From an uncultured Acidobacteriota bacterium (lineage in GTDB: Bacteria > Acidobacteriota > Thermoanaerobaculia > UBA5066 > Gp7-AA6), in assembly GCA_963764715.1 (NCBI GenBank), contig CAVXTP010000021.1:320001-384000 (forward strand): a DNA stretch of 64,000 nucleotides. The letters run 5' to 3'. A program made the position numbers and the translations under genes. How positions within the stretch are numbered: the first letter of the stretch is position 1; every line of letters begins with the position of its first letter. The notes under the pieces are model-generated. The model saw only the letters and a list, made by a program, of their open reading frames with translations, did not search any database and was not told the DNA's origin. Below are positions 1 through 64,000 of this stretch, piece by piece.

Positions 1-744
1 CGTCACATCGGTGACGCGGGTGAGCACCAGCCCCGATCCGTTGGTCGGCAGACCGGCGGTCCCGGCGGCGTTGGTGCCGATGAGATTGCCCTGGATCGTG
101 AGGCCGTGGATGCCCCCGACGGGGTCGAAGGCGACCTTGTCGTGGCCGCCCGAGATCAGGTTGCGTGCGGCCGGCGCGGTGCCGCCGATCCGGACGTTGG
201 TCGGCGCTGCGCCGGTGACCTGGGCCGTCGGCGTCGAGTTGGACGGCGCCGAGGTCCCGGTCGCATCGGTTCCGAGGAAGCAGCCTTCGATCGCGGCGTT
301 GCTGGCGGAATTCTGGAGCCGGATGCCGGCGAACTGGCACCCGTGGACGTTCAGGCCGCGGATCGTCGTGTCCGCCGCGGCGACATCGAGACAGATCGAC
401 CCGGCGGGAAGGCCGGACCCGTCGATCTCGATCTGCAGGACGGTGTTCAGCCCCTGCGTCACGTCGTGGGTGTTGGCCGAGGAGCCCGACTGCGTGTAGC
501 CGTCGATCGTGACCGGCGACGTGATCGCCGGCAGGGCGGTCGCGGGCGCGATCGCGTGGACTCCCGAGCCGACGATGTTGAAGGCGATCGTGTCGGCTCC
601 GGCGGCGCCGTTGGCGTCGAGGATGGCCTGGCGGAGGGACCCGACTCCCGCGTCGGCATTCGTCGTGACGGTAAACGTCCCGGCGGCGAGCCTGGCGGTG
701 GCGCAGAGCAGAGCGGCGCCAGCGATTCCGAGGCGTCGGATCAT
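1..744 (-). CDS. Beta-helix/IPT/SLH surface protein paralog 1 (5' part; runs off left edge)
   Basis: Manual translation from ATG 744 (RBS AGGAGG): [46 protein letters not shown]..., same N-terminus as the other paralogs; not in the ORF track because it is truncated. Confidence 0.88.
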   Translation of the reverse strand, partial: MIRRLGIAGAALLCATARLAAGTFTVTTNADAGVGSLRQAILDANGAAGADTIAFNIVGSGVHAIAPATALPAITSPVTIDGYTQSGSSANTHDVTQGLNTVLQIEIDGSGLPAGSICLDVAAADTTIRGLNVHGCQFAGIRLQNSASNAAIEGCFLGTDATGTSAPSNSTPTAQVTGAAPTNVRIGGTAPAARNLISGGHDKVAFDPVGGIHGLTIQGNLIGTNAAGTAGLPTNGSGLVLTRVTDVT

Positions 745-823
745 GTTGGCCTCCTGATGGGAGCGGAAGATTTCACGTTCCGGAGTGAAAATCGACGGAA
801 ATCGGCTCGCCGGGGCCGGGGGA

Positions 824-3223
824 CTACTGCAGGTTGAACGTCTTGACGATGAACACGGCCATCTGCCCGCGCGTGTTCGGGCTCGACGGGCAGTAGTTGC
901 CGCCCCCGCACCCGCCGGTGATGCTTTCGGCGGCGAGCTGCTCGATCCAGTCGGCGAACTGCGAGGGGCACGGGACGTCGGGGAAGTCACCCGAGCACGC
1001 CGGCGGCACGTAGGTCGAGCCGTGCTCGGCCTTGAGCAGAAAGACGGCCATCTGGTCGCGGCGGACCGGATTGCCCGGACAGTAGTTGCCGCCGCCGCAG
1101 CCTCCCGTGATCCCCTCGGCCGCGAGCGCCTCGATCCAGTTGGCGAAAGTCGACGGGCAGGCCACGTCGCCGAAGACTCCCGCGCAGGGAGGCGGGACGT
1201 AGCAGAGGCCGTAACGGCCCTTGAGAAGGAAGACGGCCATTTGCTGGCGCAGCGTGGCCGCGTTAACGCCGTAGAGGCCTCCGCCGACTCCCGCCGTGAT
1301 GCCGTTGGCGACGAGGGCCGTGACGTACAGGTGGAACTGCTGCGCGTCGGGCACGTCGAGAAAGTCCGAAACCCATCCGTTGATGAGGATCCCGGCGCTG
1401 CCGTTCGTGTTCACGACGGTGACGTGGTTGACCGTCCCCGGCGCAAGGGCGGGGACCGTGGCCGAAAGCTGTGTGAAGGATGCGACGTTCACGTTGGACG
1501 CCGCGGCCGGCCCGATCGAGACCGTCGCGCCGTCGAGGAAGTCCGTCCCATGGACGGCGACCGACGCGCCGCCCGCCGGGTCCCCGGAGGTTGGCGCGAC
1601 CGAGAAGACCATCCGCTGCGAGAACTCGGAGGTGTTGCCGGCCGGATCGGTCGCCGTCGCGGTCACCGATTCTCCGAAGCCGGGGGTGACGACGTCGAAG
1701 GTCGCGATGCCGGAGACGCTGCTCGTCGTCGTCGGCGCAACGCCGATCAGGTAGGAGCCCTGGAGGAAATCGTGCGGGCGCGCCGCACACGCCGGATTGC
1801 CGAAGAACTCGAGCTGGTAGGCCGTCGAGGGCGCCCCGTGCAGGATGCCCTGGACCTCCGTGCCGCCCGGGACCTGGACCGCGGACGTGATGATCGGAAA
1901 ATTCTGCAGGTTGTTCGGGCCGGAGTCGCCGTCGAGGGGGTCGTTCGCGTCGACGCCGATCGACCCGAGGTCGATGCCGAGGCCCGCGTTCTCCCAGATG
2001 TTGTTCCCGCTGATCGTGTTGCCGTTGCCGTTCTGGATCCGGATCCCGCCGAAGATGCCGGTCCCGTTGTTCTTGATCGTGTTGCCTTCGCCCGGGCTCA
2101 ACCCGCCGATGACGGAGTTGTTTCCGTTGACCACGATTCCCCATTGCGCATTGCCGAGCGGCCCGGCCTGTCCGTCGCTCGCTCCGATCGAGTTGCCGAG
2201 GACGCTCGTGCCATTGGCCGAGATCTCGATGCCGTTGGCGCCGCTCGCGGCGACGACGTTGCCGACACCCGGCTCACCGATCGTATTGGCCGGGCCCTCC
2301 ACGCTGATCCCGTAGGTGCCGTTGCCGAGAGGGAGCGTCCCGGTCACGTCGGTCCCGATGAAATTTCCCTCGACCGTCGAAGACGTCACCGGGTCCCGCA
2401 GTCGCACGCCCCCGGCGAAGTTGCCCGAGATCACGTTGCGCTCGCCCGCGGTCGGACCGCCGATGCGGACGTCCGTGCCCGTGAGCGCCAGCTCGACCCC
2501 GCCCTGGGTGCCGGGGAGCGCGACCGTGCCGGTCGCATCGGTGCCGATCAGGTTGCCCGCGATGACGTGTCCGCTTCCGGCGCTCGCGTAGATGCCGTCG
2601 ATGACGTTGGCCGAGATGACGTTGCGAGCGGCCGGCGCGGAGCCTCCGACCGTCACGTCCGCGCCTCCGGAGATGAAAACTCCGGCCTCGCCGTTGCCGG
2701 CCGCAGCGCCGCCGGCGGGGTCCGTCCCGATGAAGCAACCCTCGACCTTCACGTCCGAGGCGCCGTCGATGCGAATTCCGGAATGCCCCCGATTGATCGC
2801 GAGCCCTCGCACGACGGTCCCGGTCGCCGTGGAGGCGATCTTGAGCACGGCCGCGTCGGTCGCCGCCCCGGTGTTCGTGCCGTCGATCTCGACGAGGATG
2901 ACCGCGCTGGTCCCCTGGTCCGGGGGGTTGGTGTTCGCGCTCGAGCCCGGCTGCGTGTAACCGTCGATCGTCACCGCGTCCGTGATCGTCGGCAGAGCGC
3001 TCGCCGGAGCGATCGTGTGGACGCCGCCTCCCGGAATGCCGAAGGCGATGGTGTCATCGCCGGCATTGCCATTGGCGTCGAGGATCGCCTGGCGCAGCGA
3101 GCCGACGCCGGAGTCGGCCGTGGTCGTGACCGTGAAAACCGCGGCGAGGGCGGGGATCGACGCGAGCGCAACCAGGACGGGGACGAGAATCGCGGACAGC
3201 CGACGGCCTCGTACGGAGAACAT
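824..3223 (-). CDS. Secreted parallel beta-helix + Ig/IPT + 3x SLH-like protein (paralog 2)
   Basis: Signal peptide, [10 protein letters not shown] cap, GNxIGTD/RNVISGN coil repeats, [18 protein letters not shown]-like domain, [13 protein letters not shown]...RRDQMAVFL repeats; RBS AAGGAG. Confidence 0.9.
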   Translation of the reverse strand: MFSVRGRRLSAILVPVLVALASIPALAAVFTVTTTADSGVGSLRQAILDANGNAGDDTIAFGIPGGGVHTIAPASALPTITDAVTIDGYTQPGSSANTNPPDQGTSAVILVEIDGTNTGAATDAAVLKIASTATGTVVRGLAINRGHSGIRIDGASDVKVEGCFIGTDPAGGAAAGNGEAGVFISGGADVTVGGSAPAARNVISANVIDGIYASAGSGHVIAGNLIGTDATGTVALPGTQGGVELALTGTDVRIGGPTAGERNVISGNFAGGVRLRDPVTSSTVEGNFIGTDVTGTLPLGNGTYGISVEGPANTIGEPGVGNVVAASGANGIEISANGTSVLGNSIGASDGQAGPLGNAQWGIVVNGNNSVIGGLSPGEGNTIKNNGTGIFGGIRIQNGNGNTISGNNIWENAGLGIDLGSIGVDANDPLDGDSGPNNLQNFPIITSAVQVPGGTEVQGILHGAPSTAYQLEFFGNPACAARPHDFLQGSYLIGVAPTTTSSVSGIATFDVVTPGFGESVTATATDPAGNTSEFSQRMVFSVAPTSGDPAGGASVAVHGTDFLDGATVSIGPAAASNVNVASFTQLSATVPALAPGTVNHVTVVNTNGSAGILINGWVSDFLDVPDAQQFHLYVTALVANGITAGVGGGLYGVNAATLRQQMAVFLLKGRYGLCYVPPPCAGVFGDVACPSTFANWIEALAAEGITGGCGGGNYCPGNPVRRDQMAVFLLKAEHGSTYVPPACSGDFPDVPCPSQFADWIEQLAAESITGGCGGGNYCPSSPNTRGQMAVFIVKTFNLQ

Positions 3224-3299
3224 GCGTCTCTCCTTTTGAGTCGTGTCTGCTCGACTTCGAGAATCCTATCCCGCGACGGGGACCATGGAACGCGAACCC

Positions 3300-5726
3300 T
3301 TATTGAAGGGTGAAGGTCTTCACGATGAACACGGCCATCTGCCCGCGCGTATTCGGGTTCAGCGGGCAGTAGTTGCCCCCGCCACAACCGCCGGTGACGT
3401 TCTCGGCCGCGAGTCGCTCGATCCAGTTGGCGAAGGTGGACGGGCACGGAACGTCGGCGAACGTTCCGGCGCAGGCGGGCGGGACGTAAGTCGAGCCGTG
3501 CTCCGTCTTCAGCAGGAAGACGGCCATCTGGTCGCGGCGCACGGGGCTGAGCGGGCAGTAGTTCGTTCCGCCGCAGCCGCCGGTGATGCCCAGCGTCGCG
3601 AGGGCCTCGATCCAGGGGGCGAAGGTTCCGGGACAGGCGACGTCCGTGAAGAATCCCGGCGTGCAGGCCGGCGGGACGTAGCAGATCCCGAATTTCGCCT
3701 TGAGCAGGAAGACCGCCATCTGCTGGCGCAGGGTGCTGTTCGCGACGCCGTAGTTGCCCCCGCCCACGCCCGCCGTGATCCCGTTGGAAACGAGGGTCGT
3801 GACGAAGCCGTGAAACTGGTTGTTCAGCGGCACGTCGTTGAAGTCCGCCACCCAGCCCTTCGACAGCGTCCCCGTGGTCGCGTCGGGGTTGGTCAGGGTG
3901 ACGTCGCCGAGCGAGCCCGCAGGCAGGGCCGGCGTCCTCACCTCGACCTGGGTCGAGTTCTGCCAGAAGAAGTCGGTTGTCGGTAGTCCTCCGATCGTGA
4001 CCGTCGCTGTGTTGGAGAAGTTGGTGCCCCGGACCACGACGAGGGTGCCTCCCGCGGGGGGGCCGGAGACCGGGCTGATCGAAAAGACGAGCCGGGGCGA
4101 GAGCTCCGACGTGTTCCCGCTCGGGTCGGTCGCCGTGACCGTCACTCGCTGACCCGCCTCGATCGTGTAGGCCAGGCTGACGTCGAAGGCGGCGTGGCCC
4201 GCGCCATCGGTCGAAAGGTCGGATGAGCCGATGTAGACGAGGCCCTCCTCGAAATCATGCGGACGGCCGGCGCACGCGGGATTGGCGAAGAAGTCGAGCG
4301 CGTACGTCGTGGAAGGGGTCGTATCGAGGGTCCCGATGACTTCCGTGCCCGAGGGCGCGAGCGGCGCGGCCGAGGTGATGATGGGATAGTTCTGGCGCCC
4401 GTTGGGGCCCGTGTCGGCGTCCAGCGCGTCGTTGGGGGTGACGCCGTCGGCTGCCAGATCGATGCCGATCGTGCCGTTGGCGTAGATCGAGTTGCCCCGG
4501 ATGGCATCGTTGGCGATGTTGCCGAGCAGGACGATGCCGCCGACGGTGCTGTGCGCGACGATGTTGGCTTCGCCGGGCGCCGTGCCGCCGATGGTCGCGT
4601 TGCTGCCGAAGATCGCGATCCCGCGATTGTGATTGCCCAGCGCGAAGCTGCCGGTCGGGTCGGTCCCGATGAGGTTGCCCTGGACGACGACCCCCGTCAC
4701 GCCCCCCGCGATCGACAGGCCGTCGAGGGCGTTCGACGAGATGACGTTGCCCGCGCCGGGAGCCGGGCCCCCGATCGTGCTGCCGTTGGCCTCGACCAGG
4801 ATTCCATAGTTGAGGTTGGGAAGCGGCCCCGTCCCGGTGACGTCGGTGCCGATGAAGTTCCCCCGGACGACGAGGCCCGAGCCGTTGTTGAGCCGGATGC
4901 CGTAGAGAAGGTTGCCCGAGATGACGTTGCGGCTGGCCGCGGTCGTGCCCCCGATCGTGATGTTGGAGCTCGAGGCATTGTCGATCTCGACGCCGACCTG
5001 CTCACCCCCGAGAGCGTTGCCGCCCGATGCGTCCGTGCCGATCAGGTTGCCCTGGATCAGGTGCCCGCTGCCGCCGAGGCCGGCCGAGCCGAAGTCGATC
5101 CCGGCCGTTCCGTTGGCTGAGATCAGGTTGCGGGCGGCGGGAGTCGTGCCGCCCACGGTGACGTTGGAGGGCCCGTTGTTGCCGAGGATCCCGAAATTGG
5201 TGTTCCCGTGGGCGACCGTTCCGGTCGGATCGGTGCCGATGAAGTTGCCGGCGATGACCATTCCGGCGACCCCGGAGAGACGGATCCCCGCGTAATGGCC
5301 GCGATTGATGACGAGGCCCTGGACGGCGCTCCCGCCGCTGCCAGGCGCGAAGTAGAGGACGGCGGCGTCGCTTCCGAGCCCGGTGTTCGTCCCGTCGATC
5401 TCGATCTGGAGGACGGCATTGGTCGCCTGGTCCGGGGCGTTCGTGTTGGCGCTCGCTCCCGACTGCGTGTAGCCGTCGATCGTGACGGGCCCCGTGATCA
5501 ATGGAAGCGCGCTCGCCGGCGCGATGGTGTGCAGACCCGATCCGACGATGGCGAACCCGATCGTGTCGGCGCCGACGGAGGCGTTGGCGTCGAGGATCGC
5601 CTGGCGCAGCGACCCGGCGCCGCTGTCGGCGGTGCTCGTGACCGTGAAGGTGTTGGCGAACGTCGACGAGGCCCCGAACAGGCCGATGGCCGCGAGGAGG
5701 GGAAGACCCCGGAGCGACGAGCGCAT
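3300..5726 (-). CDS. Beta-helix/IPT/SLH surface protein (paralog 3)
   Basis: 808 aa ORF with the same architecture. Confidence 0.9.
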   Translation of the reverse strand: MRSSLRGLPLLAAIGLFGASSTFANTFTVTSTADSGAGSLRQAILDANASVGADTIGFAIVGSGLHTIAPASALPLITGPVTIDGYTQSGASANTNAPDQATNAVLQIEIDGTNTGLGSDAAVLYFAPGSGGSAVQGLVINRGHYAGIRLSGVAGMVIAGNFIGTDPTGTVAHGNTNFGILGNNGPSNVTVGGTTPAARNLISANGTAGIDFGSAGLGGSGHLIQGNLIGTDASGGNALGGEQVGVEIDNASSSNITIGGTTAASRNVISGNLLYGIRLNNGSGLVVRGNFIGTDVTGTGPLPNLNYGILVEANGSTIGGPAPGAGNVISSNALDGLSIAGGVTGVVVQGNLIGTDPTGSFALGNHNRGIAIFGSNATIGGTAPGEANIVAHSTVGGIVLLGNIANDAIRGNSIYANGTIGIDLAADGVTPNDALDADTGPNGRQNYPIITSAAPLAPSGTEVIGTLDTTPSTTYALDFFANPACAGRPHDFEEGLVYIGSSDLSTDGAGHAAFDVSLAYTIEAGQRVTVTATDPSGNTSELSPRLVFSISPVSGPPAGGTLVVVRGTNFSNTATVTIGGLPTTDFFWQNSTQVEVRTPALPAGSLGDVTLTNPDATTGTLSKGWVADFNDVPLNNQFHGFVTTLVSNGITAGVGGGNYGVANSTLRQQMAVFLLKAKFGICYVPPACTPGFFTDVACPGTFAPWIEALATLGITGGCGGTNYCPLSPVRRDQMAVFLLKTEHGSTYVPPACAGTFADVPCPSTFANWIERLAAENVTGGCGGGNYCPLNPNTRGQMAVFIVKTFTLQ

Positions 5727-5863
5727 TTTGTGCCGACCTTTCTTGGGGGACCGAAGGGGAGCCCGGGGAGTCTATCCCGGTCCGGCCGAGCGGGGGGACC
5801 CGTCGAGTGCGGAACGAACGAGCGTCGGAGCGGCCGACGAGGCCGCCCCGACACTCCGCACGG

Positions 5864-8059
5864 TCACTGAAGATTGAAGGTCTTGACGACGAATACGGCC
5901 ATCTGGCCCCGGGTGGCGAGGTTCAGCGGGCAGTAGTTGCCACCGCCGCAGCCTCCGGTGATGGTCTCCGCGTTGAGCTGCTCGATCCAGTCCGCGAAAA
6001 GCGATGGGCACGCGACGTCGGCGAAGGTGCCGGCGCAGGCGGGGGGGACGTAGCTCGAGCCGTGCTCGGCCTTGAGCAGGAACGGGGCCATCTGGTCGCG
6101 GCGGACGGGGTTGGCCGGGCAGAAGTTGCCATTCCCGCATCCCCCGGTGATGCCCTCGGCCGCGAGGGCCTCGATCCAGTCCGCGAAGGTCGAGGGGCAC
6201 GGAACGTCGCCGAAAATGCCGGTGCACGACGGCGGCACGTAGCACAGTCCGTGGCGTCCTTTCAGAAGAAACACCGCCATCTGTTGACGCAACGTTGACA
6301 GATCGACGCCGTAGTTGCCGCCGCCCACGCCGACGGTGATCGCGTTCGAGACGAGGGTGGTGACGAACGCATAGAACGGGTGACCGCCGTCCACGTCGAG
6401 GAAATCCGCGACCCAGGCCTTCGGGAGCGCCCCCGTCGTGCCGTCGGGGGTGGTGACGACCAGGTCGTTGACCGTGCCGGGCCCGAGAGCAGGCGAGGTG
6501 GACTGGAGGAGATGGTCGCTGTCGAAGGCGACGGGAGTCGAAATGCCGCCGATCGTCATCGTCGTCGGGTCGGCGAAGTCGGTTCCGGAAACCACGATCC
6601 CCGTTCCGCCCGACGCCGGGCCGGAGACGGAGCTCGACATGGAGAAGGCGATGCGTTGGGAGAATTCGGAGGTATTGCCGTTGGGATCCGTCGCCGTGGC
6701 GGATATGCGGGCGCCCGCGACGGTGGCCACGGGGAGGGTCACGTCGATCGCGGCGCTGCCGGAGCCGTCCGTCGTGACCTGCGAGGACGCGAGGTAAGTC
6801 TCGCCCTCGAGGAACTCCCGCGGGAAGTTGGAGCAGGCGGGATTGGCGTAGAAGTCGAGATCGAACGTCGTGCTCGCGGCGCCGTTGAACTTGCCGACGA
6901 TGTGGGTCGTCGCTCCCGTCGTGATCGACTGGAGGATCGGAAAGTTCTGGAGATGGTTGCTGCCCTCGTCGACGTCGCCGGGATCGTTGGGGTTCGGCGC
7001 CGAGCCGCCCGTGTACAGCTTGATCCCGAGAGGCCCGTTGTCGTGGATCGAGTTGCCCCGGACCCTGTTGTTGATGCCCCCGACGTTGACGCCGAAGTTG
7101 CCGTTGTAGGCGATCTCGTTCGGCTGGCCGGGCAGGAGGCCGCCGATCGAGGAATTGTTGCTTTCGTGGATGTTGATCCCGTCGATGGCATTGGCGAGCG
7201 GGCCCGTGCCGTCCGCGGTCGTTCCGATCCGGTTTCCGTAGACCAGGGTCGCGCCCTGGATCCAGAGGCCGTGGAGGCTGTTGCCGGAGATGACGTTGCC
7301 GGCGCCCGGATCGGTCCCGCCGATGGTGCTGCCGTTGGCGAAGACGCCGATCCCGACGCCGTTCGGGACCGCTTTCGTTCCGGTCGCGTCGGTCCCGACG
7401 AGGTTGCCCTGCACGGTGACGCCGGCGAGGACGGTGAGGGCGCCGCCGAAGATGCCGGAGGAGTTGCCCGAGATGAGATTGCGGTCGGCCGGGGCCGTCC
7501 CGCCGACGGTGTTGCCCGGATCCTCGATCTGAAGGCCGGCGCTGTTCGGCCGCGCCAGTGTGCCGGTCGGGTCGGTTCCGGCGAAGTTGCCGCGAAGGAC
7601 GCAGTTGCTCGCGCCGCCCCGAACCACGATTCCGGTCGAGAAGCGGTTGACGACGAGCCCCTGCACCGTGCTCCCGTTGGTCTGGGACCCCGTGAAGTTG
7701 AGCCCGGTGGCGCCCGCGGTGCTGCCGTCGAGCTCGATGAGAAGGACCGCGTTCGTTCCGAAGGGCAGCGTGTTGACGCTCGTGCCCGGCTGCGAGTAGC
7801 CGTCGACCATCACCGCGTCGGAGAACTGGGGCAGGGTCGTGGCCGGCGTGATCGTGTGGACGCCGCCGCCGGGAATGTTGAAGGCGATCGTGTCGAAGCC
7901 GGCCGTCGCGTTGGCGTCGAGGATCGCCTGGCGCAGCGACCCCGCGCCGGAGTCGTTGGAGTTGGTCACGGTGAGCGTCGCGGCGGAAAGAGGCGAGGCC
8001 AGGGTGAACGCGGCCGCCATGGCGAGGCGACGCAGGCCGCCGGGAATCGGGGTGCCCAT
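5864..8059 (-). CDS. Beta-helix/IPT/SLH surface protein (paralog 4)
   Basis: Start moved to ATG 8059 (MGTPIPGG..., RBS AAGGAG, signal peptide follows). Confidence 0.88.
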   Translation of the reverse strand: MGTPIPGGLRRLAMAAAFTLASPLSAATLTVTNSNDSGAGSLRQAILDANATAGFDTIAFNIPGGGVHTITPATTLPQFSDAVMVDGYSQPGTSVNTLPFGTNAVLLIELDGSTAGATGLNFTGSQTNGSTVQGLVVNRFSTGIVVRGGASNCVLRGNFAGTDPTGTLARPNSAGLQIEDPGNTVGGTAPADRNLISGNSSGIFGGALTVLAGVTVQGNLVGTDATGTKAVPNGVGIGVFANGSTIGGTDPGAGNVISGNSLHGLWIQGATLVYGNRIGTTADGTGPLANAIDGINIHESNNSSIGGLLPGQPNEIAYNGNFGVNVGGINNRVRGNSIHDNGPLGIKLYTGGSAPNPNDPGDVDEGSNHLQNFPILQSITTGATTHIVGKFNGAASTTFDLDFYANPACSNFPREFLEGETYLASSQVTTDGSGSAAIDVTLPVATVAGARISATATDPNGNTSEFSQRIAFSMSSSVSGPASGGTGIVVSGTDFADPTTMTIGGISTPVAFDSDHLLQSTSPALGPGTVNDLVVTTPDGTTGALPKAWVADFLDVDGGHPFYAFVTTLVSNAITVGVGGGNYGVDLSTLRQQMAVFLLKGRHGLCYVPPSCTGIFGDVPCPSTFADWIEALAAEGITGGCGNGNFCPANPVRRDQMAPFLLKAEHGSSYVPPACAGTFADVACPSLFADWIEQLNAETITGGCGGGNYCPLNLATRGQMAVFVVKTFNLQ

Positions 8060-8075
8060 CAGCAGCTCCTTGAAG

Positions 8076-8267
8076 TCATTGCAGGCCGGAGGTCTTCGTG
8101 ATGAAGACCGCCATCTGCCCGCGTGTGTTCGGGTTGAGGGGACAGTCGTTGCCGCCGCCGCAGCCGCCCGTGATGTTCTCGCCGGCCGCCGCCTCGATCC
8201 AGTTGGCGAAGGTCGAGGGACATGGGACGTCGGCGAACATGCCGACGCACGGCGCCGGGGTGTGACA
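8076..8267 (-). pseudogene. Orphan degenerate SLH C-terminal tail
   Basis: Translates [63 protein letters not shown]; no N-terminal part; substitutions at otherwise conserved residues (NYC>NDC, TF>TS). Confidence 0.85.
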
Positions 8268-8276
8268 TCTGTGAAA

Positions 8277-10463
8277 TCACTGGAGTGAGAAGGTCTTGAC
8301 CACGAAGACGGCCATCTGGCCCCGGGTGGCGTTGTTGAGCGGGCAGTAGTTGCCTCCGCCGCAGCCGCCGGTGATCTGTTCCGCATTGAGCTGCTCGATC
8401 CAGTCGGCAAACAGCGACGGGCAGGCGACGTCGGTGAAGGCGCCCGCGCAGGCCGGCGGGACGTAGGCCGGGCCGTGCTCGGCCTTCAGCAGGAACGGGG
8501 CCATCTGGTCGCGCCGGACGGGATTGGTGGGGCAGAAGTTGCCGTTGCCGCATCCCCCGGTGATCCCCTCGGCGGCGAGCGCCTCGATCCAGTCGGCGAA
8601 GGTCGAGGGGCAGGCCACGTCGCCGAAGGTTCCCGAGCAGGGCGGCGGGACGTAGCAGAGGCCGTGGCGGGCCTTGAGCAGAAAGACCGCCATCTGCTGG
8701 CGCAGGGTCGGTTGGTCGACGCCGTAGAGACCGCCGCCGACGCCGACGGTGATGGCGTTGGAGACGAGCGTCGTGACGAAACCGTAAAACTGGTGACCAC
8801 CGTCCACGTCGAGGAAGTCCGAGACCCAACCCTTCACGAGGGTCCCGGTGGTGCCGTCGGGAGTCGTCGCGACCACGTCGTTGACCGTTCCCGGCGGCAG
8901 CGCGGGAGACGTCGTCGTCAGGGACTGGTCGTTGACGAAGGTTACCCCGGCGGCGGCGCCGCCGAACGTCAGCGTGGTCGGGTCCGCGAAGTCCGTGCCG
9001 GAAACGGCGATGGCCGTGCCGCCCGCGCCGGGGCCCGATGTCGGACTGATCGAGAAGATGATGCGCTGCGAAAACTCCGAGGTGTTCCCCGCGGGATCCG
9101 TCGCCGTGGCCGAGATCCGGGCGCCCGGATCGGTCACGACCGGCAGGATGACGTCGAAGGTCGCGTTGCCGCTCCCGTCCGTCGTGACCTGCGAGGAGCC
9201 GAGATAGGTCTCGCCCTCCAGGAACTCGCGCGGGAAGTTGGAACAGGACCGGTTCTCATAGAAATCGATCTCGAAGAGGGTCGACGGAGCGCTGTGGAGC
9301 TTGCCGATGATTCGAGTGCTCCCCGAGCCCTGCGGACCCAGGTGCCCGATGGAGGTGAGGACGGGAAAGTTCTGCTGCAGGTTGGCGCCGCCGTCGGCAT
9401 CCATCGGGTCGTTGAAGTTCGGGCCCTCCGTTCCGATGTCGATGCCGAGCGCGCCGTTGTCGTGAATGGAGTTGCCGCGAACGGAGTTGTTCCATCCGCC
9501 GTTGCTACTCAGCAGGACTCCTTGCGCCGCGTTGTACGCGATCACGTTCGCCTGCCCGGGACCGACGCCCCCGATGAGGGCGTCGTGACCCCCGAAGTTG
9601 GTCAGTACGCCGATGCCGTTTCCGAGCGGCCCCGTTCCGGCCGCGTTGACGCCGATGAGGTTCCCGTAGACCACGTCGACGGTCTGGACCTGCTCCATGA
9701 AGATCCCCAGGGCGTTGCCCGAGATCACGTTGCCTTCGCCCGCCCCGGCTCCTCCGATCAGCATGCCGGCGCCGAAGCCGTTCACGCACGTGATGCCGGT
9801 GCTTGTGTTGCCGAGTGCCACGGAGCCGGTCTTGTCGGTGCCGATGAGATTGCCCTGGATCACGCCGCCGTTGATCCCCGCGGTGATTCCAACTGTGTTT
9901 CCGGAGATCAGGTTTCTATCCGCGGGCGAGGGGCCGCCGATCACGCTGCCCGGGGTGGACGCATTGATGCCCTCGCTGTTGCCGAGGGCGACCGCTCCCG
10001 AGGCGTCGGTTCCGAGGAACGTGCCCTTGACGGTGCACCCGCTGACTCCTCCGTTGATCTGCACGCCGGCGCCGAAGCCGTGGATTGCAAGGCCCCGGAG
10101 AAGGCTGCCGTCGTGGGATACGAACTGAATGCCCGTTCCCGGCGGCACGGCGCTGCCATCGAGCTCGATCAGGATGACGGCGTTCGTGGCGACCGGGTCG
10201 GTGTTGGAGCTCGCGCCCGGCTGCGTGTAGCCGTCGATGGTCACCGTCTCTGTCAGTGCCGGCAGGACCGAAGCGGGGGCGATGACATGGACGCCGGCAC
10301 CCGGGATGTTGAACTCGATCGTGTCGGGGCCCGGGTTGGCGTTGGCGTCGAGAATGGCCTGTCGCAGGGAGCCGGCCCCGGAGTCATTCGTGTTGGCGAC
10401 AGTGAAGGTAGCGGCAGCCAAAGGCGCGGACACCAGGTACAAGAGAACGGCGAGCTTTCTCAC
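8277..10463 (-). CDS. Beta-helix/IPT/SLH surface protein (paralog 5)
   Basis: GTG start 10463 ([18 protein letters not shown]) after AGGAGG. Confidence 0.88.
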
Positions 10464-10473
10464 GAGTCCTCCT

Positions 10474-10586
10474 ATTGCAGGTTGACCCGACCACCGAAGG
10501 CAGACCCCCGGCAGTAGGGAACGCCGTGCGAAGCACGGCGGTAACTCGAATCTGACTTGACCGCGATTCTGCTCATTGCAGGTTGA
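10474..10586. repeat. GTAG-tagged REP-like hairpin element, copy 1, between 12-bp direct repeats of the paralog 3' end
   Basis: Core CCGAAGGCAGACCCCCGGCAGTAGGGAACGCCGTGCGAAGCACGGCGGTAACT; hairpin 10522-10540; ATTGCAGGTTGA at 10474-10485 and 10575-10586. Confidence 0.85.
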
Positions 10587-12987
10587 ATGTCTTGACCACG
10601 AAGACGGCCATCTGGCCCCGGGTGGCATTGTTGAGCGGGCAGTAGTTGCCTCCGCCGCAGCCGCCGGTGATCTGTTCCGCGTTGAGCTGCTCGATCCAGT
10701 CGGCAAACAGCGACGGGCAGGCGACGTCGGTGAAGGCGCCCGCGCAGGCCGGCGGGACGTAGCTCGGGCCGTGCTCGGCCTTCAGCAGGAAGGGGGCCAT
10801 CTGGTCGCGCCGGACGGGGTTGGCCGGACAGAAGTTGCCGTTGCCGCAGCCTCCGGTGATGTCCTCGGCCGCGAGGGCTTCGATCCAGTCGGCGAAGGTC
10901 GAGGGGCAGGGCACGTCGCCGAAGACTCCCGAGCAGGGCGGCGGAACGTAGCAGAGGCCGTGGCGGGCCTTGAGCAGGAAGACGGCCATCTGCTGGCGCA
11001 GCGTCGGCTGGTCGACGCCGTAGAGGCCGCCGCCCACACCGACGGTGATGGCGTTGGAGACGAGGGTCGTGACGAAGGAGTAGAACTGGTGGCCGCCGTC
11101 GACGTCGAGGAAGTCCGAGACCCAGCCTTTGACGAGGGTCCCGATGGTGCCGTCGGGAGTCGTCGCGACCACGTCGTTGACCGTTCCCGGAGCCAACGCG
11201 GGAGACGTCGTCGTCAGGGACCGGTCGTTGACGAAGGTTACCCCGGCGGCGGCGCCGCCGAACGTCAGCGTGGACGGGTCCTCGAAGTCCGTTCCGGAAA
11301 CGGCGATCGCCGTTCCGCCCGCACCGGGACCCGAAGTCGGACTGATCGAGAAGATGATCCGCTGCGAAAACTCGGAGGTGTTGCCCCCCGGGTCCGTCGC
11401 CGTCGCCGTGATGCGCGCCCCGGCCTCGACGACCACGGGAAGCGTCACGTCGAATAGAAACGTGCCGGCCCCGTCCGTCGTGACCTGGGAAGAGCCGAGG
11501 TAGGTCTCGCCCTCCAGGAATTCGCGCGGGAAATTGGAGCACGCCGGGTTGGCGTAGAAGTCCAGGTCGAACGTCGTCGAGGCGGCGGAGTGAAGGTGGC
11601 CCTGGATCCGGGTGCTCGCTCCGCCGGGGACCAGAGCGGTGACGGACGAGACGATCGGGAAGTTCTGCCGTCCGTTGGAGCCGGTGTCCGCGTCCCCAAT
11701 GTCGTTCGGATTGACGCCGTCGTTCGCGAGATCGATACCGAGATTGCCGTTGGAATGGATCGAGTTGCCGCGGATGGTCCAGCCCGAGCCGGACGCGCCG
11801 AACACGCCGGTGTCGTTGAACGCGATCGTGTTCCCTTCGCCCGGGTTCACGCCGCCGATGACGCTTCCCGCGGCGGGCGTCGCGAGATAGATTCCGATGC
11901 CCCCGTTGGGGACCGGCAGCAGGCCGGTGGGGTCCGTGCCGATGAAGTTGCCCTGGACGGTGTTCGCCGCTGCGCCGTCAACGAACTGGATTCCGTTGGC
12001 GTTTCCGGAAATGACGTTGCCAGCCCCCGCGGCCGATCCGCCGATCAAGTTGTCGTGCGGCGCGTTGTTCGTGTGGATCCCGACCACGGCCCCGACGCCG
12101 GCCGTCCCGGTGGCGTTTGTCCCGATGAAGTTGCCCTGGATCGTGTTGTGGTGCGATCCCGTGGCGAGCAGCAGCGCCGCGTTGCCGTAGACGACGTTGC
12201 CGGCGCCCGGCGCGGTCCCGCCGATGAGGTTGTCGTGTGCGTTCGCGGACATGGTGATGCCCGAGGTCGTGGCCGGAAGGAGGGTCAGGGCGGCAGTGCC
12301 CGCAGCATTGAGGCCGATGTAGTTGCCCTGGACGGTGTTGCTGCTGGCCAACTCGATGAGGAGATTGGCGCCGCCGGAGGCACCACCGCCCGCCATGACG
12401 TTGCGCCCCGCGGGCGTCGTACCGCCGACGAGGTTGCCCGAGGTACTGCTCAGGTAGGTGAGCCACGTCGAAACGGCCGGGATCGTCGTGCCGGTCGAAT
12501 CGGTACCGATGAAGTTGCCCTCGATGGTGCTTCCGCTGTTCTGGTCGACCCGGATGGCCGAGACGGTCCAGCGGTTGAGCACCAGCCCGCGGACCGTGGA
12601 ACCGCCGCCCCCGAGAAAGAGCCCGATGCCGGAGCCCACGTTCGTCCCGTCGAGCTCGATCCGGAGCACCGCGTCGTCGCCCACGGCGAGCGTGTTGACG
12701 CTCGAGCCGGGCTGCGTGTAGCCGTCGATCAGGACCGGGCCGGTCAGGTGATCGAGGGTCGTCGCCGGCGTGATCGTGTGCACGCCGGAGCCCGGGATGT
12801 TGAAGGCAATCGTGTCGGTGCCGGCGTTGGCGTTGGCGTCGAGGATCGCCTGGCGCAGCGACCCGGCGCCGCTGTCGTTGGTGTTCGTGACGGTGAACGT
12901 CGAGGCCGAAGCCGTCCCGGCCGCCGCGAATGCGAGGGCGACGGCGGGGACGATGCGACGAAGGCTCGATGCGATTCCGTTTCGCAT
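10573..12987 (-). CDS. Beta-helix/IPT/SLH surface protein (paralog 6)
   Basis: ATG 12987 ([11 protein letters not shown]..., RBS AAGGAG). Confidence 0.88.
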
Positions 12988-13039
12988 GAAGGACTCCTTA
13001 TGGATCGTCACCGGAACGGGTCCGGAGGTTGGATTGCGG

Positions 13040-15244
13040 TCACTGGAGATTGAAGGTCTTGACCACAAACGCGGCCATCTGGCCGCGCGTGGCGAGGTTG
13101 AGCGGGCAGTAATTGCCTCCGCCGCAACCGCCGGTGATGCTTTCCGCATTGAGCTGCTCGATCCAGTCGGCAAAGAGCGAGGGGCAGGCAACGTCGGCAA
13201 ATGTCCCCGCGCAGGCGGGAGGGACGTAGCTCGAGCCGTGCTCGGCTTTCAGGAGGAAGGGAGCCATCTGGTCGCGGCGGACGGGATTGGCGGGGCAGAA
13301 GTTTCCATTGCCGCAGCCCCCGGTGATGCCCTCGGCCGCGAGGGCCTCAATCCAGTCGGCGAAGGTGGAGGGGCAGGGCACGTCGGCGAACGTCCCGGTG
13401 CAGGGCGGCGGAACGTAGCAGAGGCCGTGGCGGGCCTTCAACAGGAAGACCGCCATCTGTTGACGCAGCGTCGGCTGGTCGACGCCGTAGTTACCGCCAC
13501 CGACCCCCGCGGTGATGCCGTTGGAGACGAGGGTCGTGACGAACGAGTAGAACTGCTGGTTGGCCGGGACGTCCAGGAAGTCCGCCACCCAGCCCTTGAT
13601 GAGAGTTCCCGTCGTACCGTCCGGCGTCGCAACGACGATGTCGTTGACCGTGCCGGGAGAGAGCGCGGGGCTCGTCGCCGTGAGGGTGTGATCGTCGACG
13701 AATCCGGGGCCCGCTGTCAGGCCGCCGATCGTCATCGTCGTCGGGTTGGCGAAGTCCGTGCCCGCGACGTTGAGAGCCATTCCGCCGGCGGCCGGCCCGG
13801 AAGCCTGGAACATACGGAAGATGATCCGCTGCGAGAACTCGGACGTGTTGCCGTTCGGGTCGGTCGCGGTGACGGAGACGCGGGCGCCCTGTTCGGTCGC
13901 TGCGGGCAGAATGACGTCGATGGACGCATGGCCGGTGCCGTCGGTCGTGACCTGCGAGGATCCGAGATAGCTCGGGCCTTCGAGGAACTCTCTCGGGAAG
14001 TTGGAGCAGGCGGCGTTGGCGTAGAAGTCGAGGTCGAAGGTCGTCGAGGCCGTGCTGTCGAGCTTGCCGACGATGTGCGTCGTGGCCCCCGTCGCGACCG
14101 TCTGGAGGATCGGAAAGTTCTGGAGACCGTTCGCGCCATTGTCGGCGTCGGCGGGATCGTTGAAGTTCGGCTGTCCGTCGCCGTTGAGGTCGATGCCGAG
14201 GCCGGCGTTGTCATGGATCGTGTTGCCCCGGATGACGTTGCGTTGACCCGAGTTCGAGATAAGGATTCCGGCGCCGCCGTTGTAGGCGATCGTGTTGGCC
14301 GCGCCGGGGGCGAGCCCACCGATCGTGGCGTCGTTGGACTCGTGGATGTTGATCCCGCCGAGCGCGTTGCCGAGCGGTGCCGTGCCATCGGCCGTCGTGC
14401 CGATCTGGTTGCCCTGGAACACGACGGCGGCCTGTAGGAAGACGGCGTAGAGACTGTTGCCCGAGATCACGTTGCCGGCGCCGGGTGCGGTTCCGCCGAC
14501 GGTCGCCGGGGCATTGGAGTAGAGGCCGTCGGCATTGGGGAGGGCGTGCATGCCGGTGGCATCCGTGCCGATGAGATTCCCCTCGACGCGCGATCCCGCC
14601 GCGCCCCCGACGAGCTGGATGGCTCCCGCAAAGATGGCGGCGGTGTTTCCGGAAACGAGATTCCGGTCGGCGGGCGTCGTTCCACCGACGAGGTCGCCGG
14701 GGGCGTTGATCTGGATCGCCTCGTTGTTGGGGCTGGCGGCCATGCCGGTGGGATCCGTTCCGAAGAAGCATCCGCGGATGACGTTGCCGCCGCCGGCGCC
14801 GGGGTTGAACGTCTGCAAGCCCTGGAGCCAGCGATTGACGACCAGGCCCTGGACCGTGCTGTTGCCCCCGGTGATGTTCAGCCCGAGTCCGTTGGCCACG
14901 AGGCTGCCGTCGAGCTCGATTCGAAGGACGGCGTTCGTCCCGACCGGGTCGGTGTTGACGCTCGATCCGGGCTGCGTGTATCCGTCGATCAGGACGGGGC
15001 CGGTCAGGAACGGCAGTGCCGTCGCCGGAGTAATCGTGTGGACGCCCGTGCCCGGGATATCGAAAGCGATCGTGTCGGCGCCCGCAGCCGCGTTGGCGTC
15101 GAGGATGGCCTGGCGCAACGAGCCAGCGCCCGAGTCGTTCGTGTTGGTCACGGTAAACGTCGCGGCGTCGAGCCGATCCGCCGGCGAAAAGAGCCAGGCG
15201 AGCGCGAGGCCGAGACCGACGACCGACGAGGTGCGAATCTTCAA
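13040..15244 (-). CDS. Beta-helix/IPT/SLH surface protein (paralog 7)
   Basis: TTG start 15244 after AAAGGAG; signal peptide MKIRTSSVVGLGLALAWLFSPA. Confidence 0.85.
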   Translation of the reverse strand: MKIRTSSVVGLGLALAWLFSPADRLDAATFTVTNTNDSGAGSLRQAILDANAAAGADTIAFDIPGTGVHTITPATALPFLTGPVLIDGYTQPGSSVNTDPVGTNAVLRIELDGSLVANGLGLNITGGNSTVQGLVVNRWLQGLQTFNPGAGGGNVIRGCFFGTDPTGMAASPNNEAIQINAPGDLVGGTTPADRNLVSGNTAAIFAGAIQLVGGAAGSRVEGNLIGTDATGMHALPNADGLYSNAPATVGGTAPGAGNVISGNSLYAVFLQAAVVFQGNQIGTTADGTAPLGNALGGINIHESNDATIGGLAPGAANTIAYNGGAGILISNSGQRNVIRGNTIHDNAGLGIDLNGDGQPNFNDPADADNGANGLQNFPILQTVATGATTHIVGKLDSTASTTFDLDFYANAACSNFPREFLEGPSYLGSSQVTTDGTGHASIDVILPAATEQGARVSVTATDPNGNTSEFSQRIIFRMFQASGPAAGGMALNVAGTDFANPTTMTIGGLTAGPGFVDDHTLTATSPALSPGTVNDIVVATPDGTTGTLIKGWVADFLDVPANQQFYSFVTTLVSNGITAGVGGGNYGVDQPTLRQQMAVFLLKARHGLCYVPPPCTGTFADVPCPSTFADWIEALAAEGITGGCGNGNFCPANPVRRDQMAPFLLKAEHGSSYVPPACAGTFADVACPSLFADWIEQLNAESITGGCGGGNYCPLNLATRGQMAAFVVKTFNLQ

Positions 15245-15302
15245 GGCGAACTCCTTTGTCTCCCCGGAGGGGGACGCCACGTTTGGGACGGCGAACGGGT
15301 GG

Positions 15303-15650
15303 CTAGCGCGGAGGAGGTGCGCGCGAGGAGCGCGATTCGGAGAAAGCCGGGTCGAGGAGCGCGTCGTCGCCGTCGGGATGAACGCCGCCGGCGTCTTGCG
15401 GCGGGGGCGTCGTCGGTCCCTGGCCGATCCGGAGGGTCGCATGGGCCGGCCCGTGGAAAGCGGATGCGGCGCCCGACTCGAGACGGTCGGCGTCGTCGTC
15501 GGGGAGCGGGTCGGCCGTTGCTCCGCGCTCGACGGGAAGCAGAGCGAGGGAGACGAGAAGAAGGAGAACGAGGGCAGGAAGCGCCCGGCGCCAGCGGGCG
15601 CTTGCCGATGTCCCTCGACGGGAACGCCGGTTCCTCGGTCGGCAGGTCAC
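15303..15650 (-). CDS. Small protein with N-terminal hydrophobic segment and C-terminal RAPP motif (candidate arrest peptide)
   Basis: GTG overlaps the stop of paralog 8 (GTGA); 115 aa: basic N-region, ALPALVLLLLVSLALLPV, acidic/Pro-rich linker, ends SRSSRAPPPR*. Confidence 0.6.
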   Translation of the reverse strand: MTCRPRNRRSRRGTSASARWRRALPALVLLLLVSLALLPVERGATADPLPDDDADRLESGAASAFHGPAHATLRIGQGPTTPPPQDAGGVHPDGDDALLDPAFSESRSSRAPPPR

Positions 15651-17938
15651 TGAAGATGGAAGGTCTTGACGACGAACACCGCCATTTGTCCGCGGGTGGC
15701 GTTGGTGAGCGGGCAGTAGGTGCCTGCGCCACAGCCGCCGGTGATGCTTTCCGCGTTGAGCTGTTCGATCCAGTCGGCGAAGAGGGACGGGCAGGGCACG
15801 TCCGAGAAGATGCCCGCGCAGGCCGGCGGGACGTAGCTCGAGCCGTGCTCGGCCTTGAGCAGGAACGGGGCCATCTGGTCGCGCCGGACGGGGTTGGCCG
15901 GGCAGAAGTTGCCTCCGCCGCAACCCCCGGTGATCCCCTCGGCCGCCAGGGCCTCGACCCAGTCGGCGAACGTCGAGGGGCAGGGCACGTCGCCGAAGAC
16001 TCCGGAGCAGGGCGGGGGAACGTAGCAGAGGCCGTGCCGGGCCTTGAGCAGGAAGACGGCCATCTGGCGGCGGAGCGTCGGCTGATCGACGCCGTAGTTG
16101 CCGCCTCCCACGCCGACGGTGATCGTGTTGGAGACGAGGGTCGTGACGAAGCCGTGGAAGGGATGGGCGTCGGGCGCGTCGAGGAAGTCGGCGACCCAGC
16201 CGTTCGAGAGGACGCCGATGTTGGCGGGCGTGTTGACGACGACGTCGTTGAAGGTCCCCGGCGGGAGCGCGGGCGAGGTGGTGTTGAGCGACTGCGAGTC
16301 GACGAAGGTGACCGGGACGGACTGGCCGCCGATCGTCATCGTCGTCGGGTCGACGAAGTCGGTCCCGGAGGCGGTGAGGGGCGTGCCGCCGGTGGCCGGG
16401 CCGGAGGCCGGGCTGATCGAGAAGATGATCCGCTGCGAGAACTCGGACGTGTTGCCGGCGGGGTCGGTCGCCGTGGCCGAGATGCGGACGCCGGCCTCGG
16501 TCGCGATCGGCAGCGTCACGTCGATCGCAGCGTCGCCCGAGCCGTCGGTCGTCACCTGGGTCGAGCCCAGATAGGTCTGGCCCTCCAGGAACTCGCGGGG
16601 GAAGGCGGCGCAGGCGGGGTTGGCGAAAAACTCGAGGTCGAAGGTCGTCGAGGCGACGCCGTGAAAGTCTCCCAGGATCCGGGTGCTGCCCGCCCCCTGA
16701 GGGCCGAGGTGTTCGACGGACTGGATCAACGGGAAGTTCTGCAGCCCGTTGGGCCCGCTGTCCCCGTCGCCGACGTCGTTCGGCGTGACGCCCCCGTTCG
16801 GTGTGAGGTCGATTCCCAGAGTGCCGTTGTCGAAGATCGAGTTTCGGCGAATGGTGGCCGGCATCAAGCCGCCTGTCCCCACGTAGCCGGCCACACCGTA
16901 GAGCCGGTTCCCCGAGATCACATTGCGCTCGACGAGCGCCGGGCGGTTGACGTCGAGTGGAATGCCGACGTCGAATCGGTAGATGGAGTTATCCGTAATG
17001 ACCGAGGAACCCCCGGTCTGGGTCACGTAGATGGCGAACTGCGTCGAGGCGGAGCCGTTTGCGGCGGAGTCGTGGAAGAGGTTTCGGGACACCGTGATCG
17101 TGCCGATCGGGCCGACGCCCGGGCTGCTGAAATCGATGCCGTCGAACGAGCCGTTGAACTCGTTCTGCTCGATCGTGACCGTGTCCACGGCGGGATTGAG
17201 AATGACGATGCTGCGCCAGCGCGTGAAGCCGAGCAGGTTCTTCTGGATCGTGTGGTTGCCGCCTCCCGTGATCCGGATCAGGTTGTTCTGGGTCTGGGTT
17301 GGCGCTCCCGGGTTGGTGTAGCTCGTCGCACCGGCTCCGATCACGTTGCCCTCGACGACGACTCCGCTCCCGCTCTGGATGTCGATGTTTCCGCTCCCGG
17401 TACCGACTCCGGAGAAGTCGCCGCCTCCGTGGAGCGAAAGGCCGCGGATGGTCACGGCATCGGCCTGGACGGTGAGGATGGCGCCGGAGAGATTGCGGCC
17501 GTCGATCTCGACCTCCGGCCCGTTCAACTGCGGCAGGGCGGGCTCGTCCCCGGTTCCGGTCCGGCCGTCCGGCCCGGTGCCGACGGTGCCGCCGGTTCCG
17601 AGCGTCACGTCGTTGGTGTTGCCGCCGTTGGCCGTCTGCGTGGCCCCGTCGATCGTGGTTCCCGGACACGTGATCACCGGGAGCGGGGTCAGCGGCGTGA
17701 TGACGGCGACGCCGTTCGTCAGCAGCCCGCCCGGAACGTCGAAGGCGATCAGGTGCCCTCCTCCGTTCGGGGAGTCCGCAGAGAGGCTCTGGCGAACGGG
17801 CGGGACGCAGCCCTGCGCGTCGGTCAGGGCCTGCCGGAGAGAGCCTGGCCCGGAGTCGTCCGTGTTCGTCACGGTGAACGTGGCTGCGGAGAGGGGCAGC
17901 GAGCTGACGCAGAGGAGGATCGAGGCGACTCGCTTCAT
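15647..17938 (-). CDS. Beta-helix/IPT/SLH surface protein (paralog 8; divergent passenger)
   Basis: ATG 17938 (MKRVASILL...); N-terminal insertions including GNTNDVTLGTGGTVGTGPDG...PEVEI. Confidence 0.88.
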   Translation of the reverse strand: MKRVASILLCVSSLPLSAATFTVTNTDDSGPGSLRQALTDAQGCVPPVRQSLSADSPNGGGHLIAFDVPGGLLTNGVAVITPLTPLPVITCPGTTIDGATQTANGGNTNDVTLGTGGTVGTGPDGRTGTGDEPALPQLNGPEVEIDGRNLSGAILTVQADAVTIRGLSLHGGGDFSGVGTGSGNIDIQSGSGVVVEGNVIGAGATSYTNPGAPTQTQNNLIRITGGGNHTIQKNLLGFTRWRSIVILNPAVDTVTIEQNEFNGSFDGIDFSSPGVGPIGTITVSRNLFHDSAANGSASTQFAIYVTQTGGSSVITDNSIYRFDVGIPLDVNRPALVERNVISGNRLYGVAGYVGTGGLMPATIRRNSIFDNGTLGIDLTPNGGVTPNDVGDGDSGPNGLQNFPLIQSVEHLGPQGAGSTRILGDFHGVASTTFDLEFFANPACAAFPREFLEGQTYLGSTQVTTDGSGDAAIDVTLPIATEAGVRISATATDPAGNTSEFSQRIIFSISPASGPATGGTPLTASGTDFVDPTTMTIGGQSVPVTFVDSQSLNTTSPALPPGTFNDVVVNTPANIGVLSNGWVADFLDAPDAHPFHGFVTTLVSNTITVGVGGGNYGVDQPTLRRQMAVFLLKARHGLCYVPPPCSGVFGDVPCPSTFADWVEALAAEGITGGCGGGNFCPANPVRRDQMAPFLLKAEHGSSYVPPACAGIFSDVPCPSLFADWIEQLNAESITGGCGAGTYCPLTNATRGQMAVFVVKTFHLQ

Positions 17939-17946
17939 GGTGTCCT

Positions 17947-20013
17947 CTATTGAAGGCCGAAGGTTTTGATGATGAACACGGCCATCTGTCCGCGGGTCGA
18001 GGAATTGTCCGGGCAGTAGAGGGGAGGCGCGACGTTGCATCCGCCGGTGATCTGCTCGGCGGCGAGCTGCTCGATGAAATCGACGGCCGGCGCGCCCGGA
18101 CAGGCGACGTCGTCGAAGACGCCCGTGCAGGCCGGGGGCACGTAGCTCGATCCGTGCTTGGTCTTCAGAAGGAAAACGGCCATCTGCCGCCGGGTGACGA
18201 GGTTGTTCGGGCAGAAGTTGCCTCCGCCGCAACCGGTAGTGATGCCCTGGGCGGCGAGCGCCTCGATCCAGTCGGCGAACGTGGAGGGGCAGGGGACGTC
18301 GGGGAAGGCGCTCGCGCAAGGGGGCGGGACGTAGCAGAGGCCGTGCTCGGCCTTCAGCAGGAAGACCGCCATCTGCTGCCGCTTGGTGCCCTGGTCGACG
18401 CCGAAGTTGCCGCCGCCCACGCCCACCGTGATGGCGTTGGAGACGAGGGTCGTGATGAAGGAGTAGAAAGGATGAACGCCCGGGACGTCCAGGAAGTCAG
18501 AGACGAATCCCTTCGCTAGCGTCGAGGCACTGCCGTCGAGGTTGGTCACGGCGATGTCGTTGACGGTTCCGGCGGCCAGGGGCGGCGCGGTTACCGAAAG
18601 CTGCGTGAAGGACGTGACGTCGATGCCGGTCGCGGGAACGCCGCCCACGGTGACCGTGGCGCCGTCGAGGAAGTCGGTGCCCGTGAGTGAGAGAAGGGTG
18701 CCGCCGGCGGGTGGTCCCGAGGAAACGCTCGTCCGGAACGGCATTCGCTGCGAGAACTCGGATGTCGCCCCCGTCGGGCCGGTTGCCGTGGATGTGATCC
18801 GGGCACCGGCGGCTACGGATACCGGCAGGGTGACGTCGAAGACCCCCGTGCCCGAGCCATCCGTCGTGACCTGACCCGAGCCGATGTAGCTCTGGCCTTC
18901 GAGGAACTCGCGAGGGAACGAGGTGCAGGCGAGGTTCTCGTAGAAGTCGAGGTCGAAGGTCGTGGAGGGCTGGGAGTGGAGCACTCCTTGGATTCGCGTG
19001 GAGGCGCCCGCGACGAGCTGGGAGGTCACCGAGGAGACGATGGGGAAGTTCTGCTGCCCGTTCGCTCCGCCGTCGCCGTCGCCCGCGTCGTTCGGCATCG
19101 GCAGGCTCAGGTCGGACTGACCGCTCAGGCGGATGCCCAACGCGCCGTTGTCGAAGATGGAGTTTCCGCGGATCGTGAGCGTCTGCGAGTCGCCGCTCGC
19201 GCCGATGCCGATGCTGGAATTGCCCGAGATGATGTTGCCTTCTTCGGGCGTGAGGCCGCCGATCGTCGACGTCGTCGGCCCGAGCCCCGAGAACGAAATG
19301 CCGAACTGCACGTTCGGGATCGCTCCGGCGGCGTTCTTGTCGAGACCTATGATGTTCCCCTGGATGACGGAGGTCGAGCCTCCGTTGAAGTTGCTCGTCA
19401 CGCTGATCCCGACGTTGGAGTTGCCGGAGATCAGGTTGCGATCCGCCGCGTTCGTTCCTCCGATCGTGGCGCCGACGGTTCCGCCCTGGGGGAACGCGAT
19501 GTCGACTCCGATCGCATTGGGCGACGCGGAGAGTCCGGTCGGGTCCGTGCCGATGAAGTTGCCGGCGACGACGATGCCCGTGGGGCTCGCCGAGATGGGG
19601 TTGAAGAGCTGGATGGCATCGCTGCACCGGTTGACGACGAGACCCCGCACCGTCGCGTCGCTGGCGCCGATCGTGAGGCATCGGTTCGGCGCCGAGGTGC
19701 CGTCGATCTCGATCTGCAGCACCGTGTTGAGCGCCCCGGTCGCGTTGGTGTTCGGGGCGCTGCCGGGCTGGGTGTAGCCGTCGATCGTCACCGGGTTCGA
19801 GATGATCGGCAACAGCGAGAGGGGCGTGATGGTGTGGACCCCCGCGCCCGGGATGTTGAAGGCGATGGTGTCGGGTCCGGGGCTGGCCTCGGCGTCGAGG
19901 ATCGCCTGGCGCAGCGATCCCGCGCCGGCATCGTTCGTGTTCGTCACCGTGAAGGTCGCGGCGAGGAGAGGCCGGGCGAGACCGCAGAGAAGGATGGTTG
20001 TGAAGCGCTTCAT
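17947..20013 (-). CDS. Beta-helix/IPT/SLH surface protein (paralog 9)
   Basis: 688 aa; shorter beta-helix; GAPAVDFIE-type tail. Confidence 0.9.
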   Translation of the reverse strand: MKRFTTILLCGLARPLLAATFTVTNTNDAGAGSLRQAILDAEASPGPDTIAFNIPGAGVHTITPLSLLPIISNPVTIDGYTQPGSAPNTNATGALNTVLQIEIDGTSAPNRCLTIGASDATVRGLVVNRCSDAIQLFNPISASPTGIVVAGNFIGTDPTGLSASPNAIGVDIAFPQGGTVGATIGGTNAADRNLISGNSNVGISVTSNFNGGSTSVIQGNIIGLDKNAAGAIPNVQFGISFSGLGPTTSTIGGLTPEEGNIISGNSSIGIGASGDSQTLTIRGNSIFDNGALGIRLSGQSDLSLPMPNDAGDGDGGANGQQNFPIVSSVTSQLVAGASTRIQGVLHSQPSTTFDLDFYENLACTSFPREFLEGQSYIGSGQVTTDGSGTGVFDVTLPVSVAAGARITSTATGPTGATSEFSQRMPFRTSVSSGPPAGGTLLSLTGTDFLDGATVTVGGVPATGIDVTSFTQLSVTAPPLAAGTVNDIAVTNLDGSASTLAKGFVSDFLDVPGVHPFYSFITTLVSNAITVGVGGGNFGVDQGTKRQQMAVFLLKAEHGLCYVPPPCASAFPDVPCPSTFADWIEALAAQGITTGCGGGNFCPNNLVTRRQMAVFLLKTKHGSSYVPPACTGVFDDVACPGAPAVDFIEQLAAEQITGGCNVAPPLYCPDNSSTRGQMAVFIIKTFGLQ

Positions 20014-20035
20014 GTTTGTCTCCTACGACAAGCCG

Positions 20036-21799
20036 TCATGGCGGTCCGGCGCAGCCGGCCGTGATGTGCTCCGCGTAGAGCTGCTCGATCCAGGCGGCGA
20101 AAAGGGAAGGGCAGGTCACGTCGGCGAACTGGGGCTGGCAGGTCGGCGGAACGTAGCTTCCGCCGTGCTCGGTCTTCAGCAGGAAGACGGCCATCTGGGC
20201 GCGCGTGACGGGCGCGCCGGGGCAGAAGAGGCCCCCCCCACAGCCTCCGGTGATCCCCTCGGCCGCGAGCTGCTCGATCCAGTCGGCGAAGAGCGACGGA
20301 CACGGCACGTCGGGAAAGGTCCCGGTGCAGAAGGGGGGCGTGAACGCGGCGCCGTGCTCGGTCTTGAGGAGGAAGACCGCCATCTGCGCGCGCGAGATCG
20401 CGGAGAGCGGGCAGTAGTTGCCGCCGCCGCAACCGGCCGTGACGCCCTCGGCCGCGAGCTGTTCGATCCAGTCGGCGAACAGGCCGGGGCAGGCGACGTC
20501 CGAGAACTGGCCCGCGCAGGCCGGCGGAACGAACGCCGCGCCGTGAGCGATCTTCAGCAGGAAGACGGCCATCTGGTCGCGCCGTACCAGATTCTGGGGA
20601 CAGTAGAGGCGCGCCAGCCCCGGCAGCGTCAGACGGTAGATGGTGCCGTCGCCGTTGGCGCCGCCCGAGGCGGTGACGCCGTAGAACCGACCATCCGGGC
20701 TCTCAGTCAGCCCGGAAGAGGGGAAGCTTCCGGTGGGCTCGTCGAAATCATGCAGTTTCGTGTAGACCCCGTTGAGACTCAGCTGGTAGCTGGTCCCGCC
20801 GCCGTGGTCGCCGCCGAGCACGTTCACCCCGTACAGCAGCCCGTCGCTCCCCTGCATCGGCTGGCCGGGGCCGACGCCGTCATCGCCGGAGACGTCGAGG
20901 GAATGGATCGGCTGGAAGCTGCCACCGGTGGTCAGTCGAAAGACGGCGCCGCTGCCGGGCCCGCTGCACGCCCCCACCAGATCGCCGTCGACCGGAATGA
21001 GGCCGTCGATCGCGTCGTAACAGGAAGCCGGGTCGAAATCGTAGATCGTCGTGAGGTTCCCGTTCTGTGTGATCTGGAAGACCGTGCCGACGCCGTTCTG
21101 GCCGCCGCGCGAGGTGATGCCGTAGATGTTCCCGTTGTCGGCGAGGGCGAGTGAGCCTTTCGGCTGATTGCCCTCGTCGAGCGCGAACGCGTGCATCGTC
21201 GAGAAGCCGCCGTCGAAGCGGAGGCGAAAGACGGTCCCGCAGGAATCGTCCTCGGTGCAGGCGGGATCGCCTCCGACGATCGTCGTCCCCCAGAGGTCTC
21301 CCGGCTGGGGCTCGATCAGCCCCGCGGTCAGGCCGAATCCATCCGCGGTCTGGAAACGGTGGACGATCGCGAAGTTTCCATCCGTGTCGATCCGGTAAAC
21401 CGTTCCGCAAAGGGAGACGCAAAGCGTCGTCGAGCTGCCGTCGCCGGGTGTGATTCCGTAGAAGTTTCCGTCGCTCGCCAGCAGCAGGTCTCCCGCGGGG
21501 TTCTGGCCGTCGTCTCCTCCGGCGAACTCGTGGACCATCGTGACGGTTCCGAACCCGTCCATCCGAAAGACCGTGCCGCAGCCGCCGGTGCAGTTCGCGC
21601 TGCCGCCGAGCACGGTGACGCCGTAAAAGTTTCCGTCCGGCCCCAGGACGAGCCGCCCGTACGGTACCCTCGGATCGGCCGGCGCGGGCCCGAGGTCGTT
21701 GATGACGTCGTACGTCTGGGCGGGGAGGGCGAGCGGGCCCGTCGAGGCGAGAGCGATCGCCAGAAATCGGATCGGGAGAGACGAACGTCTTCTGGTCAT
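20036..21799 (-). CDS. Secreted Gloeo_Verruco (GloVer)-type repeat protein with SLH-like C-terminus
   Basis: ATG 21799; repeats of the form Pxx.L....DGNFYG.T..GG...GTVFR; then three SLH units; no IPT domain. Confidence 0.85.
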   Translation of the reverse strand: MTRRRSSLPIRFLAIALASTGPLALPAQTYDVINDLGPAPADPRVPYGRLVLGPDGNFYGVTVLGGSANCTGGCGTVFRMDGFGTVTMVHEFAGGDDGQNPAGDLLLASDGNFYGITPGDGSSTTLCVSLCGTVYRIDTDGNFAIVHRFQTADGFGLTAGLIEPQPGDLWGTTIVGGDPACTEDDSCGTVFRLRFDGGFSTMHAFALDEGNQPKGSLALADNGNIYGITSRGGQNGVGTVFQITQNGNLTTIYDFDPASCYDAIDGLIPVDGDLVGACSGPGSGAVFRLTTGGSFQPIHSLDVSGDDGVGPGQPMQGSDGLLYGVNVLGGDHGGGTSYQLSLNGVYTKLHDFDEPTGSFPSSGLTESPDGRFYGVTASGGANGDGTIYRLTLPGLARLYCPQNLVRRDQMAVFLLKIAHGAAFVPPACAGQFSDVACPGLFADWIEQLAAEGVTAGCGGGNYCPLSAISRAQMAVFLLKTEHGAAFTPPFCTGTFPDVPCPSLFADWIEQLAAEGITGGCGGGLFCPGAPVTRAQMAVFLLKTEHGGSYVPPTCQPQFADVTCPSLFAAWIEQLYAEHITAGCAGPP

Positions 21800-21807
21800 G
21801 CGGCGTC

Positions 21808-21864
21808 CTACTGAAGGGTGAAGGTCTTGACGATCAACACGGCCATCTGTCCGCGGGTGCCGGG
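21808..21864 (-). pseudogene. Orphan SLH tail remnant, in frame after the paralog 11 stop
   Basis: PGTRGQMAVLIVKTFTLQ* directly follows the TGA at 21865-21867. Confidence 0.85.
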
Positions 21865-24288
21865 TCATGGCAGAAGTCCGAAGGTCTTGACGATGAACGT
21901 CGCCATCTGTCCGCGCGTGATCGGGTTGCCGGGGCAGTAGAGAGGCGGAGAGACGCTGCAGCCGGCGGTGATGCCGCGGGCGACGAGGTCCTCGATCCAG
22001 TCGTCGGCGAAGGCGCCCTGGGGCACGTCGTCGAAGACCGTTCCGGTGGCGGGCGGAGGAACGTAGCCGGGCCCGTAGGCCGTGTTGAGGAGGAAGACGG
22101 CCATCTGGGCGCGCGTGACGGAAGCGGCCGGGCAGTAATTCCCGCTGCCGCACCCGGCGGTCAGGCCCTGCCGCTGGAGCTCCTCGATCCACGGGGCGTA
22201 GATGTTCGAGGCCGGCACGTCGGGAAAGACGGTGCCGGTCGCCGGCGGCGGGGTGAAGCAGAACCCGAGGCGGGCCTTGATGAGAAATACGGCCATCTGG
22301 CCGCGGGTCGTCGGGTTGTCGACGCAGTAGAAGCCGCCGCCGCAGCCGACCGTCACGCCGTTGGAGACGAGCCGCGTGACGAAGTCGTGGAACTGGTGCG
22401 CCGCCGGGACGTCCAGGAAGTCCGCCACCCAGCCCTTCAGGAGCGTGCCCGCCGTCGTGTCCGGGTTGGTGACGACGACGTCGTTGAGCGAGCCCGGCGG
22501 CAGAGCCGGGGCGTCGGCCGTGATCTTCGTGCCGCTCACGCGGACGACGTTGGAGGGCGCAACTCCGGCGATCGCGACGGAGACGGCCGGATCGAAGTTC
22601 GTGCCGGAGATCGAGACCGGCGTGCCGCCGGCGGCCGGGCCCGAGGCCGGCGTGATGGCGAAGACGATCTGCTGCGAGAACTCGGAAGTGTTCCCGTCGC
22701 CGTCGGTCGCCGTCGCCGAGACGGGGGACCCGGCGGGAATCGTGACCGAAAAGGTCGACGCCAGGTCGGCGAATCCGCTTGCATCCGTCACGTAGAGGGC
22801 CGACGCGAAGTAGTGCTCGCCCTGGAGGAAGTCGCGCGGCCGGAAGTTGCAGGCGTTCCAGTAGAAGTCGACGGTGACGGCCGTGTCGGGCGCGCCGCGG
22901 TACGCGCCCTCGATGTGCGTCGTGCCGGCGCCGGGCGTGACGGATCGGATGAGCGGAAAGTTCAGCAGGCCGTTCGAGCCCGTGTCGACGTCGCCGTCGT
23001 CGTTGGGCGTGACGCTGTCGTGATCGAGATCGATCCCCGTGGCCGGATACCCGGTCCCCGTGGTTTCCCGGTTGCGGAAGATGCTGTTGCGTCGAATCGA
23101 CGTCCGGAACGTGTTGGCCATCGCCACGCCGCTCGACCCGTTGTAGGCGATGACGTTCCCCACCCCGAGGCCGGTCCCTCCGATCTGGTTGTCCATGGGG
23201 AACGTGAATGCCCACCCGCTGTTGATGCCGCTCGCATAGTTTCCGAGCGCCGCCGTGCCGTTGACGTCCGTGCCGATCCGATTCCCCTGGATCGTGTTGT
23301 CGCTTCCTCCCCAGAGCTGAATCCCGTGGAGTCCGTTGGCGGAGATGACGTTGCCCTCGCCCGCCCCGCCACCGCCGACGAGGTTGCCGTTGGAGCCGAG
23401 GTAGATGCCGGACCCGCTGTTCGGAAGCGCGTCGGTTCCGGTGACGTCGGTTCCGATGAAGTTCCCCTGGATGGTCCACCCGTCGGCGAGATACAGGTTG
23501 AGTCCGGAGCCGTCGTTGCCGGACACGACGTTCCGAGAGCCGGGCGCCGCGCCGCCGATCACGCCCGATCCGGAAGTGACCACTCTGATTCCGTCCGATC
23601 CGTTGCCGACCGGTGCCGTCGCGCCCCGGTTCGTTCCGACGAAGTTGCCGACGATGACGTTGCCGCTTCCGCCGTCCACGGCGACCCCGTCGTTCGTGTT
23701 TCCCGAGATGAGATTGCGGGCGCCGGGAGTCGTTCCGCCGATGCGGTTGTTCTCGGAGCTGACGCGGATGCCGGTGTCGTTGGCGAGGGCCGACGTGCCG
23801 GCGGCGTTCGTGCCGATGAAGTTGCCCTCGACGACGTGTCCGCCGGTCCCGCCTGCGTAAACCCCGGCGCCGTAGACCCCGGCGCCGACACGGTTGATGA
23901 CGAGGCCGCGAATCGTGCTCCCGGAGCCCTGGAGCTCGAGGCCGTTGAAGCCGGCTGCGAGATTCGTGGCGTCGATCTCGATGAGGAGCACCGCGTCGTT
24001 GCCATCGGCCAGCGTGTTGGGTGAGGCGCCCGGCTGCGAGTAGCCGTCGATCGTGACGAACTCCGTGATCGCCGGCAGCGGCGTCAGCGGCGTGATCGTG
24101 TGGACCCCGGCGCCGGGGATGTTGAACACGATGAGGTCCTGTCCGGACAGGGCGTTCGCGTCGAGGATCGCCTGGCGCAAAGATCCCGCGCCGGAGTCGC
24201 TCGTGTTGACGACGGTGAAGGTGACTCCACCGGCCAGCAGCGGTCCGGCGGCCGCCAGAAGCAACGCGCCGGCGGCAAGACGCATCAT
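21865..24288 (-). CDS. Beta-helix/IPT/SLH surface protein (paralog 11)
   Basis: Likely start ATG 24288 ([11 protein letters not shown]); alternative in-frame ATG at 24378. Confidence 0.85.
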
Positions 24289-24305
24289 CCTGTCGCGCCA
24301 CGGAG

Positions 24306-24344
24306 AAAAAGCGCCGGGGCGGCTGAGTGCCTGGCCACCCCGGC
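24306..24344 (-). terminator. Intrinsic terminator/attenuator-like hairpin
   Basis: Minus strand GCCGGGGTGGC-N10-GCCGCCCCGGC then GCTTTTT. Confidence 0.5.
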
Positions 24345-24374
24345 TTAACGCGACGGCCTTCGGAGGACGACTCG

Positions 24375-24482
24375 TCATTGCAGGTTGAAGGTCTTGACGA
24401 TGACCCGACCACCGGAGGCAGACCCCCGGCAGTAGGGAACGCCGTGCGAAGCACGGCGGTAACTGTCCGCTGAGCCTTGACC
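24375..24482. repeat. REP-like element copy 2 plus displaced tail IVKTFNLQ*
   Basis: Same core (GTAG 24432, hairpin 24440-24458); 24375-24403 encodes IVKTFNLQ* on the minus strand. Confidence 0.85.
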
Positions 24483-24508
24483 GACGGGACGTCGTGTCAT
24501 CACTGCTG

Positions 24509-26710
24509 TCACTGAAGTGAGAAGGTCTTCACAATAAACACGGCCATCTGTCCGCGGGTGCTCGAGTTGTCGGGGCAGTAGAGGGGCGGCATGGCCTGAC
24601 ATCCGCCGGTGATCTGCTCGGCGGCGAGGCGCTCGATGAAGTCGACGGCGGGCGCGCCCGGGCAGGCGACGTCCTCGAACACGCCGGCGCAGGCGGGCGG
24701 GACGTAGCTCGAGCCGTACTTGGTCTTGAGGAGGAAGACCGCCATCTGTCGTCGGGTAACGAGGTTGTTGGGGCAGAAGTTGCCTCCGCCGCAGCCGGTG
24801 GTGATGCCCTGGGCGGCAAGCTCCTCGATCCAGTCGGCGAAGGTCGAGGGGCAGGCGACGTCGGGGAAGGTGCCGGAGCAGGGGGGCGGGACGAAGCAGA
24901 GACCGTTCTTTCCCTTCAGCAGGAAGACCGCCATCTGCTGGCGCTTGGTGCCCTGGTCGACGCCGTAGAGGCCGCCCCCGACGCCGACCGTGATCCCGTT
25001 GGAAACGAGGGTCGTGACGAAGTTGTAGAAGATGTGCGCGCCGGGAACGTCGAGAAAGTCGGAGACCCAGCCGTTGACGAGAGTGCCGACCGTGCCGTCC
25101 GGCGTCGTCGCGACGACGTTGTGGACCGTGCCCGGAGCCTGCGCCGGGGACGAAACCGAGAGCTGATGATCGTTGAGGAAGGTCACGGTCGCCGCGGCGC
25201 TGCCGAAGGTCAGCGTCGTCGGGTCGGCGAAGTCGGTGCCGTGGACCTCGATCGGCATTCCGCCCGTCGAAGGACCGGAGGCCGGGAAGATCGAAAAGAG
25301 GATCCGCTGCGAATATTCGGAGGTGTTGCCATTCGGGTCGGTTGCGGTGATCGAGATGCGCGCGCCGGCCTCGGTCTCGACCGGCAGAGTGACGTCGATC
25401 GCGAAGTCTCCGTTGGAGTCGGTCGTCGCCTGGGAGGAGCCGAGATAGACCTCGCCTTCGACGAACTCGCGCGGGAAGTCGGCGCAGGCCGGATTGGAGT
25501 GGAAATCGAGCGTGAACGTGGTCGACGGAGTGCTGTTGAACTTGGCCACGATCCTCGTGCTGCCCGCACCCTGGGGGCCGAGGTGCTCGACCTGCCGGAT
25601 GATCGGGAAGTTCTGCGAATGGTTCGCTCCGTCGTCGGCGTCCTGCGGGTCGTTGAAGTGGGGTTCTCCGCCGCCCAGACCGATGCCGAGCCCGCCATTG
25701 TCGTGGATCGAGTTGCCCCGGATCGGGTCGTCGAAGCCTCCGGCCTCGATGCGGACCCCGTCGGCGCTGTTGTAGGCAATCTCGTTGGCCTCGCCCGGGC
25801 CGACTCCGCCGATGATGTTGTCGTTCCCGCCCGTCGTCGTCTGGATGCCGAAGCCGTTCCCGAGCGGGCCCGTCCCCGCGGCGTTCACTCCAATCCGGTT
25901 GCTGCGCACGACGTTCAAACCGCCGGCCTGGGAGAGAACGACGCCGATCCCGTTGCCCGAGATGACGTTGCCTTCGCCGGCGCCGGAGCCGCCGATCGTC
26001 GTGCCCGTTCCGCTGAAGTTCGCGCAGAAGATCCCGCTCTGCGTGTTGCCCATCGGGAGCATGCCCGTCGCGTCGGTGCCGATGAGATTGCCCCGGATCA
26101 GGGTGCCGTGCTCCTGCACGTAGACGCCGTGAGAATTCCCGGAGATCAGGTTCCTTTCGGCCGGGGTCGCCCCGCCGATGATCGTGCCGCTCGCGGCCGG
26201 GCTGATGGCGGTGCCGTTCCCCAGCGCGTTGGCGCCGCTCGGATCGGTCCCGAGGAAATTGCCGGTGATCATCGTCCCGACGGGAGCGCCGGCAGCCTGG
26301 ATCGCGAGCGTGCCCCATCGGTTCATGACGAGTCCGCGGACCGTCGGCGGGCCCACGCTGGTGAAATTGAACCCGATTCCTCCCGCGGCCATCGCGCTGC
26401 CGTCGAGCTCGATGAGCAGCACGGCGTTCGTGCCGACGGGGTCGGTGTTTACGCTCGCGCCCGGCTGGGTGTAGCCGTCGATGACGACCGCTTCCAGGAT
26501 GGTGTCGAAATTCGTCGCGGGCGAGATCGTGTGGACCCCGGCCCCTGGGATGTTGAACGCGATCGTGTCGGGTCCGACAGTCGCATTCGCGTCGAGGATC
26601 GCCTGGCGCAGCGACCCCGCGCCCGAGTCGTTCGTGTTCGTCACCGTGAAGGTGGCGGCCGCCAACGGGCCAGCGAGAACATGGAGAACGATCCCGACGA
26701 GCGTTTTCAT
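24509..26710 (-). CDS. Beta-helix/IPT/SLH surface protein (paralog 12)
   Basis: 733 aa, same architecture. Confidence 0.9.
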
Positions 26711-26717
26711 TGGTCTC

Positions 26718-28916
26718 CTACTGCAGGCCGAACGTCTTGGTGATGAAGACGGCCATCTGCCCTCGCGTCGAGGAGTTGTCGGGACAGTACAGAGGCGGCA
26801 TGGCGGAGCAGCCGCCGGTGATCTGCTCGGCGGCGAGGCGTTCGATGAAGTCGACGGCGGGCGCTCCCGGGCACGGGACGTCGTCGAAAACGCCGGTGCA
26901 GGCGGGCGGGACGTAGGACGAGCCGTACTTCGTCTTCAGCAGGAAGACGGCCATCTGCCTCCGTGTCACGAGGTTGTTGGGGCAGAAGTTGCCCCCGCCG
27001 CAGCCGGTGGTGATGCCCTGGGCCGCGAGCTCCTCGATCCAGTCGGCGAAGGTCGAGGGGCAGGCGACGTCGGGGAAGGTTCCGGAGCAGGTGGGCGGGA
27101 CGTAGCAGAGGCCGTTTTTTGCCTTGAGCAGGAAGACGGCCATCTGCTGGCGCTTGGTGCCCTGGTCGACGCCGTAAAGACCTCCGCCGACTCCGGCGGT
27201 GATGCCGTTGGAGACGAGGGTGACGACGAAGGAGTGGAACTGGTGACCGCTGGGGACGTCGAGGAAGTCCGAGACCCAGCCCTTGACCAGGGTGGCCGTG
27301 GTTCCGTCCGGGGTCGAGGCGACGACGTCGTGCGAAGTCCCCGGGGGAAAGGCCGGCATCGTGCCGCCGAGCGAGTGGTCGTTGACGAAGGTCACGCCGT
27401 CGGCCGGGACGCCGCCCACGGTCAGCGTCGTGGGATCGGCGAAGTCGGTGCCGGACGCCGTGAACGGCGTGCCTCCGTCGGCCGGCCCCGAAGCCGGGCT
27501 GATCGCGAAGAGGATGCGCTGCGAGAACTCCGACGTGTTGCCGTTGGAATCGGTCGCCGTTGCGGAGATCCGGGCGCCGGCTTCGGTCTCGACGGGCAGC
27601 GTGACGTCGATCGAGGCGTTGCCGCCGGCGTCGGTCGTGACCTGGGACGATCCGAGGTAGACCTCGCCCTCGGCGAGCTCGCGCGGAAATTTCGCGCACG
27701 CGGGATTGGAGTAGAAGTCGAGATCGAAGGTGGTCGAGGGCGCGCTGTTGAATTTGCCCAGGATCCGCGTGCTTCCGGCGCCCTGCGGGGCCGAATGCTC
27801 GATTGACTGCAGGATCGGATAGTTCTGCAGGCCGTTGACACCGACATCGGCATCCAGCGGGTCGTTGAACCCCGGACCGACGTCGCCGAGGTCGATGCCC
27901 AGGCCCCCATTGTCGTGGATCGAGTTGCCCCGGATCTCGTTCTTCGAGCCCCCGTTGGTCGTCACGATGACGCCGGAGGCGGAATTGAAGGCGATGACGT
28001 TCGACTCGCCCGGCGCGAACCCGCCGATCGTCGTCGTGTCGCCACCGACGTTCATGACGATGCCGTCGCCGTTGCCGAGCGGCCCGTTGCCGTCGGCCGT
28101 CGTCCCGATGCGATTGCCAAAGACGACGTGGTTGGTGTTGCTCTGCGAGAGAAAGATCCCGATCCCGTTGCCGGAGATGACGTTGCCGGCGCCGGACACG
28201 GTTCCCCCGATCGTCACCGGCGCGCTCGAGGCGAGGATGCCGATGCCGTTCGAAATGGCGCGAGTCCCCGTCGCGTCGGTCCCGACCAGGTTGCCTTGAA
28301 TGAGGCCGTTCGGGCCCAGGCCGATCGCCGCGTTGAGGCAGCAGGCGGCGTTGCCGGAGATGAGGTTCCGGTCGCCGGGCGCCGTCCCCCCGACCCGCTC
28401 GCCCGGCGCACCCGCGTTCACGCCCCCGCTGTTGGGCTGCGCGAAGGCGCCCGTGGGGTCCGTCCCCACGAAATTGCCTCGGAAGACGTTGCCGCCGCCG
28501 CCGAAGCTGTGCACGGGCGTGCCCCAGCGATTGATCGCCAGGCCCTGGATCGTCGCGCCGCCGTTGGGTGAGACGGAAAGGCCGACCCCTCCGATCGCGC
28601 TCCCGTCGAGCTCGATGAGGATGACGGCGTTGGTGGCGATGGGGGCCGTGTTCTCGCTCGCGCCGGGCTGTGAGTAGCCGTCGAGCAGGGCGGCTTCGGA
28701 GAGGGCCGGCAATACCGCCGCGGGCGTGATCGTGTGGACGCCGGCGCCCGGAATGGCGAATGCGATGGTGTCGAAGCCCGGGGTGCCGTTGGCGTCGAGG
28801 ATCGCCTGTCGCAGCGACCCCGCGCCCGAGTCCCCGGTATTCGTCACCGTGAATGTGGCCGCCGGGAGCTGGCACGAGGCCATGAGGAGAAGACCCGCGG
28901 TGAGCCGAAACTTCAT
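26718..28916 (-). CDS. Beta-helix/IPT/SLH surface protein (paralog 13, head of array A)
   Basis: ATG 28916 (MKFRLTAGLLL), RBS AGGAG. Confidence 0.88.
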   Translation of the reverse strand: MKFRLTAGLLLMASCQLPAATFTVTNTGDSGAGSLRQAILDANGTPGFDTIAFAIPGAGVHTITPAAVLPALSEAALLDGYSQPGASENTAPIATNAVILIELDGSAIGGVGLSVSPNGGATIQGLAINRWGTPVHSFGGGGNVFRGNFVGTDPTGAFAQPNSGGVNAGAPGERVGGTAPGDRNLISGNAACCLNAAIGLGPNGLIQGNLVGTDATGTRAISNGIGILASSAPVTIGGTVSGAGNVISGNGIGIFLSQSNTNHVVFGNRIGTTADGNGPLGNGDGIVMNVGGDTTTIGGFAPGESNVIAFNSASGVIVTTNGGSKNEIRGNSIHDNGGLGIDLGDVGPGFNDPLDADVGVNGLQNYPILQSIEHSAPQGAGSTRILGKFNSAPSTTFDLDFYSNPACAKFPRELAEGEVYLGSSQVTTDAGGNASIDVTLPVETEAGARISATATDSNGNTSEFSQRILFAISPASGPADGGTPFTASGTDFADPTTLTVGGVPADGVTFVNDHSLGGTMPAFPPGTSHDVVASTPDGTTATLVKGWVSDFLDVPSGHQFHSFVVTLVSNGITAGVGGGLYGVDQGTKRQQMAVFLLKAKNGLCYVPPTCSGTFPDVACPSTFADWIEELAAQGITTGCGGGNFCPNNLVTRRQMAVFLLKTKYGSSYVPPACTGVFDDVPCPGAPAVDFIERLAAEQITGGCSAMPPLYCPDNSSTRGQMAVFITKTFGLQ

Positions 28917-29113
28917 CGGAAGGCTCCTGGTCAAAATGCCTGGAACGACGGCTCGGGGCGGGCGGCACGCACCCGTCCTGCTTACATCCGCGAGAAAGCG
29001 CGACAAACCGTGTCAACCCGCTACAGCCGGACGGCGGGATCTGAGTCCAAGCCTCTGCCGGTGCTCGAGTTATGCCCCGATTCGGAGTTCGTATCTAATA
29101 GCGGCACACGACC

Positions 29114-29701
29114 ATGGAAACCAGGGACGGGAATCCCCCCGGCGAGGTGACCCGCCTCCTGCTGGCGTGGAATGCCGGCGATCGGGCGGCGCTCGAGCGG
29201 CTGATGCCGCTCGTGTACGGGGAATTGCGCCGTCTCGCCGAGCGCCACTTCCGGCGGGAACGCCCGGGGCACACCCTCCAGCCGACCGCGGTCGTCCACG
29301 AGGCGTACTTCCGGCTGATCGACCAGACCCGCGTCACCTGGCGCAACCGCGGCCACTTCCTGGCGATCGCCTCGCAGGCGATGCGGCGGATCCTGATCGA
29401 CCATGCGCGAGGCCGGGACGCCGAAAAGCGTGGCGGCCGAGCCGAGCGCGTGACGCTCGACCTCGGCATGGAGCTGGCGTCGCCCGAGCCGGGTCGCGTC
29501 GTCGACCTTCTCGCCCTCGACGAGGCCCTCGAGCGGCTCAAGACGCTCGACGGCGCCCAGGCGCAGATCGTGGAGCTGCGCTTCTTCGGCGGCCTCACCA
29601 TCGAAGAGGCGGCCGACGTGATGGAGACCTCGCCCTCTTCGGCCAAGCGGGATTTCCGTTCGGCGAAAGCCTGGCTCTACCGCGAGCTCGGACTGGGATG
29701 A
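29114..29701 (+). CDS. ECF sigma factor, TIGR02999/ECF43-like
   Basis: VTRLLLAW..GD..ALERLMPLVYGELRRLA, TLQPTAVVHEAY, AMRRILIDHAR, VELRFFGGLT region 4. Confidence 0.92.
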   Translation: METRDGNPPGEVTRLLLAWNAGDRAALERLMPLVYGELRRLAERHFRRERPGHTLQPTAVVHEAYFRLIDQTRVTWRNRGHFLAIASQAMRRILIDHARGRDAEKRGGRAERVTLDLGMELASPEPGRVVDLLALDEALERLKTLDGAQAQIVELRFFGGLTIEEAADVMETSPSSAKRDFRSAKAWLYRELGLG

Positions 29702-32142
29702 CGCCCGAGCGCTGGAAACGCGTGCGGGAGGTCTTCGACCGCGCCGCGGATCTGGCGCCGGGAGATCGGGACGCGCTCCTGGACGCGGAGTGCGGAGCGG
29801 ACGCGGCGCTGGAGTCCGAGGTCCGGTCGCTCCTCGCTTCGGGAGCCGCGGCCGGCGCCTTTCTCGAGGTCCCCGCGGTGGAGCAGGTCACTCGCTGGGC
29901 GCCCCCGCCGGAGGAGCCGCTTCCTTCCCGGATCGGAACCTGGGAAATCCTGCGCGCGGTCGGCCACGGCGGAATGGGCGCCGTCTACCTCGGGGTGCGG
30001 CGCGACGGCGAGTTCGAGCGGACCGCCGCCGTCAAGCTCGTGCGCCGGGGCATGGACACGGACTTCATCCTGCGGCGCTTCCGGACCGAGCGCGAGATCC
30101 TCGCGGGGCTCGACCATCCGAACATCGCGCGCCTGCTCGATGGCGGATCGACGGCGGAGGGGCTGCCGTACTTCGCGATGGAGTACGTCGAGGGCCGGCA
30201 CCTGCTCGAGGCCTGCGAGGCGCGGGAATGGGGGGAGCGGGAACGGATCGGGCTCTTCCTCCAGGTCTGCGACGCCGTGGGCTACGCCCACCGGCACCTC
30301 GTGGTCCACCGGGACCTCAAGCCCTCCAACATCCTCGTCACGGAAGAAGGATCGCCGAAGCTCCTCGACTTCGGCCTCGCGCGGCTCCTGCAGCCGGACG
30401 CGGGGCCCTCACGCGAGCGCACCGAGACGATGTTCCGCCTCCTCACGCCGGACTACGCCAGCCCCGAGCAGGTGCGCGGGGAGCGCATCACGACGGCCGC
30501 CGACATTTACTCGCTCGGCGTGGTGCTCTATCACCTGCTCGCCGGCCGCGGTCCCTATCGGACCACGGGCTCGGCCGAGGCGATCGCCCGGGCCGTCTGC
30601 GACCAGGAGCCCGAGCGGCCGGGGCTGGCCCGGGACCTCGACAACATCATCCTCATGGCGCTGCGCAAGGAGCCCGAGCGCCGTTACGACTCGGTCGGGG
30701 CGTTCGCGGAGGACCTGCGGCGCTACCTCGAGGGGCGGCCGGTGCTGGCGCGCAAGGACACGCTGGCGTACCGGGGCGCCAAGTTCGTCGCGCGGCACAA
30801 GGCCGGGACGGCCGTGGCGGCGCTCGGCGCGGCGGCCCTCGTCGCGGCTCTCGCCGCCGCCGTCCACCAGGCCCGGGTCGCCGGGCTCGAGCGGGCCGCC
30901 GCCGAGCGCCACTTCAACGAGGTCCGGCAGCTCGCGGACTCGTTCCTCTTCGAGTTCCACGACGCGATCAAGGACCTTCCCGGCTCGACGCCCGCCCGCG
31001 AGATCGTCGTGCGTCGAGCGCTCGAGTACCTCGAGAAGCTTTCGAGCGTGAAGAGCGGCGATCCTGATCTTCAGCGCGAGCTCGCCTCGGCGTACGAGCG
31101 CGTGGCCAGGGTCCAGGGGGGGCTCTTCGAGTCCCACCTCGGCGACACGGAGGGCGCGCGCCGCAGCCTCCTGCGGGCGGTGGCGATCCGCGAGAATCTG
31201 GCGGCGGCCGACGGGGCGGCGCCGGGCGACCGGGCGGCCCTCGCCGAGGCCCAGCTCCAGCTCGCGCAGGTGTTGATGGTGGCGGGCGACGCCTCGGGGG
31301 CGGCGTCGCGCGCGCGGGCGGCGGTCGCGGCGCTGTCCGCCCTGTCGTCGGCCGCGCCGGCGGACCGCCTGCTCCAGGCGCGGCGGGCGCGGGCGGAGCG
31401 CTATCTCGGCGCGGCGCTCGCCCGCGGCGGCTCCCGCGACGAGGGCATCGAGCACCTCGCCTCGGCGGCCCGGACTTTCGCGAGCCTCGCGGAGGCCGAC
31501 GCCGCGAGCACCTCGTACCGGCGCGAGCTCGGCATCACGCACCAGATGATCGTCCATGCGCTCGGGGGAAGCGGCGAGCGCGAGCGCGCGCTCGAGAGCT
31601 ACCGCACGGCGGTGGCGCTGCAGGAGGACCTGGTCCGCGCCGAGCCAGGGAACTTTTCGCTTCGGCGCGAGCTCGCCTACACCCACGTGAGCCTGGGGGA
31701 GTTCTTCGAGTGGAGCGGCGATTCGAAGGGCGCCCTGCAGGCCTACCTCACGGCGCTGCCGATTCTCGAGTCGCTCGTGGCCTCGGACCCGCGCAACGCG
31801 GACGCGCGGCTGCTCCTGGCCGAAGCCTGCAACAGCGTGGGCTACGGCCAGGCGATGGCGGGCCAGACCGAGGCGGCGCTCGCCAACCTCCGACGCTCCC
31901 AGGGCCTCTTCGACCGGATCGCCGCCTCCGACCCGGCCAACGCCCGGGCCGCCCTGGGCCTCGCCCGGCTCTACGAGAGCTTCGCGACGGCCCAGGCCGC
32001 GCACCGCGCCGAGGCGCTCGCCTGGTACCGGCGGAGCGAGGCCGCGTACGTCGCGCTGCGCGAGCGCGGATTGCTCGATCCCCAGGCCGCGACCGAGCTC
32101 CAGGCCGTCTCGAAGAAGATCGCGGCCCTCGGCGCCGGCTGA
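29698..32142 (+). CDS. Hanks-type Ser/Thr protein kinase with TM segment and C-terminal TPR-like domain
   Basis: ATGA overlap with the sigma gene; GHGGMGAVY, AVK, HRDLKPSN, DFG, YASPEQ; hydrophobic segment, then helical repeats. Confidence 0.92.
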   Translation: MTPERWKRVREVFDRAADLAPGDRDALLDAECGADAALESEVRSLLASGAAAGAFLEVPAVEQVTRWAPPPEEPLPSRIGTWEILRAVGHGGMGAVYLGVRRDGEFERTAAVKLVRRGMDTDFILRRFRTEREILAGLDHPNIARLLDGGSTAEGLPYFAMEYVEGRHLLEACEAREWGERERIGLFLQVCDAVGYAHRHLVVHRDLKPSNILVTEEGSPKLLDFGLARLLQPDAGPSRERTETMFRLLTPDYASPEQVRGERITTAADIYSLGVVLYHLLAGRGPYRTTGSAEAIARAVCDQEPERPGLARDLDNIILMALRKEPERRYDSVGAFAEDLRRYLEGRPVLARKDTLAYRGAKFVARHKAGTAVAALGAAALVAALAAAVHQARVAGLERAAAERHFNEVRQLADSFLFEFHDAIKDLPGSTPAREIVVRRALEYLEKLSSVKSGDPDLQRELASAYERVARVQGGLFESHLGDTEGARRSLLRAVAIRENLAAADGAAPGDRAALAEAQLQLAQVLMVAGDASGAASRARAAVAALSALSSAAPADRLLQARRARAERYLGAALARGGSRDEGIEHLASAARTFASLAEADAASTSYRRELGITHQMIVHALGGSGERERALESYRTAVALQEDLVRAEPGNFSLRRELAYTHVSLGEFFEWSGDSKGALQAYLTALPILESLVASDPRNADARLLLAEACNSVGYGQAMAGQTEAALANLRRSQGLFDRIAASDPANARAALGLARLYESFATAQAAHRAEALAWYRRSEAAYVALRERGLLDPQAATELQAVSKKIAALGAG

Positions 32143-32160
32143 GAACGGGCCCGGAGTTTC

Positions 32161-32835
32161 TCAGTGCTTCCCGGGAGCCAGCGCGACGCCCTTGCGCGCG
32201 GACAGGATGTAGGCCTCGAGCGAGCGCAGTCGCGGGTCGTTTTCGGCCAGGGGCTGTCCCTTGAGCGGGTTCTCGATGCACCAGTTGATCATGTCCCGCA
32301 GGAGCGCCATCTTCTTGGTCTGGACCTGGAACTTCGGATAGCTCTCGGGGTGCGTGTTCGAGGCATCCGGGTGGCACATGTCGCAGGAGATGCCGATGGT
32401 GCCGCCGAGGGCCTTCGCGTTGTGGAAGTTCTTGTAGCCCTCCTCGATCCACGCCTTCTCCTCTTTGCTCCAGAGCATCTGATCGCGGGCCGTGAACTTC
32501 GTGGACTGGCCGGGCCCCGTCGGGGCCGGGGTCGCCGACTGTTGCGTCCCGGCGCCGGCCGGCGCTTCCGCCGACCAGTACGCCCAGCGCTCCTCGCCCT
32601 GGGTCCGGCGCCAGGCCTCCAGCATCTCCGCCGCGGCCCGGCGCGCGTCGGCGGGGGAGAGCTCCTGCCCGGGCGCGAGGCCGGGCACGGTCATGCGGCT
32701 CTCACCGTCGCAGAGCGAAACCGTCACGCCGGGGGCGGCGGCGGCCTTCGGGTCGTTTTCCGGCGGGGCGGCCAGGGCGAGGGCGGCCACGGGCACCGCG
32801 GCCAGGATCCAGAGTCCTCGAACGCTCGTTGCCAT
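32161..32835 (-). CDS. Secreted monoheme cytochrome c, SoxA/TsdA-like domain
   Basis: Signal peptide; CDMCH; YPKF...LRDMINWCIENPLKGQPL...LEAYI resembles the His/Cys-ligated heme domain. Confidence 0.75.
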   Translation of the reverse strand: MATSVRGLWILAAVPVAALALAAPPENDPKAAAAPGVTVSLCDGESRMTVPGLAPGQELSPADARRAAAEMLEAWRRTQGEERWAYWSAEAPAGAGTQQSATPAPTGPGQSTKFTARDQMLWSKEEKAWIEEGYKNFHNAKALGGTIGISCDMCHPDASNTHPESYPKFQVQTKKMALLRDMINWCIENPLKGQPLAENDPRLRSLEAYILSARKGVALAPGKH

Positions 32836-32845
32836 CGTGTCCTCC

Positions 32846-33952
32846 CTAGTAGTTGACGTCGGTCTCGCGCGGCGGCGCGCCGGTCGCCCCGTTGGAATCG
32901 AGGTAGGCGGCCGTGACCGTGACGGGGTTGCGGCTCCAGAGGTTGTAGACCGCGTTGACCCGGCCGTTGCGAAGGACGTCGATCGAGCCGTCGCCGCAGC
33001 CGTCGAGCTCGTCGAAGGGGTCGGCGCGGTTCATGCGCACCGTCAGCGCGGGCAGACCCTGCGGCGCGTAGGGCCAGGGCCACGCCGTGGAGAGCATGCC
33101 GTGGAACTGGATGTTGCCGATGCGGTTGGTCAACACCTGGTGGGTGTGTCCGTGGATGACGGTGACGGTCTGGAAGGGCGCGAGGATCTGCTGGACCTGC
33201 TCGGCGTCGTCGGTCCAGAAGTTCCAGGGCTTGTAGATCTTGTAGAGGGGAGAGTGCGAGAACACGATGATCGGAGTGGCGGGCTTGACCTTGGCCAGGT
33301 CGTTCTTGAGCCAGTCTCGCTGCGCCGCGCCCACCGTGAAGGGCCGGCCGTTGGGGTTGTCGAGCTGGGCCATCGCCAGCATCCGCTCCATCGGCGTCAT
33401 CTTCGGCCCCGACCAGTAGTCCTCGACGATGACCGAGTTGAGGACCACCATGTGCACGCCCTTGTGGTCGAACGAGTAGGTGTCCTTGCCGAACCGCTTG
33501 CGCCACTCGTCGCCCATGTCGAAGTACCAGTCGTGCTCGCCGACCATCATTTTCACGGGGGCCTTGAGGGCCTTCAGAATCTGCGCGCCCTCGGCGATCT
33601 CCGCGGGCTGGCCGAGCTGGGCGAGGTCGCCTCCGTAGAAGACGAAGTCGGGCTGGGGGTCCATGGCGTTGACGTCGTCGACCGCCTTGAGGATTGCGCG
33701 GACGAAACGCTCGTTGAGGGACTTCTGGTACAGGTGACTGTCGGAGATGTAGGCGAACCGGAAGCTCTTTTCGGGCGCGTCGGGGTTCACGACGTCGACC
33801 GGCTGGAAGGAGTGGGGGAACATCTTCCCGGTCGCCATCGCCGTGGCCGCGGCCACGCTCGAGGCCTTCAGGAAGTCGCGGCGGTTCAGCCGAAAGACGC
33901 GGTCGAAGTAGGACTGGCGCCTCTCCAGGTATTTTTCGAAACGGTCCTTCAT
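32846..33952 (-). CDS. Tat-exported calcineurin-like metallophosphoesterase
   Basis: NRRDFLK twin-arginine leader; DSH, GGDL, GEHD, HSP, GHTH motifs. Confidence 0.88.
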   Translation of the reverse strand: MKDRFEKYLERRQSYFDRVFRLNRRDFLKASSVAAATAMATGKMFPHSFQPVDVVNPDAPEKSFRFAYISDSHLYQKSLNERFVRAILKAVDDVNAMDPQPDFVFYGGDLAQLGQPAEIAEGAQILKALKAPVKMMVGEHDWYFDMGDEWRKRFGKDTYSFDHKGVHMVVLNSVIVEDYWSGPKMTPMERMLAMAQLDNPNGRPFTVGAAQRDWLKNDLAKVKPATPIIVFSHSPLYKIYKPWNFWTDDAEQVQQILAPFQTVTVIHGHTHQVLTNRIGNIQFHGMLSTAWPWPYAPQGLPALTVRMNRADPFDELDGCGDGSIDVLRNGRVNAVYNLWSRNPVTVTAAYLDSNGATGAPPRETDVNY

Positions 33953-35082
33953 CGCGATCCCTCCTTCTTGGCGGGGTCCTGGAGCTCGGCGCGCGTGGGC
34001 GCGCCCGCGCCCTGTCCGGTCAACGACTCCATGAACGCCACGAGGTCCTGCTTTTCCTGGTCCGTCAGCTTCAGCGGAACGATGCCTCCGTCGAGGTACG
34101 GGTTCGGCTCGCCCCCCTTGTCGTAGAAGATCACGACGTCGAGGAGCGTCGCCTCGCTTCCGTCGTGCATGTAGGGGGCCGAGAGCGCGATGTCGCGCAG
34201 CCCGGGTGTCTTGAACGCGCCGATGTCCTTGGGCTGCTTCGTCACGACGAAGCGACCGAGCTCGGTGAAGTCGGGACTGAAGGCGAGCTCGTCGGGGTTC
34301 GCCATGCCCGCGGCCTTACGGGAAAGCGAGTTGAAGTCTCGGCCCTTGGCGGCCACTCCGATGTTGTGGAACTTGTTGTCGGAGAAGTTGGGCGTGGCAT
34401 TGCCGAAGGGATGACACGTATTGCAGCGGGCCTTGCCGTTCCAGAGGTCCCACCCGCGCTGGGCGGACTCGGAGATGGCGGTCTTGTCTCCGGCGTGAAA
34501 GCGGTCGAAGGCCGAATTCCCGCTGACGACGGTGCGTTCGAAGGTGGCGATGGCTGCCACGATGTCGTCGATCGTGGGCTCGCGGCCGAAGACTTTCTGG
34601 AACGCTTCCCGATACTCCGGCACGCCCCGCACGACCTCGACCACGACGGCGTGGCTGTCCATGGCCATCTCGACGCCGTTCGTCATCGGCCCCTTGGCCT
34701 GCTCCTCGAGGCTCGGGGCGCGGCCGTCCCAGAACTGGAACTCGTTGAAGACCGAGTTCAGCACCGTCGGGCTGTTTCGCGTCCCCTTCTTCCCGCCGAC
34801 GCCTTCGGCCACCTTCTTGCCGTCGGCGAATCCCTTCTCCGGGTCGTGGCAGGTCGCGCAGGAGACCGTTCCGTCCTTCGAGAGCCGCTTGTCGTAATAG
34901 AGCTTGCGGCCGAGCGCCGTCTTCTCGGGAGTCACGGGGTTGCCCGGCGGGATCAGGAGCTCCCAGAGGTCGGCCGGCAACCCTGCCGGCAAGGCCCGCG
35001 CCGGCTCCCCGGCCCGGGCCAGTGCGCCCCAGCCGATGAGCCCCGCGGCGAGAACGCCGAGAGTCGGCCACATCCTTCGCAT
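33949..35082 (-). CDS. Diheme cytochrome c peroxidase (CcpA/MauG family)
   Basis: CATCH and CNTCH; LGRKLYYD.RLS, QFWDGRA.SLEEQA, FKTPGLR, APYMHDGS. Confidence 0.92.
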   Translation of the reverse strand: MRRMWPTLGVLAAGLIGWGALARAGEPARALPAGLPADLWELLIPPGNPVTPEKTALGRKLYYDKRLSKDGTVSCATCHDPEKGFADGKKVAEGVGGKKGTRNSPTVLNSVFNEFQFWDGRAPSLEEQAKGPMTNGVEMAMDSHAVVVEVVRGVPEYREAFQKVFGREPTIDDIVAAIATFERTVVSGNSAFDRFHAGDKTAISESAQRGWDLWNGKARCNTCHPFGNATPNFSDNKFHNIGVAAKGRDFNSLSRKAAGMANPDELAFSPDFTELGRFVVTKQPKDIGAFKTPGLRDIALSAPYMHDGSEATLLDVVIFYDKGGEPNPYLDGGIVPLKLTDQEKQDLVAFMESLTGQGAGAPTRAELQDPAKKEGSR

Positions 35083-35234
35083 GGGGCGACGATAGGAGGG
35101 AACACCCCGGCGCCGGAATGATGCGCGTGCATCAAATCGCGCGGCGGATCACCCGGTCTCCGACACGAACGAGCCGACCGGCGGTCACTATCCGCTGGCG
35201 CTCGACCGCGGGAATCGCGTGTGCGGCGATTCCC

Positions 35235-37673
35235 TCACTGAAGAGAGAACGTCTTGACGATGAACACGGCCATCTGACCCCGGGTGTTGGGATTGCCGGG
35301 ACAGTAGTTGCCGCCGCCGCATCCGCCGGTGATCTGCTCGGCTGCGAGCTGCTCGATCCAGTCGGCGAACTGCGACGGGCACTGGACGTCGGCGAAGGTT
35401 CCCGCGCAGGGGGGCGGCGCGTAGCTCGAGCCGTGCCTGGCCTTGAGCAGGAAGACGGCCATCTGGTCGCGGCGGACCGGGTTGCCGGGACAGTACTTGC
35501 CGCCGCCGCAGCCGCCGGTGATCCCCTCGGCCGCCAGCGCCTCGATCCAGTTGGCGAAGGTCGAGGGGCACGCGACGTCCGGGAACGTGCCGGCGCACGG
35601 CGGAGGCGTGTAGCAGAGCCCGTGCTTGCCCTTGAGCAGGAAAACCGCCATCTGCTGGCGCAGCGTGCTCGTGTCCACGGCGTACATGCCGCCGCCGACG
35701 CCGGCCGTGATGGCGTTCGAGACGAGCTTGGAGATGAACGCGTAGAACTGGTTGGCCACGGGGACGTCCAGAAAGTCCGCAACGAATCCCTTGACGAGGG
35801 TGCCCGCGGTGCCGTCCGTGTTGGACAGCGTCACGTCGTGGACGCTGCCCGGGGTCAGGGCCGGGGTTTGCGCCGTGGCGGTCGTGCTTCCCGTGACGTT
35901 GACGTTGGTGGCGGGTAGGCCGCCGACCGTGACCGAGGCTCCGGCAACGAAGTTGCTGCCCGAGAGCGTGATCGTCGTACCGCCGGCCGCCGGGCCGGCC
36001 ACCGGATCGATCGCGTAGACCAGTCTCTGCGAGAACTCGGACGTGTTGCCGTTAGGGTCCGTGGCCGTCGCGGCCACGGGTTGGCCGGGTTGGATGGTCA
36101 TGGGCAGGGTGAGGTCGAAGGTCGCGTCTCCCGAGCCGTCGGTCGTGACCTGGGTCGCCCCGAGGTACGTCTGGCCCTCGAGGAATTCGTGGGGAAAGTT
36201 CGAGCAGGCGGCGTTGGCGTAGAAGTCGAGATCGTAGACGGTCGATGCGGCGGAATGCAGGACGCCGGTCACGTGCGTGCCCGCTCCCTGAGGCAGCGCC
36301 GGCGCCGCGGACGTCAGGATGGGCGAGTTCTGCGAGAGGTTCCCGCCGCCGTCGGCGTCGAGCGGGTCGTTGGGCGTGGGGCCGTCGTTGTTCAGGTCGA
36401 TGCCGAGGCCCCGGTATGCCGAGGCACCGTTGGAGGTGTTGGCGAATATCGAATTGCCGCGAATCGAGTTGTTGACGCGCCCGCCTCCCATCACGTCGAT
36501 GCCGCCGCCGGTCGACGCCGTGGCGCCGTTGTAGGCGATGACGTTGCCCTCGCCCGGATTCGGTCCGCCGATCGTGTTGCTGCTCCCGTAGATGTCGATG
36601 CCCGTGACGCCGTTTCCCAGGGGAGTCGTCCCGTCGGCGCCGACGCCGATGAGGTTGCCCTGGAGGACCGCGCCGTACGTGAGGTACATCCCGCCCCCGT
36701 TGCCCGAGATCACGTTGCCGGCCCCCGGGGCGCTGCCGCCGAGGGTCAGCCCGCCGTCGTTGACCGCCAGTCCGCCGCCGTTTCCGAGAGCGGCCAGCCC
36801 CGTCACATCCGTCCCGATGAAATTCCCCTGGATCGTCGCCGTCACGCCGGCCGGGCCCCCGCTCGCGAACCCGATGCCGTTGATGGTGTTGCCCGAGATG
36901 ACGTTGCGCGCCGCCGGCGTCGTGCCGCCGATCAGCGCGCCCGCGGTCCCCCACGCGAGGTGGACCCCGGTACCGTTACCGAGGGCCGCGAGACCCGAAA
37001 CGTCGGTGCCGATGAGGTTACCCTGGACGACGTGGGCGGAGCCGCCGAATCCGAGCGGCCCGAACTGGACGCCGATCCCGTTGCCCGAGATGAGATTGCG
37101 GGCCGCCGGGGTGACGCCCCCGAAGACCACGCCGACTCCGCCAGCCGTCTGGACCCCCACGGCGTTGCCGTGGATGACCAATCCCGACGGATCCGTGCCG
37201 AAGAAGCAACCCTCGATTGCCTGGCCGGTCCCTCCGCCGACGATGATCGCCGGAGCCGGCGATCGGTTAACGACCAATCCCCGGACGATCGAGCCGTCGC
37301 TCCCGGCGGAGAGCGTCATGCACGAGCCGCCGATGCCTCCCACCGTGGCCGTGCAGTCGATCTCGATGCGAAGCACCGTGTTGAGGCCCTGCCCCGACGG
37401 GAGAGTGTTCGGAGTCGCGCCGGATTGCGTGTACCCGTCCAGCGTCACCGGACTGGCGATCGCGTTCAGGTTCGAGCCGACGACGATCGTGTGGACGCCC
37501 GAGCCCGGGATGTTGAACGCGATCGTGTCGAGCCCGGCGCTCGCGTTGGCGTCGAGGATCGCCTGGCGGAGAGACCCGGCGCCGCTGTCGTTCGTGTTGG
37601 TGACCGTGAAGGTGGCCGCGGACGCCAGGGACGCGAAGACACAGAGGGTGAGAGAGCCGGCCAGGGTTCGCAT
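35235..37673 (-). CDS. Beta-helix/IPT/SLH surface protein (paralog 14)
   Basis: ATG 37673 (MRTLAGSL...) after TAGGAGG; the ORF-track 1617 aa call is an upstream over-extension. Confidence 0.88.
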   Translation of the reverse strand: MRTLAGSLTLCVFASLASAATFTVTNTNDSGAGSLRQAILDANASAGLDTIAFNIPGSGVHTIVVGSNLNAIASPVTLDGYTQSGATPNTLPSGQGLNTVLRIEIDCTATVGGIGGSCMTLSAGSDGSIVRGLVVNRSPAPAIIVGGGTGQAIEGCFFGTDPSGLVIHGNAVGVQTAGGVGVVFGGVTPAARNLISGNGIGVQFGPLGFGGSAHVVQGNLIGTDVSGLAALGNGTGVHLAWGTAGALIGGTTPAARNVISGNTINGIGFASGGPAGVTATIQGNFIGTDVTGLAALGNGGGLAVNDGGLTLGGSAPGAGNVISGNGGGMYLTYGAVLQGNLIGVGADGTTPLGNGVTGIDIYGSSNTIGGPNPGEGNVIAYNGATASTGGGIDVMGGGRVNNSIRGNSIFANTSNGASAYRGLGIDLNNDGPTPNDPLDADGGGNLSQNSPILTSAAPALPQGAGTHVTGVLHSAASTVYDLDFYANAACSNFPHEFLEGQTYLGATQVTTDGSGDATFDLTLPMTIQPGQPVAATATDPNGNTSEFSQRLVYAIDPVAGPAAGGTTITLSGSNFVAGASVTVGGLPATNVNVTGSTTATAQTPALTPGSVHDVTLSNTDGTAGTLVKGFVADFLDVPVANQFYAFISKLVSNAITAGVGGGMYAVDTSTLRQQMAVFLLKGKHGLCYTPPPCAGTFPDVACPSTFANWIEALAAEGITGGCGGGKYCPGNPVRRDQMAVFLLKARHGSSYAPPPCAGTFADVQCPSQFADWIEQLAAEQITGGCGGGNYCPGNPNTRGQMAVFIVKTFSLQ

Positions 37674-37681
37674 GCGCCCTC

Positions 37682-40081
37682 CTACTGAAGCTTGAACGTC
37701 TTGACGATGAAAACCGCCATCTGCCCCCGTGTGTTGTTGGTTTGCGGGCAGTAGTTGCCGCCGCCGCAACCGCCGGTGATCTGCTCGGCCGCCAGGTGCT
37801 CGATCCAGTCGGCGAAGGCCGACGGGCAGGCGACGTCGGGGAATGTCCCCGCGCACGGGGGCGGCACGTAGTTCGAGCCGTGCTCGGCCTTGAGAAGAAA
37901 GACCGCCATCTGGTCGCGCCGCACGGGATTGCCGGGGCAGTAGTTGCCACCGCCGCATCCGCCGGTGATGCCCTCGGCGGCGAGGGCCTCGATCCAGTTG
38001 GCGAAGGTCGACGGGCAGGGTACGTCCGGAAACGTGCCCGTGCAGGCCGGGGGCACGTAGCAGAGGCCGAACTTCGCCTTGAGCAGAAAGACGGCCATCT
38101 GCTGGCGCAGCGTCGGCTGATTCACGCCGTAGAGGCCGCCGCCCACGCCGACGGTGATGGTGTTGGAGACGAGCGTCGTCACGGAGGGATAGAAGATGTT
38201 GGAGGAGGGCACGTCGAGGAAGTCCGAGACGAAGCCCTTCGGGAGCGTCCCGGCGCTGCCGTCGAGATTGACGACGGTGACGTCGTTGACCGTGCCGGCG
38301 GGCAGCGCCGGAGACGTCGCGCCGATCTGCGTGCTCGACCCGACGTTGACGCCCGAGGCCGCCACGCCGCCGATCGTCACCGTCGCGCCGGCCGCGAAGT
38401 CCGTTCCCGCGAGGGCGACCGCGGTGCCCCCGGCCGGCGGGCCGGAGGTCGGCAGGATGGCGAAGACGATGCGCTGCGAGAACTCCGACGTGTTCCCGGC
38501 GGGGTCGGTCGCGGTGGCGGTGACCCGAGCTGCCGGGTCGAGCACGACGGGAAGGGTCACGTCGAAGATGCCCGTGCCCGCGCCATCGGTCGCGACCTGG
38601 CCGAAGCCGAGATACGTCTCGCCCTCGATGAACTCGCGCGGGAAGCGAGCGCAGGCGGGGTTCGCGTAGAAGTCGAGGGTGTAAGTCGTCGACGGCGCCG
38701 AGTGCAGGATGCCCTGGAACCGCGTGTCGGTGCCCTGCGGCCCGACGAGCCCCGTCACCGTGGTCACGATCGGGAAGTTCTGAAACTCGTTGCCGACGCC
38801 GGTGTCGGAATCGCCCGGGTCGTTGGGAGTGACGCCGAGGGTGCCGTCGCTGTTGTCGATCCCGATGCCAAAGTTGTCGTGGATCGAGTTGCCGCGGATC
38901 GTGACACGGAGCCCCAGGTTCCAGATCCCTCCGGTGAACAGGATCCCCCCGAGGCTCGGGTAGCCCTGGTTGAAGGCGATCACGTTGCCCTCGCCCGCCC
39001 CGGGCCCGCCGATCACGACGTTCGTCGTGTCGAGGGTGTTGAGCAGTATGGACAGATTGTTCGGCACCGGCAGTGTTCCCGTCGGGTCGGTGCCGATGAG
39101 GTTGCCTTGAATCACCGAGCCGGCGATGCCGTTGTTCAGGATGATGGCCTGATTGTTGCCCGAGATGACGTTGCCCTCTCCGGGCGCCGGACCTCCGATG
39201 TCGATGCTCTCGGTCAGGGCGGCGTCGATGCCGAAGTTGTTCGGAAGTGCCATCGTCCCGCTGATGTCGGTGCCGATGAAGTTGCCCAGGATTCGGTTTC
39301 CCGCGCCGGACTGCACCACGTAGAGCCCGTTGCCGTTCGTGTTGCCGGAGATCACGTTGCGTGCGCCGGCCGCGGCGCCGCCGACCAGCGTGTTCGTGGC
39401 GAGGACGAGCGTGACTCCGGTGCCGTTCTCGAGCGCGCCGGTTCCGTCGGCCGTCGTCCCGATCCGATTCCCCTGGATCACGTTGGCGTCGCCGGTGATG
39501 ATGTGGACGCCGGAGCCGCCGTTTCCCGAGACGAGGTTTCCGGCCCCGGCCGACGTCCCACCGATCGTGTTGCCGTCGGAGGCCTGGATGTAGACGCCGT
39601 CGCCGACGCTCAAGTCGACCGTCCCCGTCGGGTCCGTGCCGACGTAGCAGCCCTCGACGAGGTTGCCGCCGCCGGTCCCGAGGCTGATCTGCGCCGAGAA
39701 GCCGTTGACGACGAGCGCGCGGACGGTGCTCCCGCCCGCGGTGATCCGGATGCCGTTGCCCAGAGGCGCGCCGGCCGTGATCTCGATGAGCGGGCTGCCC
39801 GCGTAGCCGGGTTGCGTCGTCCCGTCGATGATCACCGGATCGGTGATCGTGGGCGGGCTCGTCGCCAGACTGATCGTGTGGACGCCGCCGCCCGCGATGG
39901 CGAAGGCAATGGTGTCGAAGACTCCGACAGACGCGTTCGAAGCGTCGATTGCGTCGCGGAACGATCCGGCTCCGCCGTCGTTCGTGTTTGTCACCGTGAT
40001 GGTCACGGCAAGGAGTTCGCCTCGGGCGAACGACAGACCGAGGGCAACCAGGAGGAGCCGTGCCGCAAGGACTGGGCGCAT
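37682..40081 (-). CDS. Beta-helix/IPT/SLH surface protein (paralog 15)
   Basis: 799 aa, same architecture. Confidence 0.9.
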   Translation of the reverse strand: MRPVLAARLLLVALGLSFARGELLAVTITVTNTNDGGAGSFRDAIDASNASVGVFDTIAFAIAGGGVHTISLATSPPTITDPVIIDGTTQPGYAGSPLIEITAGAPLGNGIRITAGGSTVRALVVNGFSAQISLGTGGGNLVEGCYVGTDPTGTVDLSVGDGVYIQASDGNTIGGTSAGAGNLVSGNGGSGVHIITGDANVIQGNRIGTTADGTGALENGTGVTLVLATNTLVGGAAAGARNVISGNTNGNGLYVVQSGAGNRILGNFIGTDISGTMALPNNFGIDAALTESIDIGGPAPGEGNVISGNNQAIILNNGIAGSVIQGNLIGTDPTGTLPVPNNLSILLNTLDTTNVVIGGPGAGEGNVIAFNQGYPSLGGILFTGGIWNLGLRVTIRGNSIHDNFGIGIDNSDGTLGVTPNDPGDSDTGVGNEFQNFPIVTTVTGLVGPQGTDTRFQGILHSAPSTTYTLDFYANPACARFPREFIEGETYLGFGQVATDGAGTGIFDVTLPVVLDPAARVTATATDPAGNTSEFSQRIVFAILPTSGPPAGGTAVALAGTDFAAGATVTIGGVAASGVNVGSSTQIGATSPALPAGTVNDVTVVNLDGSAGTLPKGFVSDFLDVPSSNIFYPSVTTLVSNTITVGVGGGLYGVNQPTLRQQMAVFLLKAKFGLCYVPPACTGTFPDVPCPSTFANWIEALAAEGITGGCGGGNYCPGNPVRRDQMAVFLLKAEHGSNYVPPPCAGTFPDVACPSAFADWIEHLAAEQITGGCGGGNYCPQTNNTRGQMAVFIVKTFKLQ

Positions 40082-40197
40082 GGACCACCCGCCTTTCCGG
40101 CTTGCCCGCCTGGGGAAGGCGGGCGAGTCTGCAAAAACTCTATCTCAGGAGGGTGCGGACGGGACGGACGAAGGCCGCCGACTGGCCCGACTGGCCC

Positions 40198-40623
40198 TCA
40201 CTCCGACCCCGGGGTGTGGATCCAGCAGGGGATCGAGGTCAGGAACGTGAATCCGGCGCGCTCGTAAAAGCCCTTCGCCGTCTCCCGGCTGTCGAGGTAG
40301 ACCTTCGGGATGCCCTCCTCGGCGGCCCGCCGGCCGAGCCAGCGCAGCATCTGGCCGCCGTGGCCGTGGCCCCGCACGTCTTCGGCCGTGACGAGGTCGT
40401 CCACGAACAGGTGCTCCCCCCGCGACAGGGTGTGGGAGCGCCGAACACCCGCCAGGCAGACGAGCCGCCCGTCCTCGAAGCCGCCGAAGAGCTGGTAGCC
40501 CTCGAGGTGCTGCCGGCGGACCTCGGCGACGAACGTCTCCTCGCGGAGCCGGTCGCGCAGCTGCCGCGCCAGGGGGAAGGCCGCGGCGATGTCGGCGTCG
40601 GTCGAGAGCTCGCGGATGTCCAT
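40198..40623 (-). CDS. GNAT family N-acetyltransferase
   Basis: 141 aa; VDDLVT..VRGHGHGGQML motif A, AKGFYERAGF; RBS AAGGAG. Confidence 0.88.
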   Translation of the reverse strand: MDIRELSTDADIAAAFPLARQLRDRLREETFVAEVRRQHLEGYQLFGGFEDGRLVCLAGVRRSHTLSRGEHLFVDDLVTAEDVRGHGHGGQMLRWLGRRAAEEGIPKVYLDSRETAKGFYERAGFTFLTSIPCWIHTPGSE

Positions 40624-40647
40624 GGCGCCCGCCGGTCTCCTTATGCC

Positions 40648-40875
40648 TTATGGAAACTGGAGCCGTCCACCAGAGGCGCGCCGACCCCCGAAGGCAGACC
40701 CCCGGCAGTAGGCAACGCCGGGCGAAGCACGGCGGTAACTCAAATGCGACTTCTGGCCAACGCTCATGGAAATTGGAGCCGGCCACCGAAGGCAGACCCC
40801 CGGCAGTAGGCAACGCCGTGCGAAGCACGGTGGTAACTCAAATGCGACTCTTGGCCAACGCTCATGGAAATTGGA
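40648..40875. repeat. Tandem REP-like element copies 3 and 4 (98-bp period), each bounded by a copy of the paralog 16 3' end
   Basis: CTCATGGAAATTGGA at 40763 and 40861; ATGGAAACTGGA at 40650; two copies of the GTAG-hairpin core. Confidence 0.88.
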
Positions 40876-43252
40876 AGGTGTTGTACAGGAACGCCGCCAT
40901 CTGGTCGCGCCGGACGGGACTGGCTGGGCAGTAGTTGGTACCGCCGCAGCCGCTGGTAATGCCCTCGGCGGCGAGCTGCTCGATCCAGTCGGCGAAAGTC
41001 GACGGGCAGGGCACGTCGGTGAAGTCGCCGCTGCAGACGGGCGGCACGTAGCTCGAGCCGTGCTTGCTCTTCAGGAGGAAGACGGCCATCTGCTGCCGCG
41101 TCACCGGATTGGTCGGGCAATAGTTGCCGCCTCCGCAGCCGCCCGTGATCCCGGCGGCGGCGAGCGCTTCGATCCAGGGCGCGAAGCCGCTCGAGCACGG
41201 GACGTCCGGGAAGACGCCGCTGCACGGCGGCGGCACGTAGCAGAGGCCGTTCTTCGACTTCAAGAGAAACACCGCCATCTGCTGGCGGGTGACCGTGTTC
41301 AACGGGCAGTAGATCCCCGTGCCGCAGCCGACGGTGATGGCGTTGGAGACGAGCTTGGTGATGTAGAAGTAGAACTGCTGGGCGCCGGGCACGTCGCCGA
41401 AGTCCGCGATCCAACCGTTGCGCAGCGTTCCCGCCGTTCCGCTCGGATTGGTGACGACGATGTCGTTGAGCGAGCCGGCCGGCCGGGCCGGCGTGACCGC
41501 CTGGATGCTGTGGTCGTTGTTGACGACGACCCCGGTCGCGGCGGCGCCGCCGACCGTCACCGTCGCCCCGTTTTCGAGGAGCATGCCCGTCAGCGAGACC
41601 GTCGTGCCGCCGGCGGGAGGACCGGCGCCGGGACTGCTCGCGAAGACGATGCGCTGCGAGAACTCGGAGGTGTTCCCGTTCGGGTCGGTCGCCGTCGCCG
41701 TCACGACCTGGCCGGGCTGCAGGACGAACGGCACGTCGGTCGAAAACGTCGCGTTCCCGGAGCCGTCCGTCGTGACCTGGAGAGACCCCAGATAGTTCTC
41801 GCCCTGGACGTACCCCTGGGGGACCGGCACGCAGGCCGCGGTCGAATAGAGGTCGACGTCGAAGGTCGTCGAGGCGGTGCTGTTGAGGATTCCCTGGATG
41901 TTCGTCGTCGACGCGCCCGGCGTGACCGTCTTGACGATGGGGTAGTTCTGGCCGCCGTTGGGGCCGACGTCGGCGTCCCCCGGGTCGTTCGGCGTGACGC
42001 CCCCGCTTCCGCCGACGTAGAGGTCGATTCCGAGCGGGCGGTTGGCGAACATGCGGTTCCCGCGGATGCGCGCGCCCTGCGGCCCGCCGTTGGCGACGCC
42101 TCCGTAGGGAGGCCCGTTGAAGGCGATGACGTTGCCCTCGCCCGGCGAGATTCCGCCGATCGTCCAGTTGTTGCCTCCCACCGCCATCGCGCCGCCCTTG
42201 TTGCCGAGGTCGAGAGTGGCCGAGGCGTCGGTACCGATGAAGTTGCCCTGAATGACCTCTCCGGAGCCGCCCTCGCTGAGAATGCCCTGGTTCGTGCTGG
42301 CGGCGATCACGTTGTGCAGCACGTTGCAGTTCTGGTTCGGGATCGACACGCCGACGCTGTTGCCGAGAGGCAGCGTCCCGGTGACGTCGGTGCCGATGAA
42401 GTTGCCCTGGACCGTCGCCTGGGCGCCCGTGCCTCCGACGGTGTAGCCGATGCCGACGCCGTAACCCGTCCCGCCGGAGATGACGTTGCGCGAGGCCGCC
42501 GTCGGGCCGCCGATGACGACGTTGGTTCCGATGCGGACGTACACGTTGGCGTAGACGAAGCTGCCCGGGATCGTCGCCGTGCCCGCGGCGTTGGTGCCGA
42601 TGAGGTTGCCGCGGATGAGCGCGTTCGTTCCGCCGCTGTCGCCCACGAGGACCTGCGCCGCGTCGTTGCCGGAAATCACGTTCCGGTCCGCGGGATTCGT
42701 GCCGCCGACGCTGACGGCTGTGGTCTCGATGTCGACGCCGTAGCTCTGCGCTCCGGGCCGAGTGGCGCCGGCCGGGTCCGTGCCGATGAAGTTGCCGACG
42801 ATGATGGTGCCGCTCCCGGCCCCGCCCACCTGAATCCCGGCGTTCTTGCAGCGGTTGATCGCGAGCCCGCGGATCGTGACGTTGCCGGCGTTGGATATCA
42901 GGCCGTTGGTCCCGAACCCCAGCGCCGAGCCGTCGATCTCGATCCGGATCACCGCGTTGGTGCCCTGGCCGATGCCGTTCGTGTTCGCCGCCGCGCCGGG
43001 CTGCGTGTAGCCGTCGATGGTCACGGCGTCGGTGATCGCCGGCAGCGCCGTCGCCGGGACGATCGTGTGCACGCCGCTGCCGACGATGGAGAAGGCGACC
43101 GTGTCGTTGCCGGGGCTCCCGTTGGCGTCGAGGATCGCCTGGCGGAGGGACCCCGCGCCCGAATCGGCGGTCGTCGTGACCGTGTAGGTGTTCGCCGAAA
43201 CCACCGCGGCGAGCCCGAAGGCTGCCAGGCCGAGAGCTGACTTGAGACGCAC
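40862..43252 (-). CDS. Beta-helix/IPT/SLH surface protein (paralog 16)
   Basis: GTG 43252 after GAGGAGG (alternative ATG 43270). Confidence 0.87.
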   Translation of the reverse strand: MRLKSALGLAAFGLAAVVSANTYTVTTTADSGAGSLRQAILDANGSPGNDTVAFSIVGSGVHTIVPATALPAITDAVTIDGYTQPGAAANTNGIGQGTNAVIRIEIDGSALGFGTNGLISNAGNVTIRGLAINRCKNAGIQVGGAGSGTIIVGNFIGTDPAGATRPGAQSYGVDIETTAVSVGGTNPADRNVISGNDAAQVLVGDSGGTNALIRGNLIGTNAAGTATIPGSFVYANVYVRIGTNVVIGGPTAASRNVISGGTGYGVGIGYTVGGTGAQATVQGNFIGTDVTGTLPLGNSVGVSIPNQNCNVLHNVIAASTNQGILSEGGSGEVIQGNFIGTDASATLDLGNKGGAMAVGGNNWTIGGISPGEGNVIAFNGPPYGGVANGGPQGARIRGNRMFANRPLGIDLYVGGSGGVTPNDPGDADVGPNGGQNYPIVKTVTPGASTTNIQGILNSTASTTFDVDLYSTAACVPVPQGYVQGENYLGSLQVTTDGSGNATFSTDVPFVLQPGQVVTATATDPNGNTSEFSQRIVFASSPGAGPPAGGTTVSLTGMLLENGATVTVGGAAATGVVVNNDHSIQAVTPARPAGSLNDIVVTNPSGTAGTLRNGWIADFGDVPGAQQFYFYITKLVSNAITVGCGTGIYCPLNTVTRQQMAVFLLKSKNGLCYVPPPCSGVFPDVPCSSGFAPWIEALAAAGITGGCGGGNYCPTNPVTRQQMAVFLLKSKHGSSYVPPVCSGDFTDVPCPSTFADWIEQLAAEGITSGCGGTNYCPASPVRRDQMAAFLYNTFQFP

Positions 43253-43292
43253 GTGGACCTCCTCGTTCATGACTGGTCGGATCGCCGAACCC

Positions 43293-45683
43293 TCAAGGAA
43301 AATCGAACGTGTTGTAGAGAAAGGCGGCCATCTGGTCGCGGCGCACGGGGTTCGCCGGGCAGTAATTGCCGCCTCCGCACCCGCCCGTGATCGACTCGGC
43401 CGCGAGCTGCTCGATCCAGTCGGCGAACTGCGACGGGCAGGCCACGTCGAGGAAGTCGCCGGTGCACGGCGGCGGCACGAAGCTCGAGCCGTGGAGCGTC
43501 TTCAGGAGGAACACCGCCATCTGCTGGCGCGTGACGGGGTTGCCGGGACAGTAGTTGCCGTTGCCGCAGCCGCCGGTGATGCCCGCGGCTGCCAGGGCCT
43601 CGATCCACGGGGCGAAGGGGTTCGCGGGGCACGCGACGTCCGGGAACTGCCCCACGCAGGGAGGAGGCACGAAGCAGAGGCCGTTCTTGGACTTCAGCAG
43701 GAAGACGGCCATCTGCCCGCGCGTCACCGAGTTGAGAGGGCAGTAGTTGCCCCCTCCGCATCCGCCCGTGATGCCGTTGGAGACGAGCTTGATGATCTGG
43801 AAGTAGAACTGCTGGGCGTTGGGGACGTCGGTGAAGTTGGCGATCCAGCCGCTCGGCAGCGTCCCGGCCGTGCCGCTCGGATTCGTGACGGTCACCGGAT
43901 TGAGAGTTCCCGCCGGAAGGGCGGGTGTCAGCGCCGTGATCGTCGACGAATTGACGACGTCAACGCCGGTGGCGGCGACCCCCCCGATCGACACCGCGGC
44001 CCCGGCCTCGAAGAGCATGCCCTTGACGGCGATCGCCGTCCCGCCGGCCGCCGGTCCGGACGTCGGATTGTTGAGCGAAAAGACGATGCGCTGCGAGATC
44101 TCCGACGTGTTGCCGTCCGGATCGGTCGCCGTCGCGCTGATGCGTGCCCCCACCTCCGTGATCGCCGGCAGCGTGTGGTCGAACGAGGCGTTCCCGGAAC
44201 CGTCCGTCGTGACCTGGAAGGAGCCGAGGTACTCCTCGGCCTCCAGGAACTCCTGCGGCTGGCTCGCGCACGGAGGATTGGCGTAGACGTCGATGTCGTA
44301 GGTCTTGGAGGCCACGCTGTTCAGCACGCCCTGGACCCTCGTTCCCGTGCCCTGCGGGAGGGCCGGGCCCGCGGACGTGAGGATCGGGTAGTTCTGCAGC
44401 CCGTTGGCGCCGGAATCCCCGTCGCCGGGGTCGTTGACCTGGATCCCGAAGCTGCTGAGCTCGATACCGAGCCCCGGACCGCTCGCGGATCGGTTCTCGT
44501 AGATCCGGTTTCCGCGGATCGTGACCCGCTGGCCGCTGACCGAGACGCCCGCTCCGCTGATCGCTCCGTTGAACGCGATGGTGTTGGCCTCGCCCGGGCC
44601 CGTTCCCCCGATTGCGTTGTCGCTGCCGCTGACGGTGATGCCCGTGGTCTCGTTGCCGAGGTCGATGGTCCCGGTCGCGTCGGTGCCGAGGAAGTTGCCG
44701 CGCACGAGGCTGTTGGAGCCTCCGAGGCTGATTCCCGGCTGCGCGCCGCCGATGACGTTTCCGTCGCCGGCCGCGGTGCTTCCGATCGAATGGCCGCTGC
44801 CCCCCGTCTGGATGCCTTCTCCCTCGATCCCCAGCTCGACCGTGCCGGCGGCGTTCGTGCCGATCCGGTTGCCGCGAACTGCGTGGCCCGTGCCGGCGAG
44901 AACGACTCCCTTTCCGAGGCCCGCGATGGCGTTGTCCTCGATGACGTGGCTCGACCCGTTGACCGACACGCCGGTCGCGGCCGCTCCGCAGGCGGGGGCG
45001 AGGACGGCGTCTCCGGCCGCGGTCAGGCCGATGAGGTTGCCCTGGATCACGTGCGCCGTCGGGGAGCCCGAGTTCACGATGCCGACGCCGGTCTGGCAGC
45101 CGCCGATGAGGTTGCGGGACGCGGGCGTCGGCCCGCCGATGACCACGCCCGACTGGCCGGTGATTTCGATCTGCTTGTCGGGGTTCTGGTCGACGCGCGC
45201 GCCGCCCGCGGCGTCGGTGCCGAGGAAGCATCCCTCGACCTTGCTCGTGTCGAAGGAGCCGGCCGAGAACGAAACGCCGACGTCGCAGTTGTTGATGACG
45301 AGGCCCTTGATGGTCACGTCGCTCGCCGAGACCGTGAAGCAGGCTCCAGTGGCCGCGGCGCCGTTGACGGCCACGCGCAGGACGGTGTTCAGGCCCTGCC
45401 CGGCCGGCAGCGTGTTCACGAGCGCTCCCGTCTGCGTGTATCCGTCGATCGTGACGGCGAACGTGATCGCGGGGAGAGGGGAGGCGATGGCGATCGATTG
45501 CACCCCGCTGCCTGCGAGGTTGAAGGCGATCGTGTCGAGGCCCGCCGCGCCGTTGGCGTCGAGGATGGCCTGCCGGAGCGACCCGGCGCCCGAGTCGCTG
45601 GTGTTCGTCACGGTGAAGGTTGCCGCCGACCCCGCCGCGGCGATTCCGATAGCCACGAGTCCGGTCAGGATTCGGGTGCGCAC
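43293..45683 (-). CDS. Beta-helix/IPT/SLH surface protein (paralog 17)
   Basis: 796 aa; GTG start; TAGAAT -10-like hexamer at about 45711-45716. Confidence 0.9.
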   Translation of the reverse strand: MRTRILTGLVAIGIAAAGSAATFTVTNTSDSGAGSLRQAILDANGAAGLDTIAFNLAGSGVQSIAIASPLPAITFAVTIDGYTQTGALVNTLPAGQGLNTVLRVAVNGAAATGACFTVSASDVTIKGLVINNCDVGVSFSAGSFDTSKVEGCFLGTDAAGGARVDQNPDKQIEITGQSGVVIGGPTPASRNLIGGCQTGVGIVNSGSPTAHVIQGNLIGLTAAGDAVLAPACGAAATGVSVNGSSHVIEDNAIAGLGKGVVLAGTGHAVRGNRIGTNAAGTVELGIEGEGIQTGGSGHSIGSTAAGDGNVIGGAQPGISLGGSNSLVRGNFLGTDATGTIDLGNETTGITVSGSDNAIGGTGPGEANTIAFNGAISGAGVSVSGQRVTIRGNRIYENRSASGPGLGIELSSFGIQVNDPGDGDSGANGLQNYPILTSAGPALPQGTGTRVQGVLNSVASKTYDIDVYANPPCASQPQEFLEAEEYLGSFQVTTDGSGNASFDHTLPAITEVGARISATATDPDGNTSEISQRIVFSLNNPTSGPAAGGTAIAVKGMLFEAGAAVSIGGVAATGVDVVNSSTITALTPALPAGTLNPVTVTNPSGTAGTLPSGWIANFTDVPNAQQFYFQIIKLVSNGITGGCGGGNYCPLNSVTRGQMAVFLLKSKNGLCFVPPPCVGQFPDVACPANPFAPWIEALAAAGITGGCGNGNYCPGNPVTRQQMAVFLLKTLHGSSFVPPPCTGDFLDVACPSQFADWIEQLAAESITGGCGGGNYCPANPVRRDQMAAFLYNTFDFP

Positions 45684-45775
45684 GCCTTTGCCTCCGCTGA
45701 TGTGGCGGGGATTCTATCCAAATCGTTCGCGCCAGCTCGGGGCCTCCGGAGCGGCATCGAAGGGCCGCCCGGTCC

Positions 45776-48136
45776 TCAGGGGAACTGGAACGTGTTGTAG
45801 AGAAACGCGGCCATCTGGTCCCGCCGGACAGCCTGGGTCGGGCAGTAGTTGGAGCCGCCGCAGCCGCCCGTGATGCCCTCGGCCGAGAGCTGCTCGATCC
45901 AGTCGGCGAACTGCGACGGGCACGGGACGTCGGCGAAGTCGCCGCTGCACGGCGGGGGCAGGTAGCTCGACCCGTGTTTCGTCTTGAGAAGGAAGACCGC
46001 CATCTGCTGGCGCGTGACCGGGTTCGCCGGGCAGTAGTTGCCGCCGCCGCAGCCGCCGGTGATCCCGGCGGCGGCGAGGGCCTCGATCCAGGGCGCGAAC
46101 CCGCTCGAGCACGGAACGTCGGGAAACGTGCTGACGCACGGCGGCGGCACGTAGCAGAGGCCGTTCTTCGACTTCAGCAGGAAGACCGCCATCTGCGCGC
46201 GCGTGACCGAGTTGAGGGGACAGTAGACGCCGGTGCCGCAGCCGGCCGTGATCCCGTTGGCGACGAGCTTGGTGATGTGGAAATGGAACTGCTGGACGCC
46301 CGGCACGTCGCTGAAGTCGGCGATCCAGCCGTTGGGCAGCGTCCCCGCGGTCCCGCTCGGATTCGCCACGGTGATCGCGTTGAGCGTTCCGGGCGAGAGC
46401 GCCGGGGATTTGGCCGTGATCGATGCGCTGCTCGTGACGTTGACGTCGGTGGCAGGAGCGCCGCCAACCGTGACCGTCGCGCCGTTCTCGAACAGCATGC
46501 CGGCGAGGGTGAAGCTCGTCCCGCCCGCCGGCGGGCCTCCACCGATGTTCGACGAGAACACCAGCCGCTGGGAGAACTCGGACGTATTGCCGTTGGGGTC
46601 GGTCGCGGTGGCGGTGATTCGGGCTCCGACCTCGACCGTCGCGGGCAGCGTGACGTCGAAGCTGGCGTTCCCCGACCCGTCGGTCGTGACCTGGGTCGAG
46701 CCGATGTAGTCCTCGCCTTCGAGGAATTCCTGGGGGCGGTTGGCGCACGCGGGGTTGGAATAGAAATCGAGGTCGAACGTCGTCGAGGCGGTGCTGTTGA
46801 GCACGCCGACGACGTGCGTTCCGGAACCGCCGGCCAGCGCCGGCCCGTCCGAGATCAGAATCGGGAAGTTCTGGAACCCATTGGGCCCCGTGTCGCCGTC
46901 GCCCGGGTCGTTGGGCGTGACACCCGCGTTGCCATTGGAGAGGTCGATCCCGAGGCCGTTGTTGGAGTAGATGCGATTGCCCCGGATGTGGACCTGCTGG
47001 CCGCTGACGGCGATGCCGCCGGTTCCAAAAGTGATGCCGTTGAACGCGATCGTGTTGCCCTCGCCCGCGCCGATGCCGCCGATCGTCATGTTCGTGCCGT
47101 CGACGTTGATGCCGATGCGGTTGCTCCCGAGGTCGATCGTGCCCGTCGGGTCGGTGCCGATGAAGTTGCCGTAGACGACGTGGCCCGAGCCGCCCAACCG
47201 CAATCCTTCGTAGAAGTTGGCCGCGGCGATGACGTTGCCGTCGCCCGGCGCCGTCCCGCCGACCGTGTGGCCGGTGCCGACGAGCGCGAAACCATGCTCG
47301 TACACTTCCAGCCGCACGGTCCCCGTCACATCCGTGCCGATGAAATTGCCCTTGAAAGTGTGCCCGGTCCCGTTCACGCTGATTCCGTTGCTCCCTCCTG
47401 CGATGACGTTGTCCCGGGCGGTGTTTCCGGATCCGTTGAAGTTCAGCGCGAACGACGTTCCCGGGCAGGCCGGGGTCAGCAGCGCGTTTCCGCTTGCCGC
47501 CAGGCCGAACAGATTCCCCTGCACGACGTGAGCCGTTCCGGCTCCGGCGAGCGTGACGCCGGCCTGGCATGCGGCGATGAGGTTGCGCGCGCCGGGCGCG
47601 GCCCCGCCGATCGTCGCGCCCGATTCGCCGGTCACGGTCACCTGGGTGCCGAAGCCCCCGTCGAGCCGCTGCGTTCCGGTCACGTCGGTCCCGATGAAGC
47701 AGCCCTCGACCTTGTTGTTCGAGAACGCGCCGTTGTTGAAGACCACGCTCCCGCCGTGGATCGAGAGGCCCCGGATGGTCGTGTCGCTCGCGGAGACGCC
47801 GAGGGATCCGACGAGCTCGATCGTGAGCACGCTGTTGAGGCCCTGGCCCACGGGATGGGTGTTCGGGCTCGAGCCCGCCTGCGTGAATCCATCGATCGTG
47901 ACCGGAGACGTGATCACCGGCAGGGCGGTCACCGGGGTGATCGTGTGAACTCCCGAGCCCGCGATGTTGAACGCGATCGTGTCGGGCCCGACGTTGGCGT
48001 TGGCGTCGAGGATCGCCTGGCGCAGCGTTCCCGCCCCGGCGTCGGCCGTCGAGGTCACCGTGTAGGTGTTGGCCAGAGCCGGAACGCCGACGAGCAGGGC
48101 CACGAGGGCCACGAGGGCCGATGTAAGACGTCGCAC
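45776..48136 (-). CDS. Beta-helix/IPT/SLH surface protein (paralog 18)
   Basis: GTG 48136 ([12 protein letters not shown]) after AAGGAGG. Confidence 0.88.
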
Positions 48137-48156
48137 GCGATGCCTCCTTTGCCGGG

Positions 48157-50574
48157 CTACGGAAGACGGAAGGCGAGGAACAGAAACGCCGCCATCTGGC
48201 CGCGCGTGACGGAGTTCGTCGGACAGAAGTTGCCGCCCCCGCAGCCGCCGGTGATGTTTTCGGCCGCGAGCTGCTCGATCCAGTCCGCGAACTGCGAGGG
48301 GCAGGGGACGTCGGGGAAGTCGCCGCTGCAGGGCGGCGGAGCGTAGCTCGCGCCGTGCTTGGCCTTCAGCAGGAAGACCGCCATCTGCTGGCGCAACACG
48401 GGATTGCCGGGGCAGTACTTGCCGCCGCCGCAGCCTCCCGTGATGCCTTCCGCGGCGAGCGCCTCGATCCAGTTCGCGAAAGTCGACGGGCAGGCCACGT
48501 CTCCGAAGGTGCCGGAGCAGGGCGGCGGTGTGTAGCAGACGCCGTACTTTCCTTTGAGGAGGAAGACCGCCATCTGCTGCCGCAGCGTGCTGTCGTTGAC
48601 CCCGTAGTTCCCGCCCCCGACGCCGGCGGTGATGTCGCTCCGGACGAGCTTGATGACGGCGCTGTGGAAGATGTTTGCGGGCGGCACATCGAGGAAGTTC
48701 GCGACCCATCCGTTGAAGAGGGTCCCGGAGGAGCCGCTCGGGTTCGTCACGACGATGTCGCTGACGCTCCCGGGCGGGAGGGCGGGCATGTTCGCGTGGA
48801 TCGCGGTGGCGCTGTCGACGACGACGCTCGAGGCGGCGGCCCCCCCCACCGTGACGGTGGCCCCGGCCTCGAAGAGCATGCCGGCGAGCGCCACGTTGGT
48901 TCCGCCGGCGGCAGGGCCGAAGAAGGGCGTGCTGGCGAAGACCAGCTCCTGCGAGAACTCGGAGGTGTTGCCGGAGGGGTCGGTCGCCGTCGCCGTGACG
49001 CGCTCGCCCGGCGCGATGTTGTCCGGCAGGACCGTGTCGAACACGCCGTTGCCCGAAGCGTCGGTCGTCACGACGATCGAGCCCATGTAGTCCTGGCCTT
49101 CGAGCAGGTCCTGGGGCCGCACGTTGCAGATCCTGTAGAAATCCACGTCGTAGGTGGTCGAGGCCTTGCTGTTCAGCGTGCCCTGGACCCGCGTGCCGTT
49201 GCCCTGCGGGATCTGGAGCGTCGCCGACGTCACGACCGGAAAGTTCTGGCGGCCGTTGGGACCCGTGTCCGCGTCGCCCGCGTCGTTGGGAGTGACGCCC
49301 GCAACGCCTCCCACGACGAGGTCGATTCCGAGGCCGTCGACAGTCGCCACCGGCCGATTGGCGTAGATCGAGTTGCCCCGGATCGTCGCCGTTCCCCCGG
49401 TGACTAAGATGCCTCCCGACGGGCTGGAGTTCTTTCCGTTGAACGCGATGAGGTTGCCTTCGCCGGGCCCGATTCCCCCGATGACCGCGCCGGTGGAGCT
49501 CGAAACCTGGATGCCGTTGCGCTGGGCGCCGAGGTCGAGCGTCCCGGTCGCGTCGGTTCCGATGAAATTTCCCCGGATGATCGGCGCGCCGGCGGCCACC
49601 CCGATGCCGTCGTAGACGCCCGCGATGGTGTTGCCGAGGATCTGGATGTTGCCGCTGCCGACGAGGCTGATCCCGCTGAACCCGTCGTTGACGAAGATCC
49701 CGCGGACGATGGCGCGCTGCCCCGTGACGTCGGTCCCGAAGAAGTTGCCCTGAATCGTGAAGTCCGCGGTGCCGAGGAGCTCGACACCCGCGGAAACGTT
49801 GCCGAAGACGTTCCTCGCGGCGGCCGTGGCGCCGCCCACGACGACTCCAGTTCCCGCGCTCAACAGCACGCCCGAGCTCGTATCCCCGACGGCGCGCAGC
49901 CAGTCCAGGCCCGACGGCTTCATCGCGATGAGGTTGCCCTGGATGACGTGTCCCGAGCCGCCGGCGATCTGAACCTGGCCGAAATTGAATCCGGAGATGA
50001 GATTCCGGTCCGCCGGCGTCGTCCCGCCGACGCGGGCTCCCGTCTGCTGGTTGATCAGCACGCCGGCGGAAATGTTTCCGTTGACGGGGATCGTCACGCC
50101 GTCGGTCTTCGTCCCGAGGAAGTTTCCCGCCACGACGTTGTTCGCCACGGCCGACGTGAGCTCGATCGCTGCGCCGGTGCAGTGGTACACCGCGAGGCCC
50201 CGGATCGTGACGTCGCTCGCCTTCGAGATCAGGCATCCGCCGAGCCCTGCGCCGTCGACCTCGATCTGGAGAACCGTGTCGAGGCCCTGGGCCGTCGAGT
50301 GGGTGTTGGGCGACGCTCCGGACTGCGTATAGCCGTCGATCGTCACCGCGCCGGTGATGTCGGGCAGCGCCGACGCGAGAGTGATCGTGTGCGGACCGGT
50401 TCCGACGATCGCGAACGCGATCGTGTCGGGGCCCGGGTTCCCGTTGGCGTCGAGGATCGCCTGGCGCAGCGTCCCGGCGCCGGAGTCGGCCGTCGACATC
50501 ACGGTGTACGTGTTGCCGGCAGCCGTCGCCGTGAGGGTCAGCAAAGCGAGGGCAAGACCGAGTCGCTGGTTCAT
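48157..50574 (-). CDS. Beta-helix/IPT/SLH surface protein (paralog 19)
   Basis: ATG 50574 (MNQRLGLAL), RBS CAGGAG. Confidence 0.88.
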   Translation of the reverse strand: MNQRLGLALALLTLTATAAGNTYTVMSTADSGAGTLRQAILDANGNPGPDTIAFAIVGTGPHTITLASALPDITGAVTIDGYTQSGASPNTHSTAQGLDTVLQIEVDGAGLGGCLISKASDVTIRGLAVYHCTGAAIELTSAVANNVVAGNFLGTKTDGVTIPVNGNISAGVLINQQTGARVGGTTPADRNLISGFNFGQVQIAGGSGHVIQGNLIAMKPSGLDWLRAVGDTSSGVLLSAGTGVVVGGATAAARNVFGNVSAGVELLGTADFTIQGNFFGTDVTGQRAIVRGIFVNDGFSGISLVGSGNIQILGNTIAGVYDGIGVAAGAPIIRGNFIGTDATGTLDLGAQRNGIQVSSSTGAVIGGIGPGEGNLIAFNGKNSSPSGGILVTGGTATIRGNSIYANRPVATVDGLGIDLVVGGVAGVTPNDAGDADTGPNGRQNFPVVTSATLQIPQGNGTRVQGTLNSKASTTYDVDFYRICNVRPQDLLEGQDYMGSIVVTTDASGNGVFDTVLPDNIAPGERVTATATDPSGNTSEFSQELVFASTPFFGPAAGGTNVALAGMLFEAGATVTVGGAAASSVVVDSATAIHANMPALPPGSVSDIVVTNPSGSSGTLFNGWVANFLDVPPANIFHSAVIKLVRSDITAGVGGGNYGVNDSTLRQQMAVFLLKGKYGVCYTPPPCSGTFGDVACPSTFANWIEALAAEGITGGCGGGKYCPGNPVLRQQMAVFLLKAKHGASYAPPPCSGDFPDVPCPSQFADWIEQLAAENITGGCGGGNFCPTNSVTRGQMAAFLFLAFRLP

Positions 50575-50582
50575 TGGGCGTT

Positions 50583-50624
50583 CTCCTGTCCCGAATCTCG
50601 ACAAATGGCGGCGGCCGGGGTCAA
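50583..50624 (-). promoter_or_regulatory. Conserved promoter-like motif TTGAC-N14-TTTGTCGAG
   Basis: Recurs upstream of paralogs 21, 22 and 23, a short distance from a CAGGAG RBS. Confidence 0.55.
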
Positions 50625-50627
50625 GCG

Positions 50628-50651
50628 AAAACGGGCCGTGAGGCCCGTTTT
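50628..50651. terminator. Bidirectional intrinsic terminator
   Basis: AAAACGGGCC-GTGA-GGCCCGTTTT perfect inverted repeat downstream of paralog 20. Confidence 0.75.
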
Positions 50652-50724
50652 GAAACAGTGGCGGCCGCGGGGGGGAGGCGACCCGCCCCCCGGGGCGCGC
50701 CTCCCGGGCGGTCCGGAAGAGGGT

Positions 50725-53127
50725 CTACGGCAGCGAAAAAGCATTGACCAGGAACGCGGCCATCTGGCCTCGGGTGACGTTGTTCTGCGGACAGAAGGTC
50801 GTTCCGCCGCAACCGCCCGTGACGCCCTCCGCCTGCAGCTGTTCGATCCAGTCGGCGAAGGGACCCGGGCAAGGCACGTCCGTGAAGTGGCCGTCGCAGG
50901 GCGGCGGGATGAACTGGGAGCCGTGCTTTCCCTTCAGCAGAAAGACCGCCATCTGGTCGCGCCGCACGGGATTGTCGGGGCAGTAGTTGCCGCCGCCGCA
51001 GCCGCCGGTGATGCCTTCCGCGGCGAGCTGCTCGATCCATGGCGCGAAGTTGTTCGAGCACGGGACATCCGGGAATACGCCGGAGCAGGGCGGCGGCACG
51101 TAGCACGCTCCGTGGGCCGCCTTCAGGAGGAAGACCGCCATCTGCTGGCGCTTCGTGTTCTGGGCCGGGCCGTAGAAGCCCCCGCCGACGCCGGCGGTGA
51201 TGCCGTTGCCGACGAGGCGCATGACGTAGAGGTAGAACTGGTGGCTGGAGGCGACGTCGAGGAAGTCGGTCAGCCAGCCGTTGGGCAGCGTGTCGACCGG
51301 GCCGCCCGGGTTCGACACGACGATCGAGTTCACGGAGCCGGGAGGAAGGCTGGGCGTCTTCAGCGAAAGCGTGTGCACATCGGTCACCTGCACGTTCGAC
51401 GCCGCCGCGCCTCCGACGGTGGCGGTCGCTCCGTCCTCGAACGCGAGGCCGGTCAGGACGATCGTCGCGCCCGACGGTCCGTACGACGGCAGGCCGTAGA
51501 AGATGGCGCGGGGCGAGAGCTCGGAGGTGTTTCCGGCCGGGTCGATCGCGGTCGCTGAAACGGGGGACCCATCGGGGAGCGCGACCGGGAGGATGACGTT
51601 CACGACGGCGTGGCCGGAACCGTCCGTCGTGGCCGTGCTCGAGCCGATGTACGTCCGCGCCTCGGGCAGGTCCTGGGGACGACGCTCGCAGATCGGATCC
51701 GCATAGAAGTCGAGGTCGTAGATCGTCGAGGGCGCGCTGTCCAGCACGCCGGCGACGGTCGTGGTCGAAACGCCGTAGGTGACGGAAGAGAGGACCGGGA
51801 AGTTCTGTAACCCGTTGGGCCCGGCGTCGGCGTCGCCGGCGTCGTTCAGCGTGACTCCGTTGCCGGCGACAAGCAGGTCGATGGCGAGGCCCGAGTGGTA
51901 GTTGCCTCCGGGGTTGTCGAAGATCGCGTTTCCGCGGATCGTTGCCTTGCCGGCGTTCTCGACGCCCACGCCGGCCAGTCCCGAGTTCGAGATGACGTTG
52001 CCTTCTCCCGGATTGACGCCGCCGATGATCGTCCCCGTCGCCAGGACGCGGATGCCGTAGGTCGGGTTGCGAAGGCGGATGAGGCCGGTCTCGTCCGTGC
52101 CGATGAAGTTGCCCTGGATCACCGAACCCGTCGCCGACTGGTACACGGAGATACCCGAGGCATCCGATCCCCCGACGAGGTTACCGGCGCCCGGGGTTGC
52201 GCCTCCCACGGTGTTGTCCGGGTCGTTGAGCGCGATGCACTCGTTGTGACAACCGAACGCGAAGGTCCCGGTGACGTCGATGTCGACGTAGTTGCCCTGG
52301 ATCAAATTGTCGGACGCGACGATCCCGGGAGTGCCGGAGCCGCCGACGTTGATCCCTCCGCTGATGACGTTGCGGGCCGCGGGCGTCGTCCCGCCGATGA
52401 CGTTGTTCGATCCGACGAACAAGGAGAGACCCTTCGAGCCGAACTCGTTCAAGCTCTTCTTTCCCGTGATGTCGGTGCCGATCAGGTTGCCGGCGACGAG
52501 GCTGTCGTGAAACCCGGGCGCTCCGCCCCCGAGCTGTACCAAACCCGCGAAGAGGTTGCGCGCGGCGGGTGTCGTTCCGCCGATCCGGGCGTTGTTCGCG
52601 TCGAGACTGAATCTCAGCGAGCCTTGAAACGGAGCGGGAATCTGCGTTCCGGACGGGTCGGTGCCGAGGAAACAGCCCTCGATGACGAATCCCTGGTGCC
52701 CTCCGGTGACGTCGATCTCGTACTGCGGCGCGCGATTGATGACGAAGCCCTTCAGCGTGACGTCGTCGGCGCTGACGACCATGCAAGTCGCCGCGCCGAC
52801 GTTGGTGCAGTCGATCTCAATCTGCAGGACCGTGTTGAGCCCGAGGCTGGTCGGGTTGGTGTTGACCGAAGACCCGGCCTGCGTATAGCCGTCGACGGTC
52901 GAGGGCCCGGTGATCGCGGGCAGGGGGGAGGCCAGGGAGATCGTGTGGGGGCCGGTTCCCACGACGCCGAAGGCAATTGTGTCGACGCCGGGGTTGCCGT
53001 TGGCATCCAGGATCGCCTGGCGCAGGGTCCCGGCGCCGGAATCGGCCGTCGACGTCACCGTGTAGGTGTTGCCGAGAGCGGCCACGGATGCGAAGGCACC
53101 GACCAGAGCCAGCAGAGTCCGCTTCAT
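50725..53127 (-). CDS. Beta-helix/IPT/SLH surface protein (paralog 20)
   Basis: ATG 53127 (MKRTLLALVG) after TAGGAGG. Confidence 0.88.
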   Translation of the reverse strand: MKRTLLALVGAFASVAALGNTYTVTSTADSGAGTLRQAILDANGNPGVDTIAFGVVGTGPHTISLASPLPAITGPSTVDGYTQAGSSVNTNPTSLGLNTVLQIEIDCTNVGAATCMVVSADDVTLKGFVINRAPQYEIDVTGGHQGFVIEGCFLGTDPSGTQIPAPFQGSLRFSLDANNARIGGTTPAARNLFAGLVQLGGGAPGFHDSLVAGNLIGTDITGKKSLNEFGSKGLSLFVGSNNVIGGTTPAARNVISGGINVGGSGTPGIVASDNLIQGNYVDIDVTGTFAFGCHNECIALNDPDNTVGGATPGAGNLVGGSDASGISVYQSATGSVIQGNFIGTDETGLIRLRNPTYGIRVLATGTIIGGVNPGEGNVISNSGLAGVGVENAGKATIRGNAIFDNPGGNYHSGLAIDLLVAGNGVTLNDAGDADAGPNGLQNFPVLSSVTYGVSTTTVAGVLDSAPSTIYDLDFYADPICERRPQDLPEARTYIGSSTATTDGSGHAVVNVILPVALPDGSPVSATAIDPAGNTSELSPRAIFYGLPSYGPSGATIVLTGLAFEDGATATVGGAAASNVQVTDVHTLSLKTPSLPPGSVNSIVVSNPGGPVDTLPNGWLTDFLDVASSHQFYLYVMRLVGNGITAGVGGGFYGPAQNTKRQQMAVFLLKAAHGACYVPPPCSGVFPDVPCSNNFAPWIEQLAAEGITGGCGGGNYCPDNPVRRDQMAVFLLKGKHGSQFIPPPCDGHFTDVPCPGPFADWIEQLQAEGVTGGCGGTTFCPQNNVTRGQMAAFLVNAFSLP

Positions 53128-53135
53128 GGTCCCTC

Positions 53136-55586
53136 CTAGGGAAGCTTGAACGTGTTGACGAGGAACGCCGCCATCTGTCCGCGAGTGACGTTGGTGAGAG
53201 GGCAGTAGTTGTTGCCGCCGCAGCCGCCGGTGACACCCTCCGCGGCGAGCTGCTCGATCCAGTTCGCAAAGGTCGAGGGGCAGGCGACGTCGGTGAAGTC
53301 GCCGCTGCACGCCGGCGGAACGAAGGACGAGCCGTGCTTGGCCTTGAGCAGAAATACGGCCATCTGGTCGCGGCGCACGGGGTTGCCGGGGCAGTAATTG
53401 CTGCCGCCGCAGCCGCCCGTGATGCCTTCGGCCGCGAGCGCCTCGATCCACGGCGCGAAGGTCGAGGGGCACGCGACGTCGGAGAAAACTCCGGCGCAGG
53501 GTGGCGGCACGTAGCAGACGCCGTACTTGGACTTGAGGAGGAAGACGGCCATCTGCTGGCGCAGCGTGCTCGAAGCGACGCCGTAGTTCCCGCCGCCCAC
53601 GCCGGCGGTGATGCCGTTGGCGACGAGCTTGGTGACCTGGGTGAGGAACTGGTTTCCCGGGAGGACGTCGTTGAAGTACGCGATCCAGCCGTTCGGAAGG
53701 GTCCCCGAGAGGCCGCCCCCCGGGTTCTGCACGACGACGGAGTTGATCGAGCCGGCCGGCAATGCGGGGATGTTGGCGGTGATCGTGTTCGCGTCGTCCA
53801 CGACGACCCCGGTGGCCGCCACGCCGCCGACCGTCACCGTGGCGCCGGCCACGAAGGCGAGCCCCTTGATCTGCGCGCCAAAGTGTCCGGTGGTCGACCC
53901 TGCCCCCGGCGCCATCGAAAGCACGAAGCGCGGGGTGAATTCCGACGTACTGCCGTTGGGGCTCGTCGCCGTGGCGCTGATGGGCGAGCCGTTCGTGACC
54001 GCGAGCGGCAGGATCGCGTTGAAGGTGGCGTTGCCGGATCCGTCGGTCGTCACCTGCGTCGAGCCGAGATAGGTCTGGCCCTCCGGAAGGTCCTGCGGCC
54101 GCCGCGAGCACGCCGGGTTGGCGTAGAAATCGAGGTCGAAGATCGTGGCCGCACCGCTGTTCAGGGTCCCGGCGACGGTCGTCGTCGAGCCGCCGTACGC
54201 CACCGACGAGATGACCGGAAAATTTTGGAGCCCGTTCGCGCCGGTGTCGGCGTCTCCGGTGTCGTTGAGCGTGACGCCCGCGAAGCCGTCGTGGAGATCG
54301 ATCCCGAGGCCGTCGGTCGACTGGTACGCGTTCGTGTCGTAGATCGAGTTGCCCCGGACGGAAACCCCCTGCCCCCCCGCGACGTAGACGCCGGCGCCGG
54401 GGGCCGTCACGCCGACGGCGGGACCGTTGTTGGCGATGACGTTGGCCTCGCCGGGCCCGGTGCCTCCGACCGTCACGGCGTCCGCGACGACGTAGATGCC
54501 GTTCGAGCCGTTGCCGAGCCGGGCGGTTCGGGTCGAATCCGTGCCGATGAAATTGCCCTGGATGACCGTCGAGTCTCCGTGGACCTCGATTCCGCCGTTG
54601 CCGAGCCCGCCGGCGATGACGTTGCCCGCCCCCGCGGCAGCGCCCCCGATCGTGTTGCCCTGGTTGTTGGCGACGACGCAGCCGCCGTAGCAGCCGAGCG
54701 CAAGCAGGCCCGTGGCATCGGTGCCGAGGAAGTTGCCCCGGACGAAATTGCCGGTCGCGAAGGAATCGTTCCAGCCGCCCCCGAGATTGATCGTGTTGAC
54801 GATCACGTTGGGGGCGCCGGCGGACGTGCCGCCGACGGTGATTCCCGTCCCCATGAAGATGCCGACGGACTGGGTGGCGTTCGTCGCGAGCTTCGCGGTG
54901 CCGGAGGCGTTCGTGCCGATGAGGTTGCCCTGGATGAGGTGGCCGCTGTTGACCCCGAAATTCTCGCCGATGTGGACCTGGTGGTACCCGCTGTCGCCGC
55001 CCGAGATCAGGTTGCGCGCGGCGGGCGTCGTGCCCCCGATGCGCGCGTTCTGGGCGGAGACCAGGTTGACGCCGTTCTGGTAGGGCGAGAGCGCCTGCGT
55101 GCCGTCGGCGCTCGAACCGAGGAAGCAGCCCTCGACGACGAGGTTCTGGTGGGAGGGCGGCGGAGTCTCGATGTCCGGCCCGGCGCAGCGATTGATCGCG
55201 AGGCCGCGGATCGTGACGTTGTCGGCCTGGACCGACAGGCACGGCGTGGCCCCGGCATTCGTGCCGTTGATCTCGATCCGCAAGACGGTGTTCAGCCCCT
55301 GTCCCGTCGGGTTCGTATTGGCCGAGGAGCCCGCCTGCGTGAAGCCGTCGATCGTCACGGGCCCGGTGATCGCGGGCAGCGCCGAGATCGGCGAGATCGT
55401 CTGGACCCCGCTGCCGACGATCCCGAAGGCGATCGTATCGGCCCCCGGGTTGGCGTTGGCGTCGAGGATCGCCTGGCGCAGGGTCCCGGCTCCCGAATCG
55501 GCCGTGGACGTGACGGTGTAAGTGTTCCCGGCGGCGATCGCCGCGGCGGCGAACAGAGCCCAGGCGAGTCCGAGACGCTTATGCAT
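53136..55586 (-). CDS. Beta-helix/IPT/SLH surface protein (paralog 21)
   Basis: ATG 55586 (MHKRLGLAW), RBS CAGGAG. Confidence 0.88.
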   Translation of the reverse strand: MHKRLGLAWALFAAAAIAAGNTYTVTSTADSGAGTLRQAILDANANPGADTIAFGIVGSGVQTISPISALPAITGPVTIDGFTQAGSSANTNPTGQGLNTVLRIEINGTNAGATPCLSVQADNVTIRGLAINRCAGPDIETPPPSHQNLVVEGCFLGSSADGTQALSPYQNGVNLVSAQNARIGGTTPAARNLISGGDSGYHQVHIGENFGVNSGHLIQGNLIGTNASGTAKLATNATQSVGIFMGTGITVGGTSAGAPNVIVNTINLGGGWNDSFATGNFVRGNFLGTDATGLLALGCYGGCVVANNQGNTIGGAAAGAGNVIAGGLGNGGIEVHGDSTVIQGNFIGTDSTRTARLGNGSNGIYVVADAVTVGGTGPGEANVIANNGPAVGVTAPGAGVYVAGGQGVSVRGNSIYDTNAYQSTDGLGIDLHDGFAGVTLNDTGDADTGANGLQNFPVISSVAYGGSTTTVAGTLNSGAATIFDLDFYANPACSRRPQDLPEGQTYLGSTQVTTDGSGNATFNAILPLAVTNGSPISATATSPNGSTSEFTPRFVLSMAPGAGSTTGHFGAQIKGLAFVAGATVTVGGVAATGVVVDDANTITANIPALPAGSINSVVVQNPGGGLSGTLPNGWIAYFNDVLPGNQFLTQVTKLVANGITAGVGGGNYGVASSTLRQQMAVFLLKSKYGVCYVPPPCAGVFSDVACPSTFAPWIEALAAEGITGGCGGSNYCPGNPVRRDQMAVFLLKAKHGSSFVPPACSGDFTDVACPSTFANWIEQLAAEGVTGGCGGNNYCPLTNVTRGQMAAFLVNTFKLP

Positions 55587-55594
55587 TGAGCTTT

Positions 55595-55636
55595 CTCCTG
55601 TGGCGTATCTCGACAAAGTGCGGCCTCCGGGGTCAA
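55595..55636 (-). promoter_or_regulatory. Conserved promoter-like motif, copy 2
   Basis: TTGAC-N14-TTTGTCGAGAT...CAGGAG. Confidence 0.55.
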
Positions 55637-55793
55637 GGAAAAAGAGGTTGGGGACCGCGGCTCCCGGCCGTGCGGCGGACCCGATCCGCCGTTCGGAAGT
55701 CCCGGGAAGGGGCCTCCGGCGCCTCCCGATGGCACGGGCCGGAGACTACGGGCGGGCGCAAGCCCGCCCGAGGGAGTCGAGGAAAGGCTCCCT

Positions 55794-58208
55794 CTACGGG
55801 AGGTCGAACGCGTTGTACAGGAAGGCCGCCATCTGGCCGCGGGTCACGTTGTTGGCCGGGCAGTAGTTGCCGCCGCCGCAGCCGCCGGTGACCCCTTCGG
55901 CCGCGAGCTGCTCGATCCAGGGACTGAAGGGCGATGCGCAACTGACGTCGAGGAAGTCGCCGTCGCAGGGCGGCGGCACGTACGACGCCCCGTGCAGGGC
56001 CTTGAGGATGAAGACCGCCATCTGGTCCCGCCGAACGGGGTTGCCCGGGCAGTAGTTGCCGCCGCCGCAACCGCCCGTGATGCCCTCCTCGGCGAGCTGC
56101 TCGATCCACGGGGCGAAGCCGGAGCCGCACGGAACGTCGCCGAAGACACCCGCGCACGGGGGCGGCGTGTAGCAGATCCCGTACTTGGCCTTCAGGAGGA
56201 AGACCGCCATCTGCTGCCGGAGCGTCGGCTGGCTGATCCCGTAGTTGCCGCCGCCCACGCCGGCCGTGATGCCGTTGGCGACGAGGCTCGTGATCTGCGT
56301 GTAGAACTGGCTGCCGGGGATGTCGTTGAAATTCGAGATCCAGGCGTTCGGAAGCGTCCCCGAAGCCCCGCCGCCGGGATTGGCGACCGTGAGGGCGTTG
56401 ATGCTTCCGGCCGGCAGCGCCGGGATGTTGGCTGTGATCGTCGTCGAATTGTCGACGGTCACTCCGGTCGCGGGGACGCCCCCGACCGTGACCGTCGCGC
56501 CCGGCTCGAACGCGAGGCCGCGGATCTGCGCGCCGGTGACGCCGGTCGGCGAGCCGGACACGGGGTCGAGCGAGAGCACGAACCGCGGCGAAAGCTCGGA
56601 GGTCGCGCCGGACGGGCTCGTGGCCGTGGCCGTGATCGGCGATCCGTTCACGACGACGACCGCGAGAACCTCGTTGAAGGCCGCGTTGCCGGACCCGTCC
56701 GTCGTGACTTCGATCGAGCCGATGTAGGTCTTCGCCTCGTCCTGCTCCTGCGGGCGGCCGTTGCACGCGGGGTTGGAATAGAGGTCGACATCGAAGGTGG
56801 TCGACGGGGTGCTCTGGAGCGTTCCGGCGATCGTGGTATTCGCGCCTCCGTAGGTCACCGAGGAGATCAGCGGATAGTTCTGGTAGCCGTTCGGGCCGCC
56901 ATCCGCGTCTCCGGCATCGTTGATGTTGACGCCCAGCTCGAAGAGATTGCCGCCGGTGAGGTCGATGGCGAGGCCGCTGTTGGCCTGGATCCCGGCGTTG
57001 TCGAAGATCGAGTTCCCGCGCACGGAGGCGTTGACGCCGTGGACCACGACCCCCGCCCAGCCGCGGTTGTACGCGATGATGTTGCCCTCGCCGGGGCCGA
57101 TGCCGCCGATCGTGTTGTTCGAGCCGCCGACCTTGATGCCCCAGTAGCCGTTGGCGAGGCGGACGGTGCCCGTGGCGTCGGTTCCGACCTGGTTGCCCTG
57201 GACGACGTTGCCGTCGCCACTGAGCTCGATTCCCGAGTCGATCGCCCCGCCGACGCGGTTGCCCGCCCCGGCGGCGGAGCCGCCGATCGTGTTGTTGTTG
57301 GAGCCGCTGTTGACGGTGATGCCGACGGAAGTCACGGCGATGACGATCGTGCCCGTGACGTCGAGCCCGACGAAGTTGCCCACGATCTGGTTGCCCGTGC
57401 CGTTGACCAAGATCGGGCCGGCGAACACGTTGCGGGCGCCGGCCGTCGTGCCGCCCACGACGTTGTTGATGCCACCGCCGGTGCCCATCGCCAGCGGACC
57501 GTCCGGGATGAGGAGATGAAGGCCCGTGACGTCCGTGCCGACCAGGTTGCCGGCGACGAGCGAATTCGATACGGGCTCCGTGATCCCCAGCCCGAAAGCG
57601 ATGTGATCGGCGAACAGGCTGTCGCCGGACACCAGGTTGCGGGCGGCCGGTGTCGTGCCGCCGATCCGGGCGTTGGTCTGGGATCGCGGATTGATCCCGC
57701 CGCCGTACGGCGCGAGGGCCACCGCTCCCGCCGCGTCGGTGCCGATGAAGCAGCCCTCGAGGACGAAGTCCGTGTGCGCGCCGGTGGTCGCGACCGCCCT
57801 GTCGGTGCACCGGTTGACGACGAGCCCGCGGATCGTGACGTCGTCGGCAGCGGCGAACAGGCACGGCGCGGCTCCGGCGTTGGTCCCGTCGATCTCGATG
57901 CGGAGGACGGTGTTGAGGCCCTGGCTGGCCGGGTTCGTGTTGGCCGATGCCCCCGACTGGGTGTAGCCGTCGATCGTCACCGGGCCCGTGATCGTGGGCA
58001 GCGCGGACGCCGGCGCGATCGTGTGCACGCCGCTGCCGACGACCGCGAAGGCGATCGTGTCGGCTCCGGGATTGGCGTTGGCGTCCAGGATCGCCTGGCG
58101 AAGGGTCCCGGCTCCCGAGTCGGCGGTCGAGGTCACGGTGTACGTTGTCGCGAACCCGAAGGCGGCGACCCCGGACAGGATGGCGGCGAGGCCGATTCGC
58201 TGGAGCAT
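55794..58208 (-). CDS. Beta-helix/IPT/SLH surface protein (paralog 22)
   Basis: ATG 58208 (MLQRIGLAA), RBS AGGAGG. Confidence 0.88.
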   Translation of the reverse strand: MLQRIGLAAILSGVAAFGFATTYTVTSTADSGAGTLRQAILDANANPGADTIAFAVVGSGVHTIAPASALPTITGPVTIDGYTQSGASANTNPASQGLNTVLRIEIDGTNAGAAPCLFAAADDVTIRGLVVNRCTDRAVATTGAHTDFVLEGCFIGTDAAGAVALAPYGGGINPRSQTNARIGGTTPAARNLVSGDSLFADHIAFGLGITEPVSNSLVAGNLVGTDVTGLHLLIPDGPLAMGTGGGINNVVGGTTAGARNVFAGPILVNGTGNQIVGNFVGLDVTGTIVIAVTSVGITVNSGSNNNTIGGSAAGAGNRVGGAIDSGIELSGDGNVVQGNQVGTDATGTVRLANGYWGIKVGGSNNTIGGIGPGEGNIIAYNRGWAGVVVHGVNASVRGNSIFDNAGIQANSGLAIDLTGGNLFELGVNINDAGDADGGPNGYQNYPLISSVTYGGANTTIAGTLQSTPSTTFDVDLYSNPACNGRPQEQDEAKTYIGSIEVTTDGSGNAAFNEVLAVVVVNGSPITATATSPSGATSELSPRFVLSLDPVSGSPTGVTGAQIRGLAFEPGATVTVGGVPATGVTVDNSTTITANIPALPAGSINALTVANPGGGASGTLPNAWISNFNDIPGSQFYTQITSLVANGITAGVGGGNYGISQPTLRQQMAVFLLKAKYGICYTPPPCAGVFGDVPCGSGFAPWIEQLAEEGITGGCGGGNYCPGNPVRRDQMAVFILKALHGASYVPPPCDGDFLDVSCASPFSPWIEQLAAEGVTGGCGGGNYCPANNVTRGQMAAFLYNAFDLP

Positions 58209-58218
58209 GTAGGACTCC

Positions 58219-58258
58219 TCCTGACCCTGACTCGACAAAACGCCGGGCCGGGGGCCAG
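58219..58258 (-). promoter_or_regulatory. Conserved promoter-like motif, copy 3
   Basis: CTGGC-N14-TTTGTCGAGT...CAGGAG; the upstream box is degenerate. Confidence 0.45.
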
Positions 58259-58286
58259 GAGGAAATCCGCGATCGCCGCGGGGTCG

Positions 58287-60698
58287 CTACGGGAGCGAGA
58301 ATGCCTTGACCAAAAACGCCGCCATCTGCCCCCGGGCGACGCTCGTCGTGGGGCAGTAGTTGGCGCCGCCGCACCCGCCCGTGATCTCGTCGGCCGCGAG
58401 CTTTTCGATCCAGTCGGCGAAGGACGACGGGCAGGCCACGTCGTCGAACACCCCGGTGCACGGAGGGGGCGTGAACGTCGAGCCGTACTTGCCCTTCAGC
58501 AGGAACACGGCCATCTGGTCGCGCCGCACGGGGGAGGTCGGGCAGTAGTTGCCTCCTCCGCAACCGCCGGTGATCCCTTCCGCGGCGAACTGCTCGATCC
58601 ACGGCGCGAAGATCGAGTTGCAGGGCACGTCGGGAAAGTCCCCCGAGCAGGGCGGCGGCACGTAGCAGATTCCGTGCTTGGCCTTGAGGACGAAGACCGC
58701 CATCTGCTGGCGCGTGACGCTGACGGCGGGGCAGTAGTTGCCGCCGCTGCACCCCGCCGTGACCCCGGACGCCACGAGTTTGCCGATGAGGCTGTCGAAC
58801 AGGCTGTTCTTCACCACGTCGTTGAAGCGCGAGACGTAGCCGTTGCGAAGCGTGCCCGAGAGGCCGCCGGGATTCGCGACGACGATGTCGTAGACCCCGC
58901 CGGGAGAGAGCGCCGGGCCGGTGAAATCGAGCTTGTACTCGGTGTCGAAGCTGACCGGAACGGGATTCCCGCCGATCGTCATGGTGGCCGCGGGGTCGAA
59001 CAGGTGCCCGCGGACGGACTGGAGGCCGGTGTCCCCCGGGCCGCCGAGGCCGGGAACCGAACGGAAGACGATTTCCTGCCAGAGCTCGGAAGTGTTGCCT
59101 TCGGGCCCGGTCGCCGTCGCGGTGACGGGCGCACCCGCCGCGATCGGCGTCGGGAGAAGGACGTTGAAGGCGACGTTGCCCGAGCCGTCGGTCGTGACCT
59201 GCGCCGTGCCGATGTAGGTCTCGGCCTGGAGGAGAGCCCGCGGCCGGCTGCGGCACGACGGGTTGGCGTAGAAGTCGAGATCGAACACCGTCGAGGCGAG
59301 GCTGTTGAGCGTCCCGATCACGCGCGTCCCGCCGGCCTCCGGGACGGCCGACGTGATGAGCGGGTAGTTCTGGAAGTCGTTCCCGAACTGGATGGTGACG
59401 CTGTCGGCGTCGCCGAGGTCGTTGGGGTTCTGACCGCTGGGCGTGCTGCCGTTGGCCAGATCGATGGCCAGCCCCACACCGTTGGCGCCGACGCCGCCGA
59501 TCCCGTTGTTGAAGATTCGATTCCCCCGGATGGGATTCTCCTGCGCGAAGTCCGTTACGAGGATGCCGACCCACCCGTTGTAGGCGATGACATTGGGCTG
59601 TCCCGGGCCGATGCCGCCAACGGTCTGGGCGTGTGTGCTCAGGAAGATGCCCATGATGCGGTTGCCGAAGTTCTTCGTGGCGGTGGTGTCGGTCCCGATG
59701 AAGTTGCCGTAGAGCGGGGTCAGGAAGCTGTCCAGGAAAATGCCGTAGTCGAAGCCGCCGATCACGTTGCCTTCGCCCGGTCCGGTGCCGCCGACCGTGC
59801 TGCCGCCGGGACCAGGCACCTTGATGCCGCTCGTGCCGCTGGAGATGACTCCCGCCTGGGCCGCATCGACGCCGATGAAGTTGCCCTGCACGGTCGCCAT
59901 CGCCGTGCCGATCCCGACGCCGACGTCCATGCCGGCGACGACGTTGGCCGCGTTCGGGTCGGCCCCCCCGACCGTGATGGGGGAGGAACCCGAGAGGCTG
60001 ATCCCGATGCCGGCGCCGGAGGTCCCGGGCATGGCTCGCGCTCCCGTGATGTCCGTGCCGATGAGATTGCCCTGGATGACACCGCCGTAGCTCATGGCCA
60101 CGCCGATGGACCCTCCATTCGAGATCAGATTGCGCGCGGCGGGGGTCAACCCGCCGATGCGTGCGCCGGGGCTGTCGTTGCTGACGCCATGGCCGCCGAC
60201 GTACCCCTGGAGCCCGTCCGGGCTCGCCCCGACGAAGCAGCCTTCGACGACGAGGTTGGAGTGCAGGAACGAATCGCTCCCGCCGATCTGATCCTGGGAA
60301 AAACGGTTGACCGCAAGGCCCCGGAACGTCACGCCGGGGATGCGGGCCTCGAGGCCGTTCCCGGTCGTTGCCGTGCCGGCGATCTCGATCATCAGGACCG
60401 TGTTCAGCCCGAGGCCCACGGCATTCGTGTTGGGCGACGCGCCCGCCTGCGTGTAGCCGTCGACCGTCACGGCGTCGGTGATGGGCGGCAGAGGCGTCGC
60501 CGGCGCGATCGTGTGCACTCCCGATCCAACGATGGCGAAAGCGATCGTGTCCGCGCCGATAGCGGCGTTGGCGTCGAGGATCGCCTGGCGGAGAGACCCC
60601 GGTCCCGAGTCGGCCGTCGAAGTCACCGTGTACGTGGTCGCGGAGACGACCGCCGCGGCCGCGAAACAGGCGACGGCCATACCGAGTCGGTTGAGCAT
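58287..60698 (-). CDS. Beta-helix/IPT/SLH surface protein (paralog 23, head of array B)
   Basis: ATG 60698 (MLNRLGMAV), RBS CAGGAGG. Confidence 0.88.
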   Translation of the reverse strand: MLNRLGMAVACFAAAAVVSATTYTVTSTADSGPGSLRQAILDANAAIGADTIAFAIVGSGVHTIAPATPLPPITDAVTVDGYTQAGASPNTNAVGLGLNTVLMIEIAGTATTGNGLEARIPGVTFRGLAVNRFSQDQIGGSDSFLHSNLVVEGCFVGASPDGLQGYVGGHGVSNDSPGARIGGLTPAARNLISNGGSIGVAMSYGGVIQGNLIGTDITGARAMPGTSGAGIGISLSGSSPITVGGADPNAANVVAGMDVGVGIGTAMATVQGNFIGVDAAQAGVISSGTSGIKVPGPGGSTVGGTGPGEGNVIGGFDYGIFLDSFLTPLYGNFIGTDTTATKNFGNRIMGIFLSTHAQTVGGIGPGQPNVIAYNGWVGILVTDFAQENPIRGNRIFNNGIGGVGANGVGLAIDLANGSTPSGQNPNDLGDADSVTIQFGNDFQNYPLITSAVPEAGGTRVIGTLNSLASTVFDLDFYANPSCRSRPRALLQAETYIGTAQVTTDGSGNVAFNVLLPTPIAAGAPVTATATGPEGNTSELWQEIVFRSVPGLGGPGDTGLQSVRGHLFDPAATMTIGGNPVPVSFDTEYKLDFTGPALSPGGVYDIVVANPGGLSGTLRNGYVSRFNDVVKNSLFDSLIGKLVASGVTAGCSGGNYCPAVSVTRQQMAVFVLKAKHGICYVPPPCSGDFPDVPCNSIFAPWIEQFAAEGITGGCGGGNYCPTSPVRRDQMAVFLLKGKYGSTFTPPPCTGVFDDVACPSSFADWIEKLAADEITGGCGGANYCPTTSVARGQMAAFLVKAFSLP

Positions 60699-60705
60699 GG
60701 GGATC

Positions 60706-60741
60706 CTCCTGTCAAAGGACTCGACAAAAAGCAGCGTCAAG
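60706..60741 (-). promoter_or_regulatory. Conserved promoter-like motif, copy 4
   Basis: TTGACGCTGCTTTTTGTCGAGTCCTTTGACAGGAG; same TTTGTCGAG box, shorter spacing to TTGAC. Confidence 0.45.
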
Positions 60742-60847
60742 GGACACGGAACGGCTCGGGTCAATGGGAATTCGGGCTCGGCGTCCTCGGCGGCGGCTCC
60801 CGCCGGCCGGGGGGAGCCGGGGCACCTCCGATACAATTCGGGCATTC

Positions 60848-61441
60848 ATGACGGAGAATCCACCGGCGCCCAGGCCTGAAGAGGTCACGGGTCTCCTGCG
60901 CGCCGCCGAGGCGGGCGACCGGGAGGCCCTGGACCGCGTGTTCTCCGTGCTTTACGGGGAGTTGCGTGCGATCGCCCACCGCCAGCTCCAGGGGGCTCCC
61001 GCCGAGCAGACCCTGTCGACGACCGCCCTCGTCCACGAGGCCTATCTCAAGCTTTCGCGCGGCGCGGGCTGGACGGCGAAGGACCGCCAGCACTTCTTCT
61101 CGCTCGCCGCGCGGGCGATGCGGATGATCCTCGTTGACCAGGCCCGCTCGCGCACCCGGCAGCGCCGCGGCTCCGGGAAACGGCCCCTCGATCTCGAGAA
61201 CGTCGAGATACCCGTCGAGGAGCGCGCCGCCGAGATCGTTGCGCTCGACGAGGCGCTCGTCCGGCTCGGAGAAGTCGACGGCGAGCTCGCGCAGATCGTC
61301 GAGTGGCGGTTCTTTGCCGGGCTCTCCGTGGAGGAGATCGCGGAGATGTCGGGCCGGTCGGAGCGGACGGTCAAGCGGCACTGGCAGGCGGCGCGGGCGT
61401 TTCTCTACCAGGAGCTCGCGGCGCCGGGATCGGAGGCGTGA
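60848..61441 (+). CDS. ECF sigma factor, TIGR02999/ECF43-like (second copy)
   Basis: ATG 60848; TLSTTALVHEAYLKL, ARAMRMILVDQAR, VEWRFFAGLS. Confidence 0.92.
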   Translation: MTENPPAPRPEEVTGLLRAAEAGDREALDRVFSVLYGELRAIAHRQLQGAPAEQTLSTTALVHEAYLKLSRGAGWTAKDRQHFFSLAARAMRMILVDQARSRTRQRRGSGKRPLDLENVEIPVEERAAEIVALDEALVRLGEVDGELAQIVEWRFFAGLSVEEIAEMSGRSERTVKRHWQAARAFLYQELAAPGSEA

Positions 61442-64000
61442 CCACCGGGGGGCGCTGGACCGAGGTCCGCGTGCTCTTCGAAGAGCTCGTCGAGGTTCCG
61501 GCCGAGGAACGCGAGCGCCGGATCGCGGCGCTGCCCGACCCGGACCTGGCCTCGCGTGTCGCACGCCTGCTCGCCGCGGACTCCGAGGCGGGGCGGTTCC
61601 TCGAGACGCCCGCCGTGGCCGTCGCGGGCGGCCTCTTCGACGGCCTCGCCGCCACCGAGAGCGAGGCGCCGCCTCCGGAGCGGATCGGCCCGTACCGGGT
61701 GCTCCGTCGGCTCGGCCGGGGAGGAATGGGGGAGGTGCTCCTCGCCGAGCGCGCGGACGGGCTCTTCGAGCAGAAGGTCGCGATCAAGCTGCTCCGGCGG
61801 GGGATGGCTTCCGACGAGGTCCTCGCGCGCTTCTCGCGCGAGCGCCGGATCCTCGCCCGTCTCGAGCACCCGCACATCGCGCGCCTCCTCGACGGCGGAG
61901 CGACGGAGGACGGGCGGCCGTACTTCGTCATGGAGCTCGTCGAGGGCGAGCCCATCACCGACTACTGCCGCACCCGTGACCTGTCCGTCGAGGAGCGGCT
62001 GCGCCTGCTCGAGGACTGCTGCGACGCCCTGGCGGCGGCGCACCGCAACCTCGTCGTGCATCGGGACCTCAAGCCCTCGAACGTGCTGGTGACCCGCGAC
62101 GGCGAGGTCAAGCTCCTCGACTTCGGCATCGCGAAGCTGCTCGGCCCCGAGGACACGGGCGAGGCCGCGGCCGAGACGCGGACGGAGCTGCGGCTGCTGA
62201 CGCCGGCCTACGCCGCCCCCGAGCAGATCTTCGGGGAGCCCGTCACGACGGCGACGGACGTGTGGGCGCTCGGCGCCCTGGCGTACGAGCTCCTGACCGG
62301 CACGCTGCCGCAGAAGCGGGAGAGCCGGTCGCCCTCCTCGCTCGCCGCGTCTGCCGCCGACGACGTGACGGAGCGCCCCAGCCAGCGCGTCGCCCGCGAG
62401 CCGCTCGCCGCACTGCCGCTCTCCGCGCCGAGGGAGGGAGACCGGCGGCGTCTCGTCAAGCGGCTGCGCGGCGATCTCGACAACGTCGTCCTGGCGGCGC
62501 TTCGCCGGGCGCCCGAGCGCCGCTACGGCTCGGTGACCGCGTTCGCCGGCGACCTGCGCCGCCACCGGGAGGGGCAGCCGGTCAAGGCGCGGCCGGACAC
62601 CGTCGGATATCGCGTCGGCAAGTTCGTCCGGCGCAACCGCGTCGTCGTCGCGGCCGGCATCCTCGTCATCGCGTCCCTCGTGGCGGGGCTCGCGGTCGCG
62701 GCGTGGCAGGCCCGGCGCGCCGAGGCGCACGCGAAGACCGCGGCGGCCGCGGCGCGGCGGGCCGAGAGCGTCAAGGAATTCCTGATCGGCCTCTTCGAGG
62801 TCGCCGATCCGGAGCAGGCCTCGGGCGGGTCGGTCACGGCCAGCGAGCTTCTCGACCAGGCCGGCCGCCGGCTCGAGACGGAGCTCTCCTCCGAGCCCGA
62901 CATCCAGGCGGACCTCCTCGAGGCCGTCGCCCGCATCGACCGGGGCCTCGGCCGGCTCGACACCGCCGGGGACCTCGCGAAGCGCTCGCTCGAGATTCGC
63001 CAGCGCATCCTGCCCTCGGGCGCCGCGGCCATCGGCCGGAGCCTCGCCACGCTCGGCGCCGTCAGCATGTCGAAGGGCCAGCTCGACGAGGCCGAGAAGC
63101 AGATCACCGCGGCGCTCGCGGTCCTGGAGAAGACCGAGCCGCCCGACAGCCTCGCCACGGCGCGCGCGAAGAGCGACTTCGCCCAGGTGCGCTTCTGGAA
63201 AGGCGACGCCATTCCGGCGGAGAAGATCGAGCGCGGCGTCTACGAGACCTACCGGCGCGTGCTGGGCGACGACAACGCGCAGACGGCGATGCACCTGCGC
63301 AACCTCGGCGTGCTTCTCGACGAGCTCGACCGGCTCGACGAGGCCGAGAAGGCGTACCGCGACTCTCAGGCCGTGCTGGTGAAGCGGCTCGGTCCGGACC
63401 ACGTCAACCTCGGGTACAGCTACCTGAACCTCGCGGTCCTGCTCGGGGGGCGGCGCAACCAGTCGGCCGAGGCGGAAGCGCTCTACAAGCGCACGCTCGA
63501 GATCCGCCGCAAAGCGCTCGGCCCGAAGCATCCGACGGTCGGCCAGGCGCTCCAGCTCTCCGGCCTCTTCTACCTGAACCAGGGGCGGCTCGAGGAGTCC
63601 GAGGCTGCCTACGGCGAGGCGCTGGCGCTCTTCTCCGGGATCGACCCGAAGCACTTCGAGGTCGGCAAGTGCAAGAACGGGCTCGCGCTCATCGCCTCCC
63701 GCCGCGGCCGCTACGCCGAGGCCGAGGCCACCATGGCGGAGGTCGAGGCCCTGTTCCGGGAGGTCCTCGGCGAGAAGCATCCCTTCACCTGGCAGGTCCG
63801 CGGAAACCGCGCATCGCAGATCGGGCTGCAGGGCCGGCTCGACGAGGAGGAGTCGCTCGAGCGCGAGGTCGCGGCGAAGCTCGAGGAGCTCAACGGCAAG
63901 GACTCGGGCGAGGCTCTGGACGCGCGCGCGCGGCTGGCGGAAACGCGGCGCAAGCGCGGGCACCCCGACGAGGCCTTGCCCGTGCATCGCGAGGTCCTCG
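61438..64000 (+). CDS. Ser/Thr protein kinase with TM and TPR repeats (runs off right edge)
   Basis: GTGA overlap with the sigma gene; manual translation gives RIGPYRVLRRLGRGGMGEV, VAIK, HRDLKPSN, DFG, YAAPEQ, a TM segment, then TPR-like repeats; absent from the ORF track because no stop is reached. Confidence 0.9.
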   Translation, partial: MTTGGRWTEVRVLFEELVEVPAEERERRIAALPDPDLASRVARLLAADSEAGRFLETPAVAVAGGLFDGLAATESEAPPPERIGPYRVLRRLGRGGMGEVLLAERADGLFEQKVAIKLLRRGMASDEVLARFSRERRILARLEHPHIARLLDGGATEDGRPYFVMELVEGEPITDYCRTRDLSVEERLRLLEDCCDALAAAHRNLVVHRDLKPSNVLVTRDGEVKLLDFGIAKLLGPEDTGEAAAETRTELRLLTPAYAAPEQIFGEPVTTATDVWALGALAYELLTGTLPQKRESRSPSSLAASAADDVTERPSQRVAREPLAALPLSAPREGDRRRLVKRLRGDLDNVVLAALRRAPERRYGSVTAFAGDLRRHREGQPVKARPDTVGYRVGKFVRRNRVVVAAGILVIASLVAGLAVAAWQARRAEAHAKTAAAAARRAESVKEFLIGLFEVADPEQASGGSVTASELLDQAGRRLETELSSEPDIQADLLEAVARIDRGLGRLDTAGDLAKRSLEIRQRILPSGAAAIGRSLATLGAVSMSKGQLDEAEKQITAALAVLEKTEPPDSLATARAKSDFAQVRFWKGDAIPAEKIERGVYETYRRVLGDDNAQTAMHLRNLGVLLDELDRLDEAEKAYRDSQAVLVKRLGPDHVNLGYSYLNLAVLLGGRRNQSAEAEALYKRTLEIRRKALGPKHPTVGQALQLSGLFYLNQGRLEESEAAYGEALALFSGIDPKHFEVGKCKNGLALIASRRGRYAEAEATMAEVEALFREVLGEKHPFTWQVRGNRASQIGLQGRLDEEESLEREVAAKLEELNGKDSGEALDARARLAETRRKRGHPDEALPVHREVL

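Follow-up and report, generated by a model that had tools for sequence, protein, structure and literature searches.

Candidate kinase-controlled ECF43-like sigma factors embedded in a row of SLH-anchored β-helix paralogs of an uncultured soil acidobacterium

The stretch of DNA analyzed here (the window, 64 kb) forms the middle of a 104.8 kb array (C21:314961-419794) comprising 35 β-helix paralogs, all on the minus strand, into which divergent sigma factor-kinase operons are embedded. Based on the sequence, we lean towards a model in which these kinase-controlled sigma factors switch on adjacent units of wall-anchored paralogs. The whole appears to combine known parts, ECF43/STK signalling and SLH anchoring, in a new way, the regulatory link between them being one that we infer. 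What seems new is that each sigma subtype comes with a particular conserved ECF-like promoter motif of two parts, located upstream of array genes nearby. The influence of the sigma factors is probably limited to the few genes beside them, other promoters probably driving the remainder of the row.

Organization of the array

The window contains 22 co-oriented paralogs and one GloVer-SLH chimera, as described in an earlier sequence-only reading of this DNA and borne out by third-position GC (GC3), which assigns all array genes to the minus strand, by tblastn with the amino-terminal cap (N-cap), yielding exactly 22 copies, and by the gene models. Two divergent sigma-kinase operons divide these genes into array A (13 genes, A01 to A13) and array B (10 genes, B01 to B10). 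Array A starts with the partial A01 (1-744), of which the window holds the amino-terminal 248 aa with signal peptide and N-cap, the 3' part lying left of the window. It continues with A02 (824-3223), A03 (3300-5726), A04 (5864-8059), A05 (8277-10463), A06 (10573-12987), A07 (13040-15244), A08 (15647-17935) and A09 (17947-20013), all based on GC3, start codon, N-cap motif and the Pfam SLH/TIG/Beta_helix scan, followed by the chimera A10 (20036-21799), A11 (21865-24288) and A12 (24509-26710), the latter two based on gene model and Pfam, and the head gene A13 (26718-28916). Beside A13 lie, on the plus strand, sigma 1 (29114-29701) and receptor Ser/Thr kinase 1 (29698-32142), and three unrelated genes (32161-35082) separate kinase 1 from array B. 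The latter consists of B01 (35235-37673) and B02 (37682-40081), both based on gene model and Pfam, B03 (40862-43270), B04 (43293-45683), B05 (45776-48136), B06 (48157-50574), B07 (50725-53127), B08 (53136-55586), B09 (55794-58208) and the head gene B10 (58287-60698), and includes a GNAT gene (40198-40626). Beside B10, on the plus strand, the open reading frame of sigma 2 opens at 60764, with a likely start at 60848 and its end at 61441, followed by receptor Ser/Thr kinase 2 (61438-64000; 923 aa), ending 209 nt past the window.

Genome-wide, tblastn detected 45 N-cap copies, 35 of them in C21:316950-419722 and all of these on the minus strand. The row includes a third array of 12 paralogs. At its head are a hypothetical gene and an RlmN-like gene, and it has no sigma-kinase pair of its own. 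The notion of a twice-repeated module thus fits the two arrays of the window but counts too few repeats for the row; likewise, arrays A and B are headed by sigma-kinase pairs, whereas the third array is not, so that the proposal of a separate sensor for each array does not extend to it.

Long paralog arrays are hard to assemble and some relatives show frame breaks, but a collapsed or expanded repeat has a practically negligible probability here: the central regions of the copies differ by 37-65% with no two copies near-identical, every frame in the window is open, genus-mates whose assemblies comprise 2-3 contigs show the same layout, and equivalent arrays recur in many independent MAGs. The array is not a misassembly.

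Architecture and divergence of the paralogs

The paralogs are built from a Sec signal, the N-cap, a right-handed β-helix, an Ig-like domain, an IPT/TIG domain and three SLH repeats, with a conserved Asp/Asn-rich C-cap following the helix. A Pfam scan of A02-A13 and B01-B08, together 20 of the 23 array genes, identified SLH in 20/20, TIG in 16/20 and Beta_helix in 9/20, the helix matches including NosD/Beta_helix. The triple SLH module is cysteine-rich, exhibiting conserved cysteine pairs and one invariant arginine in each repeat. The chimera A10 is a secreted GloVer-repeat protein (TIGR03803, 260 bits, seven stretches) placed on the shared SLH anchor without N-cap or TIG, SLH being its only Pfam match. 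In the AF2 model of A12 (pLDDT 82.9), Foldseek matched the SLH portion to Sap (3pyw, 6bt4) and SpaA (6cwc) with TM-scores of about 0.8. By homology to these proteins, the module should bind pyruvylated wall polysaccharide on peptidoglycan, and pyruvyl-transferase family genes are present in the genome. Neither the Pfam scan nor the A12 model contained a barrel. At E <= 0.01, NCBIfam matched only the SLH part and, weakly, a CoaZ repeat on the TIG domain, and no passenger model was found for the N-cap/helix part. This passenger occurs with other C-termini in other phyla, where homologous helices form part of giant secreted proteins.

The host is an uncultured soil acidobacterium; among titled relatives, MAGs labelled Acidobacteriota and Thermoanaerobaculia are closest to it. 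The genome encodes LpxC and Omp85/BamA, and the organism is diderm; a Sec-exported SLH protein may therefore stay periplasmic and wall-bound, and the surface location assumed previously is not supported.

Pairwise identity averaged 65% for the N-cap, 45% for the central helix (range 35-63%; length 313-440 aa), 47% for TIG and 70%, reaching up to 96%, for SLH. Thus, N-cap and SLH are conserved and the central helix varies in sequence and length, both as described before, whereas the TIG part of the supposedly conserved anchor is not especially conserved. At these central identities, the paralogs are old. Between A05 and A06, nucleotide identity is about 50-60% at first and jumps to 90-98% in the final ~750 nt, which we read as gene conversion at the anchor end. 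In a species with a 93%-identical sigma, only 9/22 proteins have orthologs at >=71%, and gene order is reshuffled. The dN/dS values of the non-SLH parts were 0.28-0.32, with no gene-wide positive selection. The family would have evolved through tandem duplication, loss, reshuffling and anchor-end gene conversion under purifying selection.

Sigma-kinase pairs and the proposed mechanism

Sigma 1 and sigma 2 matched TIGR02999 with 216 and 196 bits, respectively, sigma 1 also matching PF07638, and carry QPTA and STTA at sigma-2.2, the threonine being kept in 5/5 sigmas of the genome. Downstream of each lies a kinase that includes a TPR region, and anti-sigma domains were not detected. Together, these features uphold the earlier ECF43-type assignment, judged against PMC8999054 and PMC13147305. 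Kinase 1 comprises an amino-terminal extension of about 80 aa, a Hanks kinase, one transmembrane segment at about 371-389 and a TPR-like ectodomain; the ectodomain of kinase 2 is rich in TPR_12. The cytoplasmic parts are 47% identical, and the ectodomains are hardly alignable (28% over 207 aa, E = 0.003), in agreement with the distinct sensors proposed for the two kinases. In total, the genome encodes five sigma-kinase pairs of three or more subtypes, the third pair residing on another contig.

In the favoured model, the sigma-kinase operons would be transcribed from housekeeping-type -10 boxes very near the start codon; a TACAAT box is located about 10 nt before the sigma 2 ATG. Each kinase would sense its own periplasmic cue via its different TPR ectodomain and phosphorylate the conserved sigma-2.2 threonine of its cognate sigma, which, once activated, would read a subtype-specific two-part promoter before neighbouring array units.

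Promoter-like motifs

The predicted target of sigma 1, TGACAC-N14-TCTCGCGG (28988-29015, minus strand), precedes A13-A12, which are only 7 nt apart and therefore probably form one operon. For sigma 2, the predicted targets TGnCC-N15-TGTCGAG, all on the minus strand, lie before B10 (60720-60746), B09 (58231-58257), B08-B07 (55609-55635; intergenic gap 8 nt) and B06-B05 (50597-50623; gap 20 nt), and for the third pair TGA(G/T)CC-N17-CGCGTG would be read before four dispersed paralogs. The -10 half differs by sigma subtype. Within the window, motifs are restricted to these sigma-proximal units, with a different -10-like box or none elsewhere; among paralog genes, 20/134 carry a RATAGRNT box instead and 106/134 are unclassified, at odds with sigma control of the whole array as first envisaged.

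The sigma-2-type motif has four matches in the 4.36-Mb genome, all located upstream of B06, B08, B09 and B10 at a distance of 22-25 nt from the start codon. In relatives, 7/7 matches in 1.55 Mb precede N-cap genes, two of the seven being identical and possibly one place counted twice, and sister families yielded none in 332 kb. For the sigma-1-type motif, 3/5 genome matches precede signal-peptide ORFs leading to SLH matches and 5/6 matches in relatives precede N-cap genes; in L045, L049 and L042, it likewise marks the head gene orthologous to A13. The sigma-3-type motif precedes N-cap genes by 47-106 nt in 4/8 genome matches, three of these four (two on C7, and C21:410511) being outside the motif-defining set. 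Motif matches before paralogs in L035, L047 and L042:10989 likewise played no part in defining the motifs. Only about 0.2% of the genome falls into the 400 nt preceding N-cap genes (42 regex matches).

These motifs were read off the same upstream regions that they mark. The raw genome count of four for sigma 2 is close to a crude composition expectation of 2.8, and allowing one mismatch the window holds four against a shuffle mean of 2.35, with 21/100 shuffles reaching four. With counts near chance, the argument therefore rests on position and on cross-species conservation, the two-part motifs being kept at fixed spacing in otherwise unalignable intergenic DNA. Part of this conservation may reflect shared ancestry, because the upstream regions of B06-B10 are paralogous. 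The head gene beside its sigma-2 in G013 carries an ATAGAAT-type box instead of the sigma-2 motif. A literature search found no published ECF43 promoter consensus for comparison, and a search of RNA runs returned none containing this DNA.

Linkage in related genomes

All five sigma-kinase pairs of the genome adjoin SLH-domain genes. The recurring linkage in relatives anticipated by the sequence-only reading was found in five genus-mates, with a divergent N-cap gene within 1.5 kb at 13/18 sigma loci and an SLH match at 16/18; conversely, a sigma lies within 8 kb at 16/77 paralog loci of named MAGs. Sigma number and array size co-vary across 11 genus-mates: those without a sigma match have 0, 0, 0, 1 and 3 N-cap matches, G018 has 1 and 14, and three with five sigma matches each have 27-30. 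The sole exception is G023, with one sigma match at a contig end and no N-cap match. In two sister families, 0/17 sigma loci showed an N-cap or SLH match. Beyond this genus, the linkage was seen solely in further MAGs bearing the title Acidobacteriota or Thermoanaerobaculia.

Alternative readings

The sigma-kinase operons could be mere neighbours, carried along as the array duplicated in tandem or inserted into it, and regulating other genes, with the array constitutive or otherwise regulated. This would accommodate the sigma-free third array, the missing motifs at most array genes, the post hoc motifs in paralogous upstream regions, and the sister-family pairs located beside NADH dehydrogenase, TonB-receptor, LuxR and other genes. 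We consider it unlikely, as it leaves aside the conserved fixed-spacing motifs, the -10 half particular to each subtype, the matches outside the defining sets and, G023 excepted, the tracking of array size by sigma number. A different question is what the proteins do. A substrate-induced set of wall-bound enzymes, whose helices act on carbohydrates (lyase, epimerase or depolymerase-like) or bind glycans and whose TPR kinases sense polymers or fragments, is compatible with the regulatory model and a tentative possibility. It draws on the NosD/Beta_helix matches, the helices of giant secreted proteins in other phyla, the large number of diverged helices, which evolve under purifying selection (dN/dS 0.32) and fit many specificities, and Foldseek helix matches to the mannuronan epimerases AlgE4/AlgE6, an alginate epimerase/lyase, phage tailspikes and capsule depolymerases. 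However, TM-scores to the enzymes were about 0.5, the top match was 8wm1_A, a 'DHS dehydratase', no catalytic residues were identified, and a PDB sequence search returned no enzyme relative, its sole match being a Bap Ig-like segment.

The interchangeable repertoire for evasion proposed earlier, a variant coat of which one or few paralogs are displayed and swapped to escape phages or predators, seems distinctly improbable. A large family with conserved ends and a variable middle, the A05-A06 conversion and the rapid turnover would suit it, and X. citri EcfK/PknS answers to amoeba predation (PMC13147305). Nevertheless, neither an invertase nor silent cassettes were found and the coding-signal ORFs of the window, all assigned to families, include no recombinase; each copy carries a start codon, an SD and a signal peptide of its own, several promoter classes replace a single expression site, dN/dS is about 0.3, and exposure on the outer surface is putative in a diderm.

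Comparison with known systems

The closest counterparts are the ECF43 pairs EcfK/PknS of Xanthomonas citri and EcfP/PknT of Vibrio parahaemolyticus (PMC13147305, PMC8999054). These likewise have a phospho-acceptor threonine in place of the acidic sigma-2.2 motif, STTA being common to EcfP and sigma 2, and a kinase gene directly downstream of the sigma. As described in PMC13147305, PknS shares the extension of about 80 aa, Hanks domain, single transmembrane segment and periplasmic TPRs with the kinases here, and the targets of EcfK lie next door, in a T6SS cluster, as the proposed ones do here. In contrast to the T6SS or polymyxin-resistance genes, the proposed targets here are wall-anchored β-helix paralogs. 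A further difference is the presence of five pairs and several subtypes in one genome with subtype-specific promoter-like motifs, both phosphorylation and regulon being predicted here.

Bacillus anthracis Sap/EA1 and BSL and Paenibacillus alvei SpaA share the triple SLH module and, as families, the arginine invariant in each repeat, along with the pyruvyl-transferase genes. Here, however, the host is diderm, the SLH module is C-terminal with cysteine pairs, and 45 paralogs carry one passenger type. A10, and the N-cap/helix with other C-termini elsewhere, resemble the 'choice-of-anchor' families of NCBIfam (e.g. TIGR03803 GloVer), in which the same passenger has different C-terminal anchor parts by lineage, but the N-cap/helix passenger matched none of the NCBIfam passenger models at E <= 0.01.

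Chlamydial Pmp proteins, thought to diversify adhesion, likewise make up a large family of β-helical passengers that share a conserved anchor and lie partly in tandem clusters; they are autotransporters with a β-barrel anchor, whereas the anchor here is IPT/TIG plus SLH. The sap genes of Campylobacter fetus also form a cluster of paralogs in which the anchoring end is conserved and the remainder variable, and which recombine between conserved ends. In C. fetus, DNA inversion moves one promoter before otherwise silent copies; here, in contrast, the copies are co-oriented, each with translation signals of its own, the promoter-like sequences fall into several classes, and the window lacks a recombinase gene. 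Finally, the sigmaI/RsgI systems controlling cellulosome genes in Clostridium thermocellum employ paralogous sigmas, each with its own extracytoplasmic sensor, to drive secreted, partly SLH-anchored subsets, a logic similar to that of the enzyme-set reading. Their sensors are anti-sigma factors with carbohydrate-binding modules acting on sigmaI-type sigmas, whereas the sigmas described here are ECF43-like and predicted to be kinase-activated.

Gene content of the window

The high G+C content of the window (67–74%) crowds ORF lists with shadow frames, and we placed the start codons by the conserved signal peptide and the N-cap motif. Judged by third-position GC and GC1 > GC2, all real genes of both arrays lie on the minus strand, with array A extending from A01 (1–744, N-terminal part only) to A13 (26718–28916) and array B from B01 (35235–37673) to B10 (58287–60698). 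With the A12 N-cap as query, tblastn detected 22 N-cap copies within the window, in agreement with the sequence-only reading, which had counted 22 co-oriented paralogs and one chimera. The chimera is A10 (20036–21799, minus strand), comprising a signal peptide, seven GloVer repeats (TIGR03803, 260 bits) and the same SLH tail, with N-cap and TIG both absent. A Pfam scan of 20 of the 23 array genes, A01, B09 and B10 lying outside it, detected SLH in all 20, TIG in 16 and Beta_helix in nine. Gaps of 7–22 nt between neighboring genes suggest six operons, namely A13–A12, A10–A09–A08, B02–B01, B04–B03, B06–B05 and B08–B07.

Sigma 1 (29114–29701, plus strand) is located between the arrays and is directly followed by kinase 1 (29698–32142, plus strand), whereas sigma 2 (likely start 60848, plus strand) is found at the right end of the window, with kinase 2 running on the same strand from 61438 to past the window end. 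The previously proposed layout of two arrays with two sigma–kinase pairs was thereby recovered, but kinase 1 is separated from array B by a three-gene operon (32161–35082, minus strand, convergent with kinase 1), and a GNAT acetyltransferase gene (40198–40626) lies within array B. The products of the operon are a SoxA-like cytochrome c, a TAT-signal metallophosphoesterase and a MauG/MbnH-like di-haem peroxidase. At two sigma–kinase loci of sister families, the divergent neighbor encodes a metallophosphoesterase in L023 and is cytochrome-c-peroxidase-like in L027.

A GC-rich element of about 60 nt with two hairpins was observed on the minus strand in the gaps upstream of A05 (about 10464–10572), A11 (24289–24508) and the GNAT gene (40627–40861, two copies). 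Rfam returned no family at the gathering threshold, this element included. A consensus scan of 41001–61000 found no sigma-70-type promoter and 14 terminator-like sites, compared to 10.4 ± 3.3 in shuffled sequences, a difference too small to be informative.

Extent of the family in the genome

The genome under study (G000; 4.36 Mb in 26 contigs) contains 45 N-cap copies, 35 of which are located at 316950–419722 of contig C21, all on the minus strand. The window corresponds to C21:320001–384000 and accounts for 22 of them, flanked by one copy on its left and 12 on its right. With gene ends included, this row spans C21:314961–419794, corresponding to 104.8 kb. The module had been described as twice repeated; both arrays are indeed present, but they belong to this longer row of 35 copies, which includes a third array, array C. 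Array C begins 10 bp past the stop codon of kinase 2 and is interrupted by a B12-binding radical-SAM/DUF2344 gene (C21:405479–408103, equivalent to L003:1479–4103). The latter gene is adjoined by a second GloVer-like SLH gene, which is preceded by a sigma-1-type motif (see below). Instead of a sigma–kinase pair, array C is headed by a 139-aa ORF without family assignment together with an RlmN-like radical-SAM gene, so that the suggestion of a separate sensor for each array is not general.

Only five ECF43-like sigmas were found in G000, each directly followed by a kinase, and all five pairs adjoin SLH-domain genes. Besides the two pairs in the window, the sigma on contig C13 (sigma 3; 58–60% identical to sigma 1) is divergent from another N-cap paralog, and contig C16 contains two further pairs alternating with C-terminal-SLH ORFs (L006/L007, C16:21–32 kb), with sigmas that are 34–35% identical to sigma 1. 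The five pairs are paralogous modules and not five independent events. One of the SLH ORFs on C16 has a lipoprotein-type LAGC signal peptide.

Architecture and anchoring of the paralogs

We determined pairwise identities for 21 aligned N-cap paralogs, leaving A10 out of the means. The average identity was 65% for the N-cap (range 43–86%), 45% for the central helix (35–63%), 47% for TIG (30–94%) and 70% for the SLH part (51–96%), and the central part varied in length between 313 and 440 aa. The high values for N-cap and SLH and the low value for the center uphold the earlier picture, in which the ends are conserved and the middle varies, with the exception of TIG, for which conservation is not pronounced.

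An AlphaFold model of A12, calculated with the 21-paralog alignment as input, gave a mean pLDDT of 82.9. It features a capped right-handed β-helix at residues ~20–345, with a regular three-strand repeat of short strands between 100 and 345 (pLDDT mostly 85–93), followed by an Ig-like sandwich (~370–460), TIG (~470–550) and three SLH repeats forming helix pairs, six helices in total (555–733). The right-handed β-helix is thus indicated by the coils of the model as well as by Beta_helix/NosD matches in nine of the 20 scanned genes. The helix ends in a C-cap with an invariant Asn/Asp-rich loop (N353, D354, D357, D359, N363 and N367 in the 21-paralog alignment). The best Foldseek match of the model was 8wm1_A ("DHS dehydratase", E = 4e-15), for which no paper was found in a literature search. 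For the helix, Foldseek returned the AlgE4/AlgE6 mannuronan epimerases and an alginate epimerase/lyase, together with phage tailspikes and capsule depolymerases, all with a TM of ~0.5 or less, and a PDB sequence search with the helix gave a Bap Ig-like segment as its sole match. The modeled helix resembles carbohydrate-active or -binding helices at the fold level only.

For the SLH part, Foldseek yielded a TM to target of ~0.8 for Bacillus anthracis Sap (3pyw, 6bt4) and P. alvei SpaA (6cwc), where 6bt4 comprises the Sap SLH domains with a pyruvylated wall-polymer unit. Together with the Pfam matches in 20 of 20 scanned genes, the model shows three tandem SLH repeats of the Sap/SpaA-type fold. 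One Arg per repeat is invariant in the 21 paralogs (R590, R653 and R719), which we take to be the conserved Arg of the TRAE-like motif; the paralogs share with Sap/SpaA-type proteins both the triple SLH fold and one conserved Arg per repeat. Within A12 residues 605–712, seven cysteines are invariant and four more occur in at least 90% of the copies of the 21-paralog alignment, with every repeat represented, which would fit an oxidizing, extracytoplasmic location. The cysteine-bearing loop in every SLH repeat looks like a disulfide-stapled SLH variant.

By gene content G000 is a diderm, containing LpxC and Omp85/BamA. The SLH anchor suggests proteins bound to a peptidoglycan-linked polymer, and their location in a diderm may be periplasmic unless they are exported further. 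Two genes of the PF04230 pyruvyl-transferase family are present in G000, constituting weak evidence for a pyruvylated wall polymer because matches to this family are also obtained in control genomes, E. coli among them. The data are equally compatible with adhesion, with polymer processing and with a structural layer. Autotransporter adhesins of the Pmp type possess a C-terminal β-barrel translocator, whereas the array proteins lack a barrel in both the Pfam scan and the A12 model and terminate in SLH.

Evolution of the arrays

We compared the arrays with the syntenic 100 kb of G013, a species whose sigma 1 is 93% identical to that of G000. Only nine of 22 proteins (21 N-cap paralogs and A10) had a counterpart of at least 71% identity, and the order of these nine was reshuffled. 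The Nei–Gojobori dN/dS pooled over seven ortholog pairs was 0.31 for the signal peptide and N-cap, 0.32 for the central part, 0.28 for TIG and 0.19 for SLH, compared to ~0.09 for sigma 1 (dN 0.048, dS 0.509). These ratios argue that the copies are functional and under purifying selection looser than that on the regulator; gene-wide positive selection was not detected in the seven pairs. In G013, the coding sequences orthologous to kinase 2 and A12 are distributed among several frames (L047, L045), which may reflect either real pseudogenes or assembly indel errors.

The neighboring genes A05 and A06 (8277–12987) exhibit 50–60% nucleotide identity over their 5′ two-thirds and 90–98% over the last ~750 nt, where third positions are 83% identical. 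These 3′ ends constitute a gene-conversion or recombination tract covering the TIG and SLH anchor. Among genus-mates, the distance between the sigma-1-type and sigma-2-type genes ranges from 5.6 to 31 kb, and two of them contain four sigma–kinase pairs within the array.

A repertoire of the C. fetus sap type would rely on a single movable promoter, silent copies and an invertible segment or recombinase. In contrast, the 23 co-oriented genes in the window each have their own start codon and signal peptide, and the arrays display several promoter-like classes. All coding ORFs in the window could be assigned, none of them to a recombinase.

Sigma factors and their kinases

Both sigmas scored well above the cut-off of 126 bits for TIGR02999 (Sig-70_X6), with 216 bits for sigma 1 and 196 bits for sigma 2, and matched PF07638 with E = 2.5e-52 and 9.3e-48, respectively; we take these two models to be the ones covering ECF43. 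According to two reports, the acidic DAED motif of sigma-2.2 is absent from ECF43 members and replaced by STTA or QTTA, the Thr of which is phosphorylated by the cognate kinase (PMC8999054, PMC13147305). The sigma-2.2 Thr was found in all five G000 sigmas, as QPTA in sigma 1 and sigma 3, STTA in sigma 2 and TTT/VTT in the C16 pair, in each case just before [VL]HEAY. A Hanks-type kinase follows all five sigmas in G000, 18 of 18 within the genus and 16 of 17 outside it, and Pfam revealed no anti-sigma domain among the neighbors. The initial assignment to the ECF43 type is supported by the model matches, the conserved Thr, the adjacent kinase and the lack of an anti-sigma domain in the search.

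PknS is described as an N-terminal extension followed by a Hanks domain, a single TM and a periplasmic TPR region (PMC13147305). Kinases 1 and 2 share this layout, as expected for PknS/PknT-like kinases: an N-extension of ~80 aa in both, a Pkinase domain at residues 83–330 (kinase 1) and 86–297 (kinase 2), a best hydrophobic window at 371–389 and 402–420, respectively, and TPR families C-terminal in both. Their cytoplasmic parts are 47% identical, whereas the ectodomains align weakly (28% over 207 aa, E = 0.003), which makes different inputs for the two kinases plausible.

Reading by eye, we noted housekeeping-like −10 boxes 10–14 nt before the sigma start codons: TACAAT (four genes), TAGAAT and TATGCT for sigma-2-type genes, TCTAAT for sigma 1, and TGTAAT, TCTAAT and TTAAAT for sigma-3-type genes. 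These boxes suggest near-leaderless, constitutive transcription of the sigma genes, which would fit a sigma synthesized in inactive form and activated later via phosphorylation.

Linkage of sigma–kinase pairs and arrays in relatives

Among named records containing full-length relatives, the nearest are MAGs with Acidobacteriota or Thermoanaerobaculia in their titles. An ECF43-like sigma occurs in 27 of 41 related genomes, G000 counted. Of the 18 sigma loci of five genus-mates, all with the kinase following, 13 have a divergent N-cap gene at a distance of up to 1.5 kb and 16 an SLH match on the divergent strand. The 17 sigma loci in seven genomes of two sister families retain the kinase in 16 cases, with N-cap or TIG-SLH at none of them, and the neighbors at ten sampled loci were unrelated (NADH dehydrogenase, TonB-type receptor, LuxR, AAA protein and others). 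Among 77 loci from named MAGs, a sigma lies within 8 kb of a paralog in 16, mostly divergent from it, while none of 14 passenger-only loci of other classes or phyla had a sigma nearby. The recurrence of the linkage anticipated by the sequence-only reading thus holds in the genus and in part of the named MAGs, but was not seen at the 17 sister-family loci.

Of 301 genomes sampled across the phylum, 42 had a match to the passenger alone (A12 residues 1–470), the unpublished G191 included, and these matches usually lie within much larger ORFs with other C-termini. SLH matches were found in 17 of 18 genus-mates (from 4 to at least 52 each), and in none of four and none of three genomes of two sister genera; the remaining genomes sampled from the sister families had 1 to 11. 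Five genus-mates without a sigma had N-cap counts of zero (G019, 97% complete; G009, 96%; G016, 63%), one (G005) and three (G010). Three genus-mates with five sigmas each had 28 (G006), 27 (G017) and 30 (G021), and a single sigma accompanied 14 N-caps in G018 and, at a contig end, none in G023. As kin are not independent, this co-occurrence shows co-inheritance and is no statistical test; array and regulators seem to have been gained or lost together, G023 excepted.

Candidate promoters and a proposed regulatory link

We identified promoter-like motifs by reading the intergenic regions and subsequently searched the genome and the loci of relatives formally. The sigma-2-type motif (TGnCC-N15-TGTCGAG) has four matches in the whole of G000, compared to a crude composition estimate of 2.8, and in each case the distance to the following start codon, that of B06, B08, B09 or B10, is 22–25 nt. 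The loci of relatives (1.55 Mb) gave seven matches, each preceding an N-cap gene, with two of the matches being identical and possibly one and the same locus. Several of them mark head genes adjacent to a sigma-2-type sigma, and two mark internal genes (L035:6622, L047:2600), whereas 332 kb of sister-family loci gave no match. Other head genes carry variants with CATCGAG or TGCCGAG. Allowing one mismatch, the motif was not enriched over shuffles in the window. The word TTTGTCGAG, tried as a motif alone, was unspecific by itself, with 19 occurrences in the genome.

For the sigma-3-type motif (TGA(G/T)CC-N17-CGCGTG), eight matches were found in G000 compared to a crude expectation of 3.3. Four of these lie 47–106 nt before N-cap starts, namely at the head gene on C13, at two C7 paralogs and at one paralog within array C, and a fifth precedes another secreted protein. 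In relatives, three of seven matches were caught by the N-cap regex, and three more lie 64–103 nt ahead of the point where the tabulated paralog match begins. The sigma-1-type motif (TG[AG][CT][AC]C-N14-T[CT]TCGCGG) has five matches in G000, three of them upstream of ORFs that start with a signal peptide and lead into SLH matches, namely those of A13, a C5 protein and the GloVer-like gene in array C, and five of six matches in relatives are found before N-cap genes. Positions within 400 nt upstream of an N-cap gene make up only ~0.2% of the genome (42 regex matches).

These motifs are post hoc, as they were derived from the same regions that were scored, the upstream regions of B06–B10 are paralogous, and the raw genome-wide count of the sigma-2-type motif is near expectation. 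A search for sequencing runs with this DNA gave no RNA run and at most 11% of the sampled words in any run, a blank that does not count as evidence. We therefore place the weight on position, fixed spacing, cross-species conservation and matches outside the definition. Conservation of the motifs extends to species in which the flanking DNA can no longer be aligned; for the sigma 1 intergenic region, only the closest pair among five species aligns. Plain k-mer enrichment of the upstream regions gave GC-rich words only, with upstream coding sequence imperfectly trimmed.

A further box, RATAGRNT, was found within 70 nt of the start in 20 of 134 paralog genes of G000 and five genus-mates, compared to 0.15 expected from the genome rate; its carriers include A02, A03, B02, B04 and the head of array C. 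No promoter-like class could be assigned to 106 of the 134 genes, tightly coupled genes among them, and the array genes are mostly devoid of the three sigma-type motifs. On this basis, eight of the 23 array genes (A13–A12, B10, B09, B08–B07 and B06–B05) are predicted to be sigma-dependent and the rest not.

The sequence-only reading had envisaged the arrays as a signal-induced repertoire. We tentatively propose, while considering it somewhat less probable than its failure, that kinase-activated sigmas "address" part of the envelope proteome: at least three ECF43-like pairs with unlike TPR sensors and private promoter variants would each direct their own subset of the 45-member SLH/β-helix family. 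The variants would have the −35 half in common (TGnCC-like) and differ in their −10 halves (TCTCGCGG, GTCGAG and CGCGTG). If true, different outside cues would lead to a wall dressed with different helices, and a phosphorylation-driven sigma network would be devoted to one paralog family in a diderm lineage. To our knowledge, this lineage is not known for SLH anchoring at such a scale, and very few kinase-activated ECF43 sigmas have been tested, their promoters and regulons being largely unknown. The lineage supplies several paralogous sigma–kinase pairs, and for each of them there is a candidate cognate promoter as well as obvious targets nearby.

The signaling part, of the ECF43/Hanks-kinase kind, and the anchor, of the SLH kind, are both already known. 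New are their combination and scale, namely the 45-member, largely tandem, one-passenger SLH family in a diderm acidobacterial genus and the sigma–kinase modules interspersed in the array with subtype-specific candidate promoters. Literature on SLH in Acidobacteria/Thermoanaerobaculia, covered by titles and abstract beginnings with subscription journals and supplements outside the search, contained no account of such arrays, and nothing relevant to ECF sigmas and tandem SLH paralogs was found among the matches listed; within this coverage, the earlier remark that no description was known still stands. With 45 genes of ~2.3 kb, one wall-anchored β-helix family occupies ~2.4% of the 4.4-Mb genome, and the expansion of SLH in one uncultured acidobacterial genus bears on the envelope construction of abundant soil bacteria.

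Hanks-kinase domains are themselves numerous in G000 (~70 in 4.4 Mb), many in co-oriented tandem runs such as C1:38–55 kb (~7 genes), C21:180–229 kb (~15) and C23:23–40 kb (~6), which represent a second kind of large paralog array in this genome.
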